This document shows positions 1-64,000 of a stretch of DNA of 64,000 bases, in pieces. Source of the stretch: Dehalococcoidia bacterium (GTDB lineage Bacteria > Chloroflexota > Dehalococcoidia > Bin125). Position 1 is the first letter of the stretch, and the number at the start of each line of letters is the position of its first letter. The notes below the pieces were generated by a model that was given only the letters and a program-made list of their open reading frames with translations, searched no databases and had not been told where the DNA came from. The position numbers and the translations under genes are program-made. The DNA lies in the NCBI GenBank assembly GCA_963555985.3, contig OY820591.1, forward strand, positions 704,001 to 768,000. The letters are read 5' to 3'.

Positions 1-1449
1 GGCGACTACCTGCTGACCTTCGTTGCTGACAACGACGGCAACCTCACCACCAAGGACGGAACGACCGAGGCGCGCAAGCAGGCGAGCGATACGCTCACCG
101 TCACGATCGGCGACCCGGGCATGGGCATTGCCAGCGCTACGATCTCGCTCGGCAACGCCACGAACGACAATCCGTCCACGCCTGACGACGAGACTGCTCC
201 CGAAACCGGGACGGAGGCGGCCAACGGCGGCGACATCAACCTCGTGATCGAAGTCTTCAACTCGCTGGGTGGCAAGTCCAACTCATCCGCGGTCAACCAG
301 ATCATCGTGATCGCGCCGGGCGGGACGATTGCGAGCACGCATTTGACCGGCGACGGCACGAACACCGCCAGCGGCGACAACAGCGCAACGCTGTCCGAAG
401 TCGACGCGAACACGGAGGGCGATGTTGAACCTGGCGATGTCGGACAGCGGACCGTGATCACGATCACCAAGACCGACAAGAAGCCGGGCACGGTGACCGC
501 CTACGCGATCGTCAGCGGCTCTGGTGGCGCAGAGCGAACCAGCAACATCGATCTGACCTTCACCGGCTCGGCCGGCGCGCTCCAGGTCGACAACGCGACC
601 GATTCGCTGATGGCTCACGCCGACGACAGCGTCACGCTTGAGGTGAGGACGCAAGACGCCAGCGGCAACGCGGCCGCCGTGCCGACTGCCGGCGTCTCAG
701 TCAAGATCACCGATCCGGATGGTAAGCGGGTCAACTCGCCCGCGATCAGCTGGACCCAGCCAACCGCAGGCGCGGACAGGAAGCACCGCATCACGTTGAC
801 CGGCACTGGCTCGGCGACCGCGCCGCTCGTGACCGGTACTTACACCGCCGCCGTCACGAGCGGTAGTCTTTCGGACTCGGCGAGCTTCGTCGTGGCCGGT
901 CCCGCCGCCAGCATCGTCCTTGCGGTCGATAACAACGCCCCCGGCGACGACGACGCCTTCGTGACCGCCACGGCCACCGTGACGGACGCGGGCGGCAACA
1001 CCGTGTCCGACGACACCACGGTCAACTTCAGCGCCAGCGGCAACAACGCGGTGCTTGACCTCGTTGAGATCACTAGTGGTCACAAGACCAAGGGCGGCGT
1101 CTCTGAAGCCTCGTTCGTGGTGATCGGCCCAGGACGCTCCGTGGTCGCGGCTGTTTCCTCCAGCGGCAAGGCCGCCGTGACGGTCAACAGCACCGCCGGC
1201 GCCCCGGCCCCGGCCGAGCCCGCACCTGCTCCGGCTGAGCCGACTGGCGTGGACTGCCTGAGCAACCTGAGCGGCTTCTCGACCTGGACCTGCGAGGGCA
1301 GCACGTCCGCGATGGCGCTGTTCAACGAGATTGGCGTCGCTTCGGCGGTGTCGGTCTGGAACGGCAGCGGCTGGGACAGCTACACCGGCGGCTTCGGCTC
1401 CGTCAACGCCCCGGTCACGCAGTACGCCACGCTGTACATCACGCGTTAG
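1..1449 (+). CDS. Secreted Ig-like repeat surface/S-layer-like protein, 5' truncated by the window edge, with C-terminal Trp-rich domain
   Basis: Frame 1 is open from base 1 (GDYLLTFVADNDG...) into ORF 121..1449. Thr/Ser/Gly/Val-rich beta segments (VTATATVTDAGGNTV), a PAPAEP linker, and C-terminal GFSTW...VSVWNGSGWDSY...LYITR. Paralogous to 1530..4370 and 15946..18288. Confidence 0.7.
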   Translation, partial: GDYLLTFVADNDGNLTTKDGTTEARKQASDTLTVTIGDPGMGIASATISLGNATNDNPSTPDDETAPETGTEAANGGDINLVIEVFNSLGGKSNSSAVNQIIVIAPGGTIASTHLTGDGTNTASGDNSATLSEVDANTEGDVEPGDVGQRTVITITKTDKKPGTVTAYAIVSGSGGAERTSNIDLTFTGSAGALQVDNATDSLMAHADDSVTLEVRTQDASGNAAAVPTAGVSVKITDPDGKRVNSPAISWTQPTAGADRKHRITLTGTGSATAPLVTGTYTAAVTSGSLSDSASFVVAGPAASIVLAVDNNAPGDDDAFVTATATVTDAGGNTVSDDTTVNFSASGNNAVLDLVEITSGHKTKGGVSEASFVVIGPGRSVVAAVSSSGKAAVTVNSTAGAPAPAEPAPAPAEPTGVDCLSNLSGFSTWTCEGSTSAMALFNEIGVASAVSVWNGSGWDSYTGGFGSVNAPVTQYATLYITR

Positions 1450-1473
1450 GAGAGGATTCATGGATCAGAGAGG

Positions 1474-1499
1474 CGGGCGCCCGGCAACGGGCGCCCGGC
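1474..1499 (+). terminator. GC-rich hairpin between the two surface-protein genes
   Basis: cgggcgcccg-gcaa-cgggcgcccg inverted repeat with no U-tract. Confidence 0.35.
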
Positions 1500-1529
1500 T
1501 GAAGACGAGCGACCAGAAAGGACGCTGAA

Positions 1530-4370
1530 ATGGGACGATTCAATCTCCTGCCGCGGTTGGCGGCCGTCGCCCTGGCGACGGTACTGGCTGTGGTGGTGGG
1601 GGCGACGGCGCTCTCACAGCAGGCCCCCGGTTTCGTCGACGTGACCGTCGACGGGGCGATGGCGGGCGACACGATTGCGGTGCCGGGCATGGGCACGTTC
1701 GGCACGGCCGACGCCGATGGCAGCGTGACCGTGACCGTGCCTGAGGCTACGGCCGACAGCCTCAAGGCGATGGCCAACCCGTTCACCGTGAATGGCGAAA
1801 CCGCCGACGGTTCGTGGGACGGCAACACCTACAGCATCGCGCAAGAGGCCGAGGAACCGGCGGAAGAGCCGGCCGAAGAGCCGGCCCCAAGCGGCGCGAT
1901 GACCGACCCCAACCCGCCTGCGGTGAGCGTCGGTCTGAGCCTCAGCTTCCCGCACGACGCGGACGCGACCATCCCCTCGGGCACCAGCACCAAGTTGCAG
2001 CTCGCGCTGAGCGCCAGCTCCTCGCTGAGCAACGCCAGCTACAGCTTCACCTACGACAACGACGCGCTGGGCAACCTCAGCGTGACCACCGGCTTCCTGC
2101 TGCAGGTCGGCGGCGACACCGCTGACAGCGCCGCCCCGGCGCTGGTTCCTGGTCCGTCGGCCGGCGTGATCAGCGTGGACGGCCTGCACGTCGTCGTGCC
2201 CGCCGGCACTGCCGACGGCGCCGTCGCCAACATCGCCGCTGCGGTTGAGGTCGGCGTGACGGTCAACTACACCGACGCCAGCGGTCAAGAGTGGACGTTC
2301 ACTCAGGCCGCCGCCACCGTCACCGGCAGCGCGGCCCTCACGGTCGGCACGGTGCTTCCGGACGCCAATTCGATTGGCTTCGGCTTCAGCGCTGGCATGT
2401 CGGACCACATCCTGCAGATGGCTGGCTCGACCGGCTTCACGCTGAACATCCACAACGCCAACGGTCACCCGTCGCAGATCTCCTCGATCAGCTCGATCAT
2501 TGTCAGCACCGACAACGGTGTGGTCAGCTACACCGGCACGGCCCACGACGACATCATGGGCGGCGTCGACACCGACTGCGGTGGCAACAGCCCGACCTGT
2601 GAGTTGGAACCGGTCAAGGGTTCGCCCTGGCCGCTCAAGGACGGTCAGCTGACCTTCGGCCTGACCGGCGCGACGATGGGCACGTCCAACGTGACGGTCG
2701 CCGTGATCACGCGAGCCGGCGCGGCGATGAATGGTTCGGCATCGGTGGTCGTCTACGGCCCGGCATCCACGCTCATGGTCCAGTTGAACGACCGTGAAGG
2801 CAACCTCCACTACCGCCCGACCGCGGGCGACGACCGCGACATGATCGCATTCACCGTCCGGGCGCATGACGCCAACGGCGTTGCGGTAGGCGTGCCGGCG
2901 CTGTCCGGCAGCGGCACGGGACTGTCCGTGAGCGCTGACAACAGCAGGGCGCTCAACCAGTTGACGCGCTCGCCAATGAGCCGCGGCATCACCGTGATGA
3001 CCGCTGGGATGTTGACCCCGGGCGACGCCTTGGTGAACGTCAGAGGCGGCGCGGCCAGCGGCAGCGGCAGCTTCATTGTTGCCGGTCCGGCGGCCACGAT
3101 TGACGTGTCTGTGGACAACGAGAACCCGACGAAGCTGAGCGACATCGTGCGCGCTGGGGCCAACGTGACCGACGCCAACGGCAATGCCGTGGCCAAGGGC
3201 ACGGTGCTCGAGATTCGCGCGCCCGACCTCGACGGCGACGGCGACAACATCTTGGCGCGTGCGCTGAACCAGCTTCAGCACACGGACCACATGGGCGACT
3301 CGACCGAGCAGGCGTTCGTGACGATCGGCGCCGGCGATGCGGTCGTGACCGCGTGGATCATTGACGCACACGGCGACGCGAACGGCGTCGTGGGCACCAA
3401 GGTTGTCAACAGCACAGCTCTGAGCACCGCCGAGGAAGCTGCAGCGGCGAAGGCCGCGGCTGAGGCTGCGCAGGCTGCAGCTGACGCTGAAGCAGCGGCG
3501 CAGGCCGAGGCTGAAGCAGCGGCGCGGGCCGAGGCTGAAGCAGCGGCAGCAGCGCAGGCCGAGGCTGAAGCAGCGGCGCAGGCCGAGGCCGAGGCTGAAG
3601 CAGCGGCGCAGGCCGAGGCTGAGGCCAAGGCAGCCGAAGAGGCTGAGGCCGCCCGGATCGCCGCCTTCGTGGAGGCGGTCAAGGCCGCGCTCGAGGCTGA
3701 CGCAGCGGCGGAAGCCGCCGCCGAGGCAGCAGCCGCTCAGGCTGCCGAGGAAGCTCGCGCCGCCGAGGAAGCCGCCGCAGCGGCCGAGGCTGAGGCCGAG
3801 GCCCAGCGCCAGGCCGAATTCGACGCAGCGGTCGAGGCCGAAATCGAGCGCCGCGCTCAGGCAGCCGCCGAGGCCGAGCGCCAGGTCGCTGAGGCAGCCG
3901 CCGCCGCTGAAGCCGAAGCTGCCGCGAAGGCCGCTGAGGCAGCCGCCGCCGAGGCCGCCGAGGCCGCCCGCGTGGCGGAAATCGAGGCAGCCGTCCAGGC
4001 CGCGCTCGACGCCGAGGCCGCCGCTGAGGAAGCTGTGCGCCAGGCCGCTGAAGAGGCAGCAGCCGCCGCCGCCGCCGAAGCTGCCGCCGCGGCCGCTGAA
4101 GCCGCCGCCGCCGCCGCGGCCGCCGCTGAAGCCGCCGCCGCTGAAGTCGCCGCCGAAACCGCGCGACTGTCCGGCGTGAGCGGCTTCGCCAGCTGGCTCT
4201 CCAGCACCCCGACCAGCGCCAGCGCGCTCTTCGCCGAGCTCGACCCCGCTGCCATCCACCTCTGGAACGGCTCCACCTGGGTCCGCTACTCGGTCGTGGA
4301 CGGGGCGATGGTACCCGGCTCGGTCGACTTCGAGATCATGCGCGGCGACGTGCTCTACATCGGCAGCTAA
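1530..4370 (+). CDS. Secreted surface protein: signal peptide, Ig-like domains, ~240 aa Ala/Glu helical stalk, C-terminal Trp-rich domain
   Basis: N-terminal hydrophobic signal (LAAVALATVLAVVVGATALS), Ig-like segments shared with paralogs, AEAEAAA repeats, and C-terminal GFASW...IHLWNGSTWVRY...PGSVDFEIMRGDVLYI. Confidence 0.8.
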   Translation: MGRFNLLPRLAAVALATVLAVVVGATALSQQAPGFVDVTVDGAMAGDTIAVPGMGTFGTADADGSVTVTVPEATADSLKAMANPFTVNGETADGSWDGNTYSIAQEAEEPAEEPAEEPAPSGAMTDPNPPAVSVGLSLSFPHDADATIPSGTSTKLQLALSASSSLSNASYSFTYDNDALGNLSVTTGFLLQVGGDTADSAAPALVPGPSAGVISVDGLHVVVPAGTADGAVANIAAAVEVGVTVNYTDASGQEWTFTQAAATVTGSAALTVGTVLPDANSIGFGFSAGMSDHILQMAGSTGFTLNIHNANGHPSQISSISSIIVSTDNGVVSYTGTAHDDIMGGVDTDCGGNSPTCELEPVKGSPWPLKDGQLTFGLTGATMGTSNVTVAVITRAGAAMNGSASVVVYGPASTLMVQLNDREGNLHYRPTAGDDRDMIAFTVRAHDANGVAVGVPALSGSGTGLSVSADNSRALNQLTRSPMSRGITVMTAGMLTPGDALVNVRGGAASGSGSFIVAGPAATIDVSVDNENPTKLSDIVRAGANVTDANGNAVAKGTVLEIRAPDLDGDGDNILARALNQLQHTDHMGDSTEQAFVTIGAGDAVVTAWIIDAHGDANGVVGTKVVNSTALSTAEEAAAAKAAAEAAQAAADAEAAAQAEAEAAARAEAEAAAAAQAEAEAAAQAEAEAEAAAQAEAEAKAAEEAEAARIAAFVEAVKAALEADAAAEAAAEAAAAQAAEEARAAEEAAAAAEAEAEAQRQAEFDAAVEAEIERRAQAAAEAERQVAEAAAAAEAEAAAKAAEAAAAEAAEAARVAEIEAAVQAALDAEAAAEEAVRQAAEEAAAAAAAEAAAAAAEAAAAAAAAAEAAAAEVAAETARLSGVSGFASWLSSTPTSASALFAELDPAAIHLWNGSTWVRYSVVDGAMVPGSVDFEIMRGDVLYIGS
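3430..4160 (+). repeat. Low-complexity coding tandem repeats (gccgaggctgaagcagcggcgcag-like units) encoding an Ala/Glu helix
   Basis: Near-identical 21-27 bp units at 3490-3625 and Ala/Glu-rich repeats onward. Confidence 0.8.
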
Positions 4371-4463
4371 GCGAAAGGTTCATCGTCCCGGGGCGTCCGC
4401 TGGGCGCTCCGGGGCGGGTTCCCCCGCTCGGCTACGAAGTAGTAGCGGAGTAAGGAGAGAGAA

Positions 4464-5168
4464 ATGGCACGCAGCACACTCACTCGCCTGCTCGCCGTCG
4501 CCGCGGCCCTGGTCGCACTCACTGCGCTGACCGCGTCCGCGCTGGCGCAGCCCGGCCCCCAGCACCGCTTCTACGGCAGCGGCGTGATGGTGGACGGCGA
4601 AGCGGCTCCGGCCGGGACGATGATTTCGGCCTGGGTCGACGGCGCGGTCGTTGGTTCGACCACGACCGACGCCGACGGCGTCTGGTACATCGACGTCGAC
4701 GGCGGTCAGAGCGTCGTCTTCTCAGTCGGCGAACTGGTCGCGGAGGGCAGCTACGACAGCATCACGGGCGGCCAGACCAACGTCAGCCTCTCGGTGATGA
4801 CGCCGCCGCCTCCTGAGCCGGAGCCGGACCCCTGTCCTGAGGACGGGATGATGGAAGACGGCATGATGGAGGACGACGACGCCATGATGTCGGAAGATGA
4901 CGACGCCATGATGTCGGAAGACGGCGACTCCATGATGGACGGCGACGCCATGCTCGACTGCCCCGAACCGGGCGACGAGATGGACGGCATGGAAGAGGAC
5001 GACATGGACGAGCAGCCGCTGGAGCCTCAGTATCCAGCCGGCGGCAGCGGCGGACTGGCCACTGAGGGTGGCCTCTCCACCGGCCTGATCGGCCTCCTGG
5101 CCGCTCTGGCTCTGGTCGCAGTGAGCGGAGCCGGCTTCGCCGCGCGCCGCTTGCGCCACCGCGCCTAA
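4464..5168 (+). CDS. Secreted RFYG-domain protein with Met/Asp-rich linker and C-terminal sorting signal (YPAGGSGGL-TM-RRLRHR)
   Basis: Signal peptide ending ASALA, then HRFYG..V.VDG..AP.GT.I.AW domain, acidic Met-rich linker, TM helix and basic tail. Paralogs at 22215 and 31713. Confidence 0.8.
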   Translation: MARSTLTRLLAVAAALVALTALTASALAQPGPQHRFYGSGVMVDGEAAPAGTMISAWVDGAVVGSTTTDADGVWYIDVDGGQSVVFSVGELVAEGSYDSITGGQTNVSLSVMTPPPPEPEPDPCPEDGMMEDGMMEDDDAMMSEDDDAMMSEDGDSMMDGDAMLDCPEPGDEMDGMEEDDMDEQPLEPQYPAGGSGGLATEGGLSTGLIGLLAALALVAVSGAGFAARRLRHRA

Positions 5169-5200
5169 CGCGTCCAAGTCTCCCTGCAAGGGAGTCCCAG

Positions 5201-5230
5201 CGAGGGCGGGGCCGCAAGGTCCCGCCCTCG
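5201..5230 (+). terminator. Strong hairpin after the surface-protein cluster
   Basis: cgagggcggggcc-gcaa-ggtcccgccctcg stem-loop. Confidence 0.5.
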
Positions 5231-5248
5231 TTGCGTCTGCGCAGAATG

Positions 5249-5280
5249 CTCCCCCCCTTGCGGGGGGAGAAGGGCAGAGA
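5249..5280 (+). repeat. REP-like palindrome, family B (ctccccc-N-gggggaga), degenerate
   Basis: ctcccccccttgcggggggaga resembles the copies at 20827, 20994, 27140, 55297 and 56062. Confidence 0.55.
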
Positions 5281-5358
5281 GACGAAGCCAACGGCGCACA
5301 AGCCAACGATCGGCTAGCCTGAAATTCCTCACCCCCACACCTAGAGGAGCACATCCCA

Positions 5359-7023
5359 ATGGCTGAATTGACTGGCGCGCAGATTGTCGCCAAGTCCCTC
5401 AAGACTCAGGGCGTCCAGGAAATGTTTGGACTCGTCGGCGTGCCCGTCGTGCCGATCTCGATTGCCTGGATGCAGGAAGGCATGCCCTTCGTCGGCGTCC
5501 GCCACGAGCAGGCCGCCGGCTACGCGGCTCAGGCTGCGTCGTACATGCGCACCCACCTCTCCGCTGCGCTCGTCGTCTCCGGGCCGGGCATGACCAACGC
5601 GATCTCCGCGCTCGGCAACGCGCAGGCCAACTGCTGGCCGATGATCCTGATCGGCGGCGCCGCCAACGTCACGCTCTCGCAGATGGGCGACTTCCAGGAC
5701 GCGCCCCAGGTTGAGGCCGCCCGCCCCTTCGTCAAGTGGTCCGACCAGGCCCGCGACGTGCGTCTGATTCCGCGCCTGATCGCCCAGGCCACCCGCGCCG
5801 CCATTAATGGCCGCCCCGGTCCCGTCTACCTCGATCTGCCCGGCGACATCATCGACGCCAAGGTTGACGAAGACGAGGTTCGCTGGGCCCCCGCCGTCGA
5901 GGAACCAAGCCGCCCGATGGTCTCGAGCGAGTCCGTCGAGGCTGCAATCGAGGCGCTCAAGACCGCTTCCAACCCGCTCGTGATCGTAGGCAAGGGCATG
6001 GCTTGGTCTAAGGCCGAGCAGGAAGTCCAGGAGTTCGTCGACAAGACCGGTATCCCCTGGCTCGCCACGCCGATGGGCGCCGGCGTCGTCCCCGCCGACG
6101 CGCCCAACAACGCCGCCGCCGCCCGCACCCACGTGCTCCGCAACGCCGACCTGGTCGTGCTGTTGGGCGCGCGTTTCAACTGGATCCTCCACTTCGGCCG
6201 CCCGCCCCGCTTCCGCGAAGATGTGCGCGTGATCCAGCTCGACATCGAACCGGAGGAGATCGGCACCAACGTCCCCACCGAGGTCGCCCTCGTCGGCGAC
6301 GGCAAGGCCGTCATGGGCCAGCTCAACGAGTACCTGGACGAGAACCCCTGGCAGTTCGAGGACAACTCCGAGTGGATCGCTTCGATTAATGCCGAACTCG
6401 AGCGCAAGGCGGTCGACCAGGCCCAGTGGATGGCCTCCGACGAAGCGCCGATGAACTACTACCGCCCGCTCAAAGAAATCCAGGACCGGATGCCGCGCGA
6501 CGCCGTCTTCGTCACCGAAGGCGAGAACACGATGGCGATCGCCCGCCAGGTGATCCAGTCCTACGAGCCGCGCAAGCGCCTCGATGCCGGTACCTGGGGC
6601 ACGATGGGCGTCGGCCCCGGCTTTGCCCTCGCCGCTCAGGTCGTCAACCCCGGCAAGCGCGTGATCGCGCTCGAAGGCGACGCCGCCTTCGGCTTTGGCC
6701 CCTCCGAGGTCGAGACCGCCGTCCGCCACAAGCTGCCGATCACCTGGATCATTTTCAACAACAACGGCATCGGCGGCGGCGCGCCGGAACTGCCGGACGA
6801 GTACGGTCCGGGCGAGTTGTCACCGGGTCAGCTCACGCCCATGGCGCACTACGAGATGATCATGGAGGCCTTCGGCGGCAAGGGCTACTACTGCAGCAGC
6901 CCCGAAGAGCTCGAGGCCGCGCTCGACGACTCCTTCCAGCAAGAAGGCTCAACCCTGATCAACGTCGAGATCTCGCCGGGCGCCCAGCGCCGCCAGCAGC
7001 AGTTCGGCTGGCTCCAGCGCTAA
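5359..7023 (+). CDS. TPP-dependent 2-hydroxyacyl-CoA lyase / oxalyl-CoA decarboxylase family enzyme
   Basis: RHEQAAGYAA, VSGPGMTN, RLDAGTWGTMGVG, TPP motif GDAAFGF...NNNGI, and a HACL-like C-terminus QQQFGWLQR. RBS gaggag. Confidence 0.9.
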   Translation: MAELTGAQIVAKSLKTQGVQEMFGLVGVPVVPISIAWMQEGMPFVGVRHEQAAGYAAQAASYMRTHLSAALVVSGPGMTNAISALGNAQANCWPMILIGGAANVTLSQMGDFQDAPQVEAARPFVKWSDQARDVRLIPRLIAQATRAAINGRPGPVYLDLPGDIIDAKVDEDEVRWAPAVEEPSRPMVSSESVEAAIEALKTASNPLVIVGKGMAWSKAEQEVQEFVDKTGIPWLATPMGAGVVPADAPNNAAAARTHVLRNADLVVLLGARFNWILHFGRPPRFREDVRVIQLDIEPEEIGTNVPTEVALVGDGKAVMGQLNEYLDENPWQFEDNSEWIASINAELERKAVDQAQWMASDEAPMNYYRPLKEIQDRMPRDAVFVTEGENTMAIARQVIQSYEPRKRLDAGTWGTMGVGPGFALAAQVVNPGKRVIALEGDAAFGFGPSEVETAVRHKLPITWIIFNNNGIGGGAPELPDEYGPGELSPGQLTPMAHYEMIMEAFGGKGYYCSSPEELEAALDDSFQQEGSTLINVEISPGAQRRQQQFGWLQR

Positions 7024-7031
7024 AGGAACAA

Positions 7032-7063
7032 CCTCTCCCCCCGCATTGCGAGGGGAGAATGTC
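7032..7063 (+). repeat. REP-like palindrome, family B, between convergent genes
   Basis: cctctcccccgcattgcgaggggagaatgtc. Confidence 0.5.
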
Positions 7064-7078
7064 CCGCCGAGACTCTCG

Positions 7079-8260
7079 CTAACTCTGAATCCAAACCCCC
7101 GGCACGTCCACTACGACCCAAACCGCATCCCCCGGCTCCAGCGTCCCCAGAGAATCCAGCGGCGCACCCGGGACCCAGATCAGCCATGTCTCCGTGACCG
7201 CATCCCAGCGGTACGCATGAGACAGCCCGGCGATCGATCCCAACGCCTCCGCTGCCGAGGCTGTCCTCCGCTGCCACGAAACCAGATTGCGCCCAGGCGC
7301 CAACGCGATCTCTACGCGCGCGCCGGGAGTCGCAAGCGGCGGCAGCCAGGCTCCGTCCTCCGCCAGCTCAGCCCAGACTGCCGATCCGGCGGGCAACCAC
7401 CGCTGTCCAACGAAGGCTGCGCTCGAAGCGGCGGGGTGATAGCGCTCGAAGTGCTGAATGTCGGCGTGCCAGAGATAGAACGCCACAATCGGCGCATTGA
7501 GCGACTGGAAGTGCGCCGCCACTGTCGTCTCGCTGGGCACGCCAACCATCCGCCAACCCCCAACCGGCGCTTCAATCGCGGGAGTCTCCTCCTCCGGCGG
7601 CGGCGAGGTCTCGGCAGGGGGTGGGTCCGGCGCCGAATTTGAATCCGGAGGCGCAGTCCATCCGGGAGCGTTAGTCGAGACGAACTCGCGCCCGTAGTGG
7701 AGGTTGTATTCGTCCGTCCAGGGCAGATCGTGTCCCTCAAGCGCATAGTTGTTGGTGAAGGGAATAGACGGCCCAAGAATTCCTCCACCGCGCGAATGAT
7801 GGATCGCGTAGTGGATGTGAGCCAAACCGTAGTTGTTGCACTCGAACTCTGGGCAGACCACAGCCACCTGCTCACCGACCGAGACCGCTGAGCCGCGCTG
7901 AAGCTGGCCAAGTGGGGAGACATGGCAAAGCAGATGCTCGAATCCCGCGGCGTCTGTGATCATCAGGCAGTCCCAAGCCCGCCACCGTACCGTGCCATCG
8001 ATTGGTGAGAGCACCGGTGTGTATGACGTGGTTTCGCGCGGTACTCGCACGAGGTCGATGGCGTGGGGATCGTTGTCGTCGTGGACGGAGTGCGAATCAG
8101 TGTTGTATCCGGCGACGACGCTCCAGGTGGTGCCCGCCGGAGCGGGAATGGGCACGCCTCCATCGGCGCGAACCGGCGCGGCGCACAGGACCCAGGCGAC
8201 GGCGACCAGCAGCGCGGCCAGAGCGACAGCGCGTAATGCGCGGTGTAGATGCCGGATCAT
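7079..8260 (-). CDS. Secreted M23-family peptidase-like protein with two C-terminal Trp-rich domains
   Basis: Signal peptide from MIRHLHR..., H...AIDL and HIH zinc motifs, V..G..V pattern, Pro-rich linker, and two GW/GRNLVSW...W...W...PG.AVW repeats. Confidence 0.7.
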   Translation of the reverse strand: MIRHLHRALRAVALAALLVAVAWVLCAAPVRADGGVPIPAPAGTTWSVVAGYNTDSHSVHDDNDPHAIDLVRVPRETTSYTPVLSPIDGTVRWRAWDCLMITDAAGFEHLLCHVSPLGQLQRGSAVSVGEQVAVVCPEFECNNYGLAHIHYAIHHSRGGGILGPSIPFTNNYALEGHDLPWTDEYNLHYGREFVSTNAPGWTAPPDSNSAPDPPPAETSPPPEEETPAIEAPVGGWRMVGVPSETTVAAHFQSLNAPIVAFYLWHADIQHFERYHPAASSAAFVGQRWLPAGSAVWAELAEDGAWLPPLATPGARVEIALAPGRNLVSWQRRTASAAEALGSIAGLSHAYRWDAVTETWLIWVPGAPLDSLGTLEPGDAVWVVVDVPGVWIQS

Positions 8261-8424
8261 CTCGCGCCCTCTCCCATCGTCCCGAAGCACCGAGCGGATG
8301 CACGTTGTTCCTATCTGGAACGGAATGCTCTTCCATTCTGCCAAGTTTCCGCGATCAGGTCGTAAGATCAAAGCGTGGATCATTAGCAGGGACAGCTCCG
8401 ATGGCGGATCGAAAGGATGGGGGC

Positions 8425-9375
8425 ATGAAGTACCGGCGCTTGGGTAATTCCGGCTTGCAGGTCTCGCTCGCAGGACTGGGAACGAACAACTTCGGCATGA
8501 GGCTCGATTACGAACGGTCGAAGTCGGTGGTGGATGCAGCGCTGGATGCCGGGATCAATTTCTTCGACACGGCCGACATCTACGGTGGCGGTCTGTCGGA
8601 GGAGTACTTGGGCCGCGCGCTGGGTTCGCGCCGAGAGGACGTGCTGATCGCGACCAAGTTTGCGATGCCGGTCGGCGAGGGCCCATTCACGCGCGGCGGT
8701 TCGCGCCACTACATCGAGAAGGCGGTCGCGCGCTCGCTGAAGCGCCTGGGCACCGACTACATCGACGTGTACCAAATGCATCAACCGGACTCGGAGACGC
8801 CGATCGCAGAGACGCTGGAGGCGCTGACCGACCTCGTACATCGAGGCGTCGTGCGCTACATCGGCCACTCCAACTTCACGGGCTGGCAGATCGCCGATGC
8901 GGATTGGACGGCGCGCAGCCGCGGACTCGAGCGGTTCGTTTCGGCGCAGAATGAATGGAGCCTGCTGGAGCGCAAGATCGAGCCGGAGATCATGCCTGCC
9001 TGCCGTGAGTTCGGCTTGGGCCAGCTCCCGTTCTTCCCGCTCGCCTCGGGCTTTCTAACCGGTAAGTACCGGCGCGGTGAGGCTTTGCCGGAGGGAACGA
9101 GACTCGCTGCTTGGGCGAAAGCGATGCCGGCGCGGATCGACACACTGACCGCCGATGCAAACTTCGACAAACTCGACGCGCTCACCTCGTTCGCGGAGGA
9201 GCGTGGGCATACGATTCTTGATCTGGCATTGAGCTGGCTGGCGAGTGATCCGGCGGTCTCGTCGGTGATTGCCGGAGCTACGCGGCCAGAGCAGATCGAG
9301 GCGAACGTGACCGCCACGCTCTCTTGGGAACTGAGCGCGGAGGACTACGCCGGCGTGGATGCGATCCTGAGCTAG
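8425..9375 (+). CDS. Aldo/keto reductase
   Basis: MKYRRLGNSGLQVS..GLGTNNFG, FFDTADIYG, SLKRLGTDYIDVYQMH, PLASGFLTGKY. Confidence 0.93.
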   Translation: MKYRRLGNSGLQVSLAGLGTNNFGMRLDYERSKSVVDAALDAGINFFDTADIYGGGLSEEYLGRALGSRREDVLIATKFAMPVGEGPFTRGGSRHYIEKAVARSLKRLGTDYIDVYQMHQPDSETPIAETLEALTDLVHRGVVRYIGHSNFTGWQIADADWTARSRGLERFVSAQNEWSLLERKIEPEIMPACREFGLGQLPFFPLASGFLTGKYRRGEALPEGTRLAAWAKAMPARIDTLTADANFDKLDALTSFAEERGHTILDLALSWLASDPAVSSVIAGATRPEQIEANVTATLSWELSAEDYAGVDAILS

Positions 9376-9403
9376 CGCACGTTTTTCGTTCAAGACACGG
9401 TTG

Positions 9404-10333
9404 ATGATGTTCACACGAGCCAATCTGGCAGCGTTTGCTGCGCTCGGCGCGGGTTCTGCGCTCTATGCGTGGTGGGAGTCGACTGCGGTCGAGATCACAC
9501 GTCGGCCGCTTTACGTGCCCGACTTGCCGCCCGGCCTGGACGGACTGCGGGTGCTGCACATCAGCGACACGCATTTCCCGGAATCGGCGGACTCCGTGGG
9601 GCGGTTTCTCGAATTGATCTGGCCGCTCGAATACGACCTGATCGTGTGCACCGGCGACTATGTGGAAACGGCGGCCGGCTGGAACGCTGCGGGGGACGCG
9701 CTGACGCAGTTACGCGCGCCGTTCGGCGTCTACGCGAGCTTGGGGGCGCACGACTATTGCGCTCCAGTGCGTACGCTGGGATCGTGGTTGCAGTTCAACT
9801 CCGATCGCTTGCGGCATCGGCGCAGACGCATGGTTAATCCGGCTCCGTTTGTCGAGCGGCTCGAGGCGGCGGGAATCGTCGTGCTGCGCAATGAGTGGAG
9901 ATCAGCCGAGATCGGCGGAGAGCTCGTTCGGATCGCCGGAGCGGGAGACGCATCAGTGGGCATGGCGCACTTGGAGCGGGCGCTGCCTCCTGCGGATTTG
10001 ACCCCGGCGTCTTTCCAGATGTTGCTGACCCATAGCCCGGATGCCGTTTTTCGCCTGAGTCCAAGCAGCCGAGAGCCTCGCTTGGTGTTCTGCGGACACA
10101 CGCACGGGGGCCAGATTCGCGTGCCTGGATGGGGCGCGCCCGTCCGTCACTCCAATCTGGTCACGAGAGAGCGGGCGGCGGGTGTGTTTCACCCGTACGG
10201 GCCTGAAGGGCCGCAAGTGATTGTCAGCCGCGGCTTCGGTACGGCGTTCGTGCCTTTTCGATTTGCTTGCCGGCCGGAACTTGGCCTGTACGAATTGCGC
10301 CGCGCGGAGTCTGCCGGACACGCGGGTTTGTAA
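9404..10333 (+). CDS. Metallophosphoesterase (YkuE/YaeI-like, calcineurin-like)
   Basis: HISDTH, TGDYV, SLGAHD (GNHD variant), LLTHSPD, GHTHGGQIR, VSRGFG motifs. Confidence 0.88.
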   Translation: MMFTRANLAAFAALGAGSALYAWWESTAVEITRRPLYVPDLPPGLDGLRVLHISDTHFPESADSVGRFLELIWPLEYDLIVCTGDYVETAAGWNAAGDALTQLRAPFGVYASLGAHDYCAPVRTLGSWLQFNSDRLRHRRRRMVNPAPFVERLEAAGIVVLRNEWRSAEIGGELVRIAGAGDASVGMAHLERALPPADLTPASFQMLLTHSPDAVFRLSPSSREPRLVFCGHTHGGQIRVPGWGAPVRHSNLVTRERAAGVFHPYGPEGPQVIVSRGFGTAFVPFRFACRPELGLYELRRAESAGHAGL

Positions 10334-10380
10334 CCGATCGGCAACGAAAGTCGGCGATTTTTCCTGCTAGACTCGGGATG

Positions 10381-10546
10381 CACGCAGCCGAACTTAGCGC
10401 TGACTCGAGTGAGAACGACAGTTGGCGCCGAGGCGGGGAACCCACCATACGAGGGGTGAAGCGGGCGGACGAGCGAGCCGTCACGGCTTGATCGCACGCC
10501 GGCCGATGACCTGAACATCGAACCCGACAGCTGACCCCGCAGGCAT
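10381..10546 (+). ncRNA. Cyclic di-AMP (ydaO/yuaA) riboswitch
   Basis: Conserved blocks in the correct order: gccgaac, extended P2 hairpin, gcggggaaccca, ggggtgaa, cgatg/catcg stem, cgaacccgacagctgaccccgcaggc. gcgggg (10433-10438) pairs with ccccgc (10535-10540). Lies in the 5' UTR of the KamA-family gene. Confidence 0.88.
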
Positions 10547-10672
10547 GTTCAGGGCGGACGCAGGACCAACGCGGGCGTGATCGAGCCTGGCTCGCCACGA
10601 TCGCCCTTCCTCCGCCGAGCGGCCGCGGGCTGCGCAGACAGCCGCCAATTCTCGCCTGAGGAGGAGTGATCG

Positions 10673-12097
10673 ATGACCACAGAAACCTATAACCCCGCTG
10701 CACTCGGAGCCGACGACTTCGCCTCGGAGCACTACCAGGCGATCAATCTGCACAATTTCGAGAAGCTCCCGCAGATCCAGGAGCTGCCGGACGAGATCAT
10801 TCACGACATTCATGTCGTGGGCCGGGTGCTCCCGTTCAAGTCAAATCGTTACGTCGTTGACCACCTGATCGACTGGGATGATCCGCTCAACGACGGCATG
10901 TTCAAGCTGACCTTCCCGCAGCGCGACATGCTCTCGCCGACGCACTTCAGCACGATGTCGGCGGCGATTGACAGCGGCAAGAACGCGCGCGAGCTGAAGG
11001 TCGTCGCGGATGAGATGCGGATGACGCTGAACCCGCATCCCGCTGGCCAGATGGAGCACAACATGCCCCAGCTGGACGGGATGCCGCTGGAAGGGATGCA
11101 GCACAAGTACCGCGAGACGGTGCTGTTCTTCCCGTCGCAGGGGCAGACCTGTCACGCCTACTGCACCTTCTGCTTCCGCTGGCCGCAGTTCGTGGGGCTG
11201 GAGGGCAAGAAGTTCGCAATGCGCGAGGGTGAGCGACTGCGCGGCTACCTGGCCCAGCATCACGAGGTTTCCGACGTGCTCTTCACCGGCGGAGACCCGC
11301 TGATCATGAAGACGAAGACGCTCCGCGACTACATCGAGCCTCTGACCAAGCCCGACGCGGGTCACAACCTGCGTACGGTGCGGATCGGCTCGAAGGCGAT
11401 CGCCTACTGGCCGCACCGCTTCGTCTACGACGACGACGCTGAGGACTTGCTCAACCTGTTCCGCGAAGTGACCGGCGCGGGAATGCAGCTCGCGCTGATG
11501 GCGCACTTCAACCATCCCGCAGAGCTGCGGACTTCCGTTGCACTGGAGGCGGTCCGCCGGATTCGTGAGACTGGCGCGCAGATCCGCACGCAGACGCCGC
11601 TGCTGAAGCACATCAATGCCGACTCCCAGCTGTTGGCCGACATGTGGGCCGAGCAGACTCAGGCCGGCTGCGTGCCGTACTACCTGTTCGTCGCGCGCGA
11701 CACCGGCGCGAAGCGCTACTTCGAGCTTCCGCTGGTCGATTGCCAGGAGATCTTCCGCGGCGCCTACCAGCGCGTATCCGGCGTAGCCAGGACAGTGCGT
11801 GGCCCGTCCATGTCTGCCGGTCCCGGCAAAGTCCAGATTCTCGGTGTCTCCGAGCATCGCGGCGAGAAACTCATTATCCTTCGCTTCCTCCAGGGCCGCG
11901 ACCCGGATTGGGTCGGCAAGCCGTTCTTCGCCAAGTACAGCGACACGGCAAGCTGGCTCGACGAGCTTGAGCCGGCCGAGGGCGACGAGTTCTTCTTCGA
12001 GGAACGCCTGCGCGAGCTGCTGGCGGAAGAGGGTTCGCCCTGGGCTCGCCCTGAAATCGCGATCCAGCTCCTCGATACAGCCGCCGCGGGCGGATAG
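10673..12097 (+). CDS. KamA-family radical SAM/PLP 2,3-aminomutase-like protein
   Basis: HKYRETVLFF...CHAYCTFCFRW (CxxxCxxC), TGGDPL, HFNHPAEL, QTPLL, PYYLF, and GPGKV (candidate PLP lysine). RBS gaggag. Confidence 0.88.
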   Translation: MTTETYNPAALGADDFASEHYQAINLHNFEKLPQIQELPDEIIHDIHVVGRVLPFKSNRYVVDHLIDWDDPLNDGMFKLTFPQRDMLSPTHFSTMSAAIDSGKNARELKVVADEMRMTLNPHPAGQMEHNMPQLDGMPLEGMQHKYRETVLFFPSQGQTCHAYCTFCFRWPQFVGLEGKKFAMREGERLRGYLAQHHEVSDVLFTGGDPLIMKTKTLRDYIEPLTKPDAGHNLRTVRIGSKAIAYWPHRFVYDDDAEDLLNLFREVTGAGMQLALMAHFNHPAELRTSVALEAVRRIRETGAQIRTQTPLLKHINADSQLLADMWAEQTQAGCVPYYLFVARDTGAKRYFELPLVDCQEIFRGAYQRVSGVARTVRGPSMSAGPGKVQILGVSEHRGEKLIILRFLQGRDPDWVGKPFFAKYSDTASWLDELEPAEGDEFFFEERLRELLAEEGSPWARPEIAIQLLDTAAAGG

Positions 12098-12107
12098 ACG
12101 GTTCGGC

Positions 12108-12539
12108 GTGACTGGCGCCGCTGCGGAGGTTGTCGATCCGGTCGTGCGACCGGGCACGCCTGCGTTTCGTTGCCTGGCGGACGAGTGCGGCGCGATGTGC
12201 TGTCGCAACCCGTACCGTGTGGACTTGGGAGAGGACGAGGTCGCTCGCCTGGCTCGTGAGGTCGACGTGTCGACCGTGCTAGACGAGCGAGCGTCGATGG
12301 TTCTGATGCGCCAGGTCGGCGACGCGTGCGTGCTGCTGACTGAGGATCGGCGCTGCGCGGGCTACGCTGTGCGGCCGAACGGCTGCCGTGATTACCCATT
12401 CCGCGTCGTCAGCGAACCGGGCGGAGATCCGACGCTCGTGCGCGATCTCGCCTGTCCCGGATTCGTTGGGCCGCCTCTGAGCGAGTCTGAGTACGAAGAA
12501 CTGCTCCGGCTGCTGCTGCCGATGTCAAAGCAGCCCTGA
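12108..12539 (+). CDS. YkgJ-family cysteine-cluster (Fe-S/Zn) protein
   Basis: FRC...CGAMCC, CVLL....C..Y..RP..CRDYPF and CPG. Start is an assumed GTG inside ORF 11799..12539. Confidence 0.75.
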   Translation: MTGAAAEVVDPVVRPGTPAFRCLADECGAMCCRNPYRVDLGEDEVARLAREVDVSTVLDERASMVLMRQVGDACVLLTEDRRCAGYAVRPNGCRDYPFRVVSEPGGDPTLVRDLACPGFVGPPLSESEYEELLRLLLPMSKQP

Positions 12540-12875
12540 GACCTTCTCGACGAATCGACTGACGGCAACGAGAGCCCGCCTGACATTCTCAGGGCTATCC
12601 CAATTCTCGTAGAAATTGACATGAAGCTGGTTCGCCACCTGGAACAACAGATAGATATCGTCGTCGTCCGCCTCAGTCGATAGCCGGTCAACGGCTCGGT
12701 AGAGCGCTGCATGGTCACGGTGAGGCAAACCCCGCTGTTCCGCAGCGGCTTTGACGATCTGCGCGGCGGCGCTCCAACCCTTCTCCGAAGCCTGGCGCAC
12801 GTCGTCAGCGGCGAGTTCCGCCTCGGCTTGCGCCAACAGCGTCATGCTGGCTTCGTGATATGCCCGTGTCGTCAT
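12525..12875 (-). CDS. PaREP1-family (HEPN-like) protein
   Basis: QASEKGW.AAAQ.VKA and LHVNFYE motifs. Paralog at 19839..20189. Confidence 0.8.
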
Positions 12876-12970
12876 GCGGCCTCGCCTTCCGTCGGTACAG
12901 CCTAGCCGCCTGTCGGCGTTCGTCGATGTCTCCGTATACTCGACCTGCACAGGAAGAGTGGAGGCGTCTG

Positions 12971-14647
12971 ATGCTCGATTCGGCCACGATTGCGGCTCTG
13001 CGCAAGTCTCGCGCGGCTTGGGACCAGCGCGTTGAGGATGAGGGACGCGAGCGCCCCGGACCCTTCATGACGGTCTCTTCCCGTCCAGTTGAGCGCTTGT
13101 ACGACGCATCGACGCTGGCCGATTCCGGCTGGGATGTCGAACGCGATCTCGGTCTCCCGGGTGAGTATCCCTTCACACGCGGGGTGCATCCCACCGGCTA
13201 TCGCGGCCGGCCGTGGACGATCCGGATGTTCGCCGGCTTCGGTTCGGCCGAAGAGACGAACGCCCGCTTCCGGCGGCTGCTGGACGACGGCCAGACGGGG
13301 CTGTCGATCGCCTTCGATATGCCGACGCTGATGGGCTACGACCACGATGATGAGCTCGCGGCGGGGGAGTTCGGCAAGTGCGGCGTGGCGGTGTCCTCGC
13401 TGGCGGACATGGAGCTCCTGCTCGACGAGTTGCCGCTCGACAAGATCACGACCTCGATGACGATCAACTCGCCGGCGGCGCCGATTTGGGCGATGTACAT
13501 CGCGGCGGCGGAGAAGCGCGGGATTGATCGTTCGCTGCTGGGCGGAACGCTCCAGAACGACATCCTGAAGGAGTACATCGCGCAGAACGAGTTCGTGTTT
13601 CCTCCGCGGCCGTCGATGCGGCTGGTGACGGACACCGTCGAATTCGCATCGGAGTACATGCCGCGCTGGAATTCGATCTCGGTCTCCGGCTACCACATCC
13701 GCGAGGCCGGTTCGACGGCGGCCCAAGAACTCGCCTTCACGCTCGCCGACGGCATGGAGTACGTGCGCTGGGCGCTGGAGCGCGGCTTGCACGTGGACGA
13801 GTTCGCGCCGCGGCTCTCGTTCTTCTTCAACAGCCATAACGACTTCTTCGAGGAGATCGCGAAGTTCCGCGCCGCGCGCCGAATCTGGGCGCGCGAGATG
13901 CGCGAGACGTTTGGGGCGGAGAATCCGCGCTCGTGGTGGATGCGCTTCCACACGCAGACGGCGGGCGTCTCGTTGACGGACGTTCAGCCCGAAGTGAACT
14001 TGCTGCGCGTGACCATTCAGGCGCTGGCGGCGGTGCTCGGCGGTACGCAATCGCTGCACACCGACGCGATGGACGAGGCGCTGGCCTTGCCTTCGGAGAA
14101 GGCAGCGCGGCTGGCCGTTCGGACGCAGCAGGTGATCATGCATGAATCCGGGGCGATCAACACGGTCGATCCGCTTGGCGGCTCCTACTTTGTAGAACAG
14201 CTGACCAACGAGATCGAGCGCGAGACGTATGAGTACTTCGAGAAGATCGAGGCGCTCGGTGGTGTGATCGCATCGATCGAGACCGGCTACTTCCAGAAGG
14301 AAATCGCGGACGCTTCGGCTCGCTTCCAGCGCGAGATCGAGCGGGACGAGCGGACGATTGTCGGAGTCAACGACTTCGAGCTTGAGGAGCCGCTGGAGAT
14401 TCCGATCCTGAAGATGGATCCGCAGGGTGAAGCTCGTCACCTGGAGCGGCTGCGCCGAACCCGTGCGGAACGCGATCCGGACGCGGCTGCGTCGGCGTTG
14501 GTTGAGTTGGCGAACGTGTGCCGCGATCCGCGCGCGAATTCGATGCCGCAGATGCTCGATGCTGTGAACAGCTATTGCACGCTGGGGGAGATCATGAACA
14601 CGATGCGCGATGTGTTCGGGGAGCATCGCGAGCACGTGGTGCTGTGA
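12971..14647 (+). CDS. B12-dependent acyl-CoA mutase large (substrate-binding) subunit, isobutyryl-CoA-mutase-like
   Basis: [74 protein letters not shown]. No C-terminal B12-binding DxHxxG domain. Confidence 0.92.
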
Positions 14648-14689
14648 TTGCTTGCGTCACAGACTGCGATTCCGTGAAGGGAGCACATC

Positions 14690-15934
14690 ATGTCTGGTCC
14701 GTTGGACGGGATTCGCGTCTTGGAATGTTCGACCTGGGGCTTCGGCCCGATCGGCGGCATGATGCTGGGCGATCTGGGGGCCGATGTGATCAAGATTGAG
14801 TCGCCGACTCGGCCCGATGCGGCGCGCTTTGTGGAGTCTGTCGCCGGCATTCCGAACCGGATGCCCGATGGACGCTCGGCGCTGTTTGAGGCAGTGAACC
14901 GGAACAAGCGCTCGCTCGCGCTCGATCTCAAGCACCCTCGTGGTTGCGAGCTCTTTCGCGATCTGATCCGCGACACCGATGTGTTCATCGAGAACTACCG
15001 CCCCGGCACGTTCGAGAAGCTGGGGCTGACGACCGAGTCGCTCCTGGAGCTCAATCCGCGCCTGATTCATGCCGCAACTGCCGGCTACGGCTTCAAGGGT
15101 GAAGAAGCGCACTTGCCAGCGCTCGATGCGGTGGGTCAGGCACGAGGCGGATTCATGTACGCCGGTGGTTCGCCGGGCGATCCGCCCAACTGGAACACCA
15201 TGGGCATCGCCGACGTGATGGGCGCGACCTGTCTGGCCTACGGCGTATTGGCCGCGATTGCGGGACGTGAACTCAATGGCGGCCGGGGACAGCGGATTGA
15301 GATCTCCCACATCATGGCGACGATGTGGCTGTCGTTCTGGGGCGTGAGCGTGGGGATGTTGCAGGGTCTCGATTCGTGGCCGCGCTTCGACCGCACTCGT
15401 GCAGCGAATCCGCTCTGGAATCTGTACCAGTGCGGCGACGGCGAATGGCTGATGCTGGGCATTCTCGAAGCGGAGCGGGATTGGGCATCGTTCTGCCGTG
15501 CGATGCAGTTGGAGGACCTGACTGAGGACGCTCGCTTCACCACTATCGCGGCGCTCGGCGAACATTGCACTGAGTTGATCGCGATCCTGGACGAGCGCTT
15601 CGCGAGCGCGCCGAGATCGGAGTGGGAGGAGCGGCTGCGCAGCGAGCCGAACCTCATCTTCACGCGAGTCCAGCAGTTGGGTGATCTCCCCACCGACCCG
15701 GCGGTGGTGGCGAACGACTATCTGATTAACTACGACCATCGCCACTACGGCCCGGTGCCGACACTGACGCATCCGGTGCTCTTGCATGGGCAACCGGCCA
15801 GCATTCGGCGGGATGCGCCGGACCTTGGCGAGCATTCGGTCGAGGTGCTGAGCGAGCGACTGGGGCTGTCTCAGGCTGAGACGGACGTACTGATCGCCGA
15901 GGGCGTAATCGACTGCTCGGCGGCGTCAGCTTGA
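14690..15934 (+). CDS. CaiB/BaiF family III CoA-transferase
   Basis: GPLDGIRVLE, LGDLGADVIKIE, NRNKRSLALDLK, ENYRPG, IAD catalytic Asp, APDLGEHS. Confidence 0.93.
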   Translation: MSGPLDGIRVLECSTWGFGPIGGMMLGDLGADVIKIESPTRPDAARFVESVAGIPNRMPDGRSALFEAVNRNKRSLALDLKHPRGCELFRDLIRDTDVFIENYRPGTFEKLGLTTESLLELNPRLIHAATAGYGFKGEEAHLPALDAVGQARGGFMYAGGSPGDPPNWNTMGIADVMGATCLAYGVLAAIAGRELNGGRGQRIEISHIMATMWLSFWGVSVGMLQGLDSWPRFDRTRAANPLWNLYQCGDGEWLMLGILEAERDWASFCRAMQLEDLTEDARFTTIAALGEHCTELIAILDERFASAPRSEWEERLRSEPNLIFTRVQQLGDLPTDPAVVANDYLINYDHRHYGPVPTLTHPVLLHGQPASIRRDAPDLGEHSVEVLSERLGLSQAETDVLIAEGVIDCSAASA

Positions 15935-15945
15935 GGGTTGCGGAA

Positions 15946-18288
15946 TCAGGGGATGGGATAGAGCGTGTCCCCGCTCTGGAGCGTGAAGTCCTTCGAGCCT
16001 GGTGCAGCCTCGCCGTCGTGATCGATCGCATAGCCGGTCCAGGTGTTATCGGTCCTGGTCCAAACTCCGATAATGCCGGCAGCGCGCAGGCGCGGGACAA
16101 GCAGTGAAGCGAAGCCCTTCGCACCCAACCAGACGGCTCGACCGTCGGGCACCCGATCTGAGATTAGAGGACTGCCGCCGTCGCGCCGGGGCGCGTGACT
16201 GCGCAAGATCTCGGCCTCGATCACCTCGCCGTTGTTGGTTGAGGCCACCAGTACTGCCTCGCCGCCTTGATTGACGCCAAACCAGCGGGTGGCGAGTCCC
16301 TGATCGGTGACGATGTTCGGCTCATCGACGCCGACGAGGACATGCGCATTCAGGGATTCGATGCGAACGGGTAGACCATTGGCGACCAGTTGAGACTGGG
16401 CGTCGGCAATGCGGGCGCTGACGGTGATGATCTGACCGATGCGGGAGCCGCTTGCGGGGTTGGTGTTCATGGTGATCTGAGTGGGTGGTCCGCTGACGGT
16501 CAAGGCGCGCTGAGCGCTGAGGTTGCCGCTGCGCGCTTGCAAGATGTAGGTGCCGGGCTCGAGGCTGTTGTCTTCGCCTGCGCGGGTGATGAGGATGAGG
16601 GCGTCGCCTCGCTGTTGGGCTTGGATCTGCGCGGCGCCGATCGTCTCCTGGTTTGGCCCGACGATGCTGAATCGCAAATTGGTCGGCGCGGTGGCAACGC
16701 CTCTGAGATCGTGGGCGGAGAGCTTGATCGTGACCGGGTCTGCACCGCGGATGTAGTGCAGGCTCCCGTCGGGCTGGCCGAGGCTGAGTGCAACGGCAAC
16801 GCCGCTGAAGTCGATCCGCAGAGGCGTGGTACCCAAGTTGTCGCCTCCGTCAAGCACACCGACCAGGGCTCGGACTTCGGCCGAGCCTTCTGAGTCGGCG
16901 GTGAGGACAAGGTCGATTGAGCCGGTTTGCTCCGGGTCGAGGCGGCTGAGGCGCTGGCCGCTGAGATTGCAACTGGATTCGCAGGCGCCGCCCTTGACGA
17001 AGTGGAGCGAACCCCTGGACGTGGTGATGATGATGGCGTTGATCTGTCTGGGGTTGCTGGGGTCGCCGTTGGCGTTGTGGATGCTCAGGCGGATGCGCGT
17101 TTGCCCGCCTTGAGCGGGGATGATCGAGGGTTGGTTCTCGATCAGTTCCAAGGTGACGGTGGCCACTTCTCGCTGCTCGGAGACGTGCAGTGTGCGCGAG
17201 CCGGGAGCGGTGTCGAACTCCTCCCAGTGCACGGTTTCGGTGTAGTTGGCTCCTGCTTCGCTGACGCTGTAGCTCAAGCTCAGGCCGAGCAAGCGGGCGT
17301 TGCCGGAGACGCGGTATGCGCCCAGGGGGAGTTCGTAGGGCACGAGGGCGCGGGCTTGATAGCCGCTCAGCTCGCAGCGCCAGCGGTTGGAACGGGCTGA
17401 GGCGCGCCGGCAGGAGCCGGTTGACAGGCCGCCGAGGCCTGACTTTTCGATTTCCAGACCGTCCGATCCCAAAAGCCGGGGCACTTCAACTCGCCCGTAG
17501 GCGTCGAGCCGCAGTTTCAGATTCGAGATGGTCTCTCCGGCGCGGGCGGCGAAGGTGAACTCCAGGCTCAGCCCGATCCGGGCACCGCCGATGCCGTCGG
17601 AGCCGAAGCCGGGGGCGACGTGTCCGTCGGAGTCATCGGGGAAGCTGAGATAGAGGCGCAGGTCGCTGATCCGCTCGGTTTCGCCGACGGTGAGAGTGAC
17701 GGCGGCGGTGAAGCTGAGCCGTTCGAGCTCCTGCGCGAGGATGGGGATGTTGGGCTGGTTGGCTCGATAGAGGCCGAAGCTGTCGAGCGTGGCTCGCACC
17801 GTGATCTGGCCGCTGGCATCGGCCGCGAGTTTCAGGGGCGGTACGGAGAGATGGTCACGTTTGATTTTGATAGTGCAAGACCAGCCGTTGCCTGACTGAC
17901 AAGAGCGCTCGGCGCTGGAGAGGGAGAGCGGGACGCTGCGCCGGGTTTCTCCGCCGAGGTGGTCGTCAAAGGTAGCTCCGTCGCCTTCGATTTCGAGCTG
18001 GAGGGTGGGGACGCGCATGGCTGCGCCGCTGCCGGAGAGACGTTGCTCGACAGTGAGATCGGCATCGAGCTCGAGCTGGATTCCGCTGACGCCGGGTGGG
18101 AAGTGGCCGTCGGACTGGTTGGCGAATGCGAGCGTGATCTCGCCGGAAGTGGAGAGGCTGGTCGGGGTGGGAGCCGTTTGCGCACTGCTTTGCGGCCAGA
18201 GCGGTGAGACGCCCGCTCCAAGTGCGGCGACGAGGGCGCAGAGCACTGCCATGAGGCCGATGGCGGCAGTGCGGAAGGGATGCGACAT
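15946..18288 (-). CDS. Secreted Ig-like repeat surface protein with C-terminal Trp-rich domain
   Basis: Signal peptide, IHNANGDPS..INAIII segment shared with 1530..4370, VSARIADAQSQLVANG, and C-terminal VW.....WTGY...PGSKDFTLQSGDTLY. Confidence 0.78.
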   Translation of the reverse strand: MSHPFRTAAIGLMAVLCALVAALGAGVSPLWPQSSAQTAPTPTSLSTSGEITLAFANQSDGHFPPGVSGIQLELDADLTVEQRLSGSGAAMRVPTLQLEIEGDGATFDDHLGGETRRSVPLSLSSAERSCQSGNGWSCTIKIKRDHLSVPPLKLAADASGQITVRATLDSFGLYRANQPNIPILAQELERLSFTAAVTLTVGETERISDLRLYLSFPDDSDGHVAPGFGSDGIGGARIGLSLEFTFAARAGETISNLKLRLDAYGRVEVPRLLGSDGLEIEKSGLGGLSTGSCRRASARSNRWRCELSGYQARALVPYELPLGAYRVSGNARLLGLSLSYSVSEAGANYTETVHWEEFDTAPGSRTLHVSEQREVATVTLELIENQPSIIPAQGGQTRIRLSIHNANGDPSNPRQINAIIITTSRGSLHFVKGGACESSCNLSGQRLSRLDPEQTGSIDLVLTADSEGSAEVRALVGVLDGGDNLGTTPLRIDFSGVAVALSLGQPDGSLHYIRGADPVTIKLSAHDLRGVATAPTNLRFSIVGPNQETIGAAQIQAQQRGDALILITRAGEDNSLEPGTYILQARSGNLSAQRALTVSGPPTQITMNTNPASGSRIGQIITVSARIADAQSQLVANGLPVRIESLNAHVLVGVDEPNIVTDQGLATRWFGVNQGGEAVLVASTNNGEVIEAEILRSHAPRRDGGSPLISDRVPDGRAVWLGAKGFASLLVPRLRAAGIIGVWTRTDNTWTGYAIDHDGEAAPGSKDFTLQSGDTLYPIP

Positions 18289-18523
18289 ACGGCGTCTCGG
18301 TCGGTTCGAGCCCGGGAGTGCTGCGTGTCATAACGCATGGTGCGGCTTGCTCTCACTGTGGCGGAAACACCGCCGCCGCGCTACTCGCTGCGAGTGCGGG
18401 AGTGGCGCGGCGGTGGATTGATGTGTTGGTTTGCTCTGTGAAAGGTCTGTTGGATCTCCTCTGTCGATGCAAGCTCTCTCGCCCAAGGCTTGAGCCAGCA
18501 GCCGGCCTCAGTGCTGCTCGCAT

Positions 18524-18554
18524 CGAGATACCCGCGACAAGCGCGGGTATGACG
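18524..18554 (-). repeat. REP-like palindrome, family A (cgtcatacccgcg-N-cgcgggtatc)
   Basis: cgagatacccgcgacaagcgcgggtatgacg. Other copies at 20906, 21074, 53711, 55205 and 57731. Confidence 0.8.
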
Positions 18555-18575
18555 AAGTGGGAAACGCGAACGTCT

Positions 18576-19802
18576 CTAGCGGCCGATGACGAGGGAGACG
18601 GAGGTGGTACCGCTGCCGCCGATGTTGAGAGTGGCGGCGCGACTTGCGTCTTGGACCTGGTAGTCGCCGGCATTGTTCGTGACCTGCTTCCAGGCGTCGA
18701 GCGCCTGGCGGACGCCGGTCGCGCCGACCGGGTGGCCGCCGCCGATCAGACCGCCGGAGGGGTTCATCGGGATGTCGCCGTCGAAGTCGATGCGGCCGTC
18801 CTCGATGGCCTCGAAGCTGCGGCCCGGCTCGGTCAGGCCGAAGTGGTCGATGGCCATGTAGTGCGAGGTGGTGAAGCAGTCGTGGGTCTCGATCACGTCG
18901 AGTTGTTCGGGGCCGTCAATGCCGGCGCGATCGTACGCATCGGTGATGGCGCGGCGGGTGTGCGGGAGCACGTAGGAGTCGCCGGCGGCCTGAGCGATCT
19001 TCTCGTCGAAGGTGAGAGCGGCGGTGCGGTGTCCCCAACCCTGGATTGTGGGTACATCGGCGAGGTCGATGCCGCGACGCTCGGCCCACTCTGCTGCGCG
19101 CTCCTCGTTGGCGAGCACGAGCGCGGCCGCGCCGTCGGTGATCTGCGAGCAGTCGCGGAGCAGCAGACGCCCCGTGATCGGCATCGTGTACTTGCCCTCG
19201 TTGAGGTCGGCGCGGGCGTCTCCGAGCCAACTGCGGGTCTGGGCGGCGGGGTTGCGCTGGGCGTTCTCGTAGTTGAGTTCGGCTAGTCGCTGGAGGTGGG
19301 CGGGGTCGAGTCCGTAGCGGTCGTCGTAGACGTCGCCGAGGCGGCCGAAGAGCTTGGGGAAGGGGAGTTCGACGCCCTGGGCTTCCAGCTCGTACCAGCC
19401 GGCGGTACCGAGGAAGTCGCCGCCCTCGACCGGAGAGACGGTCTTCATCTGTTCGACGCCGAGGATGAGGGCGGTGCCGTAGCGCTCGGCTTCGAGTTCG
19501 GCCGAGGCCATGAGGATGGAGATCGAGCCGGAGGCGCAGGCGGCCTCGTGGCGGGAGGTGGGCAGACCGCCGAAGTCGGGGTTGATTTCGGCGAAGAAGC
19601 CGCCGAGTTGTCCCTGTTTGGCGTAGAGCTCGCCGGCGAAGTTGCCGACATGGGCGGTGTCGATGTCGCCTGGTTCCATTTCGCAGACATCGAGCGCGCC
19701 GTGCACGGCCTCGGCCATGACATCGCGCAGGTTGTGTTCTTCCTTGCGCCAGTTGCGGGCGAAGTCGGTCTGGTATCCGCCGAGGATGTAGGTCTTAGAC
19801 AT
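18576..19802 (-). CDS. Thiolase (acetyl-CoA acyltransferase, SCP2/HDCF type)
   Basis: EAACASG, ETHDCFT, NPSGGL..GHPVGATG motifs. RBS aggag. Confidence 0.92.
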   Translation of the reverse strand: MSKTYILGGYQTDFARNWRKEEHNLRDVMAEAVHGALDVCEMEPGDIDTAHVGNFAGELYAKQGQLGGFFAEINPDFGGLPTSRHEAACASGSISILMASAELEAERYGTALILGVEQMKTVSPVEGGDFLGTAGWYELEAQGVELPFPKLFGRLGDVYDDRYGLDPAHLQRLAELNYENAQRNPAAQTRSWLGDARADLNEGKYTMPITGRLLLRDCSQITDGAAALVLANEERAAEWAERRGIDLADVPTIQGWGHRTAALTFDEKIAQAAGDSYVLPHTRRAITDAYDRAGIDGPEQLDVIETHDCFTTSHYMAIDHFGLTEPGRSFEAIEDGRIDFDGDIPMNPSGGLIGGGHPVGATGVRQALDAWKQVTNNAGDYQVQDASRAATLNIGGSGTTSVSLVIGR

Positions 19803-19838
19803 GGTGACTCCTAGGTCGTTGCGGTTGTTGGCAGAGTA

Positions 19839-20189
19839 TCAGGGCAGCGCCTCGAGTTTGTTGATGAAGCGACGCACATCGCCGAGGCCGCGCGAAACTA
19901 CGTCGGGGTTGTCCCAGTCTTCGTAGAAGTTGACGTGGAGCAGATTTGCACTGCGGAACAGGAGGCGAATTTCGTCGTCGCTCGTTTCGTCGACCAGCCG
20001 CGTGACGGCCCGATACAGAGCTGCGTGTGTTCGATGCGGCCAGTCTCGTTGTTCGCAGACGGCTTTGACCGCCTGCGCGGCCGCTCCCCAGCCCTTCTCC
20101 GAAGCCTGGCGCGTATCGCCCTCGGCGAGTTCGGACTCAGCCTGGGCGAGTAGGTGGAGGCTGGCCTCTTGGTAGGTCTGGGTAGTCAT
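19839..20189 (-). CDS. PaREP1-family (HEPN-like) protein
   Basis: QASEKGWGAAAQAVKA and LHVNFYEDW. RBS aggag. Close paralog of 12525..12875. Confidence 0.82.
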   Translation of the reverse strand: MTTQTYQEASLHLLAQAESELAEGDTRQASEKGWGAAAQAVKAVCEQRDWPHRTHAALYRAVTRLVDETSDDEIRLLFRSANLLHVNFYEDWDNPDVVSRGLGDVRRFINKLEALP

Positions 20190-20351
20190 GGGTGATGCTC
20201 CTGGGCCTCAGTGTAGGCGGGTGGGCTTGTCGCACAGGCGGGGTGCATTGTCCGAATTGCGGGCACGGTAGGGACTGGGCGGTCGCGATTCGCGGCCTCG
20301 CGGGGCTGTGAGAAAAAAACGAGGTGGGGTTTGCCGCTTGCGGTCGGGGGA

Positions 20352-20708
20352 TTACGGCGGCTCTTCCTCTTCCTCGAGGCTGTCGTCGTCGTCCGGCAGG
20401 GGCACGTCTTCGCCGCGCATCAGGGCCACGGCGATGGCGTGGGGATGGAGGTGGAGTTCCTTCTTCTGCTCGGGCGTAAGGGGTGCTTCGGGCAGGCGGG
20501 GGGAGTGGTTGGCTCGGGGTTTGGGCGCGGGTTCGGGATGGGGTTCGAGGTCGAGGGCGTGGTGGATCTCGCGGCTCTTGGAGTTGGAGGGGGAGAGTTC
20601 GCGGATGAGGAGGGCGAGCGCTTTGATGCGGACGTGGCCGGCTTCGTCGGAGTGGGCGAGTTGGCCGACGCCGGTCATGCTGGACTGGTAGGTGTAATCG
20701 AAGGGCAT
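20352..20708 (-). CDS. Hypothetical 118 aa protein, possible terminase small-subunit-derived; paralog of 55471..55842
   Basis: MPF.Y.YQS.M.GVG.LA...RELSP.N.KSREIHHAL...PHPEPAP...MRGEDVPL shared between the two copies. RBS aaaggaa. Confidence 0.7.
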   Translation of the reverse strand: MPFDYTYQSSMTGVGQLAHSDEAGHVRIKALALLIRELSPSNSKSREIHHALDLEPHPEPAPKPRANHSPRLPEAPLTPEQKKELHLHPHAIAVALMRGEDVPLPDDDDSLEEEEEPP

Positions 20709-20826
20709 GGCGGGGTGTTCCTTTCTTGGGAACCTACGTTTTGGATAGGTGAGTTTATATGTTCTGATGTTCGGGTTGCAAACTGGTTGGGTGTGTTGTG
20801 GTTGTCGTTGGGGTGGTTTGGGGAGT

Positions 20827-21128
20827 CCCCCCCTCTGCCTACGGCATCTCCCCCCGCAAGGGGGGAGAGGGGATAAGGGAGGGGGAAGGTTGGTAGTGCT
20901 CACATCGAGATACCCGCGACGGAGCGCGGGTATGACGGAGTTTTTGGCAGGTATAGCGGTGTTGCGGGCGTTTGTGCTGGGTGTGGTGCTTCACCCCCTC
21001 TGTCACTTCGTGACATCTCCCCCCAAGGGGGAGATTTTGGGGAGGTGGGGTGAGGGTTGGGTACTGGTCACGGCGAGATACCCGCGACGGGGCGCGGGTA
21101 TGACGGAGCTCTGGGCGCGGGTATGACG
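20827..21128 (-). repeat. BIME-like array of alternating REP family B and family A palindromes
   Basis: B at 20827-20868 and 20994-21033 (cccctctgtcacttcgtgacatctccccccaagggggag), A at 20906-20937 and 21074-21105, half-A at 21113-21128. Confidence 0.85.
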
Positions 21129-21218
21129 GTCTTGATTTACGCAAAGGTCTCCGGTGGGGAGAGATCGATTGAGCGTTACGCTCCGGTGTTGGTCTGGCGT
21201 GGGTGGATGGGGATGGGT

Positions 21219-22034
21219 CTAGTAGCCGCGGAACTGAGGCGCCCGCTTCTCGCGCCAGCTGAGGCGGCCTTCGTTTGCGTCTTCGGTCTGGCGGTAGCGG
21301 TCGGAGACTTCGACTTCTCTGGCCAGCGTGTCGCGGAGGGAGTGCTCGGAGGCGTAGTCGATCATCTCTTTGAAGGCGGAGGCGTTGAGGGTTGGGAGGC
21401 CGGCGAGGTTGGAGATGTACTTGTCCGCTTCGGCGTCGAAGTCTTCGAGCGGCCAGACGCGGTTGGCCCAACCGGATTGGAGCGCTTCTTCGGCGAACAT
21501 GTGGCGGCCGGTGATGAGCAGTTCGAGCGCGCGGCCGCGGCCCATGATGCGGGGCGCGAACCAGGTGGTGCCGCCGTTCATGCCGATCGCGCGCTGGACG
21601 CGGTGGTCGCCGACCTCGATGTTGTCGGCGCAGAGGCGGATATCGCAGGCGCAGGCGAGCTCCCAGCCGTGTCCTAGGGCCCAGCCGTTGACCAGCGCGA
21701 TCACCGGCTTCTTGAGCGCGCGGAGCGAGAGCAGGAAGGGATGGTGGACGGTGATCGAGGAGTCAATGCCGCTGGGTTCCATTCCGTAGAGGTCGTCGCC
21801 TGAGCAGAAGGCCAGTTGACCGGCTCCGCGCAGAGTGACGACGCGGACGTCGGGGCGGGCGGCGGCGAAGTCGATTAGCGCTTGGAGTTCGTGCAGCAGG
21901 CGGAAGGAGAGCGCATTGAGGCGTTCGGGACGATTGAGCGTGATCGCGAGCACGCCTTCGGCGGTGATGTCCCAGATGGTGACGGCCCATTCACCGTCGG
22001 CGAGTGGGGTAGGCGCGTCGGGGATGCTGGACAT
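21219..22034 (-). CDS. Enoyl-CoA hydratase/isomerase family protein
   Basis: ITLNRPERLNAL, AFCSGDDL, KPVIALVNGWALGHGWELACACDIR, EDANEGRLSWREKRAPQFRG. Confidence 0.92.
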   Translation of the reverse strand: MSSIPDAPTPLADGEWAVTIWDITAEGVLAITLNRPERLNALSFRLLHELQALIDFAAARPDVRVVTLRGAGQLAFCSGDDLYGMEPSGIDSSITVHHPFLLSLRALKKPVIALVNGWALGHGWELACACDIRLCADNIEVGDHRVQRAIGMNGGTTWFAPRIMGRGRALELLITGRHMFAEEALQSGWANRVWPLEDFDAEADKYISNLAGLPTLNASAFKEMIDYASEHSLRDTLAREVEVSDRYRQTEDANEGRLSWREKRAPQFRGY

Positions 22035-22214
22035 AATTGTTCCTCTCGGCGTTGCTATCTGGTGACGGACAGTATCGCGGAAACAGCGGGTGAACTGGAT
22101 GTTACCGCGCTCGTACTCTCAAGACGGAGCGGTGCAATACGCAATGGCTCGGGGTTCACCGGTACCGACGGAGCTAGACCGCCGAGAAGTTGCCGCCGCC
22201 AGAGAGAGCATTCC

Positions 22215-22886
22215 ATGATTCTGACGCAGGCATTGTCGAGGCGGCGGGGAGTGGCGCTTGCCGCGTTGACGCTGATCGCGACGGCGATGCTGCTGGCCCT
22301 GCCGAGCCTGAGTTTGGCCCAGTCGGCAGAGGAAGAGGAGCCGCAGCCGCAGCCGGCCTACCGCTTCTATGGATTCGCGGGCAGCGTGACGATCGACGGG
22401 GAGGCGGCGCCGGACGGGACGGTGATTGAGGCGTGGACGAACGGCGAGATTGTCGGCACAGGCACGGTGCGTGAGGGCGCTTGGAACGTCGATGTGGATT
22501 ACCTGCTGGGCGGGATCCGGTTCACCGTCAACGGCTTGCCGGATACGGGCGGTCCGCATGATGCGCTGATGCGGGGCGGACAGGCGATGATCGAGCTTGC
22601 GGCGGTGACGCCGGAGCCTGAACCGACGTGTCCCGAGGCGGACACGATGGAATCCGGCGAAGAGCCGGCAGCGAACGATGAGCTGATGTCGGAGGACTGT
22701 CCTGAGGAAACGGCCGCTGATCTGGAGGAAGAGACGACGCTCGGGTTCCCGAACAGCGGCAATGCCGGCCTGAGCGGCGGCGCAGTGAGCACGACGCTCG
22801 TGGTTGGGATTGTGCTGGGCGTTGCCGCGCTCGGCGCCGCGGCCGGCGTCGCGTGGCGGCGGACGAAGACCGCCGTTCGCGTATGA
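22215..22886 (+). CDS. Secreted RFYG-domain protein with C-terminal sorting signal (FPNSGNAGL-TM-RRTK)
   Basis: Signal peptide, YRFYG..G.V.IDGEAAPDGTVIEAW domain, acidic linker bounded by CPE...CPE, TM helix and basic tail. Confidence 0.8.
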   Translation: MILTQALSRRRGVALAALTLIATAMLLALPSLSLAQSAEEEEPQPQPAYRFYGFAGSVTIDGEAAPDGTVIEAWTNGEIVGTGTVREGAWNVDVDYLLGGIRFTVNGLPDTGGPHDALMRGGQAMIELAAVTPEPEPTCPEADTMESGEEPAANDELMSEDCPEETAADLEEETTLGFPNSGNAGLSGGAVSTTLVVGIVLGVAALGAAAGVAWRRTKTAVRV

Positions 22887-22979
22887 CGCGACCGTAAATC
22901 TTCAGTCTCCGGTCGCACGGCGGCGCCGATCGCAGCGTGGCGGCTACGGTCAGTGCATACACTCGTATATGTGAGCACC

Positions 22980-24638
22980 ATGATCTGGGCGATGTCGGTG
23001 ATCGGCGTCCTCTTCCCGCTCCGACGCCGGACATGCGCGCCGATATGCGCGGTGTTGGTCGCAGTGGCCGGGGCGACGCTGGCGACGGCTGTTGCGTTCC
23101 AGGGCGCGATTCGGGTCAGCGCGGATCCAGCGCAGCTCTCCGCGCAGGGCGGGCGGTCGCAGATCGTGGTGCAACTCCCCGCCACCGCTGCAAACGGCGA
23201 GACCCACGTCACGCTGACGACGGACCTGGGAGCGTTCACGGCCGACAGCGGTCCCCAGCGGCTGGATGCGCAGCTTTCGCCCGCAGGCACGACTGGTCTT
23301 CTGCGCGCGTCGGCCGTCTTGGTTGGCGACGGCCGGGCCGGCCTCTCGGTGGTCACGGCGCGTGTCGGCGATCTGTTCGATACCGTCACCGTGCGGTTCA
23401 TTGGCCCTGCGGCCGACCTGATACAGCGCACGCCGACAGTCGAGCATCCACTCGACGCGCTGCGGACGCACCAGATCAGCGTCGAGGTTCATGATACGAA
23501 CGACTACGCGGTCTCGGGCGCGGACATCGTTTTCCGGATCGTAGAGGCTGGGGCGGGGGCGGAATTGCGGAGCGGAGCGCGAGCCGAGTCTGAGCAGATG
23601 ACGGTAGTGAGCAATGCGCTCGGGATCGCGTCTGTGCGCTTATCGGGCGCGCCGGGCACCGTGCGGCTGCAAGCCTCCAGCGGCTCCGCGAGGCTTGAGA
23701 TCCGCCTGGAGCTACATGGTGAGCCTGCCAGCCTGCGCCTGATTGGTCTAGATGGGGAAACAATTGGGAGCGGCACAGAGGGCGCGGTCGGCTCTTTGCA
23801 AGCGTTGTTGGTGGACCGCAGCGGTCGGAGCGCTCCGAATCAACGAATCAGTTTTGAGACGACCAGCGGCGGCCCGTCGGTCGTCGCCGACGGGGAGGGT
23901 GAATCGTTCGTGACGGACGGCGGCGGTCGGGCGCGATTCCATCTTGATGCGACCGATGCGCAGTTGGGCAAGCACACGATCACGGGGCGCTGGTCGCGCG
24001 GCGGCAGGACCCTGAGCGACAGCATTGAGATCGTCGTCTCCGGGCGGCCGGCGGCGCTCTACCTGACTGCGCAGGCGGTGGTGAGCGAGATCGCGGATCC
24101 GATCACGGGTCTGCTCTCGAACGTGAGCCGCTATCAGGTGTACGCGCAGGTGGTCGATTCAAGCGGGCAGCCTGTCGCGGGGAGTTGGGAAGTGCGCTGG
24201 CGGCCGCTGGTGTCGGGCGCGCGGGTCTCGGCTACGCCCGAGGTGAGTTCGACGCGGAACGGTACTGCTTCCTCGACGTTCACATTGCATCACGACGGGA
24301 GCGGGCCTGATCTGAGCAGCGTGCAGGCGCAGGCGTGGCTGATCGAAGCGGCTCAAGTGAACAGCCGAGGCGCGATTGCGGACCTGGTGAGCTCCGGTCT
24401 GCCGCTGCGAACTGGCTGGAATGTCGTGACCTGGCGGGGCGAAACAGTTGCGGTCAGCGAAGCGTTGGCGCCGATCGCACATGCGACGCGGGCGGTCTGG
24501 CGGCAGTCTGCCGAGGGCGATTGGGAGGTCTGGTTCACGGAATCGGTGCCGGGGAAGACGGATTTCATGCTGGGGAATGGAGATCGGATCTTCATTGTGC
24601 TGCACAGTGCAGCTCGCTTGCAGCACGTTGAGCGGTAG
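22980..24638 (+). CDS. Secreted Ig-like (invasin/Big_1-like) protein with C-terminal Trp-rich domain
   Basis: Signal peptide, repeated V.D..G..V.G..I.F Ig-like patterns, and C-terminal LRTGWNVVTWRG...VW.....W..W...PGKTDFML.NGDRIFI. Start uncertain (22953-22992). Confidence 0.72.
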   Translation: MIWAMSVIGVLFPLRRRTCAPICAVLVAVAGATLATAVAFQGAIRVSADPAQLSAQGGRSQIVVQLPATAANGETHVTLTTDLGAFTADSGPQRLDAQLSPAGTTGLLRASAVLVGDGRAGLSVVTARVGDLFDTVTVRFIGPAADLIQRTPTVEHPLDALRTHQISVEVHDTNDYAVSGADIVFRIVEAGAGAELRSGARAESEQMTVVSNALGIASVRLSGAPGTVRLQASSGSARLEIRLELHGEPASLRLIGLDGETIGSGTEGAVGSLQALLVDRSGRSAPNQRISFETTSGGPSVVADGEGESFVTDGGGRARFHLDATDAQLGKHTITGRWSRGGRTLSDSIEIVVSGRPAALYLTAQAVVSEIADPITGLLSNVSRYQVYAQVVDSSGQPVAGSWEVRWRPLVSGARVSATPEVSSTRNGTASSTFTLHHDGSGPDLSSVQAQAWLIEAAQVNSRGAIADLVSSGLPLRTGWNVVTWRGETVAVSEALAPIAHATRAVWRQSAEGDWEVWFTESVPGKTDFMLGNGDRIFIVLHSAARLQHVER

Positions 24639-24668
24639 TTTTCGGGCGGGGCGTAGAGTGCGGGCGTG

Positions 24669-27125
24669 ATGGCTCGTTGCTTGCTGACGGCAGTACTGGC
24701 GCTGGGAGCGTGGTGTGTGCTGAGCGTGGTCTCGGCGTCGGCGCAGGGGACGCACGAGTGGCTGGTGAACAGCGACGGGGACGATTCGGGGGGATGTCCG
24801 CAGCAGTGCACCCTGCGGGCGGCGATCGAGGCGGCCAATGCGTCTGAGGGGGGTGATCGGATTCGCTTCGCGCGAGGGATGACGATTCGCCCTCAGTCTT
24901 GGCTGCCGGCGTTGGCGACTGCCGATATCGCGATCGATGCGTCCGACTTGGGCGGCGGGGTCGATCAGGTTCCACAGGTGTGGCTCCAGGGCGCCGAGGC
25001 GGGTGATGCAGCGGGGATTGAGATCACGGCGGCTCGGGCGCAGGTGCGCGGGTTGGGGATTTCGGGTTTTCAGCGTTACGGCGTCGGGGTGGTGGGCGCG
25101 GGTGCGGTTGATGCGTTGATTGAGGGGAACTGGATTGGGCTGTCCAGCGACGGACGAAGGGCGGAGCCGAATCGTCTGAGCGGGGTGGCGGTGGTGGGTG
25201 GGGCTGCGGGAGCGCGGATCGTCGGGAACCGGATTGGGGGCAACAGCGTCACGGCTCGAACGGGACACGGCATCGTGGTCGGGGGCGGCGGATCGATCAA
25301 CGCGGAGTTGATTGAGAACGTGATTGGGATTGGCATCGATGGGTCTGCGCTGCCCAACGATGACGGAATTTTGATCGTCGATTCGGGACACGCGACGGTG
25401 CGGGGCAACGTGATCGGCTTCAGTGCGGTAGCCGGGATCGAGGTGCGAGAGACGCGCATTCCGATCGACATCAGCAGCAATTGGGTGGGTGTTCAGCGCA
25501 GCGGAGAGACAGCCGCGAACGATGTGGGGATCTTCTTGGGGCCGGGTTCGGCGGCTGTCCGCGTGGGCGCGAGCGCGGCGAATGTAATCGCGGGGAATCG
25601 TGTGGGGATCGCGGTCGAACAGGGCGCCCGCGACGCAGAGCTGTGGAACAACTGGATCGGGCTCGTGCCCCGAGGCGGAAGCATGAGTTCGACCGATCTG
25701 CCGCGCGCGCGCGTTCTCCCGAATGCTGAACGCGGTATTTCGATCATCGCCGACGCAGCCAACACGCTCGTGGTCAATAACCTCGTAGCGGCCGGCAACT
25801 ACGGAATTGTGGTGGCCAATGCGCATACGGTGAGTCTGATCCGCAATGTCGTGGCCGGCGCGCGCAACGGACGGACTCAAGTCGGGATCGACGTGCGCGC
25901 GGGGACCGGGGTTGAGATCGGAGGTAAGAGAGGATTGGGCAATGACATCTGCCGCAATGACGTCTGCGGCAATGACATCTGCGGCGCTGAGGTGGCGGTG
26001 AGACTAGCGATGATCGAGGAAGCCCAAGTGCTGCGGAACCGGATTGGCCCCGATGTCGCCGAACGAGTCAGATTTGACAGCGACGACCGTATGGACACCG
26101 GAATCGAGCTGGGGGCGGGCGTGGTACGGACGAAGGTGCAACAAAACCAGATCGCCGGCGCAGCGGGGGCCGGGATCGCAGTCACGGGCCGCAACGCTCG
26201 CGACAACGAGCTCACGCAGAACGCATACACCGGCAATGGCATCGACATCGATCTGGGTGGAGATGGACCGACGCGCAACGATCCGGGCGATGTTGATTCC
26301 GGCCCTCATGGGCTGCTGAACTATCCCATCCTTGAGAGTCACACGGTGATCCAGAAGGGCAACCAACTCCACTCGACCTTCTCGGGTACCGCGCAGCCGG
26401 GGGCGCACGTTCAGCTGTATGTATTGGACGGAAGCCGCATGAACCCGTTCGCGCAGACAATCAGGCCCGCAGACCTGAATGGTCGCTGGGAGGCGGTCTC
26501 GCTTGAGTTGCCGACGGGATCCATTCGAGCGCTCGCGATTTCGAGGACGCGAGCGACATCCGAATTCTCGCCGCCGTGGGAGCCTACACGCCGGGTCAAA
26601 GTGCGCAGCGGTGTTTCATACCTTGTCTGGCGCGGCGCGGACACGTCAATCGAGCAGGCTTTTGCCGGTCGCTTCGCCGAGGCCCTGGAGACGGTCTGGC
26701 GCTGGGACGCGGCCTCGCAAGATTGGCAGGGATGGGCGCCGAATGTGCCTGGCGCGGAACTGACGCGCGTGCGACACGGCGATGTCCTCACCGTCGAGTT
26801 TCGGCAGGGCGTACCCGAGAACTTCTTCATGCCGCCGCGTGGTGCAGCCGGCGAACGCGGCGCGGCCGTGTGGTTGTACGAGGGTCTCAACGAGGTGAGC
26901 TGGCTGGCTGGGCCGGTGGACGGGGTTGAGGCGCTGACTGCGCTGGATCGGGCGCAGCCGCGACTGTTGAGCGTGGTCTGGCAGTGGGACGATCGACAGG
27001 GGCGGTGGCGTGTGGTCTGGCCGCGTCTGAGCGCGTCTTGGACGCCTCCGCGCTGGACTGCGGATGGGAGCGTGCGGCTGTGGATTCGCGCGTCGCGGTC
27101 CGAGCTGTGGTTGCAGTGGCCTTGA
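24669..27125 (+). CDS. Secreted CSLREA-domain right-handed beta-helix protein with two C-terminal Trp-rich domains
   Basis: VNSDGD...CTLRAAIEAAN (CSLREA), repeated I.GN.IG beta-helix turns, IDLGGDG.T.ND.GD.D.GP..L.NYP, ATSEFS. Confidence 0.85.
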   Translation: MARCLLTAVLALGAWCVLSVVSASAQGTHEWLVNSDGDDSGGCPQQCTLRAAIEAANASEGGDRIRFARGMTIRPQSWLPALATADIAIDASDLGGGVDQVPQVWLQGAEAGDAAGIEITAARAQVRGLGISGFQRYGVGVVGAGAVDALIEGNWIGLSSDGRRAEPNRLSGVAVVGGAAGARIVGNRIGGNSVTARTGHGIVVGGGGSINAELIENVIGIGIDGSALPNDDGILIVDSGHATVRGNVIGFSAVAGIEVRETRIPIDISSNWVGVQRSGETAANDVGIFLGPGSAAVRVGASAANVIAGNRVGIAVEQGARDAELWNNWIGLVPRGGSMSSTDLPRARVLPNAERGISIIADAANTLVVNNLVAAGNYGIVVANAHTVSLIRNVVAGARNGRTQVGIDVRAGTGVEIGGKRGLGNDICRNDVCGNDICGAEVAVRLAMIEEAQVLRNRIGPDVAERVRFDSDDRMDTGIELGAGVVRTKVQQNQIAGAAGAGIAVTGRNARDNELTQNAYTGNGIDIDLGGDGPTRNDPGDVDSGPHGLLNYPILESHTVIQKGNQLHSTFSGTAQPGAHVQLYVLDGSRMNPFAQTIRPADLNGRWEAVSLELPTGSIRALAISRTRATSEFSPPWEPTRRVKVRSGVSYLVWRGADTSIEQAFAGRFAEALETVWRWDAASQDWQGWAPNVPGAELTRVRHGDVLTVEFRQGVPENFFMPPRGAAGERGAAVWLYEGLNEVSWLAGPVDGVEALTALDRAQPRLLSVVWQWDDRQGRWRVVWPRLSASWTPPRWTADGSVRLWIRASRSELWLQWP
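25941..25985 (+). repeat. In-frame 15-bp triple tandem repeat (NDICR-NDVCG-NDICG)
   Basis: aatgacatctgccgc aatgacgtctgcggc aatgacatctgcggc. Confidence 0.85.
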
Positions 27126-27139
27126 TCGGTGGTCGGACT

Positions 27140-27188
27140 CCCCTCTGTCACTTCGTGACATCTCCCCCCGCGATGCGGGGGGGAGAGA
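27140..27188 (-). repeat. REP-like palindrome, family B, between convergent genes
   Basis: cccctctgtcacttcgtgacatctccccccgcgatgcggggggga; the first ~30 bp match 20995-21024. Confidence 0.85.
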
Positions 27189-27194
27189 TTGGGA

Positions 27195-27710
27195 TTAGGC
27201 TCCGTCGCTGCGTTCGATGATCTCCGTGGCGATGAGGACGACGATGGCTCGGTCGCCCTCTTGCGCGATTCGGAGTTCGCCGCGGAAGCCGGGGTTGTCG
27301 TCGTCGCGGAAGCTGATGAAGTCGACATTGGCGCGGCGCGGATCGGCAGTCACCTCCCAGGGTTCGTTGTCGAGTTGGGAGCGATACCAGCTGTAGAGGT
27401 TGTCGGCGTGTTCTTCGGTGGTTTGCCAGCCGACGATGAGTTCACGGCGCTGGTCGGTGTCGGTGAAGGCGGAACCGAGCAACTCCAGTGTGTCGCGGAC
27501 CGGGAAGCTGGGCGGCAGGTCGTCGACCATGCCCTGCACGCGTACATCGGCGATCGCGGTGCGGTCGGAGATGATCAGGTAGTTGCGGAAGAGGCGCTGG
27601 GCGGCGAGGCGTTCCTCGTCGTCGGAGTTGTCACAGGCGGCGAAGAGGCCCGCCGCGAGCAGGGGAGCGGCTAGCAACAGGAGCCAGCGAAGGCGAAGCA
27701 TCAAGCTCAT
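27195..27710 (-). CDS. Putative lipoprotein
   Basis: Basic/hydrophobic N-terminus with lipobox LFAAC. Start may be 27722. Confidence 0.7.
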   Translation of the reverse strand: MSLMLRLRWLLLLAAPLLAAGLFAACDNSDDEERLAAQRLFRNYLIISDRTAIADVRVQGMVDDLPPSFPVRDTLELLGSAFTDTDQRRELIVGWQTTEEHADNLYSWYRSQLDNEPWEVTADPRRANVDFISFRDDDNPGFRGELRIAQEGDRAIVVLIATEIIERSDGA

Positions 27711-27739
27711 ACGCTCTGTCATTGCTGCGGGGGTATGGA

Positions 27740-27817
27740 TGGGGTGGACGGTGGGATTCGAACCCACGAATACCAGGGCCACAACCTGGCGCCTTAGGCC
27801 TCTAGGCGACGCCCACC
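27740..27817 (-). tRNA. tRNA-His (GUG) with encoded G-1 and CCA
   Basis: Reverse complement G-GTGGGCG...ccagg-ttGTGgc-cctgg...GGTTCGAATCCC...CGTCCAC-C-CCA. Confidence 0.95.
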
Positions 27818-27862
27818 ATGCGGCGGTGGGGCTAGCGTATCACTGTCTTGGAGAGGCGCAGG

Positions 27863-29254
27863 TCAGGCGATCCGCTCGATCAGCAGCGCGGCGATGCCAA
27901 GGAAGAACAGAAAGCCGAGCACATCCGTCGCGGTCGTGACGAAGATGCTGGCGGCGAGCGCCGGGTCGGCTCCGAGCCGGCGCAGAGCGATCGGAATCAG
28001 CAGCCCGCTGAGGCCGGCCACGACCATCGTCGCAAGCATGGCTGCGCCGACCGCGACGCCAAGATAGGGATTGTCCTGCCAGACCCAGCCGACTACGCCG
28101 ACCAGCAAGCCCAGGGCAATTCCGGTGGCGATGCCGATCGCGACCTCACGCGGGAGAACCGTGCGAGTGAAATGACGGTCGAATTCGCCCAGCGCCATCG
28201 CGCGCACAGCGAGCGTCGTCACCTGCATCCCCGCGTTGCCCCCCTGTCCCGCGATGATGGGCAGGAAGATCGCTAGCGCGGCGACCCGTGCAAGGGTGTC
28301 TTCGAAGGCCGCGATCACCGCTCCGGCGGCAAACGCCGTGGCCAGATTCAGGGTGAGCCAGGGCAGGCGGCGGCGAACGGCGGTGTGAACCGGAGCGGTC
28401 AGGGCTTCGTCGTCGACCAGTCCGACCAGGCGGTACATGTCTTCGGTCGCCTCTTGCTGGGCGATGTCGAGCAGGTCGTCGGCGGTGGCGACGCCCACGA
28501 GGCGATCCTGTTCGTCCAGCACGGGCAGGGCGTGCAGTCCGTAGTGCTGGAGCGTCTGCAACGCTTCCTCCTGGTCGACGTCGGTGCGAACAGTGGGGCC
28601 GGGCGGTTCCATCAGATCGCGGAGGGCGGTCATGGGCGAGGCGAAGACGACATCGAGCAGATGCACGGAACCGAGCAGCACGCCTTCGGCGTCGACGATG
28701 TAGACCGTGTCGCGCACGGTCGGGGCGGGAGCGGCGACGCGCAGGAGCGCGAGCGCGCGCTCGGCGGCGAGATGAGGGCCCAAGACCATCAACTCCGGGG
28801 CCATGATGCCGCCCGCTGATTCGTCGTCATGGGCCAGCAGCGGAGCGACGATCTCGGCGGCCGGCAGTCTGCCCAGCACGAGTTCGGCGTCCGGCTCGGG
28901 CAGTGCGTGGAGCACGTCCGCGCCAACTTGGGCGGTGGTCTGGTCGAGGGCGGCGGTGAGCTGGGGCAGAGCTACATCCGGGGCGACGTGTTCCAGTTCC
29001 TCGTGGGTGAGGAAGGGCAGCAGCTGGGCGAGCGTGTGGGAGTCGATCCGGTCGAGCACGCGCCGGCGCTCGTCGGTGGAGAGCGCGGCGAGAGCGTCGG
29101 CCTGGTCGGCCGGGTGGAGCGTGTGCAGCAATTGCGCCGCGCCGCCGGGGTCGCCGGCGTCAATGCGGGCGACGACATCCCAGACCGCCGCCGAGGATTC
29201 AACGGGGCTATCGCCGCGGCTCTGCGCTTGCGGCTGTCCGGTCGCTTGCGACAT
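27863..29254 (-). CDS. mgtE: Magnesium transporter MgtE
   Basis: LHPADQA N-domain, SAGGIM CBS pair, EATEDM, RRLPWL, GQGGNAGMQ, DPALAAS..VTTATDVLG. Confidence 0.95.
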   Translation of the reverse strand: MSQATGQPQAQSRGDSPVESSAAVWDVVARIDAGDPGGAAQLLHTLHPADQADALAALSTDERRRVLDRIDSHTLAQLLPFLTHEELEHVAPDVALPQLTAALDQTTAQVGADVLHALPEPDAELVLGRLPAAEIVAPLLAHDDESAGGIMAPELMVLGPHLAAERALALLRVAAPAPTVRDTVYIVDAEGVLLGSVHLLDVVFASPMTALRDLMEPPGPTVRTDVDQEEALQTLQHYGLHALPVLDEQDRLVGVATADDLLDIAQQEATEDMYRLVGLVDDEALTAPVHTAVRRRLPWLTLNLATAFAAGAVIAAFEDTLARVAALAIFLPIIAGQGGNAGMQVTTLAVRAMALGEFDRHFTRTVLPREVAIGIATGIALGLLVGVVGWVWQDNPYLGVAVGAAMLATMVVAGLSGLLIPIALRRLGADPALAASIFVTTATDVLGFLFFLGIAALLIERIA

Positions 29255-29319
29255 GGAGTGCTCCCGCTCGCGCCCGGCGCCCAACCACGGAACGGGTCAG
29301 CGCGATAGGCTGAGCGTGT

Positions 29320-29396
29320 GCGCCCGTAGCTCAGTGGAGTAGAGCACCAGGCTTCGGACCTGGGGGTCGGGGGTTCGAGTCCCTCCGGGCGTGCCA
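29320..29396 (+). tRNA. tRNA-Arg (UCG)
   Basis: GCGCCCG-TAGCTCAGTGG..AGAGC-ccagg-ctTCGga-cctgg...GGTTCGAGTCCC..CGGGCGT-G-CCA. Confidence 0.95.
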
Positions 29397-29444
29397 TTGC
29401 CCCTTGTAGCCTAGCGAGAGAGGCCAGGATGTCAGGAAGACACC

Positions 29445-29702
29445 ATGAGTGAGGTGTTCCACTTTTGTGGTCGGCGGATCCCCAAAGAAGTGGTCGAGCG
29501 TGCTCTGGAGTTGTTCGACGAGCAGGTCGGACTCGACCAAGCTATTGCTGAAGCCGAGGCGAACCGGCCGCGCCTCAGTCCCGAGGAACTGGACCAAGCG
29601 ATCGAGCGGATTCAGCGGCTGGTGGCCAAGTATGTCCCCGACGATGTTTCGCTGGTAGATGAACTGATTGCCGGACGGCGGGCGGAAGCCGCTCGTGAGT
29701 GA
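29445..29702 (+). CDS. VapB-like antitoxin
   Basis: C-terminal SLVDELIA.RRAEA motif typical of antitoxins paired with PIN toxins. Overlaps the vapC start. Confidence 0.65.
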   Translation: MSEVFHFCGRRIPKEVVERALELFDEQVGLDQAIAEAEANRPRLSPEELDQAIERIQRLVAKYVPDDVSLVDELIAGRRAEAARE

Positions 29703-30086
29703 GTGGGTGCTCGACGCGTCTGCGCTCTTGGCAATCGTGAAGAACGAAGAGGGCTCTGGTCGCGTCCGCTCGGCTCTTGATGCCGGCGCAGCCATCAGCA
29801 CCGTGAACCTCTCTGAAGTAGTGGCAACCCTGACCGGTCATGGAGTGCCGGCGAATGAGATCCGGTTTGAGCTTGGAAGCCTCAACTTCGAGATCGAGGA
29901 CTTCATCGAAGACGATGCCTACACCGCGGGTCTGCTCAAGCCCTTGACCGATGCGTACGACTGTCGTTTGCCGATCGTGCGTGCATCGCACTAGCGCGGA
30001 GACTGGGATTGCCGGTGTTGACCGCTGATCGACCTTGGGCCAACGTACCGCTCGGCGGCAAGCCGGAAGTAGTCCTCATCCGTTGA
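29695..30086 (+). pseudogene. vapC: VapC PIN-domain toxin with a 1-bp deletion frameshift near 29959
   Basis: VLDASALLA...ISTVNLSEV in one frame and LSFADRACIALARRLGLPVLTADRPW...LIR* in the other. Restoring one G (tacgGactg) gives AYGLSFADRAC. Confidence 0.85.
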
Positions 30087-30147
30087 CTCGAACCCGTGCA
30101 GTACCTTGCAGTGAACCTGAGTCGCTGACCAGCGTTGGGAGCGGACG

Positions 30148-31488
30148 ATGTTCATTGCCTGGTTCACGGAGCGGCCCTATCAGGATCCGCAAGCCTCCTG
30201 GTGGGGGCGCACGGGGCGGCGGCTGACCGACCTCGACAGTTCCAATGACGAGTACGACCCCAAGCTGGGCGCAGACCTCTATCACCGCTACCTCGACGAG
30301 GCCGTCGCCGCTGAGAACGCGGGCTTCGACGGGATCGTGCTCAACGAGCACCACTCGACCCCGTTCTGCATGGGATCGGTGATCAACGTGGAAGCGGCGA
30401 TCCTGGCGCGAATCACCGAGCGGGCGAAGATTTGCCTGCTGGGGAATATCCTGCCGATCTGGGAAGACCCGCTCTGGTTGGCGGAGACTTTGGCCGAGAT
30501 CGACATGATCTCCGGCGGCCGTCTGATCACGGGTTGGGTGCGGGGGACGGGGCGTGAGTCGTTAGCGCACAACTCGCAGTCGCCCTACAACTGGGAGCGC
30601 TATCAGGAGGCGCACGACCTGGTGGTCAAAGCGTGGACGGATCCGGGACCCTTCCGCTGGGAGGGCGAGCACTACGATTACCGCTACGTGAATCCGTGGT
30701 CGAAGCCGTTGCAGCGCCCGCATCCGCCGATCTGGATTCCGGGCGCGGTCTCGCAGCGCACGGTCGCCTGGGCGGCTGAGCGGCGCTACCCCTACGTGAT
30801 GCTGGCCACGCGGCTCGCGCCGACGCGCGACTCGTTCGCCTACTACGACAAGGTTGCTGCCGAGTTCGGCTATGAGGCCGGCCCGCAGCATCGCGGCTAC
30901 CTCTGGAAGGTCCACGTCGACGAAACCGAGGAGTTGGCAGAGGAGGTGGGGCGCAAGTATCTGACCGGTCCGGGCAACATCTTCCTCGAAGGGTCGCGCG
31001 GCGATGTGAAGCGCCATATCCAGAACCTGCCGGGGATGATTGACCGCCGGCGATTGTTGCCGACGGCGGGCGTGCGGCATGTCGAGGAGTCGCGGGGAAC
31101 GGTGAATCCGAACGAGTATCGGCGCTTGACGCTGGATGCGGCTGAAGGGTTCGTCGACACGGAAGACACCTACCAGGGTCTGACCGAGTCCTACTCGATT
31201 ATTTCCGGCACGCCGAAGACCGTGATCCCCAAAATTCGCCACGTGCTCGAATATCTGCGTCCCGGCTCGATCTGCTTCTGGGACGGGGACGGCTCGATGT
31301 CGCATGAGGACTCGATGCGTTCGCTGCGCTTGATGGGTGAAGAAGTGCTCCCAGCCGTGCGCGAGATGGCGCAGGAGTTGGACCTGCCCGGGCCCTTTGA
31401 TCTGCCCGCAGACGCGGAGCCGGCGGGAGTATCGCCGGCGGCGATGGCGAGCATGGAACGGGTCGCCGCAGCGGGCGTCGGGACGTAG
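30148..31488 (+). CDS. LLM-class (luciferase-like) flavin-dependent oxidoreductase
   Basis: GFDGIVLNEHH, LAETLAEIDMISGGRL..GWVRGTG, PLQRPHPPIW, RSLRLMGEEVLP. Confidence 0.92.
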   Translation: MFIAWFTERPYQDPQASWWGRTGRRLTDLDSSNDEYDPKLGADLYHRYLDEAVAAENAGFDGIVLNEHHSTPFCMGSVINVEAAILARITERAKICLLGNILPIWEDPLWLAETLAEIDMISGGRLITGWVRGTGRESLAHNSQSPYNWERYQEAHDLVVKAWTDPGPFRWEGEHYDYRYVNPWSKPLQRPHPPIWIPGAVSQRTVAWAAERRYPYVMLATRLAPTRDSFAYYDKVAAEFGYEAGPQHRGYLWKVHVDETEELAEEVGRKYLTGPGNIFLEGSRGDVKRHIQNLPGMIDRRRLLPTAGVRHVEESRGTVNPNEYRRLTLDAAEGFVDTEDTYQGLTESYSIISGTPKTVIPKIRHVLEYLRPGSICFWDGDGSMSHEDSMRSLRLMGEEVLPAVREMAQELDLPGPFDLPADAEPAGVSPAAMASMERVAAAGVGT

Positions 31489-31712
31489 CCGGACAAACGG
31501 GGACGAACGTGCGTGGATGGATTGTGGGCAAGCGGTGAGCAGCCTGTGCTTGCCGCTTCACCGTAAGCGGGCTCTGCGATCGTTATCGGGTTTCTTTGAG
31601 GGCGTCTGTTGATGCTGCGTTAAGCGCCGTGCCGCTGCGCCATCGGCGGCGTTGACCTCCTCTCCGTGCGGATAAGACAGTGGCGCCAGGCACTGTGGGA
31701 GAGGAGACCTCC

Positions 31713-32402
31713 ATGACATTCCGAGGCATTCGCGCACGTTGGTTTGCGCTCGTCGGAGCGGCGCTCGCCGTGGTTGCGGTGACGACTGCGGTTCTGGCTC
31801 AGCCGCAGCCCCAATACCGCTTCTACGGACTGCCCGGCGATAGCACGATCAATGGTGAGATCGCGCCGGTCGGCTCAATTGTGGCGGCGAGTTCGGGTGG
31901 CGAAGTATTGGGCAGCGTCGAGATCGGCGAGGCCGGCACCTGGTACATCGATGTCGAGCCGGATTCGGCGAACATCACCTTCAGCCTCAACGGCATCAAC
32001 GACAACGTGGCCTACGACGCCGAGACGGTCGGCGGCAGCCGCAAGATCGAGTTGCACGTGACTTCTTCCGTTCCCGATGACGCCATGCAGAGTGAGCCGG
32101 CGGACGGCGACATGCTCGAGGCCGAGGAGGACGACGGCGCGATGATGGAAGCCGCCGACGAAGATGCCATGGAGTCGTCTGAGGCTGAGGACGATGGCGA
32201 CCTGATGGAGGCCGAAGACGACACCATGCAGACCGCGTCGGATGGCGACGGGGAGGAAGACTACCCCGACAGCGGCAGCGGCGGACTGCTGGAGCAGCAG
32301 GGCGCCAACTGGCCGCTCGCGGTTGGCGTCACCGCCGCGCTGATGGCCGCGGTGGCCGGCGCCGCGCTGGTGATCAGCCGCCGAACGGACGGCGCGAGCT
32401 AA
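31713..32402 (+). CDS. Secreted RFYG-domain protein with C-terminal sorting signal (YPDSGSGGL-TM-RR)
   Basis: Signal peptide, QYRFYG..G...INGEIAPVG domain, Asp/Glu/Met-rich linker, TM helix and RR. RBS gaggag. Confidence 0.8.
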   Translation: MTFRGIRARWFALVGAALAVVAVTTAVLAQPQPQYRFYGLPGDSTINGEIAPVGSIVAASSGGEVLGSVEIGEAGTWYIDVEPDSANITFSLNGINDNVAYDAETVGGSRKIELHVTSSVPDDAMQSEPADGDMLEAEEDDGAMMEAADEDAMESSEAEDDGDLMEAEDDTMQTASDGDGEEDYPDSGSGGLLEQQGANWPLAVGVTAALMAAVAGAALVISRRTDGAS

Positions 32403-32430
32403 TCACATTGACCGCAGTGGTGCGGGGTTA

Positions 32431-32462
32431 CCGCCCGCGGGGGAACACTCCCCCGTGGGCGG
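32431..32462 (+). terminator. Hairpin after the RFYG gene
   Basis: ccgcccgcggggga-acac-tcccccgtgggcgg. Confidence 0.5.
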
Positions 32463-32553
32463 CTCCGTGTCTGCTAACCTCGCACTTGGATCTGTCCAGT
32501 GATCGCGCCGATATGGTTTGGCGCAGACGAGACGCAGAAGGAATCGAGCGCCC

Positions 32554-32766
32554 ATGCTGCTGGTGAGCCGTAAAGAGCACGAGAGCCCGGAGGCTCTGAT
32601 TCGCCGTTTCAACAAGATGGTGCAGCGCGATGGGGTGTTGCAGGAGGCGCGGCGACGGCGACGGTTCATTTCCAACCGCGAGAAGCAGCGTCAGGCGGAG
32701 CGCCGGGCCGCGCGGCGGCGGCGGCGCGCGATGGTCAAGACGCGCCGCCGCGTTCCGGTCATGTAG
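32554..32766 (+). CDS. rpsU: 30S ribosomal protein S21
   Basis: V..KEHES.EALIRRFNKMVQRDGVLQEARRRRRF.S..EK pattern. Confidence 0.88.
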   Translation: MLLVSRKEHESPEALIRRFNKMVQRDGVLQEARRRRRFISNREKQRQAERRAARRRRRAMVKTRRRVPVM

Positions 32767-32921
32767 GACTTCGTCGCCGCAGCTCTTCGATCCTTCGCAG
32801 ATGATCTGCGGTTGATTGTCCGCGTCCGCCACTTTACGGGACTCTGACCCAGCGCTGACGCGCCGATGATCTCGCGTCCGCGCCTGCGTGCGATGATGAG
32901 GCGGCGCGGGAGGAATGCTCA

Positions 32922-33626
32922 GTGCCGACGATTCTGGTCGTAGACGACGAAGCCAACATCCGCGAACTCTGCGCTCTCTATCTGGAGCGAGAGGGTTTCG
33001 CGGTCGAGTTGGCCGCCGACGGCGAGGAGGCGCTGGCGGCGGCTCGTGAACGCGGCCCTGATCTGATCGTGCTCGACCTAATGCTGCCCAAACGCTCCGG
33101 TTTCGAGGTGACGCGCGAGTTGCGCAGCGATCCGGGCCCGATCCGCGACATCCCGATTCTGATGCTCACGGCGCGGTCCGAGGATGTGGACCGGATCGTG
33201 GGGCTGGAGCTGGGCGCAGACGACTATCTGGGCAAGCCGTTTCATCCGCGCGAGTTGACCGCGCGCGTGAAGGCGATCCTGCGCCGAACCAATAACGGCG
33301 CTGAGCGCGCCAGCCGAGGCCGCGTGAGCGTGGGCACGCTCACGCTCGATTGGGAACGGCACGAAGTTGTGCTCCGGGGCCGGGCCTTGCAGCTGCGCAG
33401 CAAGGAGTTCGATCTGCTCCGGCATCTGGCCGAACACGCCGGCATGGTGCTGACCCGCGAGCAGCTTCTCGAACAGGTCTGGGGCTACCAGTACTTGGGC
33501 GAGACACGCACAGTGGACGTGCACGTGAATCAGTTGCGGCGCAAGCTGTCGCCGGATGGGGAAGACCCGGGCGTGGCGATCGAGACGGTGCGGGGACTCG
33601 GCTACAAGTTGGTCACGACCGGCTAG
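32922..33626 (+). CDS. OmpR/PhoB-family response regulator
   Basis: ILVVDDE, LDLMLP, GLELGADDY..KPF, wHTH RTVDVHV..LRRKL, TVRGLGYK. Confidence 0.95.
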   Translation: MPTILVVDDEANIRELCALYLEREGFAVELAADGEEALAAARERGPDLIVLDLMLPKRSGFEVTRELRSDPGPIRDIPILMLTARSEDVDRIVGLELGADDYLGKPFHPRELTARVKAILRRTNNGAERASRGRVSVGTLTLDWERHEVVLRGRALQLRSKEFDLLRHLAEHAGMVLTREQLLEQVWGYQYLGETRTVDVHVNQLRRKLSPDGEDPGVAIETVRGLGYKLVTTG

Positions 33627-33636
33627 GCGGCGCGGC

Positions 33637-35058
33637 GTGGGCGGGGGCTACGGACTGCGGCTGTTTCTCGGTTTCGCCGCGGTGGTGCTAGTGATGCTGT
33701 TAGTGTCGGGCGCGGTTTTCGTTTCCGCCTTCGGCGGCTACCGCGACCAATTCGACCGCTCCGAGCTGCGCGCCGCCGGCAATGTCTTGAGCGTGGAGAT
33801 CGCCAGACTCCTGCGAGGCTCCGCCAACTACTACGACCGCGAAGTACTGGTCACGCTGATCCGCGCTCAGGCTGATCACGCCGGACTGATCGTGATCCTC
33901 ACGGACGGCCACGGCCGCGTCCTGAGCGGCTTCGAGCCGAGGCGCTGGTTCGGTGAGGACAAGGCAGACATTGACTACATGAGCATCGTCAGCAAGGTGG
34001 GCCGGTCCGGCTGGTTCGAGACCAAGCTGCACCTGGCAGGCGAGTGGCGTCCGGCTCTGGCGCGGATTCTGGTTCACCCGGGACGGGACGGAGATCCCGG
34101 CGAAGCAGTGCTCATGGCCGTGACCTTCGGCGACGAACACAGCTTTGGCTCCCTCGATGAGCTGGTCGGGCGCCTGCTGCTATCCGGTTTGGTCGGTCTG
34201 GGGGCGGCAGTGCTGATTGCGATGATCCTCTCGAGGCAACTCAAGCGGCCTCTGGAGGCGCTGACCAGCGTGGTGCGGCGGTTTGGACCGGACCGCTACG
34301 ACGCCCGCGCCGCCGAGACCGGCCCCGCCCAAGTGCGCGATCTGGCGCGGGCGTTCAACGCCATGGCCGAGCGTGTCGCCGCTAATGAACGCGCCATGCA
34401 AGGCTTCATCGCGGATGTCTCGCATGAGTTGCGCACCCCGCTCACCTCCATTCGCGGCTTCGTGGAGGCGTTGCGCGACGGCACCGTCTCCGAACCCGAA
34501 CGGCGCGAGCACTCGCTCGATGTGATCCAGGAGGAGACGCAGCGGATGTTGCGGATGGTGGAGCAGCTACTGGATCTCTCCCGACTGGAAGCAGGACAGT
34601 ACCGGCTCCAATCCTCGCGGATCGATCTTGGAGAGTTGATCGACCATGCGCTGGCGATGTTCGAGGTGCGCGCGGAAGGGCAAGGCCTCGAACTGCACGC
34701 CGAGACTGCGCCTGCGACGCCGGTCATTGAGGCCGACTACGACCGGCTAGTGCAAGTGCTGAGCAATCTGCTCGACAACGCCCTGCGCCATACAGCCGAG
34801 GGGTCGGTGACGGTCTCGGCCAGACCGATGGACGACGGCGTGGAGCTGCGCGTCTCCGACAGCGGCGAAGGCATCGCGCCCGACGACCTGGAGCGGCTCT
34901 TCGACCGCTTCTGGCAACCGGAGTCGAGGTCCGGCCCCGGGGCCGGGCTGGGGTTGGCGATCTCGCGGGAAATCGTCAGAGCGCACGGCGGACGGATCAG
35001 CGCCGCGAGCGAGTTGGGCGTCGGCACGACGATCACGGTGTGGTTGCCTGCGGGATAA
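33637..35058 (+). CDS. HAMP-domain sensor histidine kinase
   Basis: Two TM helices, HAMP, DVSHELRTPLT, NLLDNALRH, DSGEGI, GAGLGLAI. Start is an assumed GTG. Confidence 0.92.
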   Translation: MGGGYGLRLFLGFAAVVLVMLLVSGAVFVSAFGGYRDQFDRSELRAAGNVLSVEIARLLRGSANYYDREVLVTLIRAQADHAGLIVILTDGHGRVLSGFEPRRWFGEDKADIDYMSIVSKVGRSGWFETKLHLAGEWRPALARILVHPGRDGDPGEAVLMAVTFGDEHSFGSLDELVGRLLLSGLVGLGAAVLIAMILSRQLKRPLEALTSVVRRFGPDRYDARAAETGPAQVRDLARAFNAMAERVAANERAMQGFIADVSHELRTPLTSIRGFVEALRDGTVSEPERREHSLDVIQEETQRMLRMVEQLLDLSRLEAGQYRLQSSRIDLGELIDHALAMFEVRAEGQGLELHAETAPATPVIEADYDRLVQVLSNLLDNALRHTAEGSVTVSARPMDDGVELRVSDSGEGIAPDDLERLFDRFWQPESRSGPGAGLGLAISREIVRAHGGRISAASELGVGTTITVWLPAG

Positions 35059-35186
35059 CGCTCGTCCAGCCCCCCGGTTCACTCGGAGACCCGCTTGGGC
35101 TGGGTACCGAGCAGGTCCTGAGCGAGTCAGGGGCTGAGGTTGAGCGGTTGACTTGTATCTTCGCGTTGAGCCGAGGTTGATATCCC

Positions 35187-36437
35187 ATGCTCTACTTCCA
35201 GGCTGTGCTTGGGATCGTCTTGATCATCGCTGTCGCCTGGGCGCTGAGTGAGAATCGGCGGGCGTTTCCGGTTCGGACGGCGGCGGCTGGGCTGATCGTT
35301 CAGTTTGCGCTGGCGGCTTTGCTGATCAAGGTGCCGGGGTCGCAGATTGTCTTCGAGTGGATCGGCGACGGCGTGGATGCGCTGGCGCGCTCAACCGAGG
35401 CGGGCACGACGCTGGTGTTTGGTTATCTGGGCGGTGGAACGCTGCCGTTTGAGGAGTCGTACCCGGGCGCGGCGTTCATCTTCGCCTTCCGCTCGCTGCC
35501 GGTCGTGATCTTCGTGGGCGCGTTGTCGGCGGTGCTCTATCACTACCGCGTGCTGCCCGTGATCGTGCGGGGCTTCGCCTTTGCGCTGAGCAAGACGCTG
35601 AACATCAGCGGCGCGGCCAGCTTCTCGACCGCCGCCAACGTCTTCCTGGGCATGGTCGAGGCGCCGCTGCTGGTGCGTCCGTACTTGCAGAACATGAGCC
35701 GCTCAGATCTGTTCATTGTGATGACCGGCGGGATGGCGACGATTGCGGGCACGGTCTATGTGCTGTTCTCGGTGATCCTGGACGGGATCATTCCCGATCC
35801 GGCCGGGCATTTGCTGACCGCGTCGATCATCAGCGCGCCGGCTGCGGTCGTGATCGCGCTGATCCTGATTCCTCGCGACGTCGACGCGGTGGATGAGACC
35901 AAGATCGAGTTCGCGCGGATTTACGACAACGGGATCGACGCGCTGACTCGCGGCGCGATCGATGGACTGCGTTTGTTGGCCTACATCATCGGGATGTTGA
36001 TCGTGTTCGTCGCGCTGGTGGAGTTGGCCAACATCATCCTCGGCGCATTTCCCGAGGCCGACGGTGCTGATCTGACCCTGCAACGCATCTTCGGCTGGGT
36101 TCTGGCGCCGGTCGTCTGGCTGCTGGGCATCCCCTGGTCCGACGCGGTGGAGGCGGGACAACTCTTGGGAACCAAGGTTGTGCTCAACGAACTGGTCGCT
36201 TACATCGACATGTCGAATCTGCCCGAGGGCGCGCTGAGCGAGAAGAGCGCGCTGATCATGACCTATGCGGTCTGCGGCTTCGCCAATTTCGGCAGCGTCG
36301 GGATCATGTTGGGTGGGCTGGCGGCGATCGTGCCCGAGCGCCGGGGCGAGTTGGCGCAGCTGGGCCTGAAGTCGATCATGGCGGGGACGATGGCGACCTG
36401 CATGACCGGCGCGATCGCGGGTCTGCTGTTCTGGTAG
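35187..36437 (+). CDS. Concentrative nucleoside transporter (NupC/CNT family)
   Basis: AWALSENRR, ANVFLGMVEAPL, GGMATIAG, GTKVVLNELVAY, CGFANFGSVG. Confidence 0.93.
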   Translation: MLYFQAVLGIVLIIAVAWALSENRRAFPVRTAAAGLIVQFALAALLIKVPGSQIVFEWIGDGVDALARSTEAGTTLVFGYLGGGTLPFEESYPGAAFIFAFRSLPVVIFVGALSAVLYHYRVLPVIVRGFAFALSKTLNISGAASFSTAANVFLGMVEAPLLVRPYLQNMSRSDLFIVMTGGMATIAGTVYVLFSVILDGIIPDPAGHLLTASIISAPAAVVIALILIPRDVDAVDETKIEFARIYDNGIDALTRGAIDGLRLLAYIIGMLIVFVALVELANIILGAFPEADGADLTLQRIFGWVLAPVVWLLGIPWSDAVEAGQLLGTKVVLNELVAYIDMSNLPEGALSEKSALIMTYAVCGFANFGSVGIMLGGLAAIVPERRGELAQLGLKSIMAGTMATCMTGAIAGLLFW

Positions 36438-36466
36438 GCGCCCGAGCCTGCGATACGCTGCCAAGC

Positions 36467-37396
36467 ATGGATGCCCAGCAGCAGCTGACCCTTCTGGCGG
36501 CGACGATGACGCGCGACGCGCTAGTCGCGGACGGCGTGTCGGAGGTGTCGTTTGAGCCGCCGTCAGCGGGTTCGCTGAGCACGGCATTTCGCGCCAACGA
36601 CGCAGCGGGAACTCTCGCTGTCTGTCCGTTGTTCGACCTCGCTGCCTTACAGGCCGATGGCGCGACGCTGGCTCGCAAGGTGGACTTGGAGGAACGGCTG
36701 CACGCCTATGGGGCGCGGGATGTGGCGCTCTGGGTTCCGCCGGGGGCGGCACTGCCGGAGGACGCCGACCACACGGCGGGACTGATCGCCGATGCCGCGC
36801 GCGAACTGGAAGTCGGCGACAAGGGCGAGGTGACGTTCAAGGTCGATGTGGCGGTTCGCAAGACCGGCGGCGAGGGCTCGTACATGAGCGTGTTGGGCGG
36901 GCTGTCGCAGCAGTGGGCGCGGTTCACGAATCAGGTGATGGGTGAATATCAGCTCGATTCGTCCAACATCTATCGCCTGCCCGAGGACGAGGGCAAGATC
37001 ACGCAGATGGTGGATTTTCTCGTGCTGGTCGCCAACGGCATCCGCAAGGAGGGCGTGGCGACGATGGTCGCGGGCGAGGACACCTGGCGGATTCAGCGGT
37101 TGGACGGGGTTGAGGAGCCGATCGTGATCTGTGCGCCGCCGGCCTCGGTGGTCGACGGACGAGCGGTGCGGCGCTTGATGCGTCGCTCGCTGCGCGAGGC
37201 GGAGGCGGCGATCGGGGGAGCGAGCGGCTTTCGGATCGCTTCAATGATCACGCTGGCCAACAGCCTTGACCGTGAGTTGGTCAGCACGGCGCTGCGCGGG
37301 CTGGATCCGCTGCTGCTGGCGGGTTGGGACTATATGCCGCTGCTGGTCGATGGGCAGGTCAGGACGCTGCTCGAACCATCGCCGCCGCTGGCCTGA
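36467..37396 (+). CDS. Hypothetical protein
   Basis: 309 aa ORF with typical codon usage, co-oriented with the transporter; no motif recognised. Confidence 0.7.
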   Translation: MDAQQQLTLLAATMTRDALVADGVSEVSFEPPSAGSLSTAFRANDAAGTLAVCPLFDLAALQADGATLARKVDLEERLHAYGARDVALWVPPGAALPEDADHTAGLIADAARELEVGDKGEVTFKVDVAVRKTGGEGSYMSVLGGLSQQWARFTNQVMGEYQLDSSNIYRLPEDEGKITQMVDFLVLVANGIRKEGVATMVAGEDTWRIQRLDGVEEPIVICAPPASVVDGRAVRRLMRRSLREAEAAIGGASGFRIASMITLANSLDRELVSTALRGLDPLLLAGWDYMPLLVDGQVRTLLEPSPPLA

Positions 37397-37431
37397 TCGT
37401 CAGCGGCGGCGGCCCGTAGGTGCTTGATGCG

Positions 37432-38667
37432 TTACGGATTCTGACCTCCCTGGCCCTGCCGGATCGAGCGCATGAACTGGAGCCAGGCGGCGGCGTTCTC
37501 GGCGGTGTAGATCTTCGTGCCGATGTAGATCTGCGCGTTGCCGATCACGTCGAGCGGGACGCCCACGCCGAAGCGCTGACGCAGCGTCGCTTCGGCGTTG
37601 ATCAGGAACTCCATTGAGGCAAGCGAGTAGAAGGCCTGCAACGCGGGGTTCGTGTTGATCGCGAACAGCATGTCGCCGGCGACGATTGCATTGAGCACTT
37701 CGAGGGTCTGGTCGAACGTGGCCAGCACGACGTCTGCGCCGGCTTCGTCGATGGCGTCGATCGCCGCCAGCCCGATTTCGGTGTTCAGCGTGATCACCGC
37801 GCCGAACGACGATGCGTCTTCCGCTCGCAAGCGCTCGGCGATCTCCTCCGTCGTCGCGGCGAGATCGCCGACGCCGGTGACGTAGAGGCGTTCAACCTGA
37901 CCGTTGGCGTAGCCCTCCTCGATGCCTTCGCAGCGTTCCACGAGGCCGATGTTGCGCTCTTCGTGGAGCACGCAGAGGACATCGCCGCTGACATCGGACT
38001 CGTGCAGCAACTCGGCGACGCGCTGACCGGCGGCTACCTCGTCGATGCTCACGTGACGCAGCGAATTGACGCTCTCGTAATCCTGGAGTCCGGAGTTGAA
38101 CGAGGCGATCAGCACTCCGGCTTGGCTCGCCTCCAGCAGCGCGTCGCGCAACGCATCGGGGTCGCCGAGCGAGGAACCGATCACCGATGCGCCGTCGGCG
38201 ACGCACTCTCGGATCATCGCCGCCTGTTGGTCCGGCGTCGCGCCGTGTTTGACCATCACGTCGTAGCCGGGTTGGCGAGCGTCCCAGACATTCGCGCCGG
38301 TCTCGAACAGATCGACCCAGAAGGCTTCATCGCCCGGCCGTCCGTGAGTGACGAGGCAGAACAGTTCTGGCTCAGGAGCCGGTGCGGCTACCGAACGATC
38401 GGCGTCTGAGGCGGAAATGGCGACGCCGTTGCTCCAATACCAGCGCCCGGGCTCGGCGTCGGTGCGCAGGAACCGCGCGTTGGGCAACTGGGTCTCGCTC
38501 CAGCCGTCCTCCCCGCGTTGCTGCACGGCGACTTCGACTCGACCGTCGTCTAGCTGCCGCGCTCCGATCCGCACTTCCGCCTCGCCGCCGCTCAGCGCCA
38601 GTACGCCTCCTAGGGCGGCGGCCATTACGACGGCTCCAGCCACAAACGCAATCGCCGTTCTCAACAT
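37432..38667 (-). CDS. Sugar-type substrate-binding protein (Peripla_BP_4-like) with an extra N-terminal domain
   Basis: VTHG...D.FW, FNSG, HE..N.GL.ERC.G and ATFD core. N-terminal anchor followed by a VRIGARQLDDGRVEVAVQQ...LP.ARF...GRW.WS domain. Confidence 0.8.
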   Translation of the reverse strand: MLRTAIAFVAGAVVMAAALGGVLALSGGEAEVRIGARQLDDGRVEVAVQQRGEDGWSETQLPNARFLRTDAEPGRWYWSNGVAISASDADRSVAAPAPEPELFCLVTHGRPGDEAFWVDLFETGANVWDARQPGYDVMVKHGATPDQQAAMIRECVADGASVIGSSLGDPDALRDALLEASQAGVLIASFNSGLQDYESVNSLRHVSIDEVAAGQRVAELLHESDVSGDVLCVLHEERNIGLVERCEGIEEGYANGQVERLYVTGVGDLAATTEEIAERLRAEDASSFGAVITLNTEIGLAAIDAIDEAGADVVLATFDQTLEVLNAIVAGDMLFAINTNPALQAFYSLASMEFLINAEATLRQRFGVGVPLDVIGNAQIYIGTKIYTAENAAAWLQFMRSIRQGQGGQNP

Positions 38668-38768
38668 GGCACTCTCCCGTCATAAAATGAGTCCAAAGCT
38701 CACATTCTGTCCATGATAGACGAGGGCAAGTGAGATGATACGCACGCGACGCGCGTTACCGCCGTCGC

Positions 38769-40868
38769 TCAGGCTCGCTCGATGATGGTGACCTGACCGC
38801 TGGAGCCGTCCACCCGCAGCAGATCGCCCGAACGAATCTGTTGCGTCGCCTTCTGCACGTTGACCACCGCCGGGATGCCGAATTCGCGGGCGACGATCGC
38901 GCCGTGACTGAGGACGCCGCCGATTTCGGTGACGACGGCGGCGGCGAGCGGGAAGATCGGCGTCCAGCCGGGGTCGGTGAAGCGGGCGACGAGGATCTGG
39001 CCGGGTGTCAGCTCGCGCCCGGCGGCGGCAGAGTCGGCGACGTGAGCGCGGCCTTCGGCCTCGCCGTTGGATGCGGCGATGCCTCTCAGGGTGAGCGGCA
39101 AGCGGACTTCCTGCTCGGCTTCGGGCGCTGGCGCGCTGAGCGGCTGCTCAAGCTGCCTGTCGGCTGCGCTGACGATCGGATCGCCGAAGCGATCGCGCAA
39201 GGGCGGCGCCGGCGATTGCTTCCATTGCGCGAATTGCAGCTTGCGGCGGCGAATGCGGCTGCCCATTCGGGCGGCGACGAGCGGATCGGTGGAGCGGCGG
39301 GTGAGGGTGGCGAGCTCGTCGAAGAGCAGGTAGTAGACGTCGTCGGGATCGTCGATCAGGCCGCGCTCGATCCAGCGCCCGGCGAGTTCCCGCCACAGAC
39401 GGCGCTGTTGCAGCGAGAGTTCGAGCAGCGTGAATTTGGGGTTCTCGCGCAGCGGTTGCAAGCGTCGAGCCTGCGTGATCTGCGCCCGGAACAGCGGCCA
39501 ACGCAGCCATCCCAGCGGATGACGGTAGAGGCGCTCTTTGATCTCGCGCTCGGCCTCGCGCCGCGCCGTGTTCTGCCGTTCGATCATCTCGTCGGGGTTG
39601 TTGCCTTCAGGATTGAGCACATAGTCGCGGAAGGTGTCGAGGATCAGCTCGGGCCGTTCGACCCAGCGAGGTTCGGCGGCTTCGATCTCGCCGGCGGCGC
39701 GGTGGCCGTATTCGGCCATGAAGCTGTCGAGCTCGCTGCGCAGCCAATGCAGTTGCTGGGGGAGTCGGTCGCTCTGCAGGGCGGGCCAGAGCCCGGCGGC
39801 GTCTTGTTGGCGGACAAACTCCCGGGCGCTTTGGTCATAAGACGCCCGCTGCGCGATGCGGCGGAGCGCGATGTTGCCCTCCTGGGTGCGAACGCCCGGC
39901 AGTCCCTGCATGACCGAGAGCACTAGATTGTGACGGTTCGATCTCAGCCAGCGTTCGTTGGCCCAGAGCAGGCCCTGGGCGGCGCTGAAGACCGCCGACT
40001 GACAGCGCATCAAGAACAGCGTCTGTCGTTCGCTTTCCGCGCCCGAGCGCGAGAGTTCGCGGAAGATGTCGCGTTCGGACAGGGTGGAAGCGTCTAGCGC
40101 TTTGAGCCGGTCGCGTTCCGCTTCAGCCGATGCGCGTTCGAGCGGCCAGCGCTTCGGGAGTCGATCTTGGTCGCGCATCCAGCGAAGCATCATCGGAAGC
40201 TGGCGCAGCATCTTGGACCATTGGATCTTGGTAGATCGATCTCCATTGCGGTTGGGTTGCACTAACTCCGCCGCTTCCGGGCCGCCCACCGCTTCGAGGA
40301 AGTGCACTCCCGTCAGGCCCATCCGCTGCTGGATCAACTCCAGCATCAGGCCGATGTTGAAGTAGGCGTAGCCGTCGTAGAGCGCGACGAAGCGGCGTCC
40401 GTCGGTCCAGTCGCCCCAGGGCGCGTGGAAGCCGCGGTCGAGGGCGTCGGCGATCACGGACCAGCTGAGCGGGGTCATCACGTTGGGGATGACTTCGCCG
40501 GCGTTGGCGCGAGACCAGCGATCGAAGGAGTGCGGCGTGTGGGGCAGGCCGCGGCCCGGTCCGCCGCCCCAAGGCAGGGGCTCGTCGATCAGGCGGGCGT
40601 CGTAGCTATCGACGTTCTCGCCGTAGCTGCGCCAGCGCACGGCGACCGGTCCGCCGAGTTCGAGTTCGGACTCGAGCACGCGCTCGCGGAGCGCGCTGAG
40701 CAGTTGCGGATCGCCGCCCTGCGTGAGCCGGAGTGCGCCCCGCCGAGGGATGCTGAGCGAATGCGCGTGCGCGCCCTCGAAATCGATCCGCAGGGCGGAG
40801 AGCTGGTAGCCCCTGGGGTCTTCGGACCAGGCGATGCCGCCCTCGGTCTCGCGCGCTCGCTCAGTCAT
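38769..40868 (-). CDS. PEP-utilising (swivel His-domain) phosphotransferase-like protein lacking the ATP-grasp domain
   Basis: WSRANAGEVIPNVMTPLSW, YGHR..GE.E...PRW.E, and C-terminal TDPGWTP.F..AAAVVTEIGG.LSHGAIVAREFGIPAVV. Confidence 0.85.
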   Translation of the reverse strand: MTERARETEGGIAWSEDPRGYQLSALRIDFEGAHAHSLSIPRRGALRLTQGGDPQLLSALRERVLESELELGGPVAVRWRSYGENVDSYDARLIDEPLPWGGGPGRGLPHTPHSFDRWSRANAGEVIPNVMTPLSWSVIADALDRGFHAPWGDWTDGRRFVALYDGYAYFNIGLMLELIQQRMGLTGVHFLEAVGGPEAAELVQPNRNGDRSTKIQWSKMLRQLPMMLRWMRDQDRLPKRWPLERASAEAERDRLKALDASTLSERDIFRELSRSGAESERQTLFLMRCQSAVFSAAQGLLWANERWLRSNRHNLVLSVMQGLPGVRTQEGNIALRRIAQRASYDQSAREFVRQQDAAGLWPALQSDRLPQQLHWLRSELDSFMAEYGHRAAGEIEAAEPRWVERPELILDTFRDYVLNPEGNNPDEMIERQNTARREAEREIKERLYRHPLGWLRWPLFRAQITQARRLQPLRENPKFTLLELSLQQRRLWRELAGRWIERGLIDDPDDVYYLLFDELATLTRRSTDPLVAARMGSRIRRRKLQFAQWKQSPAPPLRDRFGDPIVSAADRQLEQPLSAPAPEAEQEVRLPLTLRGIAASNGEAEGRAHVADSAAAGRELTPGQILVARFTDPGWTPIFPLAAAVVTEIGGVLSHGAIVAREFGIPAVVNVQKATQQIRSGDLLRVDGSSGQVTIIERA

Positions 40869-41136
40869 GCAATCAGCCTATACAACGGCATGGCCAACTG
40901 CTGAGAATTTTGGCGTTCGTCAGCCCAGGCTCGAGCTGGAATCTCGCTTCCGTGTCGCCGGATCCGGTTCGCTCGCTTCCGCCGTTCGGGGGCTGACTGC
41001 GCTGCGACGGGAGAGTTGGGGACAACGACTGGTGTTTGAGTGTTTGATGGCTAGGGAACAAGTCTCTCTGCTCTGTTCGAGCTGCTGAGAGAAGTGCGGA
41101 AGTGCCGGTTTCTCCAGGAGATCGTGACTTTTGAGG

Positions 41137-41173
41137 TGGATAGAAGTGGATAGTTTTGGATGGTCTTGGATAG
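41137..41173 (+). repeat. Four TGGAT[AG]G direct repeats at 10-bp period in a lower-GC intergenic region
   Basis: tggatagaag tggatagttt tggatggtct tggatag. Confidence 0.6.
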
Positions 41174-41377
41174 TCGGTGATCATGGCGGCTTGTCCCTTT
41201 CTGCCTTCTAATGAAACTAAAGTTCTTTATTCATATCCGGTCGGAGCGTGATTGAGGAGGGAGAACAGAGACTGTCACCCGGGTCTCAGAGCGCGGTCGG
41301 CACCTGGCGGCGCCGTGATCTGCGATGATGACCGCTCCGATCGCCATCATGGGATTCCGAGTTTCGAGGAGGGGAAG

Positions 41378-42346
41378 ATGTCTGCCGCGAATCCCGCTAG
41401 CTCCCCACTGGGTAAGTTCCCGCCTGAGTTGCTATTCGCGGCTCTCGGCGGCGCTGCCGACGACCGCGTGATCCAGGGGCCCGGGCCTGGACTGGACGCG
41501 GCGATCATCGAATGGGACGGGCGCGGGCTGGCGGCGACGTCCGATCCGATTACGTTCGTGGACACCGACGCCGGGCGGCTCGCGGTCACGGTGAATGCGA
41601 ACGACATCTGGGCGGTTGGCGCGGAGCCGGAGTGGTTGCTGGCCACGATTCTCGCGCCGCCGGACGCGACTGCTGAGCAAGTCGCGGCGTTGCTCGCTGA
41701 GTTGCAACTGGCCTGCGACGAGGCTGCGATCGCGCTGGTTGGCGGTCACACGGAGGTGACCGATGCGGTCAGGCGAACGGTCGTCTCCTGCACGTTGTTG
41801 GGCAGCGCGCCGTTGGATCGGATCATTCGCTCGGACGGAGCGCACGACGGCGATCTGGTGATTCAGGCCGGGGCGGCGGCGGTGGAGGGGACCGCCATTC
41901 TTGGCCATCCCCGGCTGCTGGAGGATCCGGGCATCAGCATTGCCCGTGCGGCGCGAGCGCTGCGGGCCGTTGATGGCGTCCACGCCATGCATGACGTGAC
42001 CGAGGGCGGCGTTGCGACGGCGGCGCTCGAACTGGGGGAGGCGGCGGGGTTGGGGGTCGCGCTGAGCAAAGACGAGCTGCTCTGGCTGCCGGAGACGCTG
42101 GCGGTCTGTCGAGCGCGCGGCCTGGATCCGCTGGGACTGCTTGCTTCAGGCACGCTGCTGGCGGCAGTGTCGCCCGGTCAGGTCGAATCCGCGTTGTCTG
42201 CGTTGTCGGCTGCCGATGTCTCCGCCGCCGTGATCGGGCGCTTGACGGCGGGGACACCCGCTACACTCACTCACGGCGGCCAGACGCGACCGCTCCTCCG
42301 TTTCACGCGGGACGAGGCGCTTCGGGCATTGGCCGATGCCGACTGA
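41378..42346 (+). CDS. AIR synthase/PurM-like (HypE-related) family protein
   Basis: GK.PPELL, GPG.G.DAA, SDPITF, VNANDI, VGGHTEVT, MHDVTEGG, DPLGLLASGTLL. Confidence 0.85.
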   Translation: MSAANPASSPLGKFPPELLFAALGGAADDRVIQGPGPGLDAAIIEWDGRGLAATSDPITFVDTDAGRLAVTVNANDIWAVGAEPEWLLATILAPPDATAEQVAALLAELQLACDEAAIALVGGHTEVTDAVRRTVVSCTLLGSAPLDRIIRSDGAHDGDLVIQAGAAAVEGTAILGHPRLLEDPGISIARAARALRAVDGVHAMHDVTEGGVATAALELGEAAGLGVALSKDELLWLPETLAVCRARGLDPLGLLASGTLLAAVSPGQVESALSALSAADVSAAVIGRLTAGTPATLTHGGQTRPLLRFTRDEALRALADAD

Positions 42347-42400
42347 TGTGGCGCGGCCACACGCCTGAGACGAATTGGGCAGCAAGGGACAGGAGTCGTC

Positions 42401-43798
42401 GTGAGCGCAGCACCAGCCACCGTGGGACAGCTGAAAGACTCCGGCTACCAATCACGAACAGTCCGTGAAGAAATCCGCGCCAATCTGATCGCGCGCCTGG
42501 AGTCCGGTGAACCCCTCTTTCCCGAGATTCACGGCTACGAAGACACGGTCGTCCCAGCGCTCCAGAACGCGCTGCTCGCCGAACAGGACGTGATCTTCCT
42601 CGGCGAGCGCGGACAGGCCAAGAGCCGCATGATCCGCGCCATCACCAGCCTGCTCGACGACGAATTGCCGGTGCTGGACGGCGTTGAGATCTTCGAGGAC
42701 CCGCTCAGCCCGATCTCGCTCGAAGGCCGGCAACTGGTCGAAGAACAGGGGGACGACGCCCCAATCCGCTGGATCCCCCGCACCGACCGCTACGGCGAGA
42801 AGCTCGCCACCCCCGACATCACCATCGCCGACCTGATTGGCGAGGTCGATCCGATCAAGGTGGCCGAGGGACGCTATCTCTCCGATGAACTCACCATTCA
42901 CTTCGGCCTGATTCCGCGCACCAATCGCGGCATCTTCTGCATCAACGAGTTGCCCGACCTCGCCGAGCGCATCCAGGTCGGTCTGCTCAACATCATGGAA
43001 GAGCGCGACGTCCAGATTCGCGGTTTCCGCGTCCGCCTGCCGCTCGACGTGCTGATCGTCGCCTCCGCCAACCCCGAGGACTACACCAACCGCGGACGTA
43101 TCATCACCCCCCTCAAAGACCGCTACGGCGCTCAGATTCGCACCCACTACCCCAGTGAGCTCGAAACCGAACTTGAAATCGTGCATCAGGAAGCCGCAGT
43201 CACGGGCGCGCCCGGACGCAGCCTCCAGACTCCCAGCTACATGGCCGAAATCGTCGCCGAAATCGTCCGCCTCGCGCGCAAGAGTCCCGATGTCAGCCAG
43301 CGCTCAGGCGTCTCCGTGCGCGCATCTATCTCCGGCTTCGAGACGCTCACCGCAAACGCTATGCGGCGCTCAATCCTGGCCGGCGAGATGCAGGTCTCCC
43401 CTCGCATCTGCGACCTCTGGCACCTCGCGCCGGCGCTGCAAGGCAAGCTCGAACTCGAAACGATCGACGAAGGCGCGGACGAGCGCGTGATCGAGAAACT
43501 AATCGGCGGCGCAGTTGCCCAGGTCTTCGGACGCTACTTCAACGTCGCCGAGCTGGAGCCGGTGGTCGACCAGTTCCGCAGCGGGCTGGCGGTTGAGGTC
43601 GGCGAAAGCCTCGCCGCCGGCGACTACGCCGGCATCGTCCAGCGGATCGAGGGATTGCAGGAGGCGTTGCAGCCGCTTGAGGTAGGTGAGGACACCGCTT
43701 CGCTGGCATCCGCGATCGAGTTCCTGCTTGAAGGCCTGCACCTCAACAAGCGCCTGAACAAAGACGTCGTCGGCAGCCAGATCTTCTACCGCGGCTGA
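42401..43798 (+). CDS. Magnesium chelatase-like/MoxR-type AAA+ ATPase
   Basis: LGERGQAKSR Walker A, INELPDLAERIQ, ASANPEDYTNRGRIITPLKDR. Confidence 0.9.
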   Translation: MSAAPATVGQLKDSGYQSRTVREEIRANLIARLESGEPLFPEIHGYEDTVVPALQNALLAEQDVIFLGERGQAKSRMIRAITSLLDDELPVLDGVEIFEDPLSPISLEGRQLVEEQGDDAPIRWIPRTDRYGEKLATPDITIADLIGEVDPIKVAEGRYLSDELTIHFGLIPRTNRGIFCINELPDLAERIQVGLLNIMEERDVQIRGFRVRLPLDVLIVASANPEDYTNRGRIITPLKDRYGAQIRTHYPSELETELEIVHQEAAVTGAPGRSLQTPSYMAEIVAEIVRLARKSPDVSQRSGVSVRASISGFETLTANAMRRSILAGEMQVSPRICDLWHLAPALQGKLELETIDEGADERVIEKLIGGAVAQVFGRYFNVAELEPVVDQFRSGLAVEVGESLAAGDYAGIVQRIEGLQEALQPLEVGEDTASLASAIEFLLEGLHLNKRLNKDVVGSQIFYRG

Positions 43799-43834
43799 TC
43801 GCACGCCAGCACCCCGCTCGAACGGAGGGCGCTC

Positions 43835-45976
43835 ATGCCCACCCGCTTCCGCTATTCGCAATGGGATGGCAGCCAGGATGTCGAGATGCTCGACGCCGAT
43901 GACGTGCTGCAATCGCTCTCCGACGACCTGCTCAATTTCGGCGACCTGCAACAGGCGCTGCGGAACATGATGCAGCGCGGCATCCGCACGCCCGACGGCG
44001 ACCGCACCGACGGTCTGCGCGATCTCTTGCAGCGGCTGCGCCAGCAGCGCCGGCAAGCGCTGGAGCGGTTTGACCTCTCCTCCGTCTTCGACGACATCCA
44101 GCGCCAGCTGGACGAGATCCTCGATCTGGAACGCGACACCCTTGACGACCGCCTCGATGAAGTCGGCCCGCGCCCTCAACCGCCCACAGGCGCGCCGGAA
44201 CAGAGCGCACAGCCCGCGCCGACCGGCCAGCAGCAATCCGCCGAGCAGCAGGCCGGCCAACAACAGCAAGCCCAACCGCAAGCGCTCACCGACGACGAGA
44301 TGGAGCGGCTCAAGGAAGCCCTGCGTCAGCGCCTCGAGCGCAAGCAGGACCAACTCGAGCAGCTACCCGAAGACGCCCCCGGCCAGATTAAGGACCTCCA
44401 GGAGTACGAGTTCGAGAACGACGAGGCGCGCGAAAAGTACCAGGAACTCCTCGAACAACTGAAGCAGGCGATGATGAATCGCTTCTTCAACGACATGTCG
44501 CAGATGCTCCAGGGCATGTCCGACGCCGACATGGACGCAATGCGGCAGATGCTCCAGGACCTCAACGAGATGCTGGAGCGTCAGCGGCGGGGCGAGGATC
44601 CGCGCTTTGACGAGTTCATGGACAAGTACGGCGATATGTTCGGCGACGATCCGCCGCAGTCGCTGGAAGAGCTGGTTGAGCAGATGCAGCGGCAAGCGTC
44701 GCAGATGCAGAATCTGCTCGACTCATTGCCCGGCGAAATGCGCCAACAGCTCCAAGGCCTGATGGAACAGCGCATGGGCGAGATGGGAATGCAGAACGAG
44801 CTGATGCAGCTCGCCCAGAACCTCGAAGCGCTCTACCCCATGCGCGACATGCGCAACCAGTACCCGTTCCGCGGCACCGAAGAGCTCGATCTTCAGGCCG
44901 CCATGAACCTGATGGGCGATATGCAGCGGCTCGACGAGATGGAGCGAGCGCTGGAACAGGTGCAGTACGGCGGCGATATCAACAGCATCGATCCCGACGA
45001 GTTGGAGGAACTGCTGGGCGAGGAGTCACGCGAGATCCTCGAGCAACTCCAGCAACTACTCGAACTTCTGGAAGAAGCCGGCTACATCCAGAAGAGCGGC
45101 AACAGCTGGGAACTGACCCCGCGAGGCAACCGCCGCATCGGCGAAAAGGCGCTCGCCGAGATCTACGCCAACCTCAAGCAACAGACCTTCGGCAAGCACA
45201 ACATCCCCGAACAGGGCCGCTACGGCGATCGCGCCGACGATACGAAGGCGTACGAGTTCGGCGATCCGTTCCACCTGCACCTGAAGGAGACGATCTCGAA
45301 CGCGATCTTCCGCACCGCGCCCGAAGGCGGGCCGCAGGTCCCGGTCAATCTGCACCCTGACGACTTTGAGGTCTACCGCTCCGAAACACTCACCCAGACC
45401 GCCACCGTAGTCATGCTCGATCTGTCCTGGTCGATGGCGCTGCGCGGCTCGTTCCAGGCCGCCAAGAAGGTGGCGATGGCGCTCAACAACCTGATCCGGA
45501 TGCAATACCCGCGTGACTCGCTCTACCTCGTCGGATTCTCCGCCTACGCGCGCGAACTCAAGGCCGATCAACTGCCCTACGTGCGCTGGGACGAGACCGT
45601 GCTCGGCACCAACATGCACCACGCCCTGCTGATCGCCCAGCAGCTCCTGGGCAAGCACAAAGTCGGTACCCGCCAGATCATCATGATCACCGACGGCGAA
45701 CCGACCGCCCACCTCGAACACGGCCGCAGCTACTTCGCCTATCCGCCCAGCCCGGTCACGATCCGCGAAACGCTCAAGGAAGTGCGGCACTGCACGAAGA
45801 AAGACATCGTGATCAACATCTTCATGCTCGATCGCAGCTACTACCTCAAGGAATTCGTCGATCGGGTGGCGCGGATCAATCGGGGGCGGGTGTTCTACAG
45901 CACGCCGGACGTGCTGGGCGAATACCTGCTGCACGACTTCGTGACGCACCGGCGCAAGACACTGTCGCGCTCGTAG
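43835..45976 (+). CDS. VWA-domain protein partnering the AAA+ ATPase
   Basis: FRYSQWDG N-terminus, MIDAS DLSWSM, TNMHHAL, ITDGEPTAH. Confidence 0.9.
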   Translation: MPTRFRYSQWDGSQDVEMLDADDVLQSLSDDLLNFGDLQQALRNMMQRGIRTPDGDRTDGLRDLLQRLRQQRRQALERFDLSSVFDDIQRQLDEILDLERDTLDDRLDEVGPRPQPPTGAPEQSAQPAPTGQQQSAEQQAGQQQQAQPQALTDDEMERLKEALRQRLERKQDQLEQLPEDAPGQIKDLQEYEFENDEAREKYQELLEQLKQAMMNRFFNDMSQMLQGMSDADMDAMRQMLQDLNEMLERQRRGEDPRFDEFMDKYGDMFGDDPPQSLEELVEQMQRQASQMQNLLDSLPGEMRQQLQGLMEQRMGEMGMQNELMQLAQNLEALYPMRDMRNQYPFRGTEELDLQAAMNLMGDMQRLDEMERALEQVQYGGDINSIDPDELEELLGEESREILEQLQQLLELLEEAGYIQKSGNSWELTPRGNRRIGEKALAEIYANLKQQTFGKHNIPEQGRYGDRADDTKAYEFGDPFHLHLKETISNAIFRTAPEGGPQVPVNLHPDDFEVYRSETLTQTATVVMLDLSWSMALRGSFQAAKKVAMALNNLIRMQYPRDSLYLVGFSAYARELKADQLPYVRWDETVLGTNMHHALLIAQQLLGKHKVGTRQIIMITDGEPTAHLEHGRSYFAYPPSPVTIRETLKEVRHCTKKDIVINIFMLDRSYYLKEFVDRVARINRGRVFYSTPDVLGEYLLHDFVTHRRKTLSRS

Positions 45977-46011
45977 TCGGCAGGCAGAACGCGGGGCGGT
46001 TCGCGCGACGC

Positions 46012-46422
46012 CTAGGTTGGGGACAGCCCCAGGACCAGGTCGCGCAGGGTGACCAGACCGAGAGGCGCGCCTTCGTCGTCGATCACCAGCGCGCGGGATA
46101 CGCGAAACTGCACCAGCAGCCGCACCGCGTAGCGCGCAAGCATCCCCGAGCGCACAGTCAGCGCCGGCTTCGACATGATCTCGTAGACATTGACCCGCTC
46201 GGGCGCGCGATCGAGGGTGATCACCTCCCGCGCCAGGTCGCTGACCGTGACGAGCCCCAACTCGTCGTCGTCGTGCCGCCGGTTCACCACCAGCGAACTG
46301 ATCTGTAGCTGCTTCATCGCCGCCATCGCCTCGGCCGCCGTCGCCAGCCCGTCAACGGTGTGCAGCTTCGTGCCCATCAGGTCGGACACGCGGATCGGCG
46401 GCTGGTCGCTCTGATTGGTCAT
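46012..46422 (-). CDS. Stand-alone tandem CBS-domain protein
   Basis: RVSDLM, SSLVV...GLVT.SDL, VYEIMSKP, GLVTLRDLV. ATGA overlap with the PII gene. Confidence 0.88.
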   Translation of the reverse strand: MTNQSDQPPIRVSDLMGTKLHTVDGLATAAEAMAAMKQLQISSLVVNRRHDDDELGLVTVSDLAREVITLDRAPERVNVYEIMSKPALTVRSGMLARYAVRLLVQFRVSRALVIDDEGAPLGLVTLRDLVLGLSPT

Positions 46423-46769
46423 TGGGCTTCTTCCAACTCTTCCATCAGCTTGGGCAACTGGGTCGAGAGGCCAACCGCGTCCTCGATCGTGATCTGAAAG
46501 GCGACGCCGTCGCCATGCTCACGATCCATGCCGCCGGCCGCTGCAATGCGCTCGAGGATGTTCCGCGCCCGCGGCTCCGCCACCAGGAACAGCACCATGT
46601 TCCGCCGTGCCGTCAGATCCAGCCCCAGAAAGGTCTTCTCCGGCCGCAGTCCCTCGCCGCGCACGCCGCTGATGATCGTGTCGCCCGTTGCGCCGCCCGC
46701 CCGCGCCGCATCGATAACCTCGGTTGTCTTGTCGTCGCTGACCAGCGCGACGACCAGCGCCATCTTCAT
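46419..46769 (-). CDS. PII-like signalling protein
   Basis: MK..VA.V......VIDAAR.GGATG.TII..RGEG T-loop and G.GVAFQI.IEDAVG. This is the C-terminal part of track ORF 46419..47564. Confidence 0.85.
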   Translation of the reverse strand: MKMALVVALVSDDKTTEVIDAARAGGATGDTIISGVRGEGLRPEKTFLGLDLTARRNMVLFLVAEPRARNILERIAAAGGMDREHGDGVAFQITIEDAVGLSTQLPKLMEELEEAQ

Positions 46770-47548
46770 AGTTCCACCTCCTGTTGCTCCTTCCGCTTGC
46801 GCCAGCGCTGCGCCCAGTCGGCGGCAATGGCATAGCCTAGTACCGAGATGATCGGGAAGACACTGGCGAACGCGATCAGTCCAAAGCCGTCGATCAGCGG
46901 GCTGCGCCCCGGTACGTTGGCGGCCAGTCCCAGCCCGAGGGCAGCCACTACCGGCACCGTCACGGTCGAGGTCGTGACGCCCCCGCTGTCGTAGGCCAGC
47001 GGGACGATCATGCGGCTGCTCAGGTACGTCTGCACGATGACGATCACGTAGGCCCCCAGGATGTACCACAGCAGCGACGTGCCCGTCACGATCCGGAAGC
47101 AGCCCAGCGCCACGCCCACGGCCACCCCCACCGCCACGGCGATCCGCAGGCCCCAGGCATTCACCGCGCCGCTGGAAACCTCCTCGGCCTTCAGGCCCAC
47201 CGCGATCAGCGACGGCTCGGCCACGGTTGTGGCGAAACCGATCGCCCCCGCGAAGAGATAGACCAGCCAGTAGTCCTCCCACCGCACCGCGCCCGCCAGC
47301 GCCCGCGCCTCCTCTGTCAGCTGGCGCGCCATCGTCTCCCCGATTGGGAACAGCGCCTGGTCCAGTCCGATCAGGAACAGCGCTAGTCCTAGCAAGACCA
47401 TCACCGACCCGGTGACGATGCCCCTGATGTTGGGGGGCTTGCGCCGCAGTACCGCCAACTGGAACACCACAAGGATGATGATGATCGGCGACACGTCTCG
47501 AAGCGTGTACATCAGGGTTTCCCCGAACAGCGCGAGCGACTCCAGCAT
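46766..47548 (-). CDS. DUF1538-family membrane protein
   Basis: GL.LF..GL...[48 protein letters not shown] and ATGA overlaps at its ends. Confidence 0.88.
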   Translation of the reverse strand: MLESLALFGETLMYTLRDVSPIIIILVVFQLAVLRRKPPNIRGIVTGSVMVLLGLALFLIGLDQALFPIGETMARQLTEEARALAGAVRWEDYWLVYLFAGAIGFATTVAEPSLIAVGLKAEEVSSGAVNAWGLRIAVAVGVAVGVALGCFRIVTGTSLLWYILGAYVIVIVQTYLSSRMIVPLAYDSGGVTTSTVTVPVVAALGLGLAANVPGRSPLIDGFGLIAFASVFPIISVLGYAIAADWAQRWRKRKEQQEVEL

Positions 47549-48282
47549 CAGGACACCATCCCATAGCCCAGCACGCAGATCATCGGCATGAGACTGGCGA
47601 ACGCGATCAGGCCGAAGCCGTCGAGCATCGGGTTGCGCCCGCGGATCGCGGAGGCCAGCCCCACGCCCAGCGCCGTGATCAACGGCACCGTGATCGTGCT
47701 GGTCGTCACCCCGCCCGAGTCGTAGGCCACGCCCACGATCTCCTCGGGCGCGAACACGGTTATCACCATGACCACGATGTAGCCGCCGATGATGAACCGG
47801 TGAATCGGCCAACCCTTGAGAATGCGCAACACTCCCAGGACGATCGCGAGGCCAACGGCGACCGCGACCACCACGCGCAACTCCAGCGCGTACCGGTCCT
47901 GGGCAGCCTGGCTGTAGCCGATGAATCTCGCCTCGGCCGCCACTTCAGCCGCCTCGGCCGCCACCGCGATCAGGGCCGGCTCCGCGACCGTCGTGCCGAA
48001 CCCGAGACTGAAGGCCAGCGCCAGCAACGCCGCCGTGCTTCCCTTCTGCGCCATCCCCTGCGCCAGCGCCTCGCCCAGCGGGAACAGCCCACTCTCCAGG
48101 CCCTGAATGAACAACGCCAGCCCCGCGACGACGCACACCAGCCCGACCACCACGTTGACCACATCGGGAAACGGTTCTCGCACCACCACTACTTGGAAGA
48201 AGACGATCACCGCGATGATCGGGAGCAAATCTCGAACGGCGCCCAGGACGCGCTTCGCCATGGTCAGCGCGAAACGCAGCAA
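47548..48282 (-). CDS. DUF1538-family membrane protein
   Basis: [56 protein letters not shown] start after RBS gaggag (ATG alternative 48261). Confidence 0.88.
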
Positions 48283-48441
48283 ATCATACTCCTCGCGCGC
48301 GGCTGCACGATACGCAGCGGCTGCGAACGGGTCAAGCGCCAATCGACGCCGCGAGCCGACCGGCATCTCCATCTGCAGCGCGGAGGGAGAACAGAGCGTC
48401 GTTCGGTACCCTGCTTGAATGAGTTCGATGGGATGGGATGC

Positions 48442-49260
48442 GTGAAGGCGCGAGCACAATCGGTACGCGCCTACGTCACCGCGCCGCTGCGACTGATCTG
48501 GCGGCTGATCCGGCGTGTGGCTCCGCTCGCGCCCGACGAGGCCCTGCATCGGATGGTCTGGGCCTTCCTGAGCCTCACCCTGACCGCAGGGTTAGGTGTC
48601 GTTGGCTACGTCGTGATCGACGATTTCTCGCCGTTTGATGCGCTCTACCAAACGTTGCTGACTCTGACCACGGTCGGCTTCCAAGAGCTCTACCCGCTCA
48701 GCCGGGGAGCGCGGATCTTCACGGTCTTCCTGATGGTGTTTGGGGTCGGTATCGCGCTCTATCTGCTCGCCGCAATCGCTACGCTGCTGCTGGAGGGCGA
48801 TCTCTACCGTGATGTGGAGGAACGGAGAAAACGTCGCATGATCGAGCGCATGACCGGACACACGGTCTTCGTTGGGGCCGGGCGAATGGGCAGCCGTCTG
48901 GCTGATGTCGCAGAGCAGGCCGGCGATTCGTTCGTCATCATCGAACACGACGCCGACGCTGCTCAGGCCGCCCGCGACCGCGGTTGGACCGTCTTTCAGG
49001 GCGATGCCGAGCAGGTGCCGGTGCTGAGCGCGGCTGGAGTGGAACGCGCAGGCGCCATCTTCGTGGTGACCGGAGAAGACTCGACCAACGCGATGGTCAC
49101 GCTCCGCGTGAGAGAAATCGCGCCGGAGCTGCACGCGACGGTGCGCTGCAACCAGCCGGGCGTCGAACAGGCCATGCGCACCGCCGGCGCAAACGACGTG
49201 CTTTCGCCGATTGAGATGGTCGTCGAGCGGGTGGCCGCGGCACGAGCAAACCGGAGCTAA
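48442..49260 (+). CDS. 2-TM potassium channel with TrkA-N/RCK_N domain
   Basis: [17 protein letters not shown] pore region, GAGRMG Rossmann motif, GDA....[15 protein letters not shown]. Start uncertain (48442 or 48553). Confidence 0.85.
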
Positions 49261-49266
49261 TCGCCG

Positions 49267-49776
49267 CTAGTGCAGCTCGCGCCAGACGGCCCAGCGCTTC
49301 GCGAACATCCTCAACCCGGCCCGGTAAGCGAAGCCCTGCACGAGCACGTTGCCGAAGAACACCCCAGCGAAGTATCCGCCGAGTACGAGCACGATGATCG
49401 CAAACACCTTGGTCCAGCCGGGCAGCAACAGAATCATCAGGATCGACAGTCCGGTCGCGAGCAGGATGCCCGTCCACGCCGCCAGGTGTACGTAGAGTCC
49501 TTCGCGCTTGCGCTTGGCCACATAAATCTGCGCGAGCTCGCGGTCGATCTTGTCGACGGCGGGCGTGTGTTCGGTAGTTTCGCTGCAAACACCGCAGGAC
49601 TCTTCCTGTCCCAGCGGAGCCGAACAATATCCGCAAAAGCGCCCGAGGTTCGGTGCACGGCCGGCTCGAATCTCCGCGATCAGTTCGTCCAGCTCCGACG
49701 AGAACGGCACCTCGTGCGTCGGCACGAACTGACCGTTGTCGAAGGTGGGTTCCGGGACCGTCGCGGCGCGGGCCAT
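49267..49776 (-). CDS. Zinc-ribbon membrane protein (hypothetical)
   Basis: FCGYC...CGVC followed by two TM helices. Confidence 0.7.
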   Translation of the reverse strand: MARAATVPEPTFDNGQFVPTHEVPFSSELDELIAEIRAGRAPNLGRFCGYCSAPLGQEESCGVCSETTEHTPAVDKIDRELAQIYVAKRKREGLYVHLAAWTGILLATGLSILMILLLPGWTKVFAIIVLVLGGYFAGVFFGNVLVQGFAYRAGLRMFAKRWAVWRELH

Positions 49777-49780
49777 CAAG

Positions 49781-50278
49781 CTACTCCGGCCAGTCGGCCG
49801 GACGCCGGCCGGGCAACCATGAGTAGAGCTGAATCAGCACACCGCCGGTGTCGCGCGGATGAATGAAGAACTGGCTCCACTCGAAATCGCTGAATGGCTC
49901 CGAGATCGGCTCGATCTCCAGTTCTTCGCGCACGTACCGATACGCCTGCTCCGCGTCTTCGACCTCGATCGTGATGTGGTGCATTCCGGGCCCGCGCGTA
50001 TCCAGGAAGCGCTTCATAAACGAGGATTCATCCCAGGGGCCGATGATCTCAAGTCCCATCTGCCGCTTCGGGAAATGAAACTGAGCGACCCGAAATCCCT
50101 CGTCCTGGCTCAACGTCCAGTGGTCGAGCTCCAGTCCAAACAGCTTCTGCCAAAACGTCGCCGCCCGCCCCGGATCCTCCGCAGCAATGGCGACGTGATC
50201 AAACCGCACCCAGCCGATCCCACCCTTGCCGCGCCGGCTGGGAGTCCCCTCGTGACCGCTGGGTGATGCACTCGCCAT
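49781..50278 (-). CDS. VOC/glyoxalase family protein, methylmalonyl-CoA epimerase-like
   Basis: FDHVAIA, LEI..P, FLDTRGPGMHHITIEV, FIHPRDTGGVLIQL. RBS ggaggt before the ATG at 50278. Confidence 0.85.
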   Translation of the reverse strand: MASASPSGHEGTPSRRGKGGIGWVRFDHVAIAAEDPGRAATFWQKLFGLELDHWTLSQDEGFRVAQFHFPKRQMGLEIIGPWDESSFMKRFLDTRGPGMHHITIEVEDAEQAYRYVREELEIEPISEPFSDFEWSQFFIHPRDTGGVLIQLYSWLPGRRPADWPE

Positions 50279-50355
50279 ACCAACCTCCCAAGCGAATGGT
50301 AGCTGTCGCTCGGCGGCGAGCGTAATCGCGGGACGAGGCAGCGTATCCTGCACTC

Positions 50356-51345
50356 ATGTCACAGCCACTTGAGATTCGTCCTGGCTCGGTCGTATTCGTG
50401 ATCAATCCCCGCGCCGGGGGAGGTGGGCAGGTGCGTACGATCGCGGAAGCGTGTCGGTGGGCGTCGCGGCGCGCGGGTCTCGATGGCGTGATCGCGCCTA
50501 CGCAGTCGCCTGAGCACGCGGCGCAAGTGGCGGCGGCCGCTCACTCAGCCGGCGCCGCTGCGATCTTCGGCTGCGGCGGAGACGGCACGCTCGCAGCCAT
50601 CCTCCAGGGACTGCCCGCAGGATCGCCGACAGCGCTCGGAGCGATGCCGCTGGGGACGGCGAACGTCTGGGTCGACGAGACCAGAATCCCGCGTCAGCCC
50701 GTCCGCGCGCTTGAGGCCCAGTTAGACGTCCTCAACGGTATGCGCGGCGCAACGCTGTGGGCTGATACCGGGCGCATTCATACGCCCGATCACAGTCGCC
50801 GCTTCCTGCTCATGGCGGGCTTTGGTCTCGACGCCGCAGCCGTCGCCGGAATCGTTGCCAGCAGGCGCCGCCAGCGCCTGAAACGGCTCATCGGCGAGCC
50901 GATCTACTTCTTCTCGGCTGTGAGCGAAGCGATCGGCCAATCCGGTTGGCGCGTGCGCATGAGTATTGACGGCGGCCCGCCCCAAGACGCCGAAATCGGG
51001 ATGCTTACGGTCGGCAACACCCGTCAGATCGGTACTTGGCTCGAAATCAATCCCCGCGCCGTCGCAACGGATGGAATGCTCGACGTGATCCTCGTGGACG
51101 CCCCGCCCTGGCGGGCGCTCGCACTTGCCCCCCTCGCGCGAAACGGCCTGATGGTCGAGAGCCCCGGCGTGCGCCACCTGCGCCTCCGCAAGCTGGAGTT
51201 GTGGCCGCTCGGCACGCCCCCGCCTTGCCAGGTCGACGGCGATCCGGGTCCAACTGGCGTTCATACCATCGAGATCGAACCCTACTCGTTGAGAATCCTC
51301 TCCCCCAATCCCGATGCCCCAGTCCTCGCAGGCGACTTGGCATAA
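50356..51345 (+). CDS. Diacylglycerol/lipid kinase family (YegS/BmrU-like)
   Basis: INPRAG, GGDGTL, PLGTANV, F.LMAG.G.DA, DGMLDV, QVDGD. Confidence 0.9.
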   Translation: MSQPLEIRPGSVVFVINPRAGGGGQVRTIAEACRWASRRAGLDGVIAPTQSPEHAAQVAAAAHSAGAAAIFGCGGDGTLAAILQGLPAGSPTALGAMPLGTANVWVDETRIPRQPVRALEAQLDVLNGMRGATLWADTGRIHTPDHSRRFLLMAGFGLDAAAVAGIVASRRRQRLKRLIGEPIYFFSAVSEAIGQSGWRVRMSIDGGPPQDAEIGMLTVGNTRQIGTWLEINPRAVATDGMLDVILVDAPPWRALALAPLARNGLMVESPGVRHLRLRKLELWPLGTPPPCQVDGDPGPTGVHTIEIEPYSLRILSPNPDAPVLAGDLA

Positions 51346-51474
51346 CCGCGTCGGTCTCAAAGCTCCTCTGCACAGTCCCGATTCCCCCACGAACACCGAT
51401 GCGTAACCAGAGCTCGCTCCTCTTCCCCTTACATCTTCGGGACATCTGACCGCTGTGTCGCGGCGGGACGAGGA

Positions 51475-52245
51475 TCAGCCTTCCCGCAGCCGCCGCAGTT
51501 CCTCCTCCAATTCCCGCACCCGCGCTTCCGCCGCCAACCGCCCCTCCTCTGCCGCCAACCGCCCCTCCTCGGCTACCAACCGCCCCTCCTCGGCTACCAA
51601 CCGCCCCTCCCGCTCAGCCAAGCGGCCTTCCCGCTCCGCGTCGAAGGTAGGGATGTGCTCACCCGTCGCCGGGTCGTACCAACCGAGCGCGCCCTGCTTC
51701 CAGCGCAGCCAGAGACCCAAGGCCTCGCTCTCGCCTTGCAAGACGCCCGCTGACAACTCCACGATCGGGATCGGCTCGTAGCGCTCGCCGACCAGGCGGT
51801 CGCCGGCCAAACGCGCGCCGTGCCACTCGCCGCTGTGGTCGAAGCGCCAGTACTCGCGCACGCCCAGGGCGGCGTAGTCGCGCCGCTTGTCGACCGTGTC
51901 GATCTTCGCCGTGCTGGGCGAAGCGACCTCGAGGATGAAGTCGGGCGGCTTGCCCTGGTCGGCGATCACGTAGCCGTTCTGCGCGTAGTACAGCTCGGGA
52001 TCGACATCGAAGGCGATCAGCAGGTCGGGCACCCGCCGCCGCGAGCCGCGAGCGGCGACGAGGTAGCGCTCCGCGCTGACGAGCGTCGTCTCGGGCTGGG
52101 CGAAATGCTGCGCCAGGAAATGCGGGTTGCCGGTCAGATGGACGTAGTCGTAAGAAGTCACTTCGTCGGGATTCCGCTCCGGCGGTTCCGGCAGGCGGAA
52201 GCGGACCAAGGTTTGGGCGGTGGATGAGGCATCGGCAGTGGACAT
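51475..52245 (-). CDS. Uma2 (DUF820) PD-(D/E)xK nuclease-family protein with a heptad-repeat tail
   Basis: PDLLIAFDV, GKPPDFILEVASPST..D...K...YA.LGV.EYWRFD, and EGRLAAE repeats. Confidence 0.9.
   Translation of the reverse strand: MSTADASSTAQTLVRFRLPEPPERNPDEVTSYDYVHLTGNPHFLAQHFAQPETTLVSAERYLVAARGSRRRVPDLLIAFDVDPELYYAQNGYVIADQGKPPDFILEVASPSTAKIDTVDKRRDYAALGVREYWRFDHSGEWHGARLAGDRLVGERYEPIPIVELSAGVLQGESEALGLWLRWKQGALGWYDPATGEHIPTFDAEREGRLAEREGRLVAEEGRLVAEEGRLAAEEGRLAAEARVRELEEELRRLREG
51531..51635 (-). repeat. Five 21-bp coding tandem repeats (EGRL[AV]AE)
   Basis: ccaaccgcccctcctc units at 21-bp period. Confidence 0.85.
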
Positions 52246-52307
52246 GTCGCTCCGGTCAATGGCTACAGCCTAGCGACCACGCAACTGAGCAGAGATACAG
52301 GGCGCGC

Positions 52308-53660
52308 TCATGGTATGTCCGCATCAAAGTCCATCCCAATCTGACCCCGCTCCCGGAACTCCGCGATCTCCGACTCCGAATAGCCCAGCACCTCCCCATA
52401 CACGTACTCGTTGTCTTCACCCATCGCCACCGGAGCCTTCCGCATCTCCGTCGGCGTCGACTCAAACCGGAAGAACGGGGCATTGAACCGAAACGGGCCG
52501 ATCCCGTCATGCAGCGTCATCGACTGGTTCAGCCCCCGTGCCTGCACGTGCGGATCATCCAGCACTCGCGACGCCTCCAGCACCGGCGCCGCCGGTACGT
52601 CGTGCCCCTGGAGCAGATGCATCAGCGCATAGTCGTCTTGCCCCACCGTCCACTCCGCGATCCGCGCATCCAGCTCAGCCTCCCGCGAGCGCCGCCCAGC
52701 CTCAGTCTCCAGTTCCGCATCCTGCGCCCACTCCGGCTCCCCCATTGCCGCCCGCAGACCGCGCCACTGCGCGTTATCCAGCACCGAGATCGCAATCCAG
52801 CGATCGCCTCCATTCGTGCTGTCGCCACCAGTCTCCGAGCGTGCGGGATAGACTCCATGCGGCGCGTAACCTTCGATCGAGCGATTCCCCATCCGCTCCT
52901 GCACCACTCCGTTGAGCGAGTAGTCCATGAACGCCTGCGCCAGCATCCCTCCGGCGCATTCCGCCTGCGCCAACTCGATCCACTGCCCCTCGCCTGTCCG
53001 TCGGCGATGCCGCAGCGCCGCCATCACCGCAAACGCCGCGTGCGCTCCCGCCACATAATCGCCCGAAAAGATCGACGTGATGTACGACGGATCCAGATCC
53101 GGATAGCCGCGCAGCAAGGTATGCCCCATCACCGACTCCAGGTGCACCCCCAGCGCTCGCGCCTCCCGGTAGGGCCCGTCTGACCCGTAGGCCGGCATCC
53201 GCACTGCGATCAGGTCTGACCGCGACGCCCTCAGAAACTCCGGCCCGATCCCCAGCTTCTCCAGCGTCCCCGCCGCATTGTTCTCCACCAGCGCATCCGA
53301 ACGCGAGACCAGCCGCGCAAAGATCTCCCGCCCCTCCTCAGTCAGCAGGTCCACCGTCATCGAGTGCTTGTTCCGATACTGCTGCACGAAGGTGGGGCAA
53401 TAGTTCCAGGGCCGCGGACCCGGCTCCGAGTTCGGGTAGCCCGTCGCCCAACCCGCCCCTGCCTGGATCGCCGCAGCCGACGGCCGCGCCTGCCCGCCCC
53501 GAGTCATCGGCTGCCAGACGTGAATGTTCTCAACCTTAATCACCTCAGCGCCCAAGTCCGCCAGCAACGTCGTCGCAAACGTCCCCGCCCAGACCACGCA
53601 AAGGTCGATCACCCGAAACCCGTCAAGCGGCGCTGTCATGGCAGGATGTTCGTCGTTCAT
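52308..53660 (-). CDS. CaiB/BaiF family III CoA-transferase
   Basis: PLDGFRVIDL..VWAG, LADLGAEVIKVE, RNKHS, catalytic D in GDYVAG, GNRS..YAPHGVYP. Start may be 53639. Confidence 0.92.
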   Translation of the reverse strand: MNDEHPAMTAPLDGFRVIDLCVVWAGTFATTLLADLGAEVIKVENIHVWQPMTRGGQARPSAAAIQAGAGWATGYPNSEPGPRPWNYCPTFVQQYRNKHSMTVDLLTEEGREIFARLVSRSDALVENNAAGTLEKLGIGPEFLRASRSDLIAVRMPAYGSDGPYREARALGVHLESVMGHTLLRGYPDLDPSYITSIFSGDYVAGAHAAFAVMAALRHRRRTGEGQWIELAQAECAGGMLAQAFMDYSLNGVVQERMGNRSIEGYAPHGVYPARSETGGDSTNGGDRWIAISVLDNAQWRGLRAAMGEPEWAQDAELETEAGRRSREAELDARIAEWTVGQDDYALMHLLQGHDVPAAPVLEASRVLDDPHVQARGLNQSMTLHDGIGPFRFNAPFFRFESTPTEMRKAPVAMGEDNEYVYGEVLGYSESEIAEFRERGQIGMDFDADIP

Positions 53661-53710
53661 CTGCTCAATCCCCTCTGCCCAATGAAGACTTGCTCGCCAG
53701 TCCAGAATTC

Positions 53711-53767
53711 CGTCATACCCGCGCTTGCCGCCGAGCCTGTCCCCGCGAAGGCGGGGATCACTCGCCG
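53711..53767 (+). repeat. REP family A with a nested gagcctgtccccgcgaaggcgggg hairpin
   Basis: cgtcatacccgcgcttgccgccgagcctgtccccgcgaaggcggggatcactcgccg, nearly identical to 55205-55262. Confidence 0.8.
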
Positions 53768-53852
53768 AGTCGAACGCGGACTTCGAGACCGAAGCCCGGC
53801 AACTCTTCGATCAATCTCGATCGCCGCCGTCTCAGTCTGAGGCCGCCAGCGG

Positions 53853-55067
53853 CTAGCACACCACACCTCGCTGCTTCAGCTCCCCAATCTCCGACTCCCC
53901 AAACCCGCACTCCGACAACACTGCCTCCGTATCCTCCCCCAGCTTCGGCGCCGCGCGCCGCAGACGCCACGGCGACGCCGGCATCACAAACGGACGCCCC
54001 GGAATCTGCACCGACCCCAACTCCTCATGCTCCGACGTCGACCAGAATCCCCGATCGCTGAAATGGCCGTCCTCAAACAGCTCGTCCACGCTGAACAGCG
54101 GTCCGCAGAGCACCTTCGCTTCCCGCGCCTCTGCCCAGATCTCCCGTTTCGTCCGCTCCAATGCCCAGGGCAGGAAGTTCGCGTGGAACTCGTCCACCAA
54201 CTCCGCTTGCAAGCCCACCATCGGTCGCCACCACTTCACATCTTGCAACCACTCAGGCCGCCCCAGCATCTCGTTCAAACGCGGAATCCGAATCCCCGCC
54301 CCCGAAAACTCCACGTACCCGTCCGCGCAGGGATAGACCCCCGCCAGAATCCCCGCGCTCGGCCCAGGCGCGCGCAGCGACCTACGCCCCGCGAACTCCC
54401 AGCCCATCGTCGCCGCGTGCCGCCGATCTACCCCGTTGAACTGGGCATCGGCGAGGGCGAAGTCGACTCGCTGGCCTACGCCCTGCAACTCGGCGGCGAT
54501 CAGCGCCCCGATCGCGGCTGCGGCTGCGGTCGAACCGCACTCCACCAGCGCCGCCGTGCCGTACATCTTCACCGGCTCGCGATCCTGCACCCCAATTGAG
54601 TACATCTCCCCCGCAAAGCCGTAGAGCACGAGGTCGGAGACCTTGAAGTCTCGGTAGGGCGACTCCTGTCCGAAGGGGGCAATCGAGACCAGGGGCAAGT
54701 CGTCGCGCCGCGATTGGATGCGCTCCCAACCGAGCCCCAGCGAGTCCAATCGCCCAGGCGGCAACGCCTCAATCACAATCGAAGCCCGCTCCAGCAGACG
54801 ATCAAAGACCACAGCCGCGCCCTCATGCTCCAGGTCGAGCGCCAGCGAGCGCTTGTTCGTGTTGAAGTAGAAGAACGTCCCCGATCGCTCCAAACCCTCC
54901 ACACCCCCATACCAGGGCCCCACCCGCCGCAGCGAGTCCCCATCCGGCGGCTCAACCTTGATCACCTCAGCCCCAAAGTCAGCAAACAGCTTCGTGCAAT
55001 AAGCCCCAGCAACCCCCTCAGTGAGGTCAAGCACAACAGCCCCGTCAAGCGGTCCAAGCTCGGTCAT
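53853..55067 (-). CDS. CaiB/BaiF family III CoA-transferase (partner subunit)
   Basis: GPLDGAVVLDL, FADFGAEVIKVEPPDGD, NTNKRSLALDL, APKLGEDT. The usual catalytic Asp is not evident (ALVECG). Confidence 0.9.
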   Translation of the reverse strand: MTELGPLDGAVVLDLTEGVAGAYCTKLFADFGAEVIKVEPPDGDSLRRVGPWYGGVEGLERSGTFFYFNTNKRSLALDLEHEGAAVVFDRLLERASIVIEALPPGRLDSLGLGWERIQSRRDDLPLVSIAPFGQESPYRDFKVSDLVLYGFAGEMYSIGVQDREPVKMYGTAALVECGSTAAAAAIGALIAAELQGVGQRVDFALADAQFNGVDRRHAATMGWEFAGRRSLRAPGPSAGILAGVYPCADGYVEFSGAGIRIPRLNEMLGRPEWLQDVKWWRPMVGLQAELVDEFHANFLPWALERTKREIWAEAREAKVLCGPLFSVDELFEDGHFSDRGFWSTSEHEELGSVQIPGRPFVMPASPWRLRRAAPKLGEDTEAVLSECGFGESEIGELKQRGVVC

Positions 55068-55470
55068 GGTCAGCCAGTCTAAGGCGAAGCGCGCCTTCCT
55101 CTCCTCCACACCACAAAGAGAGCCACCCCTCCTCTCCAAACCTCCTCCCCCCTCTCCCCAGATCCCCCTTCCCACCTCCGGTCATACCCGCCCCAAACAA
55201 GTTCCGTCATACCCGCGCCCCGTCGCGGAGCCTGTCCCCGCGCAGGCGGGGATCACTCGCCGTGACCAGCACCCAACCCCCAAACCCCTTCCTCCCTCTC
55301 CCCCTTGAGGGGGAGATGTCACGAAGTGACAGAGGGGGTGAAAACGCCACAACCCTCAAGAACCCACATGCGCCTTCCGACAACCACGACACACTCCCAA
55401 ACTACCCACCCGAACACCCATCCATATAAGATCAAGTGTCCTTCATTGAGCGAGAGAGGAACCCGGACCC

Positions 55471-55842
55471 ATGCCCTTCAACTACAGCTACCAGTCCGCC
55501 ATGGCCGGCGTCGGCGAGCTCGCCTTCTCCAAGCGCGAACCCGGCTACGTCCGCGCCCAAGCCTTCGCCATCCTGCGCCGCGAACTCTCCCCGGCCAACC
55601 CCAAGAGCCGCGAGATCCACCACGCGCTCGGCATCGCACCCCACCCCGAACCCGCGCCCCGGCCCAACCATTCCCCCCACCTGCCCGAAGCGCCGCTCAG
55701 TCCTGAGCAGCGGAAGGACTTCCACCTCAACCCGGACGAGTTCTTCGAGGCCTACGAAAAGATCGACGCCATCATGCGCGGCGAAGACGTCCCCCTGAGC
55801 GAGGAGGAAGAAAGCACGGAAGAAGAGGATGAACCACAGTAA
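55471..55842 (+). CDS. Hypothetical 123 aa protein, possible terminase small-subunit-derived; paralog of 20352..20708
   Basis: High similarity to copy 1, RBS gagaggaa, and overlap with the start of a terminase-like ORF. Confidence 0.7.
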   Translation: MPFNYSYQSAMAGVGELAFSKREPGYVRAQAFAILRRELSPANPKSREIHHALGIAPHPEPAPRPNHSPHLPEAPLSPEQRKDFHLNPDEFFEAYEKIDAIMRGEDVPLSEEEESTEEEDEPQ

Positions 55843-56092
55843 TACCCACGCCCCGGAGCGGCTGAACTTAGCGTTCAGCTCCTCCCACGACGCCCGCCGT
55901 TTTTTTCCCACGGACAGACAGCGCGATCTCTATAGCGCAGTCGCTGCCGTGCCCAATCCCGGCCTCGCCTTGGTCGGGTACGGCGGCGCCATGGGCGGCG
56001 GCAAGACCCGCGCCCTGGCCGAACTCGCCCAAGCCCGTGCTCACCTCCCTCACAGTCCCCCTCCCCCCTCTGCGGGGGGAGATGTCACGTAG
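55829..56092 (+). pseudogene. Truncated phage terminase large subunit N-terminus
   Basis: PTDRQ adenine-binding-like motif followed by hydrophobic strand and YGGAMGGGKT Walker A. Runs into a REP about 10 codons later. Confidence 0.6.
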
Positions 56093-56175
56093 AGTCTGCC
56101 CCCGCGAAGGCGGGGGGACAGAGGGGAGCGCAACCGGCACAAACGCTCCAACCAGCACAGCCACCCCACAACACT

Positions 56176-57006
56176 TCAAACCCCCAACCCCCGAGCAACC
56201 AACACCCCCAACCCCGCAACCCCGCAATACAACGCAAACGGAACCAAACTCCGACCCCGAACCAACCACAACAACCCCCGAATCGCAATCAGACCGGTGA
56301 GAAACGAGATCACCGCCGCCAGCGCCAACGTCGGCTCATCCACGCCCGCCGACTCCGTCGCCACCGCCCGCACCGCCAACACTCCCGCTCCCGCCAGCGC
56401 CGGAATCGACAACCAGAACGCCCATCGAGTCGACGCCGAACGCCCAAACCCCAGCGACATCCCTGCCGCCATGCACACCCCACTCCGAGAAATCCCAGGC
56501 AAAATCGCCAAACACTGCGCCACTCCGATCGCAAGCGCGTCCAAACCCCTCATCGAGCCCAACTCGCGCGGTCGCCGCAACCGGCGCAGCAACACCTCCG
56601 ATCCCCCGATCAGCGCCGCCGTCGCCAGCAGCAACGCCCCCGCCGTCGTCGGCCCGCGCAACTCGTCCTCAAGCGCCTCATACAGCAGCGCGCCCACGAC
56701 CACGATCGGCATCGTCCCAATCAGCCCCAGCCAAATCAGCCGTCGCGGCCGCAGCCCGTCAACTCGCTCGCCCTCTGGCGAACGCAGCCCGCGCAGCACC
56801 CCCGCGACCTCCCGCCGAAACGCGAACAGAATCGCCGCCAGCGTGCCCAGATGCACCGCGACATCGAAATCCAGCCCCGGATCGTCCCAGCCGAACAGCC
56901 AGCGCGCCAGCGAGAGATGGCCGCTGGACGAGATCGGCAGAAACTCCGTCAACCCCTGCACCACGGCCAGCACGATCACTTCAAGCAGGTTCGATTCAGC
57001 CGACAC
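56176..57006 (-). CDS. uppP: Undecaprenyl-diphosphate phosphatase
   Basis: VQGLTEFLPISSSGHL, DVAVHLGT, IG.AQ.LAILPGISRSG, F.LSIPA. Confidence 0.95.
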   Translation of the reverse strand: MSAESNLLEVIVLAVVQGLTEFLPISSSGHLSLARWLFGWDDPGLDFDVAVHLGTLAAILFAFRREVAGVLRGLRSPEGERVDGLRPRRLIWLGLIGTMPIVVVGALLYEALEDELRGPTTAGALLLATAALIGGSEVLLRRLRRPRELGSMRGLDALAIGVAQCLAILPGISRSGVCMAAGMSLGFGRSASTRWAFWLSIPALAGAGVLAVRAVATESAGVDEPTLALAAVISFLTGLIAIRGLLWLVRGRSLVPFALYCGVAGLGVLVARGLGV

Positions 57007-57057
57007 CTAGACTCCACCTAGCCCGCCAACGCCACTCTACGACCAGGAGCCGCCCCA

Positions 57058-57723
57058 ATGGACATCACCGAAGTCATTCGCACCACCTTCGCCTGCCGCG
57101 ACTTCACCGACGATCCCGTCTCCGATGAGACGATTGCCAAAATCCTCGAACACGCCCGCTTCGCCCCCTCCGGCGGCAACCGCCAGGGCTGGCACGTGAT
57201 CGTCGTCCGCGATCCCGAAATCCGCGCCCAGATCGCCGACTGCGCCCAGCGCCCCGCCCGCCGCTACGTCGCCATGCAGCAAGCCGGCGAGGGCCCCTGG
57301 AACGCCGCCTTCCCCTCCTCCGTCACCGACGAGTCCGCCGCCGACGTCCGCGTCCCCAGCCGCCTTTACACCACCTACACCGACGCCCCCGTCCTCCTCG
57401 CCGTCGTCGTCGACCTCGGCGTTGTCGCCTCCGTCGACAAGGAACTCGATCGCGTCGGCGTCATCTCCGGCGCCTCCATCTACCCCTTTGTCTGGAGCAT
57501 CCTCCTCATGGCCCGCAACGAAGGCCTCGGCGGCGTCCTCACCACCATCCCGATCGCCGAAGAGCCACGCCTCAAAGAGCTCTTGGGCCTACCCGACCAC
57601 TACGCCGTCGCCGCCTTCCTCCCGATCGGCAAACCCGTCCAGCAACTCACCCGCCTCAAGCGAGGCCCCATCGAACACTTCACCACCATCGACCGCTTTG
57701 ACGGAGAGGCCTTCAATGGCTAA
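57058..57723 (+). CDS. Nitroreductase family protein
   Basis: R.FTDDPV, ARFAPSGGNRQGW, LLMARNEGLGG, PIGKP. RBS aggag. Confidence 0.9.
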   Translation: MDITEVIRTTFACRDFTDDPVSDETIAKILEHARFAPSGGNRQGWHVIVVRDPEIRAQIADCAQRPARRYVAMQQAGEGPWNAAFPSSVTDESAADVRVPSRLYTTYTDAPVLLAVVVDLGVVASVDKELDRVGVISGASIYPFVWSILLMARNEGLGGVLTTIPIAEEPRLKELLGLPDHYAVAAFLPIGKPVQQLTRLKRGPIEHFTTIDRFDGEAFNG

Positions 57724-57730
57724 AAACTTC

Positions 57731-57765
57731 CGTCATTCCCGCGCTCCGCCGCGGGAATCTCGCCG
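57731..57765 (+). repeat. REP family A variant
   Basis: cgtcattcccgcgctccgccgcgggaatctcgccg, with compensatory ttccc/gggaa versus taccc/gggta in other copies. Confidence 0.8.
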
Positions 57766-57864
57766 TGAACAGCACCGTCGTTTCATCCTCAGGACATCCT
57801 GTCCCGAATCGCTCGGCGCAGGCGCAACTACCGCCAACTGCTTCGGCGGCGATGCCTTCAGGAG

Positions 57865-58152
57865 CTAAGAGCCGCCAGCGGCCTCGGTCGGCGACGGCCG
57901 GTTCGCCACAGTCAACACATCGGCGATCCGGTCCATGGCTGCATGCTTGATGAAGTCAAGGGAGTCTTCGTTGGTCACACGGCAAGCGGCCAACAGGAGC
58001 TTCAGCTCGGCAGGACTGAAGTCGACACAAGGGCTGCCCCAGACCTCGGCAGTTGGGCCAAACGGAGACTCAAGCTCTACGGCCGTGTCCCAGTCCGTGT
58101 CCGCTAATTCGTCCAGCTCTGTGTCGATCGGCGGGTCTAGTTCGTTGCTCAT
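57865..58152 (-). CDS. Putative antitoxin (acidic N-terminus, RHH-like C-terminus)
   Basis: Directly downstream of the BrnT-like gene; V.F...EL..L..AC......DFIK.AA pattern. Confidence 0.5.
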   Translation of the reverse strand: MSNELDPPIDTELDELADTDWDTAVELESPFGPTAEVWGSPCVDFSPAELKLLLAACRVTNEDSLDFIKHAAMDRIADVLTVANRPSPTEAAGGS

Positions 58153-58155
58153 CGC

Positions 58156-58482
58156 CTAATGTCTCCGTCGCCGTTGCCGGTACTCTGCGCGCTCCCGTTT
58201 GCCCGCCAAGCGACCAGTGACTACGTGTGACCGACCGTCATCGTCAGGATAGTCAATCACGATGACCAGCAGTCGATCGCCGCGATCGGTTCCGATCAGT
58301 CGTTGCCGATCGGGTCGCCTGCGAGTGGAACCGTCTTCCTGTTCTTCGACCTTCCCGTCCTGGTGGATCAAGATCGGCCAATCATGAGCTACATCGAGCA
58401 CATCGTCGATTGTGAGTCCGTGGAACCACAATTTGTCACGCGTGACGTCGTTCCACGTCAATCTTGGGACTCGCTCCGTCAT
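58156..58482 (-). CDS. BrnT/RelE-fold-like toxin
   Basis: LTWND....KL..HGL...DV, R.RLIG...G.RLLVIV, VVT.R.A.KRER..Y pattern. ATGA overlap with the ispG stop. Confidence 0.6.
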
Positions 58483-59642
58483 CTCTCGCCCTGCGCCGCG
58501 ATGATCGCGTCCAACTCCGACTTCAGCCGCCCCAGAATCTCGTCGTAGGGATAGTGCCCCAACGACTCTTCCCCGCGTTTCAGGTTGACCGCCAGCGGCC
58601 CGCACCAGAGACCCAAATCCGCATCGTCCGTCTCGCCCGGACCGTTCACCCGGCAACCCATCACCGCAATCGTGATGTCGTACTCCGAGGCGTACGCTGT
58701 CATCGCCTTCACGTCCTGCGCCAGATCGACGAACTTCTCGTTCTCGACCCGCGAGCAGGAGGGACAACTAATGATGTTCAGACCCTCGTCGAAACGCGGC
58801 GGCACCGAGCGGAAGCGTCCCGCCGCAATGTCCGCCAGAATCTCCCGAGCAACCGTGATCTCCTGCCCCTTGTCGTCAAACGGCACCGTCAGCGAGACCC
58901 GAACCGTATCCCCGATCCCTTGCGAGACCAGTTGCTCGAACGCGACCCGAGTCTTGATCACGCCCTCCGGCGGCATCCCCGCCTCAGTCACGCCAAGGTG
59001 CAACGGCACATCCGGACGCTCCGCTGCAAAGCGCTGGTTGACCTCAACGACCTGCTTCCAGTCGGAGTCCTTGAGCGAAACGACGTAACGCCCAAAGCCC
59101 AAATCGTCCAGCAAGTCACAGTGCTCGCTCGCCGAAGCCACAATCGCCGACACGTGATCATGCGGATATCGCTCCAACATGCGCGGATCAATCGAGCCGC
59201 AGTTCACTCCAACCCGGATCGCGCAATCGTGCTTCGCCGCCGTCTCCGCGATGAACGCCACCTTCTCAGGCACGGACTTCTGCTTCTCGTGATGATGCAG
59301 GTGGCCGGGGTTATAGCGAATCTTGTCCACATGCGGCGCGACCTGCGTGCAGAGCCGGTAGTTCTCTTGGAGATCGACCGAGAGCGGCGCGGAAGTCTGC
59401 TCCCGCACCTGCGCCAGCGCCTCCACATCCTTGCGCGAGTCCACCGCCACCCGCACCAGATCCGCGCCCGCCGCCTCCAGCAGTCGCACTTGACGCACCG
59501 TCGCCTCGACATCCTGGGTGCGCGTCGCAGCCATCGACTGCACGAGGATCGGATTGGCTCCCCCAATCGCAGTCTTGCCCACGCGCACCTCGCGCGTTGG
59601 GTTGCGGCGCAATTGTCCGGTGAGTTCAAGCGGCTCTGCCAT
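58479..59642 (-). CDS. ispG: (E)-4-hydroxy-3-methylbut-2-enyl-diphosphate synthase
   Basis: TREVRVG...[69 protein letters not shown] ggaggt. Confidence 0.96.
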
Positions 59643-59679
59643 CTGCGACCTCCGATTACCCGCATCGTACCGTTGCACT

Positions 59680-59985
59680 GTGCTCTTCAACGTGATCTTC
59701 TTGATCCTCTTCGTAGCCGCCTGGAGCGTGGTCGGGATGCTGGTCTGGATCGCATTGAGTCTCCGCCGGCGTGCCGTCGGCGCGCTCTGGGCAGCGCCGT
59801 TCGCAATCCTCGGCGCGGTCGGAGCCGGAGCCTTGACCGGAGTGATCGGCGTGGACGTGGGCTGGAGTTTCCTCGCCGCCGCATTGGGGTCGGGTGCGCT
59901 CTGCTCCCTAGCATTCCGCACATGGGACGCATGGAAATTAGGCGATCGCTTCGCATCCTGGTCCCGGCGCGATCGCTCGCGCTGA
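59680..59985 (+). CDS. Small membrane protein (about 3 TM)
   Basis: Hydrophobic part of ORF 59518..59985, upstream of proS. GTG start assumed. Confidence 0.6.
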
Positions 59986-60021
59986 TATCGTCGGCTGAGC
60001 GCGTGATCCGTTGATCCTGGA

Positions 60022-61737
<1,716 letters not shown>

Positions 61738-61950
61738 GCACCTGCATTCACCTGCATTCGGCGTGCCCTGAGCGACACTCGCATCGCCCCCGGCTCCGAT
61801 CCGCGTGTATAGTTTCTCAGTGAAGGGCGGGCGTTGGGTCGGTTCGGTCGCTGGTGACTGGCGTAGCTCTGGTCGGCATCCGAGCCGCACTCGCTCGCCG
61901 ATGCGCGCGAATCGCCGCCGATCCGGTGGCGCGGCGATAATAGGCTGAAC

Positions 61951-63399
61951 ATGAAACCTGATTTTCTGCTGGCAGTGAAGCAGCTCACCGCTGAGAAGGG
62001 CCTTGACGAACAGGTCGTGTTCTCCGCGATCGAGCGCGGCATGGCCGCGGCCGTCAAGCGCCGCTATGAACTGCCCGGCAACGTCCTGGTCAACATCGAT
62101 CGCTACGACGGCAACCTGGCCGTCTGGTCGGAAATGGAAGTCGTCGAAATCGAGGAGGACATCGCCGACGAAGACCTCCAGATCGAGCTCGATCGAGCCC
62201 GCCTGGTCGATACCGCCGTCCAGATCGGTTCGACCCTGCGCCAGCGCCATGAGATCAGCGATGTCGGCGGCCGGATCGAAGCCCAGACCGCGAAGCAGGT
62301 CGTTTTGCAGGCCCTCCGTGAGGCCGAACGCGAAGCCGTCTTCGCCGAGTATTCGGGTCAGGAAGGCGAACTGGTTTCCGGCCAGGTACAGCGGGTGGAA
62401 CCGCATCAGGTCATCGTCGACTTGGGCGGCGCGACCGAGGCAGTGCTGCCCGCGCAGGAACAGGTACGGATGGAGCGCTACCGCTCGGCTCAGCGCGTCA
62501 AGGCGATCATGGTCGAGGTCTTGAGAGCCAACAAGGGGCCGCAGATCGTGATCTCACGCTCACGCCCGGACTTCGTCCGGCGTCTGTTTGAAGTTGAAGT
62601 GCCCGAGATCGCGCGCGGATCAGTCGAGATCCGCGGAATCGCGCGCGAGCCGGGACATCGCACGAAGATCGCCGTCTGGTCGCGTCAGGAAGGTCTGGAC
62701 CCAGTCGGCGCCTGCATCGGCATGAGAGCGATGCGGATCCAGAACATCGTTAATGAGATGCACGGTGAGCGGATCGACGTGATCGAATGGGATCGCGACC
62801 CGCGCCGCTTCGTCGAACATGCCCTCAGCCCGGCTCAGATTCTGGCTGTCCGCATCGACCCCGAAACGAAGACGGCCGAATGCGCCGTACCGGATCTGCA
62901 ACTCAGCTTGGCGATCGGGCGCGAAGGCCAGAATGCTCGCCTCGCCGCTCGCTTGACCGGCTACCGGATTGATCTGAAGCCGCAGACCGTCGCTGAGCGA
63001 ATGCAGACAGAGGACCGCGGGCCGTTCGCGCTGCAACCGGAACTGGAACTCGAACCGGAGCCGCTGCCGGAGCCCGAACCCGTATCTGCGCCGCTCGCTG
63101 TGGACGAACCCCCGCTCACCGTCGCCGCACAGGTGGCGCAGGCGATCTCCGAACCGGCCGAACCGGCCGCCGCACAGGTGGAAGAGGAAGAACTGGAACC
63201 CGAACCGGCACTGCAAGCGATGGAAATCTCGCAGCCGCTGCGTGAAGGCCAGATTCGCTTCGGCGAAGATGTGCTCCGCCGCGAACCCGAGGAACCGCGC
63301 GACCGCCGCCGGCGACGGCGACCGCGCTACGTCGAAACAGACGAAGGTCTGGACGACGACCCCTACGCCGAGTACTCCGAATTTGAGGACGACTTCTAG
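61951..63399 (+). CDS. nusA: Transcription termination/antitermination factor NusA
   Basis: GRIEAQTAKQV, EVPEI..G.VEI..IAREPG.RTKIAV, DPVGAC.G, LSLAIGREGQNARLAARLTG. Confidence 0.97.
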   Translation: MKPDFLLAVKQLTAEKGLDEQVVFSAIERGMAAAVKRRYELPGNVLVNIDRYDGNLAVWSEMEVVEIEEDIADEDLQIELDRARLVDTAVQIGSTLRQRHEISDVGGRIEAQTAKQVVLQALREAEREAVFAEYSGQEGELVSGQVQRVEPHQVIVDLGGATEAVLPAQEQVRMERYRSAQRVKAIMVEVLRANKGPQIVISRSRPDFVRRLFEVEVPEIARGSVEIRGIAREPGHRTKIAVWSRQEGLDPVGACIGMRAMRIQNIVNEMHGERIDVIEWDRDPRRFVEHALSPAQILAVRIDPETKTAECAVPDLQLSLAIGREGQNARLAARLTGYRIDLKPQTVAERMQTEDRGPFALQPELELEPEPLPEPEPVSAPLAVDEPPLTVAAQVAQAISEPAEPAAAQVEEEELEPEPALQAMEISQPLREGQIRFGEDVLRREPEEPRDRRRRRRPRYVETDEGLDDDPYAEYSEFEDDF

Positions 63400-63473
63400 T
63401 CGTCGTGCGAAGGGAGCGGAGCGTCGGCGGGTGAAGAGTCTCCGGTCGGCGTTCGCCCCCGCGAGGAACGCCC

Positions 63474-63818
63474 ATGCCCTCCGTCGCCGCGCCCAACGCT
63501 GCCGCCGCCGCTCCTGGCCGCCGCGTCCCCGAGCGCCGCTGCGTGGTCTGTCGCCGCATCGCCGCCCGCGATCAGTTGCGCCGGGTCTCCCGCCGCGCGG
63601 ACGGGCTCATCGCATTTGATCCTGAAGCCCGGCTCGAAGGACGCAGCGCCTATTTCTGCCGTTCGGCGAACTGTGCCCTGGCCGTCGCAACAGACCCGAA
63701 AGGGCTGGCGCGAGCGCTGCGAGCCGCGCCGCCGCAGCGCGTGCTCGACGAAATCGCTCGCCACGCAGACGCGCAATTCACGCTCTCATCCCCGGCTGAC
63801 TGCAAGGAGTCGCTCTAA
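63474..63818 (+). CDS. ylxR: YlxR/DUF448 family RNA-binding protein
   Basis: PERRCVVCR, L.R, GRSAYFC...C; located between nusA and infB. Confidence 0.88.
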   Translation: MPSVAAPNAAAAAPGRRVPERRCVVCRRIAARDQLRRVSRRADGLIAFDPEARLEGRSAYFCRSANCALAVATDPKGLARALRAAPPQRVLDEIARHADAQFTLSSPADCKESL

Positions 63819-64000
63819 TGGTGCGCCGCACTGCCGATCCCACCGTTCAAATCCCGCGCACGCTGACCGTGCGCGAACTCGCCGACCTCTTGGGCGACAC
63901 CCCAATCACGATCATCAAAGTGCTGATGACCAACGGCGTGATGGCGAATGTGTCGGAGACGCTCGATTACGGCACCGCCGCCCTGGTGGCGATGGAACGC
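63818..64000 (+). CDS. infB: Translation initiation factor IF-2, N-terminus (truncated by the window edge)
   Basis: TAATG overlap; MVRRTADPTVQIPRTLTVRELADLLGDTPITIIKVLMTNGVMANVSETLDYGTAALVA matches an IF2_N pattern; conserved synteny. Confidence 0.88.
   Translation, partial: MVRRTADPTVQIPRTLTVRELADLLGDTPITIIKVLMTNGVMANVSETLDYGTAALVAMER

Follow-up and report, generated by a model that had tools for sequence, protein, structure and literature searches.

The question raised by this locus is whether a c-di-AMP riboswitch stands before a KamA-like aminomutase gene of a Dehalococcoidia bacterium and, if so, which product it would control. The stretch of DNA analysed, hereafter the window, comprises 64,000 nt (Chloroflexota; Bin125; assembly GCA_963555985.3, contig OY820591.1, forward strand 704,001-768,000) and is numbered from its first letter; the locus studied lies at 10381-12539. 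Comparisons were made with 29 loci of the same family, 16 Chloroflexota loci from public contigs and 77 loci of other lineages, and partner genes were searched for in the genome, which is 96.4% complete. The reading we prefer, with a probability of roughly 0.55, is that a working c-di-AMP riboswitch represses an operon of a beta-glutamate-type osmolyte synthase and a CxxCxxCC protein; we infer its ligand response, its OFF polarity, the substrate and the osmolyte role.

The elements of the aptamer are the following.

10416..10561, + strand: c-di-AMP (ydaO/yuaA) riboswitch aptamer, variant without the P2 hairpin (RF00379; P3/P5/P6/P7 pairing)
about 10461..10503, + strand: extended P6 hairpin with 31 inserted nt compared to the Rfam consensus (RF00379 alignment, unconstrained fold)
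10510..10517, + strand: 5′ strand of the pseudoknot, in the P7 loop, CCTGAACA (complementarity, by-eye comparison with the crystallised RNA)
10546..10553, + strand: 3′ strand of the pseudoknot, in the 3′ tail of the aptamer, TGTTCAGG (complementarity)

The ydaO/yuaA aptamer that the original prediction placed before the aminomutase gene was recovered with the Rfam model at 10416-10561 of the forward strand (score 41.0 bits, only 3 bits above the gathering score of 38; E-value 4.1e-6 in the window and 5e-8 in the genome). Its upstream position was also correct, but not the distance of about 130 nt, since 111 nt separate the 3′ end of the aptamer from the ATG at 10673. The description of a complete aptamer with an unusually long P2 did not hold: in the RF00379 alignment the 12 model positions of P2 are skipped with 0 residues, and the long stem is the P6 insertion. 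P6 is a variable hairpin, also long in loci L037 and L040; when the window RNA is folded without constraint, this hairpin pairs with the expression platform at 10573-10597. The P2-less form is common to the window aptamer and those of genus g8, which are almost identical to it in the 3′ half. The crystallised two-ligand RNA of 108 nt (PMC5393176), compared by eye, also has no P2, its GAA being directly followed by the P3 strand, which suggests that the P2 hairpin may be non-essential.

Across 21 relatives, 96.8% of the 346 cells examined in the core helices P3, P5, P6 and P7 are paired, whereas slid controls gave 32-49%. The pairs were counted on the trimmed alignment A4 instead of the MAFFT alignment A1, which put P1/P2 in the wrong place in aptamers lacking P2. 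The covariation score of the four helices was equalled by none of 500 shuffles, with double-sided changes in 8 pairs. The window aptamer has a single G-G mismatch, in P6, and retains the 46 columns that are invariant across 13 aptamers. At one junction nucleotide, position 10439, it carries an A where all 20 relatives compared have a G (GGGGGA to GGGGAA); shortening P3 by one pair leaves the consensus GAAC junction unchanged.

The complementarity of 10510-10518 with 10545-10553, previously proposed as a switch helix, is present as 8 uninterrupted Watson-Crick pairs between CCTGAACA and TGTTCAGG (10510-10517 with 10546-10553), a result equalled by 0 of 500 shuffled tails. However, of 24 related aptamers 14 form a pseudoknot of at least 5 pairs, with seven sequence versions among them, and by eye the crystallised RNA has an equivalent one (CUCCUUC/GAAGGAG; PMC5393176). 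The helix was thus rejected as part of the expression platform and assigned to the pseudoknot of the ydaO class, so that the earlier mechanism is wrong; the segments that probably form the switching helices are those downstream of it, 10596-10612 and 10658-10675. Judged by its sequence and pairing, the aptamer is a genuine ydaO-class c-di-AMP riboswitch element.

Around the aptamer, three further elements bear on expression.

10338..10364, + strand: terminator-like hairpin with a T-run, after the metallophosphoesterase gene (stop 10333); 1 site against 1.6 expected from shuffles, weak alone
10596..10612, + strand: 5′ arm of the predicted anti-Shine-Dalgarno sequestor (constrained ViennaRNA fold)
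10658..10675, + strand: 3′ arm of the sequestor, with the Shine-Dalgarno GGAGGAG at 10660-10666 and the start codon at 10673-10675 (constrained ViennaRNA fold)

In the constrained ViennaRNA fold, the two arms of the sequestor pair once the aptamer is locked, and the Shine-Dalgarno/AUG region is 0.55 unpaired in the free fold versus 0.19 with the aptamer locked. For g9-type leaders the same calculation gave no difference between the two states. The folding, a purely thermodynamic model, predicts an OFF switch through burial of the Shine-Dalgarno and AUG. No intrinsic terminator with a T-run was found in 10416-10672, nor was a sigma-70-like promoter found; the terminator-like site upstream, the only one, suggests that the riboswitch leader forms its own transcription unit. 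In detail, the leader 10416-10672 would be a working P2-less riboswitch controlling a two-gene operon. At high c-di-AMP the aptamer would fold, pseudoknot included, and 10596-10612 would be freed to pair with 10658-10675, shutting off translation. When c-di-AMP drops, as on osmotic upshift, strands of the aptamer would instead engage the platform, thereby exposing the ribosome-binding site and allowing the enzyme to be made.

Most of the window is present in four sequencing runs, all from one study. Metatranscriptome contigs from two libraries of one other study are 85-95% alike and cover the coding region between 10709 and 12091 in part, but none of the leader; as contigs show neither transcription nor ends nor levels, no conclusion is drawn from them. 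Runs with a small share of the stretch that are labelled sponge or coral-reef metagenome were not counted as evidence of habitat.

The original prediction called for a survey of homologues for this leader, which does occur before some of them. A same-strand upstream RF00379 element was found at 11 of the 29 same-family loci (49-81 bits) and before orthologues at 10 of the 16 Chloroflexota loci (49-97 bits). On these sequence matches, the link between riboswitch and gene is conserved across Chloroflexota. Outside this phylum none of 64 loci of the subfamily had the riboswitch by a core-motif regular expression or by model R1 (E ≤ 1), which is built from Chloroflexota aptamers only, so that distant variants may escape it. 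Of 8 Chloroflexota loci with a canonical AblA, none had an RF00379 match before the gene.

The operon would consist of two genes.

10673..12097, + strand: KamA-like radical SAM/PLP aminomutase, 474 aa (HMM, motifs, structure model)
12108..12539, + strand: CxxCxxCC (PF03692, YkgJ-type) putative Zn/Fe-binding protein, 143 aa (PF03692, 34.4 bits, cut-off 23)

The second gene, noticed earlier as a Cys-cluster gene and now assigned to PF03692, starts 11 nt past the aminomutase stop and so probably belongs to the same operon. It lies directly 3′ of the aminomutase at 20 of the 29 same-family loci, and also at L034 and L035. A source of the ligand, which the original prediction asked to be confirmed, was found: PF02457 (DAC domain) has one match over cut-off in the genome, in a CdaA-like cyclase ORF (171.7 bits versus the CdaA cut-off of 188.8) that is followed by a YbbR-domain gene.

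The 474-aa protein scores below the cut-off of every curated family, namely TIGR00238 (KamA family; 115.1 bits, E-value 3e-33, cut-off 199.2), TIGR03820 (lysine 2,3-aminomutase; 85.8 versus 525.4), TIGR03821 (EpmB; 94.7 versus 369.3) and TIGR04368 (glutamate 2,3-aminomutase Eam; 78.3 versus 650). None of 251 sampled Chloroflexota genomes had a TIGR04368 match over cut-off. The AF2 model (mean pLDDT 76.8) has 2A5H as its best PDB match in Foldseek (E-value 2e-13, TM 0.59-0.69), the next match being at 5e-5, and the ESM Atlas gave generic cluster names only (KamA family / lysine 2,3-aminomutase). The CxxxCxxC cysteines C160/C164/C167, the GGD at G206-G207-D208 and the PLP lysine K386 are invariant in all 13 subfamily members. 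The motif FFPSQGQTCHAYCTFCFRW, by which a divergent subfamily had been predicted, is present and almost invariant across the subfamily.

In the alignment to lysine aminomutase, K386 corresponds to K337 and R169 to R134. The aspartates D293 and D330, which from the 2A5H literature we take to be the pair binding the epsilon-ammonium of lysine, are replaced by R342 and S379, which occur without exception among the 13 members, whereas canonical Chloroflexota AblA retains both. The clostridial glutamate enzyme presumably has Lys/Asn at these positions, with the basic residue binding the gamma-carboxylate, versus Arg/Ser in the window protein. R342 is basic, and S379 stands at the D330 position; both were placed by the alignment to lysine aminomutase. 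The invariant Arg where the side chain would be bound speaks for a substrate with an acidic side chain. From its sequence, the enzyme is probably a divergent KamA-like aminomutase with a non-lysine substrate, in agreement with the earlier remark that the substrate may not be lysine. The ablB gene, already reported as not adjoining, gave 0 matches at E ≤ 0.001 in the whole 96.4%-complete genome, and no EpmA was found over cut-off (best genX-model match 243 bits versus 286.9, in a 520-aa frame).

Members of the subfamily are 55-65% identical across Dehalococcoidia, Bacteroidota and Nitrosopumilales. At the 77 loci of other lineages, the neighbours include an MscS channel (17), a class I/II aminotransferase (17, and most frequent of all in Bacteroidota and Ignavibacteriota), a type I glutamine synthetase (9, of the housekeeping GlnA type), Na+/H+ exchangers (7) and CLC channels (2). 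They differ between lineages, and by their annotation the neighbours in other phyla are related to osmoregulation. The prediction of a beta-amino-acid compatible solute under c-di-AMP control thus stands in its core (riboswitch link, aspartates, missing AblB and EpmA, neighbours and cyclase), but not in its mechanism.

In Nitrosopumilaceae, the subfamily gene is the sole KamA-family match in 3 of 3 genomes; named archaeal sources are Ca. N. koreensis AR1 and several Nitrosopumilus sp. N. maritimus SCM1 contains more beta-glutamic acid, at 730 mM, than any other identified metabolite (PMC8269262). Among the results listed, our literature search gave no link between an aminomutase and the beta-glutamate of marine ammonia-oxidising archaea. 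On genome content the subfamily is the only candidate for that pool.

The proposed reaction is a shift of the alpha-amino group to C3 in an amino acid whose side chain is acidic. L-glutamate is the most likely substrate, and its product, beta-glutamate, would serve as a compatible solute. A riboswitch as described above, with an enzyme whose substrate is not glutamate or whose beta-amino acid is used outside osmoprotection, seems to us unlikely, though to be taken seriously. It agrees with a protein that lies under every equivalog cut-off, with an Arg342/Ser379 pair unlike both the Asp/Asp of lysine aminomutase and the presumed Lys/Asn of the clostridial glutamate enzyme, with distant full-length relatives that vary at exactly these positions (ESS, DSD, DAN) and with an aminotransferase neighbour compatible with many amino acids. 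However, the invariant Arg suits an acidic side chain, and the aspartate alternative yields no new product by a 2,3 shift. The MscS, Na+/H+ exchanger and glutamine synthetase neighbours, together with c-di-AMP control, suit an osmolyte, and the genus with the large beta-glutamate pool has no other KamA-family gene. That the gene is a lysine 2,3-aminomutase, serving N-epsilon-acetyl-beta-lysine synthesis or EF-P beta-lysylation, is very improbable, despite the source names "lysine 2,3-aminomutase" or "KamA family" and despite a canonical ablA of Dehalobacter that also lies behind a c-di-AMP riboswitch. The scores against the lysine and EpmB models, the replacement of both lysine-binding aspartates and the genome without AblB matches or an EpmA over cut-off all oppose it; moreover, the true AblA of other Chloroflexota, in some cases fused to AblB, looks quite different. 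The public name "lysine 2,3-aminomutase" is probably wrong for this subfamily.

The remaining alternative concerns the RNA: the aptamer may be a decaying relic, deaf to c-di-AMP, with the operon constitutive as in the sister genus. Its 41 bits are the lowest score among 22 gene-linked aptamers, and it has no P2 and a unique G-to-A change. In the closest genus, g7 (9 loci and L034; 86-88% protein identity), the aptamer is wholly absent, an indication that c-di-AMP control is dispensable and could be decaying in the window genome too. Genus g5 has relics of 26-28 bits with broken pairs, and the gene tree requires at least 7 changes of riboswitch state. Nevertheless, we regard decay as rather improbable, given that the four core helices and the 8-bp pseudoknot are intact and the 46 invariant columns retained; genus g8 and, by eye, the crystallised ligand-bound RNA are P2-less as well, and the true relics (L032, L033) differ from the window aptamer in their many core substitutions and broken pairs. 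With the riboswitch full, P2-less, eroded and deleted side by side, the subfamily is useful for studying riboswitch loss.

A wider proposal, to which we give somewhat less than an even chance, is that the subfamily evolved independently as a third glutamate 2,3-aminomutase (Arg/Ser versus the clostridial Lys/Asn) and is the missing beta-glutamate synthase of ammonia-oxidising archaea as well as of many marine Bacteroidota, Ignavibacteriota and Dehalococcoidia. In the last group, c-di-AMP would directly gate beta-glutamate synthesis by way of the P2-less riboswitch, with the enlarged P6 hairpin serving also as a piece of the platform. If true, this would identify the gene responsible for the dominant organic solute of marine ammonia-oxidising archaea. 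The association of c-di-AMP riboswitches with osmolyte synthesis through canonical ablA is already known; the new element is that the regulon here takes in an aminomutase subfamily that is both widespread and uncharacterised. For it, the riboswitch link and the MscS, glutamine synthetase and antiporter neighbours lead to a specific and testable function, that is, beta-glutamate synthesis.

Set against Clostridium subterminale lysine 2,3-aminomutase (2A5H), the window protein shares the fold, CxxxCxxC, GGD, the PLP lysine and the Arg that binds the alpha-carboxylate. It differs in its identity of about 20%, in the Arg/Ser at D293/D330, in the absence of the C-terminal CxCxxC zinc motif, in its N- and C-terminal regions and in an insertion of about 20 residues (LNPHPAGQ...) before the core. 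With the glutamate 2,3-aminomutases it would have in common the proposed reaction, the osmolyte role and probably a basic residue at the D293 position. The clostridial Eam is said to have been described as such an enzyme by Ruzicka and Frey in 2007, and the methanogen MmarC7_1783 reportedly by Tunckanat et al. in 2022; the latter presumably has an N-terminal extension of about 160 aa, which is absent from the window protein. With the RF00379 riboswitches of the ydaO/kimA type (crystal RNAs 4QLM/4QLN), the window aptamer shares the core helices, junction sequences, pseudoknot and a placement before osmotic or cell-wall genes, but it has no P2, a P6 longer by 31 nt and one junction G changed to A.

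The most similar arrangement is the tandem Na+/c-di-AMP riboswitch before ablA of Dehalobacter sp. CF (White et al. 2022, PMC9337991). Both loci join a ydaO-class leader to a radical SAM 2,3-aminomutase gene tied, in the window presumably, to osmolyte synthesis. In Dehalobacter, c-di-AMP acts as an OFF signal, with <5% read-through in the presence of ligand, and the same polarity is predicted for the window locus. The Dehalobacter enzyme is a canonical AblA, in contrast to the window protein with its sub-cut-off scores and Arg/Ser at the lysine-binding positions. Finally, an intrinsic terminator and a Na+ riboswitch are described there, while the window locus has a predicted helix sequestering the Shine-Dalgarno, with no U-tract terminator seen.

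The leader of the KamA-like radical SAM aminomutase gene adds a new, structurally variant member to a known riboswitch class. The Rfam model search recovered the ydaO/yuaA aptamer of the original prediction upstream of this gene, as a match to RF00379 (the c-di-AMP riboswitch) which spans all 134 model positions and scores 41.0 bits against a gathering score of 38. The ATG at 10673 lies 111 nt past the aptamer end and is preceded by the Shine-Dalgarno GGAGGAG at 10660-10666. The features concerned are the following.

9401-10333, + strand: YaeI/LpxG-like calcineurin-type metallophosphoesterase, directly upstream of the riboswitch
10338-10354: terminator-like site directly after the upstream gene, the sole such site found
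10416-10561, + strand: RF00379 aptamer
about 10461-10503, + strand: variable hairpin P6 with its insertion (RF00379 alignment)
10673-12097: aminomutase gene
12108-12539: CxxCxxCC ORF (PF03692), starting 11 nt after the aminomutase stop
12525-12950, - strand: PaREP1-family protein (PF05942, 70.5 bits), convergent to the operon
27743-27816, - strand: tRNA gene (57.3 bits)
29320-29393, + strand: tRNA gene (66.5 bits)

Most of the family keeps the metallophosphoesterase gene in synteny. The CxxCxxCC gene directly follows the aminomutase in 20 of the 29 same-family loci, irrespective of the riboswitch, and is absent outside this clade except at loci L034 and L035; its product may act as a metal or redox accessory protein. 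PaREP1, a family named for archaea, is found in two or three tandem copies in relatives (L005, L013).

In the RF00379 alignment, 12 model positions of hairpin P2 are skipped with 0 residues in their place, and P6 holds a 31-nt insertion relative to the consensus. The long internal stem described earlier is thus present, whereas the "unusually long P2" is wrong, because the P2 positions are empty and the insertion sits in P6. The core is unusual at a single position, with A in place of the G carried by 20/20 relatives (GCGGGGAACCC vs GCGGGGGA[C/A]CC); the consensus GAAC junction is intact if P3 is counted one pair shorter. A missing P2 is no bar to class membership, since by eye the 108-nt RNA whose crystal structure holds two c-di-AMP molecules (sequence printed in PMC5393176) also runs from the P1 strand through GAA directly into the P3 strand.

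The complementary 9-mers of the original prediction are real, but not as a switch helix. The segments CCTGAACA (10510-10517) and TGTTCAGG (10546-10553) form eight uninterrupted Watson-Crick pairs, which 0/500 shuffled tails reach. They correspond to the P7 hairpin loop and the 3' tail of the aptamer, respectively, where the pseudoknot of the ydaO class is located. At least five uninterrupted pairs occur there in 14 of 24 related aptamers, in seven sequence versions (CCTGAA/TTCAGG, TCTCCT/AGGAGA, CCCTGT/ACAGGG, CTCCGA/TCGGAG, CCGAC/GTCGG, GCCTTC/GAAGGC and the window's own). The other ten include the g9 type, L037 and L031; most have an interrupted pseudoknot and L002 has one with G-U, forms which this count leaves uncredited. 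The crystallised RNA has, by eye, the same arrangement, with CUCCUUC in the loop and GAAGGAG in the tail. The helix thus belongs to the sensor rather than to the switch.

The same leader is found before homologous genes. The window protein was searched against the genomes of 60 relatives, and 34 of the 36 same-family genomes have an orthologue; RF00379 lies just upstream on the same strand in 11 of 29 fetched same-family loci (49-81 bits). A subfamily profile picked out 80 public contigs, of which 16 are Chloroflexota loci, ten with RF00379 (49-97 bits) and six without; two of the ten are not independent, the proteins of L035 and L038 being identical to those of L022 and L026. In a trimmed alignment of 21 aptamers, 96.8% of the cells in helices P3, P5, P6 and P7 show pairing, compared with 32-49% in slid controls, eight pairs show double-sided changes, and 0/500 shuffles reach the covariation score.

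Mapped onto a 58-protein gene tree, the riboswitch occurs in two deep Chloroflexota clades, a distribution that takes at least seven state changes. The sister clade of the window protein (support 93) comprises ten rows, genus g7 plus L034, and has no aptamer; its leaders, only about 170 nt long, are alignable to the window only outside the aptamer. Part of genus g8 has the window-type aptamer without P2. On these sequence comparisons, the simplest reading is an old riboswitch-gene association which was lost several times, and the window aptamer looks maintained rather than eroded. Close relatives can clearly do without riboswitch control of the gene. Eroded relics are located at the homologous position before the orthologue in genus g5 (L032:1298-1397 and L033:1301-1400, both +). 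They score 28.1 and 25.6 bits with R1, a model built from Chloroflexota aptamers only, and show mutated GGGGUGAA and CAGCUAACCCCG, many core substitutions and broken pairs.

The 474-aa product reaches E 3e-33 on the KamA family model, yet its 115 bits stay under the cut-off of 199. It falls far below the equivalogs of lysine (86/525 bits), glutamate (78/650) and arginine (91/600) aminomutases and of EpmB (95/369), and so does not qualify for any of them. Its AlphaFold model (mean pLDDT 76.8) has lysine 2,3-aminomutase 2A5H as by far the best solved-structure match (E 2e-13, the next at 5e-5). Residues were assigned by three agreeing alignments, namely single-sequence and profile against 2A5H, and MAFFT with eight canonical Chloroflexota AblA (for instance L118, 612 bits on the AblA model). 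The protein retains the cluster cysteines, the GGD motif, the Arg following the third cysteine and the lysine that binds PLP (K386 = K337). Arg342 and Ser379 stand at the positions of D293 and D330, the two aspartates of 2A5H that bind the epsilon-ammonium of lysine, and neither varies among 13 subfamily members drawn from four phyla. In contrast to lysine aminomutase, the C-terminal CxCxxC zinc motif is missing and roughly 20 residues are inserted before the core. The divergent, non-canonical character proposed for this enzyme is therefore borne out. It is the sole KamA-family gene of its genome, where AblB has no match and no EpmA exceeds the cut-off. In some other Chloroflexota, AblA and AblB are fused in one 730-aa frame (L120:1411-3600, +, with 754 and 346 bits, respectively; also L121 and L122).

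The subfamily is 55-65% identical across Dehalococcoidia, Bacteroidota, Ignavibacteriota, Balneolales, Pseudomonadota, Acidobacteriota and Nitrosopumilales. At E <= 1e-30 there are 295 cluster representatives, and full-length identity tails off to about 30%, where the Arg-Asp and Ser positions vary. Neighbours were counted in the 77 loci in which the ORF caller found the aminomutase gene. MscS-type mechanosensitive channels occur in 17 (13 immediately divergent, mostly Nitrosopumilales), aspartate-aminotransferase-like class I/II aminotransferases in 17 (15 adjacent), type I glutamine synthetase in nine (eight immediately downstream, Nitrosopumilales), Na+/H+ exchangers in seven and CBS-CLC channels in two. 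In three Nitrosopumilaceae genomes the subfamily gene is the sole match to the KamA family model. Beta-glutamic acid is, at 730 mM, the identified metabolite of highest abundance in N. maritimus SCM1 (PMC8269262). Literature on aminomutases or beta-glutamate in Nitrosopumilus, Thaumarchaeota and ammonia-oxidising archaea ties no gene to the beta-glutamate pool among the matches listed.

The invariant arginine at the side-chain site, the neighbours and the metabolite together make conversion of L-glutamate to beta-glutamate the best guess for the reaction. Both the association with the riboswitch in Chloroflexota and the gene neighbourhoods in other lineages point to osmolyte synthesis.

At L074, two divergent c-di-AMP riboswitches are placed back to back (4389-4523, -, 60.9 bits; 4643-4783, +, 90.0 bits), one before the KamA-like gene and the other before a class-III aminotransferase (PF00202, L074:3053-4327, -), a family which takes in omega- and beta-amino-acid transaminases. 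In one Dehalococcoidia clade, the riboswitch-controlled aminomutase is followed by a LysM-M23 peptidase gene (L045:6616-7758, L049:6599-7768, L074:6661-7803, +), a cell-wall enzyme class often under ydaO control.

The 3.33-Mb assembly holds two RF00379 matches in total. The second is much stronger (88.9 bits; G000:C1:2213426-2213583, -, equal to L002:1501-1658) and is followed on its strand by no convincing ORF; just one of 40 aa separates it from the next real gene, which is convergent and enoyl-CoA hydratase-like. The segment L001:1126-3269 (G000:C1:1244899-1247042) carries a diadenylate cyclase gene of cdaA type, scoring slightly less than the CdaA cut-off, and after it a YbbR-domain gene; the overlap of stop and start resembles the Firmicutes cdaA-cdaR pair.

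No hairpin with a T-run was found between aptamer and gene. When the aptamer interior is barred from pairing, 10596-10612 (CACGAUCGC-C-CUUCCUC) is predicted to pair with 10658-10675 (GAGGAGG-A-GUGAUCG-A-UG), covering the Shine-Dalgarno and AUG. The ribosome-binding region then has a mean unpaired probability of 0.19, compared with 0.55 when the ensemble is left unconstrained. Without the constraint, the fold pairs the P6 insertion with 10573-10597, and the region of the P3 strand with the anti-Shine-Dalgarno segment. A folded aptamer would thus leave 10596-10612 to bury the ribosome-binding site, and the model predicts an OFF switch on translation. The evidence for polarity is weak, since g9-type leaders show no difference between states in the same calculation. 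An OFF polarity would agree with the Dehalobacter ablA-linked c-di-AMP riboswitch, for which PMC9337991 gives <5% read-through with ligand. For canonical ablA, control of an aminomutase by c-di-AMP has thus already been published; the novelty of the present case lies in its target, which belongs to a widespread and uncharacterised subfamily of KamA-like proteins outside the lysine, glutamate and arginine aminomutase and EpmB equivalogs.

Follow-up and report, generated by a model that had tools for sequence, protein, structure and literature searches.

Strand polarity in a Dehalococcoidia chromosome is tied to position, and the orientation of REP elements follows it

The 64-kb window analysed here (64,000 nucleotides of the 3.1-Mb contig C1 of a Dehalococcoidia bacterium) and the contig as a whole are divided into patches of strong strand composition, about 45 kb each, which are laid out regardless of gene direction and gene order and which the orientation of REP elements follows. 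The polarity is positional: it is not borne by genes, does not reflect two replichores, is not made by inversions and is not set by transcription. Many loci have kept it for long, whereas elsewhere it has flipped with no change in gene order. To account for this we tentatively propose that strand polarity is generated locally and that the REPs are oriented passengers, a reading that we consider a little short of probable.

The features of the window are listed in Table 1; gene calls were our own, from a codon-usage mixture, and many are backed by Pfam. In 1-kb windows the total GC skew reaches its maximum of +0.284 at 20001-21000 and its minimum of -0.329 at 56001-57000, flipping sign near 8 kb and 42 kb. 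At four-fold sites the per-gene + strand GC skew runs from +0.70 down to -0.94, and its sign is tied to position, not to gene strand, as seen for the thiolase (-, +0.70), the Big_1 gene (+, +0.28), uppP (-, -0.75) and the nitroreductase (+, -0.94). Genes at 0-7 kb show -0.18 to -0.50. From 8.4 to 42.3 kb the majority of genes on either strand show +0.15 to +0.70, the exceptions being 10673-12097 and 32922-35058 (about 0) and 31680-32402 (-0.15). From 42.4 kb onward most show -0.01 to -0.94, with one short gene call (48592-49134, +0.30) going against its negative surroundings, and at 52.3-57.7 kb genes of both strands lie at -0.52 to -0.94. The step near 42.4 kb (C1 746318) separates D of +0.23 on the left from -0.29 on the right and is best fitted by a 1.2-kb ramp, and around 62 kb the skew climbs back over a ramp of about 12 kb. 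The original prediction of a positional skew reaching synonymous codons is therefore borne out at four-fold sites on both gene strands. The tracts that it quoted are indeed G/T-only (20781-20820) and C/A-only (56130-56280), and the CoA-transferase starting with ATG at 55067 has the T/G-ending codons described. Of the 70 tracts genome-wide with at least 90% G+T, 45 have a mapped REP no more than 300 bp away, and 67 agree in sign with the local skew. For uppP, the G/T-ending last codons stood (last 32: G 20, T 10, C 1, A 1), but the supposedly ordinary 5' end did not, since the first 35 codons (G 20, T 4, C 9, A 2) make the gene G/T-ending over its whole length. Its coding-strand four-fold skew is +0.75 here versus -0.21 to +0.48 in 13 relatives; the G/T-only C-terminus is a conserved hydrophobic segment, with VPFALYCG among the conserved patterns.

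Table 1. Skew domains, tracts, REP elements and associated genes in the 64-kb window
Position	Strand	Feature	Basis or remark
1..8380	.	C/A-rich + strand domain	+ strand genes at 0-7 kb -0.18 to -0.50; 7079-8383 (-) -0.17
5252..5270	-	REP-A fragment	blastn-short match
7034..7062	-	REP-A-like hairpin	read by eye; absent from every mapping
8383..42346	.	G/T-rich + strand domain, maximal 15.9-22 kb	four-fold and total skew
18515..18554	+	REP-B	mapped
18576..22034	-	thiolase and enoyl-CoA hydratase (ECH) pair flanking REP cassettes	locally inverted versus G014
20355..20708	-	118-aa gene, no known family	lies just downstream of REP cassettes 1 and 2
20781..20828	+	G/T-only tract (at least 90% G+T), directly 5' of REP cassette	direct reading
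20826..20948	+	REP cassette 1: REP-A 20826-20890, then REP-B 20892-20948	mapped
20990..21130	+	REP cassette 2: REP-A 20990-21045, REP-B 21060-21116, third B tail 21119	
27136..27190	+	REP-A between convergent genes	source of 29-nt core used as pattern
42347..42400	.	step-like sign change	between adjacent co-oriented AIRS-like gene and AAA ATPase
42401..64000	.	C/A-rich + strand domain, maximal 52.3-57.7 kb	four-fold and total skew
53710..53720	-	REP-B1 tail motif	motif mapping
55203..55342	-	opposite-sense REP cassette: REP-B 55203-55228, REP-A 55297-55342	mapped
55471..55842	+	123-aa paralogue of 118-aa gene	adjoins REP cassette, mirror arrangement
56060..56130	-	REP-A pair beside 3' end of uppP	motif at 56075
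56148..56282	+	C/A-only tracts overlapping last ~35 uppP codons	direct reading
56176..57006	-	uppP (BacA)	Pfam E=1.1e-67; coding strand G/T-ending throughout
57058..57723	+	nitroreductase	four-fold sites: 122 C versus 4 G
57729..57776	-	REP-B2	mapped

Across the 3.1-Mb contig the skew changes sign 69 times (34 up and 35 down crossings) and the cumulative skew forms no V. Amplitudes at four-fold sites reach 0.8-0.98, and the distribution of D has a single peak, not two. About 40% of the crossings are step-like, some of them at gene boundaries, and about one-third are ramps of more than 6 kb. A mild sawtooth is visible in the median width (7.5 kb for up and 10 kb for down crossings) and in the amplitude (0.26 versus 0.19), with an equal step-like share and about equal sharpness in both directions. 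The numerous crossings, missing V, unimodal D and wide ramps argue against the alternative offered in the original prediction, ordinary replichores plus an 8-42 kb inversion, and against its general form, in which inversions scramble replichore skew and carry replication-oriented REPs along. Such a history would explain why REP orientation and skew flip together and why genes slightly favour the G-rich strand (53%; 58% where |D|>0.3), and a strongly mirrored GC skew is described for another member of the Chloroflexota, T. roseum, in the available part of that report (PMC2615216). No replichore-scale polarity of 8-mers was found (best 3.2, median 1.25), a search for an origin signature yielded neither DnaA-box clusters nor AT-rich spikes, and the single rRNA operon and the tRNA genes (20 of 36 co-oriented) are not aligned to the skew.

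A transcription- or translation-linked bias, through coding-strand mutation or codon selection and with REPs oriented by the preceding genes, has a real counterpart in the coding-strand four-fold skew, which averages -0.10, and in the C-ending ribosomal protein genes. However, opposite-strand neighbours share their + strand sign (r=0.31; r=0.69 for same-strand neighbours), intergenic DNA has the same skew as genes, and gene skew regresses on local D with a slope of 0.95 and on gene strand with -0.12 (R2 0.54). The bias is contradicted by the 98 operon-like runs, whose coding-strand skew is positive in 51 and negative in 47, and by a REP-A orientation independent of flanking genes (26 '+' and 25 '-' in the + + context), leaving it hardly any probability. 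The same negligible weight is given to an artefact arising in the assembly or consensus of a long-read metagenome bin. The host genome is 96% complete with 7.5% contamination and has ten small contigs, which are strain haplotigs, and these properties would be the grounds for suspecting one. The skew, however, is found at the third codon position in genes that Pfam confirms, assemblies made independently from other genera stay collinear for about 200 kb, and an artefact is contradicted by contigs from four public runs, which in pieces of up to 3.3 kb show 0 differences from the window. Short-read contigs of public runs cover 6754-8985, again without a difference. The strain haplotigs (172.6 kb) are collinear, and a pure C>T process does not account for the strain-level differences.

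Comparison with relatives covered 400 kb of each of two genomes, G007 and G014 (a related genus), using the known REP motifs; the relatives may have further REP families besides these. The window is collinear with G014 from 5 to 51 kb, unbroken at both 8 and 42.4 kb; at the latter border the flanking genes are collinear and the sign change recurs, weaker. The thiolase/ECH pair, inverted between the genomes, carries the sign of the surrounding domain in each (+ strand skew +0.70/+0.59 here, -0.12/-0.34 in G014). At 1.69-1.89 Mb the host shares gene order and strand with 0.21-0.40 Mb of G014, and within this stretch 28 consecutive orthologues (1804-1875 kb, about 70 kb) are positive here in 27 cases and negative in G014 in 27, while the 8 orthologues immediately preceding are negative in both. 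In the flipped block (G014 320-400 kb) REP-A is '-' in 7 of 8 matches, opposite to the host. This flip in a collinear block, together with the collinear haplotigs and the absence of a V, contradicts replichore skew rearranged by inversions, which we regard as very improbable. At four-fold sites the two genera have an identity of 0.50, against 0.40 expected from composition, indicating that these sites have largely turned over; the skew correlates with that of G007 at r=0.53 over 85 collinear orthologues.

The same comparisons bear on whether the patches were inherited, not made in place, as a mosaic imported by homologous recombination or transfer from opposite-polarity lineages. Sign changes on a collinear backbone and the step-like crossings, some at gene boundaries, would fit such imports, as would a SAR202 isolate in which, according to the portion of the report available, anomalous GC-skew regions overlap predicted islands (bioRxiv 10.1101/2023.03.25.534242). 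However, none of three family genomes shows a clean two-domain skew pattern that could be the source, and housekeeping operons such as nuo fall inside patches. The pattern is partly conserved despite the turnover of four-fold sites, the inverted gene pair took the local sign, and recombination would be strongly hindered between sequences with opposite third positions. Import is thus an improbable origin of the patches.

REP orientation within the window is as originally listed, with six elements on the + strand from 18515 to 27136 and six on the - strand, at 5252 and from 53710 to 57729. The prediction that orientation tracks the sign of the skew also holds genome-wide, where agreement with the flanking skew is found at 164 of 174 REP-A loci (r=0.87), 116 of 152 REP-B loci, 91 of 96 strict 29-nt REP-A cores and 359 of 411 motif-defined REPs (141 of 160 clusters). 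The observed agreement is 0.886, whereas 2000 circular shifts gave 0.503 +/- 0.043 and never more than 0.652. The share following polarity is 93% for family A, 83% for B1, 86% for B2 and 68% for X, and only 22 of 171 clusters are of mixed orientation. By our own count the REP-A core contains 15 C and 3 G yet sits on the locally G-rich strand, so the match is not a composition artefact. REP-A stem variants are compensatory (GTCAC/GTGAC, GTCCC/GGGAC, GTCGC/GCGAC, GTCTC/GAGAC), and cassette 2 as ssDNA forms nested hairpins of -31 kcal/mol (z -3.1), a stability reached by 0 of 200 shuffles. REP-B is involved in 3 of 5 strain-to-strain indels of at least 25 nt, indicating that REPs are mobile now.

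The skew is not flat around REPs. Four-fold skew oriented by the REPs amounts to 0.40-0.43 up to 500 bp away and is about 0 past -20/+30 kb, and |D| falls monotonically from 0.305 at up to 1 kb from a REP mark to 0.116 beyond 25 kb. Averaged over 10-kb windows, |D| is 0.195 where REP-A is lacking and 0.394 where it occurs at least three times; REPs are contained in 55 of 60 strong skew segments, where 403 of 427 marks point with D, and a kernel built from REP positions and orientations alone correlates with D at r=0.68. Such relations are expected if REPs drive the halos: an enzyme such as a DUF559 nuclease would nick one strand wherever an oriented REP lies, subsequent repair or displacement synthesis would expose or re-copy one strand for kilobases around the nick, and new REPs would favour that strand, so that domains would reinforce themselves and could flip between lineages. 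The rarity of mixed clusters, the opposite REP-A orientation accompanying the flip in G014, the nuclease genes between REP arrays, the REP-B indels and the larger |D| in whichever genome carries the REP at syntenic spans point the same way. The cross-sectional evidence is, however, equally expected if REPs insert in proportion to pre-existing exposure. At the REP itself there is no step or cusp, the profile is two-sided, and the decay away from REP-A is no different from that seen at any strongly skewed gene, which is the field's own autocorrelation; 5 of the 60 strong segments contain no REP mark. REP positions are lineage-specific, the relative also having a REP in only 2 of the 7 and 3 of the 9 syntenic spans that bear one, and where only the host has one the relative's skew keeps the same sign in 9 of 11. 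REP distribution is patchy among the relatives. G007 has the patchiest skew (SD 0.139) with one REP-A core copy and lacks a stand-alone DUF559 gene, its matches to that family being weak, partial and embedded in very long frames; in G014 only 20 of 35 REP-A cores agree with the skew, and in both genomes |skew| is nearly independent of distance to known REP motifs. Known nick-directed repair tracts are, moreover, far shorter than 10-20 kb per side. The fall of |skew| with REP distance stood, and the data neither rule out nor demonstrate a creation of the halo by REPs; we judge a REP-driven process unlikely, though deserving of weight.

Of the enzymes suggested for a search, REP-flanked DUF559 nucleases were found and RAYT/TnpA(REP) was not. 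Profile searches of the host genome for HUH enzymes with PF01797 and PF03432 gave no match, RAYT (Y1 transposase, PF01797) thereby being absent from this 96%-complete genome, and PF04986 had no match in the host or in control genomes. DUF559 nuclease genes lie between REP arrays, flanked on both sides by REPs, and the flanked protein resembles PDB 3HRL (E=2.8e-30). The REP-A family is probably propagated by this DUF559 (PD-(D/E)XK, 'endonuclease-like') protein, not by RAYT. The family of the 118-aa gene has 27 copies on C1, of which about 22 follow the skew polarity as judged by eye.

In our preferred reading, polarity made in place, one strand of each ~45-kb domain would gather G and T at free sites whatever the gene direction, through being more often exposed, single-stranded or non-repaired during some DNA synthesis. 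A partly conserved pattern at four-fold sites that have largely turned over requires local maintenance. The simplest candidate for what sets the polarity is the net direction in which DNA synthesis crosses the domain. REPs and the multi-copy linked small gene would be passengers that insert or survive in one orientation to the exposed strand, commoner where exposure is strong, and as such would report the polarity rather than create it, possibly reinforcing it. A simple fork-direction model does not predict the association of REP density with |D|, whereas a REP-driven process would. Single-strand transposition targets the lagging-strand template and TnpA(REP) acts on ssDNA, according to the available portions of the reports (PMC3333891, PMC6006769).

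Several known systems share part of this behaviour. The REP/BIME/REPIN and RAYT 'REPtron' likewise has short GC-rich, mostly intergenic hairpins, two-type cassettes, compensatory stem variants, patchy spread and a nuclease gene flanked by REPs on both sides; here a Y1 transposase is absent, the flanked gene encodes a DUF559 protein, and the REPs are mostly direct, not inverted, and about 90% aligned to local skew. The leading strand of bacterial chromosomes is G+T-rich, and replication GC/keto skew resembles the present pattern in its gene-direction-independent G/T enrichment of one strand, strongest at four-fold sites, and in the weak gene excess on the G-rich strand. It differs in having two replichores in place of ~69 domains of ~45 kb with amplitudes reaching 0.8-0.98, whose sign flips between genera without rearrangement and to which tRNA and rRNA genes and oligomers are not aligned. 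The literature searched described no bacterial case of many alternating skew domains. In mammalian N-domains and multi-origin archaeal chromosomes, where skew reports fork polarity, domains also alternate in number, with gradual transitions and lineage-specific turnover on conserved order, but here the sawtooth is mild and an origin signature was not found. Strand asymmetry in vertebrate mitochondria is linked to time spent single-stranded and has a similar four-fold amplitude and a positional gradient, whereas the present case involves many domains on a chromosome of 3.1 Mb with no known strand-displacement replication. Tandem REP arrays of P. fluorescens are oriented by replichore in the available part of that report (PMC3116915), and, as far as these sources describe them, IS200/IS605 elements and such arrays are alike in using ssDNA and being oriented to the fork-exposed strand; there the bias follows two replichores, whereas here, with no HUH enzyme, it follows ~69 local domains.

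Gene calls of our own, made with a three-class codon-usage mixture, gave 2853 genes and 86% coding sequence for the bin (3.33 Mb, 65% GC) that holds the window, at positions 704001–768000 of its main contig, and Pfam confirms the genes named in the original prediction and a dozen more. Total GC skew in 1-kb windows reaches its maximum at 20–21 kb (+0.284) and its minimum at 56–57 kb (−0.329), with sign switches near 8 and 42 kb. The per-gene + strand skew at four-fold degenerate sites spans +0.70 in a thiolase gene (−) to −0.94 in a nitroreductase gene (+), the latter having 122 C and 4 G at these sites. Within each domain the genes of both strands carry one common sign, and the skew therefore extends into synonymous codons, as had been proposed. 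The G/T-only and C/A-only stretches originally picked out by eye are both present, and mapping reproduced the listed directions of the REPs, which are small palindromic hairpins. For uppP, the G/T-ending codons described at the 3' end are there, but they are not restricted to it, since the whole gene is G/T-ending; its G/T-only tail codes for a conserved hydrophobic segment. The closest public uppP loci are all from Dehalococcoidia MAGs, at 59–68% identity. Three paralogous genes of the window share mutual stretches of 70–84% DNA similarity, and the orthologues of two of them, the CoA-transferases, are placed elsewhere relative to the backbone in G014, a relative from another genus of the family. 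Coordinates of these and other features are collected in the table.

Genome-wide, per-gene + strand skew has a standard deviation of 0.35 and is correlated between neighbouring genes on the same strand (r=0.69) and on opposite strands (r=0.31). When gene skew was regressed on gene strand and on D, the local + strand four-fold skew estimated from neighbouring genes, the slope was 0.95 on D and −0.12 on gene strand (R2 0.54). G and T are enriched together, at four-fold and intergenic sites, regardless of gene strand. The distribution of D is broad and unimodal. Smoothed over 5 kb and with a hysteresis of 0.2, D crosses zero 34 times upward and 35 times downward along 3.145 Mb, corresponding to a mean domain of about 45 kb. 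Of 70 tracts of at least 40 nt made up to at least 90% of G+T or C+A, 67 agree with the local skew sign, and a mapped REP is present within 300 bp of 45. Skew set by transcription is extremely unlikely: the coding-strand sign is split 51 vs 47 among 98 operon-like runs, and the + strand skew of opposite-strand neighbours correlates positively. A nuo operon is among the extreme cases: its coding-strand skew is +0.6 to +0.8, and adjacent opposite-strand genes reach +0.95 and +0.98 when measured on that same + strand.

The original prediction had offered replichore skew with an inversion of 8–42 kb as its alternative, and ordinary replichore skew scrambled by inversions is very improbable. The cumulative skew of the main contig has no V shape and no two-domain pattern, the sign changes 69 times, and window 5–51 kb is collinear with G014 in reverse, unbroken at 8 and 42.4 kb; G014 also changes sign at the counterpart of 42.4 kb, though more weakly. 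In the blocks compared, crossings do not coincide with synteny breaks, nor does the skew travel with genes. No 8-mers with replichore-scale polarity were found across the genome, in which dnaA is located at 64 kb. Neither AT-rich spikes nor clusters of DnaA boxes (E. coli consensus) were seen, an absence that carries no information. Genes are co-oriented with the G-rich strand in 53% of cases (58% where |D|>0.3), as are 20/36 tRNA genes, and the single rRNA operon sits exactly on a crossing from + to −, with D at +0.29 on its left and −0.50 on its right. An assembly artefact is no more credible than an effect of transcription. Contigs of the same strain from four public runs have 0 differences to the window over pieces up to 3.3 kb, spanning the sign change at 8 kb, and most of the variant letters stem from short fragments that belong to other organisms. 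The bin's ten small contigs are collinear haplotigs, 95–99% identical to regions of the main contig (3687 differences over 172.6 kb in total), which accounts for the 7.5% contamination figure of the bin.

The relatives were compared over 400 kb in each of two same-family genomes of other genera, G007 and G014. Skew is patchy in both: its 2-kb standard deviation is 0.14 in G007, the patchiest, and 0.10 in G014, compared with 0.11 in our genome, G000, and with 0.033–0.034 in two genomes and 0.092 in one from other families. Orthologues have a median identity of 70% and lie in long collinear stretches. Identity at four-fold sites in conserved residues is 0.50–0.51 vs 0.40 expected from composition, indicating that these sites have largely turned over, and 85 collinear orthologues of G000 and G007 nevertheless correlate in + strand skew (r=0.53). 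The skew is also able to flip without rearrangement. Own positions 1.69–1.89 Mb are collinear and same-stranded with G014 0.21–0.40 Mb, and of 28 consecutive orthologues in this stretch (own 1804–1875 kb) 27 are positive in G000 whereas 27 are negative in G014; the 8 orthologues preceding the block are negative in both. The thiolase/ECH pair, conversely, is inverted between G000 and G014 and carries the local domain sign in each. These collinear flips and the inverted pair imply that the skew is made and kept in place. A mosaic of imported DNA is improbable, if somewhat less so than scrambled replichores. In a genome of another family of the class (G023:C1:1–120000) the skew starts at +0.20 and declines steadily to −0.03 across the 120 kb, and the phenomenon may not be confined to one family.

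The orientation of the REPs follows the sign of the skew genome-wide, as had been anticipated from the window. With the REP and 150–300 bp around it excluded, overall agreement with the flanking skew is 0.886, compared with 0.503 +/- 0.043 in 2000 circular shifts. The rule is strictest for REP-A (164/174 loci; strict cores, 91/96) and looser for REP-B (116/152), while motif-defined subfamilies agree at 107/115 (A), 120/144 (B1) and 130/152 (B2) and REP clusters at 141/160; a further repeat, X, lies in one sense in 28/41 cases. REP-A orientation is independent of that of flanking genes, and base composition does not account for the rule, because the REP-A core is C-rich but is located on the G-rich strand. 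The relatives show weaker agreement (B1 28/37 and B2 45/72 in G007; A 19–20/35 in G014), but 7/8 REP-A elements agree in the strongest domain of G014, and to call its REPs uncoupled from the skew would be too strong.

Two readings of this coupling carry most weight, and a remainder of the probability goes to none of the named readings. The one we favor, tentatively, is that polarity is generated locally and the REPs are its oriented passengers; that the REPs themselves drive the skew through self-reinforcing halos, as originally proposed, is distinctly less probable. REP-oriented four-fold skew is 0.40–0.43 within 500 bp and falls to about 0 by −20/+30 kb, and skew at degenerate sites is not flat with REP distance, since |D| drops to 0.116 at distances above 25 kb from a REP mark, against 0.305 at less than 1 kb. 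REPs occur in 55/60 strong segments, where 403/427 marks point with D, |D| increases with REP-A count, and a kernel built from REP positions and orientations alone correlates with D at r=0.68. Within the flipped block the REP-A elements are reversed in G014 (7/8). All of this would be expected of REP-driven halos; however, a marker inserting in proportion to pre-existing exposure would give the same cross-sectional picture. Genes whose |skew| exceeds 0.4 are surrounded by the same decay (0.37 to 0.11) as REP-A (0.39 to 0.09 over 20 kb), the skew runs through the REP without a step, and five strong segments are without REP marks. Where REPs sit differs between lineages, yet 9/11 syntenic spans in which the relative has no REP conserve the sign. 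G007 has one REP-A core and no stand-alone DUF559 gene, yet the patchiest skew, and |skew| in G007 and G014 is barely tied to the distance from mapped REP motifs, families that are incompletely mapped in these relatives.

Differences between strains bear on the mutations involved. Among 3687 unpolarized single-nucleotide differences between the haplotigs and the main contig, 1473 are at four-fold sites. Counted on the + strand, these comprise 44 C/T vs 106 A/G and 37 G/T vs 15 A/C where D>0.25, and 130 C/T vs 72 A/G and 15 G/T vs 53 A/C where D<−0.25. The resulting C/T:A/G ratios of 0.42 and 1.81 lie nearer to those expected for raised A>G (0.51 and 3.04) than to the equilibrium values for an exposed strand on which C>T alone is raised, which would be near T/A (1.11 and 0.72). 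As the differences are unpolarized, maintenance of the skew is not separable from its erosion, which would look the same. Only five indels of at least 25 nt separate the haplotigs from the main contig, too few for an orientation test, and three of them involve REP-B.

The REPs of G000 are repeated extragenic palindromes that share a conserved hairpin, as in REP/REPIN systems. There are 174 REP-A and 152 REP-B loci, and the REP-A core was found in 5/18 other genomes searched in the family. In folding calculations the A-B cassette gives nested hairpins (fold z −3.1), and the inner stem of REP-A shows compensatory pair variation across genomes. The Y1 transposase (RAYT) suggested as a possible partner did not appear: PF01797 has no match in the 96% complete genome (controls positive in 6/14), and no relaxase was matched in G000. 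PF04986 also matched nothing in G000, but it matched no control genome either and this absence says nothing. A further suggestion, DUF559 nucleases flanked by REPs, was borne out by both DUF559 genes of G000, which lie between REP-A units of ~145 nt; these units, by eye, contain an inverted half-REP. Hairpin arrays (CCCTCTCC...GGAGAGGG) flank the DUF559 gene on both sides at 10/11 loci examined, in 10 genomes, with the REP type varying by lineage; L143 is without flanking arrays and L145 is outside the examined count. The DUF559 protein resembles PDB 3HRL, an "endonuclease-like protein" (E=2.8e-30), and our literature search found no link between DUF559 and REPs, none of the matches listed for DUF559 concerning REPs by title or abstract. 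A small gene adjoins the REP cassettes of the window. It has no Pfam or NCBIfam match and 27 homologous loci on the main contig (60–89% similarity), is almost confined to G000, with one other contig matched, and is on the locally C-rich strand in ~22/27 copies, judged by eye against 20-kb windows. A selenocysteine reading of this gene was rejected, the in-frame TGA being an artefact of a frame one base off; the count of loci is unaffected.

Coordinates of features (window positions, except those marked G000:C1, the main contig)
Feature	Position	Strand	Remarks
Long Ala/Glu-rich tandem repeat	3414–4167	+	within 946-aa gene 1530–4370
c-di-AMP riboswitch	10416–10561	+	Rfam 41 bits; upstream of gene 10673–12097
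Paralogous gene	14690–15934		
Paralogous gene	52308–53660		Pfam-confirmed family III CoA-transferase
Paralogous gene	53853–55175		Pfam-confirmed family III CoA-transferase
Small gene, no known family	20355–20708	−	adjoins REP cassette; 118–123 aa, acidic tail
Small gene, no known family	55471–55842	+	adjoins REP cassette; 118–123 aa, acidic tail
G+T or C+A tract	20781–20828		
G+T or C+A tract	55380–55420		
G+T or C+A tract	56148–56282		
rRNA operon	G000:C1:986336–994500	+	
DUF559 gene	G000:C1:1607657–1608370 (DUF559 protein, 1607874–1608191)		between REP-A units
DUF559 gene (L140)	G000:C1:2138989–2139354		between REP-A units
DUF559 loci of relatives (L139, L141, L142, L144, L146–L150)			between REP-type hairpin arrays

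Strand skew is a standard read-out of bacterial replication, used for placing origins, detecting inversions and checking assemblies, and this uncultured Dehalococcoidia family defeats all three uses. Its synonymous-site skew is among the strongest seen, yet it is arranged in dozens of domains that ignore replichores, rearrangements and transcription. A bolder and rather unlikely version of locally generated polarity is that this chromosome lacks replichores altogether. Each of ~70 domains would have its own direction of synthesis, established by multiple initiation zones or by synthesis primed from recombination or nicks. This direction would be inherited and would sometimes flip, leaving its record both in the extreme skew at synonymous sites and in how all mobile repeat families are oriented, among them a new REP class served by a DUF559 nuclease, not RAYT. 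Should polarity be the direction of DNA synthesis, it would for the first time point to a replication programme of many domains in a bacterium; a skew made by the REPs would be the first case in which a small mobile element biases mutation strand-specifically across tens of kilobases and so reshapes codon usage in housekeeping genes. In both cases the system is testable, with mapped domains, natural flips within conserved gene order and DUF559 as a candidate enzyme. The recurrent DUF559-REP arrangement also hints at what this widespread domain of unknown function may do.

Compared with known systems, the skew resembles the replication skew of replichores in that G+T enrichment ignores gene strand and is seen at four-fold and intergenic sites alike, and differs from transcription-associated skew, whose sign tracks the coding strand. 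Domains of fork polarity from multiple origins would be expected to rise abruptly at each origin and then fall slowly towards the next; here step-vs-ramp fits gave a mixed outcome, with 14/34 upward and 16/35 downward crossings step-like and the upward ones slightly steeper and higher. REPINs are inverted REP doublets; in G000 the units beside DUF559 include an inverted half-REP, by eye, and the cassettes elsewhere are direct A-B units. The layout of a nuclease gene between REPs resembles that of the RAYT REPtron, with a PD-(D/E)XK (DUF559) protein in place of the transposase.

Follow-up and report, generated by a model that had tools for sequence, protein, structure and literature searches.

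According to the common view, terminases serve only viruses, whose DNA they package, and are found together with capsid genes. The window, i. e. the whole 64,000-nucleotide stretch of Dehalococcoidia DNA that was analysed (G000:C1:704001-768000), contains two loci in which REP hairpins, a leader and a small ORF precede what looks like the beginning of a terminase gene. What are these loci, how did they come to be there, and what might a terminase do in a chromosome? The original prediction saw in them a terS-like gene that had been captured without its phage and was spread together with the REPs. We have followed these questions through the source genome (3.33 Mb, 65% G+C, 11 contigs, 96% complete) and through named Dehalococcoidia and Chloroflexota MAGs as the relatives for comparison.

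The two loci of the window

Both loci are present where they had been predicted, and they are collinear over the REPs, the leader, the ORF and a T-run (Table 1). Their pairwise alignment has a mean column identity of 73%, and the likeness of copy 1 to copy 2 is far above chance level. The downstream ORF, of which copy 1 had been said to hold a mere trace, is indeed reduced there to degenerate terL codons ~1-42 that end at 20262 with ...CCCTACCGTGCC (20262-20273). In copy 2, the frame of the terL stub stays open to 56092 via non-terL and REP sequence, resulting in an 87-aa ORF (55829-56092) that overlaps the small ORF and reads ...LVGYGGAMGGGKT. An Rfam scan of the window gave no match at the element, its matches being two tRNAs and a c-di-AMP riboswitch elsewhere. 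For hairpins in the 3'-UTR, judged by eye, the covariation is not convincing.

Table 1. Features of the two loci; coordinates are positions in the window.
Feature	Coordinates	Strand	Remarks
Copy 2 REP1*-type hairpin (CCGTCATACCCGCGCCCCGTCGCGG ... CTCGCCGTGACCAGCACCCAACCC)	55204..55279	+	nested 24-nt palindromic mini-REP at 55229-55252
Copy 2 REP-2, inserted between hairpin and leader	55298..55351	+	core GGGGGAGATG
Copy 2 leader (CGACAACCACGACACAC ... CCCGAACA ... CATATAAG ... GAGAGGAAC), 5' of the ATG	55378..55470	+	kept in all 28 copies
Copy 2 small ORF (123 aa), terS-like, no HTH, N-terminus of type B	55471..55842	+	
Copy 2 stub of terL (codons 1-67, Walker A at 55982-56008)	55829..56029	+	terL homology stops at 56029
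Copy 2 composite REP-2 with nested mini-REP	56064..56128	+	~35 nt past the end of terL homology
Copy 1 REP array, 5' of the leader	20888..21106	-	REP1* 21054-21106, REP-2 20988-21034, REP1* 20888-20938
Copy 1 REP-2 directly 5' of the leader	20825..20872	-	
Copy 1 leader, conserved	20709..20807	-	
Copy 1 small ORF, 118 aa and stop, type-A N-terminus	20352..20708	-	ATG 20708, stop 20352-20354
Copy 1 terL remnant, degenerate (codons ~1-42), T7 run at 20308-20321	20262..20351	-	

A family of about thirty terminase units

The earlier count of two copies has to be revised: the real number is about thirty, of which the window itself contains only two. By tblastn (E<=1e-12), the small ORF is present 28 times in the genome, 27 times on C1 and once on C9. 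Since the contigs C2-C11 are strain variants of C1 regions (95-99% identical), the C9 copy is an allele of the locus at 421721. In 26 of the 28 copies the ORF is intact with 116-126 aa; one further ORF is divergent but open (108 aa, 2321710) and one is degenerate (677827). A second subfamily, outside the window, has two copies (~C1:775.6k and 905.6k), each with an ORF of ~113 aa (L031/L032 type) and a terL remnant that is cut at Walker A.

The full-length terS-terL parent that had been sought was found five times in the same genome: in five copies (C1: 107040, 664751, 1690375, 1954540, 2030941) an intact terL of 472-473 aa with zero stops lies downstream of the small ORF. What was captured is thus the terS-terL pair rather than terS by itself. 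The complete unit of ~1.9 kb consists of a REP-type hairpin, an AT-rich leader of ~95 nt, an ORF of 118-120 aa and the overlapping terL, whose start precedes the small-ORF stop by 14 nt; the same overlap is seen in copy 2 of the window. Homology between the five long copies stops just past the terL stop (...CTCTAACCCATGCCC), giving a minimal common unit of 1,867 bp, and the two ORFs are the only coding content of the element, which is devoid of integrase, replication and capsid genes. The most frequent form is a shorter one: 19 copies (18 loci and the C9 allele) share the exact 3' end ...CCCTACCGTGC[C/T] at about terL codon ~42 and then continue into unique DNA. Copy 1 of the window belongs to these 19 terS-only short forms, as its terminus is the common one. 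That the same breakpoint is found at so many loci indicates that the truncated form was itself copied. Copy 2 of the window, in which terL is cut after Walker A and a REP comes next, and the copy at 2481430 are intermediates of their own with longer terL stubs; copy 2 is probably a product of separate decay. Taken as a whole, the family comprises ~30 copies of an amplified, phage-derived, terminase-only unit together with its non-autonomous terS-only derivative.

The large terminase

In copy 2, terL codons 1-67 are kept with Walker A as the last motif, and complete ATPase and nuclease domains are absent. Over 67 aa, this stub shares 81% identity with the N-termini of full-length terL copies in the same genome, and a second comparison with terL gave 71% for residues 1-69. 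A PHROG search with the stub alone gave phrog_979 at an E of 0.31. For a full-length copy (L001:2884-4302), Pfam reports Terminase_6N with 33.3 bits (cut-off 22) and Terminase_3 with 32.1 (cut-off 23.2), and PHROG reports phrog_2 (E 1.6e-26) for residues 51-440, spanning both domains; the PBSX-type model of NCBIfam stayed under its cut-off (38.5 vs 105). Hence, the stub was correctly recognized as the 5' end of a terminase gene: its full-length homologues match terminases in Pfam and PHROG, not a non-terminase P-loop family. All 14 homologues that were aligned have the same residues at G50-T60, D155/E156, D285, D351 and D429-D435, which we take to be the positions of Walker A, Walker B and the Asp residues of the nuclease. 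Terminase_6N is matched in the genome by the five terL copies only.

At least 199 homologues of this terL were found at E<=1e-10. The 120 that are listed are 55-97% identical and lie, several per genome, on contigs ranging from ~1 kb to the Mb scale, and every source name among them that gives an organism is Chloroflexi or Chloroflexota. The identity to terminases of cultured phages is just 23-28%, and the nearest viral terL genes, on the IMG/VR contigs L044-L047, are 42-45% identical.

The small ORF

The proteins encoded by the small ORFs have in common an N-terminal domain of ~50 aa, which is joined by a variable linker to an acidic tail with the terminus ..DEP[PQL]. The small ORF has no match in Pfam, PHROG, NCBIfam or PADLOC, and Pfam also has none for the ORFs of 10 relatives; the gathering score of Terminase_2 (PF03592) was reached neither by the small ORFs of this genome nor by those 10. 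A profile search found 62 representatives of the family, of which 0/62 matched a TerS PHROG.

A link to small terminases is provided by intermediates. In 11 of 14 loci of the relatives, a small ORF is located upstream of terL, and it is either of the type found here or of an 'LRAWELL..GMF' type. The profile of the small-ORF family (A5) and that of the relatives' terL-adjacent ORFs of the 'LRAWELL..GMF' type (A3) align in hhalign with 80.5% and an E of 1.3e-5, which makes the two ORF types homologous. A3 matches the Terminase_2 protein P0256 (Pfam, 1.9e-20) at an E of 5.5e-8 and is placed by hhalign on its residues 63-122, past the HTH (98.1%), and A5 aligns weakly to the same region (37%, E 3.6e-4). 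The alignments to P0256 begin at about residue 63, and the Pfam-matched part of this protein is residues 1-84. In an AF2 model of the small protein (pLDDT 69.8), residues 7-39 form a helical hairpin that is predicted with confidence; a disordered linker rich in proline comes next, then a helix of low confidence and the acidic tail. The best Foldseek match of the model in the PDB has a meaningless E of 3.3, sequence-profile searches of the PDB with A2 and A5 gave nothing useful, and with A3 the top small-terminase matches (E 0.07 and 0.15) ranked under a designed protein. From the chain of intermediates we conclude with moderate confidence that the small ORF is a terS that lacks the N-terminal DNA-binding domain. 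Thus, what stands of the original terS-like assignment is the terS position, the homologues adjoining terL and, with that same confidence, the indirect relation to Terminase_2; a direct family match was not obtained. A pac site inside terS, recognised by the unit's own TerS, becomes less plausible, because the small protein would have no DNA-binding domain.

Selection and gene conversion

Both genes of the unit evolve under constraint. The variable sites are distributed over the three codon positions as 32/15/58 in type A (18 copies) and 20/15/35 in type B (8 copies), the mean pairwise dN/dS of the small ORF is 0.49, and every length difference between intact ORFs is a matter of whole codons. 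For the five terL paralogues, dN/dS is 0.10-0.28 at a dS of 0.12-0.31; from these dS values the duplications are old, and they would also fit a function retained by the host. When the observed 544 substitutions were placed in simulations, all 26 ORFs stayed open in 0/2000 runs, a signal that is overstated by the non-independence of the copies. Neutral decay with frequent frameshifts, the outcome that would have spoken against a functional element, is therefore not what we see.

Moreover, the small proteins are put together in mosaic fashion: there are two types of N-terminus, four cassettes in the middle and three tails. In two alleles of one locus, the flanks are 99-100% identical and the ORF cassette is swapped. 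Identical flanks around different cassettes are the result of recent gene conversion. The copies are under purifying selection and mosaic through gene conversion.

REPs, leader and insertion sites

The association with REPs that had been described for the two loci extends to the whole family: REPs lie upstream of every copy, and the unit is always REP-embedded. A variant of the REP1 hairpin with the tail ..GTGA(CC/GC)A..ACC(C)AACC is nearly element-specific: 27 of the 35 tail-variant hairpins are co-oriented with a copy and <=450 nt upstream of it, the total of REP1 hairpins being 123. The REP-2 core GGGGGAGATG has 210 occurrences in the genome, and in many copies REP-2 stands between hairpin and leader. 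Matches to the REP1 core pattern number 174 in G000, 287 in G007, 20 in G013, 2 in G006, 1 each in G027 and G034, and 0 in the other 20 genomes. The four genomes with >=2 REP1 core matches are all terL-positive, yet three terL-positive genomes have 0, so this is no test of an association.

The copies are intergenic and mostly immediately 5' of co-oriented host genes. With gene calls from our own GC-frame heuristic, the gene that follows has the orientation of the element at 22 of 27 loci. Among the short or truncated loci, 18 of 22 are upstream of a co-oriented gene; the start of the downstream ORF, as called, ranges from slightly within the element to 277 nt past its end. The leader contains an AT-rich TTGCAA...TATAAA-like patch, recognised by eye only, and a consensus scan found no sigma-70 promoter in either leader of the window and no terminator after the ORFs.

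At the site of copy 1, the ECH-P116-thiolase synteny is kept in two sister-genus genomes, G006 and G013. The ECH-P116 spacer is 1,029 nt in G000 vs 31 nt in G006 and ~84 nt in G013, and these short spacers at the syntenic site imply that the block of REPs plus element is an insertion in the G000 lineage. The six uppP loci of relatives that were compared, with ~1.5 kb on either side, gave no counterpart to the site of copy 2, as uppP does not adjoin the CoA-transferase gene there. Five sequencing runs are listed, none of them RNA; three have most of the locus, all from one study. In the Logan contigs of these three runs no strain-level empty site was seen; the contigs break at REPs, and where they are joined, one REP meets another over 20-35 nt per side, with other letters in between, which is not evidence of an empty site. 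Across the copy-2-specific stretch 55761-56007 the coverage equals the flank depth. By eye, neither terminal inverted repeats nor a clear target duplication were seen at the junctions, the 5' boundary being blurred by REPs. Both the left junction and the right end of the long form repeatedly show the motif CCAGC..AACCC, which is also part of REP tails. A search of the genome for transposases gave 0 Y1_Tnp/RAYT, 0 IS110 and a single TnpB-type ORF, located elsewhere.

Phage partner genes and distribution among relatives

The original observation that the window contains no other phage gene extends to the whole genome, as far as the Pfam portal, capsid and protease models and the ORFs of the nearest phages are concerned. 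Pfam searches had 0 matches to Phage_portal, SPP1_portal, Phage_capsid, Peptidase_S78 and Phage_cap_E; Portal_Mu had no match either, a result that is uninformative as the control likewise matched nowhere. When 225 ORFs from the eight viral contigs with the nearest terL were compared with the genome, the matches were terL, antisense shadows and one unrelated 135-aa ORF. The terS-terL pairs of the relatives (3 loci, +/-10 kb, 50 ORFs) have cellular neighbours with one exception, a sub-cut-off XhlA-like match. A gene transfer agent requires capsid, portal and tail genes in the host genome; with no match to these capsid and portal models or to structural ORFs of the nearest phages, the genome would not be classed as encoding one.

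The terL clade is present in 15 of 301 sampled genomes of the class, all from one family: it occurs in 14 of the 17 other family members and in 0 of 283 genomes elsewhere. Within the family, a genome has between 0 and 5 terL genes. In the genus g8 there is one copy at a syntenic place, with L011, L012 and L014 sharing the upstream gene.

Discussion

We lean towards the view that both loci are members of a mobile, phage-derived, terminase-only element, whose non-specific terminase would work on the procapsids of an infecting phage. The complete unit comprises a hairpin, a leader, a putative small terminase devoid of a DNA-binding domain and an intact, translationally overlapping terL. A derivative without terL past codon ~42 went on being copied and is thus a non-autonomous form, now with 19 copies. 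The copies came to lie in intergenic DNA and exchange segments by gene conversion, their ORFs being held open by selection. For the spread, we suggest that the hairpin end is used by a nuclease acting in trans, with TerL as the sole candidate encoded by the element. The small protein and TerL might form a terminase without sequence specificity that needs the procapsids of an infecting phage, and packaging would then be diverted to host DNA, resulting in interference and/or transduction. This capsid piracy is purely what we infer. It is unlikely, to our mind, that the element is a transposable element with a terminase as its only enzyme, or that the ~30 units are genome-wide packaging starts for the capsids of infecting phages. 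As a terminase transposon, TerL and the TerS devoid of a DNA-binding domain would mobilise the complete unit, the terS-only derivatives and perhaps the abundant nested REPs; with the units as packaging starts, the capsids of any infecting phage could carry host DNA.

Several features of the family can be accommodated without mobility. It is conceivable, with a rather small probability, that the pair is a domesticated host system, i. e. a defence system, a DNA-processing system or a gene transfer agent with undetectably divergent structural genes, which is inherited vertically and whose copies arose passively by REP-mediated ectopic recombination. The confinement of the pair to one family (14/17 other members vs 0/283 outside), the single syntenic copy in genus g8, the strong selection on terL, the REPs that flank every copy and an architecture of the small protein that resembles the TerS of a gene transfer agent (PMC6854486) all agree with such a system. 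However, 19 copies break off at exactly the same 3' position and the DNA behind it is unique, hence there is no downstream homology arm for recombination; moreover, the terL number varies from 0 to 5 per genome inside the family, capsid, portal and protease genes were not found with the Pfam models and the ORFs of the nearest phages, and there is no PADLOC family match. The position of 18 of 22 short or truncated loci 5' of a co-oriented gene, the lack of a terminator after the ORF and the AT-rich leader patch seen by eye bring to mind a portable promoter or upstream-ORF cassette, the short form being kept for driving or regulating the downstream host gene and the phage ancestry being incidental. 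We regard this as improbable, since the consensus scan found no sigma-70 promoter and since such a cassette leaves unexplained why ORFs of 118 aa with acidic tails are open in all these copies and why their cassettes are exchanged. Finally, most copies lack terL and stubs are seen at copy 2 of the window, at C1:2481430, at ~775.6k and at ~905.6k, as might be expected of inert debris, i. e. of functionless, inactive sequence left to decay after prophages had integrated repeatedly or after an old duplication. The signals of selection largely refute this reading and leave it a very slim chance: in 26 of 28 copies the ORF of 116-126 aa is intact, with in-frame length differences and a codon-position bias of 32/15/58, the five intact terL genes have a dN/dS of 0.10-0.28, the breakpoint is identical in 19 copies, and there are no other phage genes near the copies.

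If the loci are indeed parts of a terminase-only element, how do they relate to known systems? The small terminase gp1 of the gene transfer agent RcGTA (Sherlock et al. 2019, PMC6854486) begins with oligomerisation/coiled-coil helices and has no DNA-binding domain. The protein studied here is similar: a small protein that opens with helices, has no predicted DNA-binding domain, and continues with a linker and a C-terminal segment beside terL. Like the gp1/gp2 terminase of RcGTA, the pair is host-resident and phage-derived. In RcGTA, the terminase is single-copy and heads a cluster of capsid, portal and tail genes, whereas here no structural genes were found and there are ~30 dispersed copies, most of them without terL. 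The pac-type phage modules on the IMG/VR contigs L044-L047 have a homologous terL and the same order of small ORF and terL, with overlap. However, in L044, L045 and L047 the upstream phage ORF has a putative Terminase_2-type N-terminal HTH (assigned by eye) that the chromosomal units do not have, and in L045, L046 and L047 the phage terL is followed by ORFs of portal size (710-735 aa, judged by size only), again in contrast to the chromosomal units.

SaPI/PICI, with their TerS, and cf-PICI are phage satellites that re-aim or block packaging. The satellites known have several kb or more, are single-copy and excisable, and carry integrase and replication modules. Our unit differs from them in having two genes, many copies and neither an integrase nor a replication module. 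Small satellite proteins that act on the terminase step are also known from PLE (Gpi and GpsAB), where Gpi is reported to act on the phage TerL (bioRxiv 10.1101/2024.04.22.590561). The element shares its chromosomal location with SaPI/PICI, cf-PICI and PLE; the small terminase-step proteins of satellites and their dependence on helper capsids are the parallel that we propose. Among mobile elements, MITE/IS pairs and REP/BIME with RAYT are non-autonomous elements that have autonomous masters. As in these pairs, there are few complete and many shortened copies with precise ends, an intergenic location, hairpins and an element-free orthologous site. Unlike MITE/IS pairs, the family has no known transposase family, terL being the sole large ORF, and no inverted terminal repeats were seen; unlike MITEs, the short copies retain an intact, selected ORF.

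In the library of texts that was searched, we found no account of terS-terL units that are solitary and multi-copy. In this genome, purifying selection maintains such a pair by itself; it multiplies in a chromosome and is outnumbered by its own terS-only derivative. If capsid piracy is true, the unit would be smaller than any satellite-like element described to our knowledge, and genes could flow between sponge- and marine-type Chloroflexota in a GTA-like manner. Should TerL be what moves the element, transposition would have a chemistry not seen before. Either way, ~20 host genes are now preceded by one common leader and small ORF and could thereby be joined in a single regulon. Finally, matches to 'phage terminase' in the annotation of these MAGs are not prophage markers.

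Truncation of the terL gene around the Walker A motif

The terminase-only element is accompanied in the genome under study by a second subfamily, represented by two copies that lie outside the window (see the table). Its ORF of about 113 amino acids contains ..NGPPYIQHQATNALARILGLY.. and an acidic tail, and it resembles the small ORFs of L031 and L032, two terL-bearing loci of relatives. Each of the two ORFs is followed on its 3' side by a terL remnant that is broken off exactly at the Walker A motif. The same region is affected elsewhere: independent terL truncations, i. e. those at window positions 55829-56029 and at 2481430, 775.6k and 905.6k of contig C1 as well as all short forms of the element, are concentrated at codons ~42 to ~70, surrounding Walker A. 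This clustering could reflect a hotspot of insertion or recombination, or selection against longer partial terL genes.

Interruptions of a different kind are present in terL homologues from other MAGs, several of which (P0015, P0036, P0057, P0077 and P0081) hold insertions of 40-90 amino acids in the nuclease domain. The inserted segments resemble REP sequence in translation (..PSPPLAGGDAAGRGG..), and the alternatives are REPs that were inserted in frame and read-through pseudogenes.

REP turnover, neighboring genes and strain variants

A 24-nt palindromic mini-REP (AGCCTGTCCCCGCG.AGGCGGGGA) sits nested within the loops of larger REP hairpins, which shows that REPs were inserted in layers in a genome that lacks a RAYT. 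G007 and G014 both belong to the genus g8, but 287 exact matches to the REP1 core are present in G007 and none in G014, so that REP families turn over rapidly within a genus.

The 116-aa gene directly downstream of copy 1 belongs to a multi-copy family with 14 matches in this genome and 4-17 in each of seven relatives, frequently in tandem. In genus g7 and one named MAG, terL is directly followed by one to four tandem genes whose products of 76-134 amino acids begin with or include MAAMNPILRLRRAFRS... One ORF of L031 has a sub-cut-off match to XhlA.

Finally, all ten small contigs (C2-C11) are strain variants of C1 regions with 95-99% identity, which accounts for the 7.5% "contamination" figure of this genome and allows allele comparisons with C1.

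Coordinates of the features
Feature	Location	Strand	Remark
Second-subfamily copy	C1 ~775,440-775,930	-	outside window
Second-subfamily copy	C1 ~905,510-906,030	-	outside window
Nested mini-REP sites	window 55229-55252; window 56064-56128; L001 (full-length copy) 2190-2225		
116-aa gene	window 19839-20189	-	directly downstream of copy 1
Genes for MAAMNPILRLRRAFRS.. proteins	L007 2899-3969; L008 757-1434; L009 874-1104; L030 11390-11683		adjoin terL 3' end
c-di-AMP riboswitch	window 10416-10561	+	
tRNA gene	window 27743-27816	-	
tRNA gene	window 29320-29393	+
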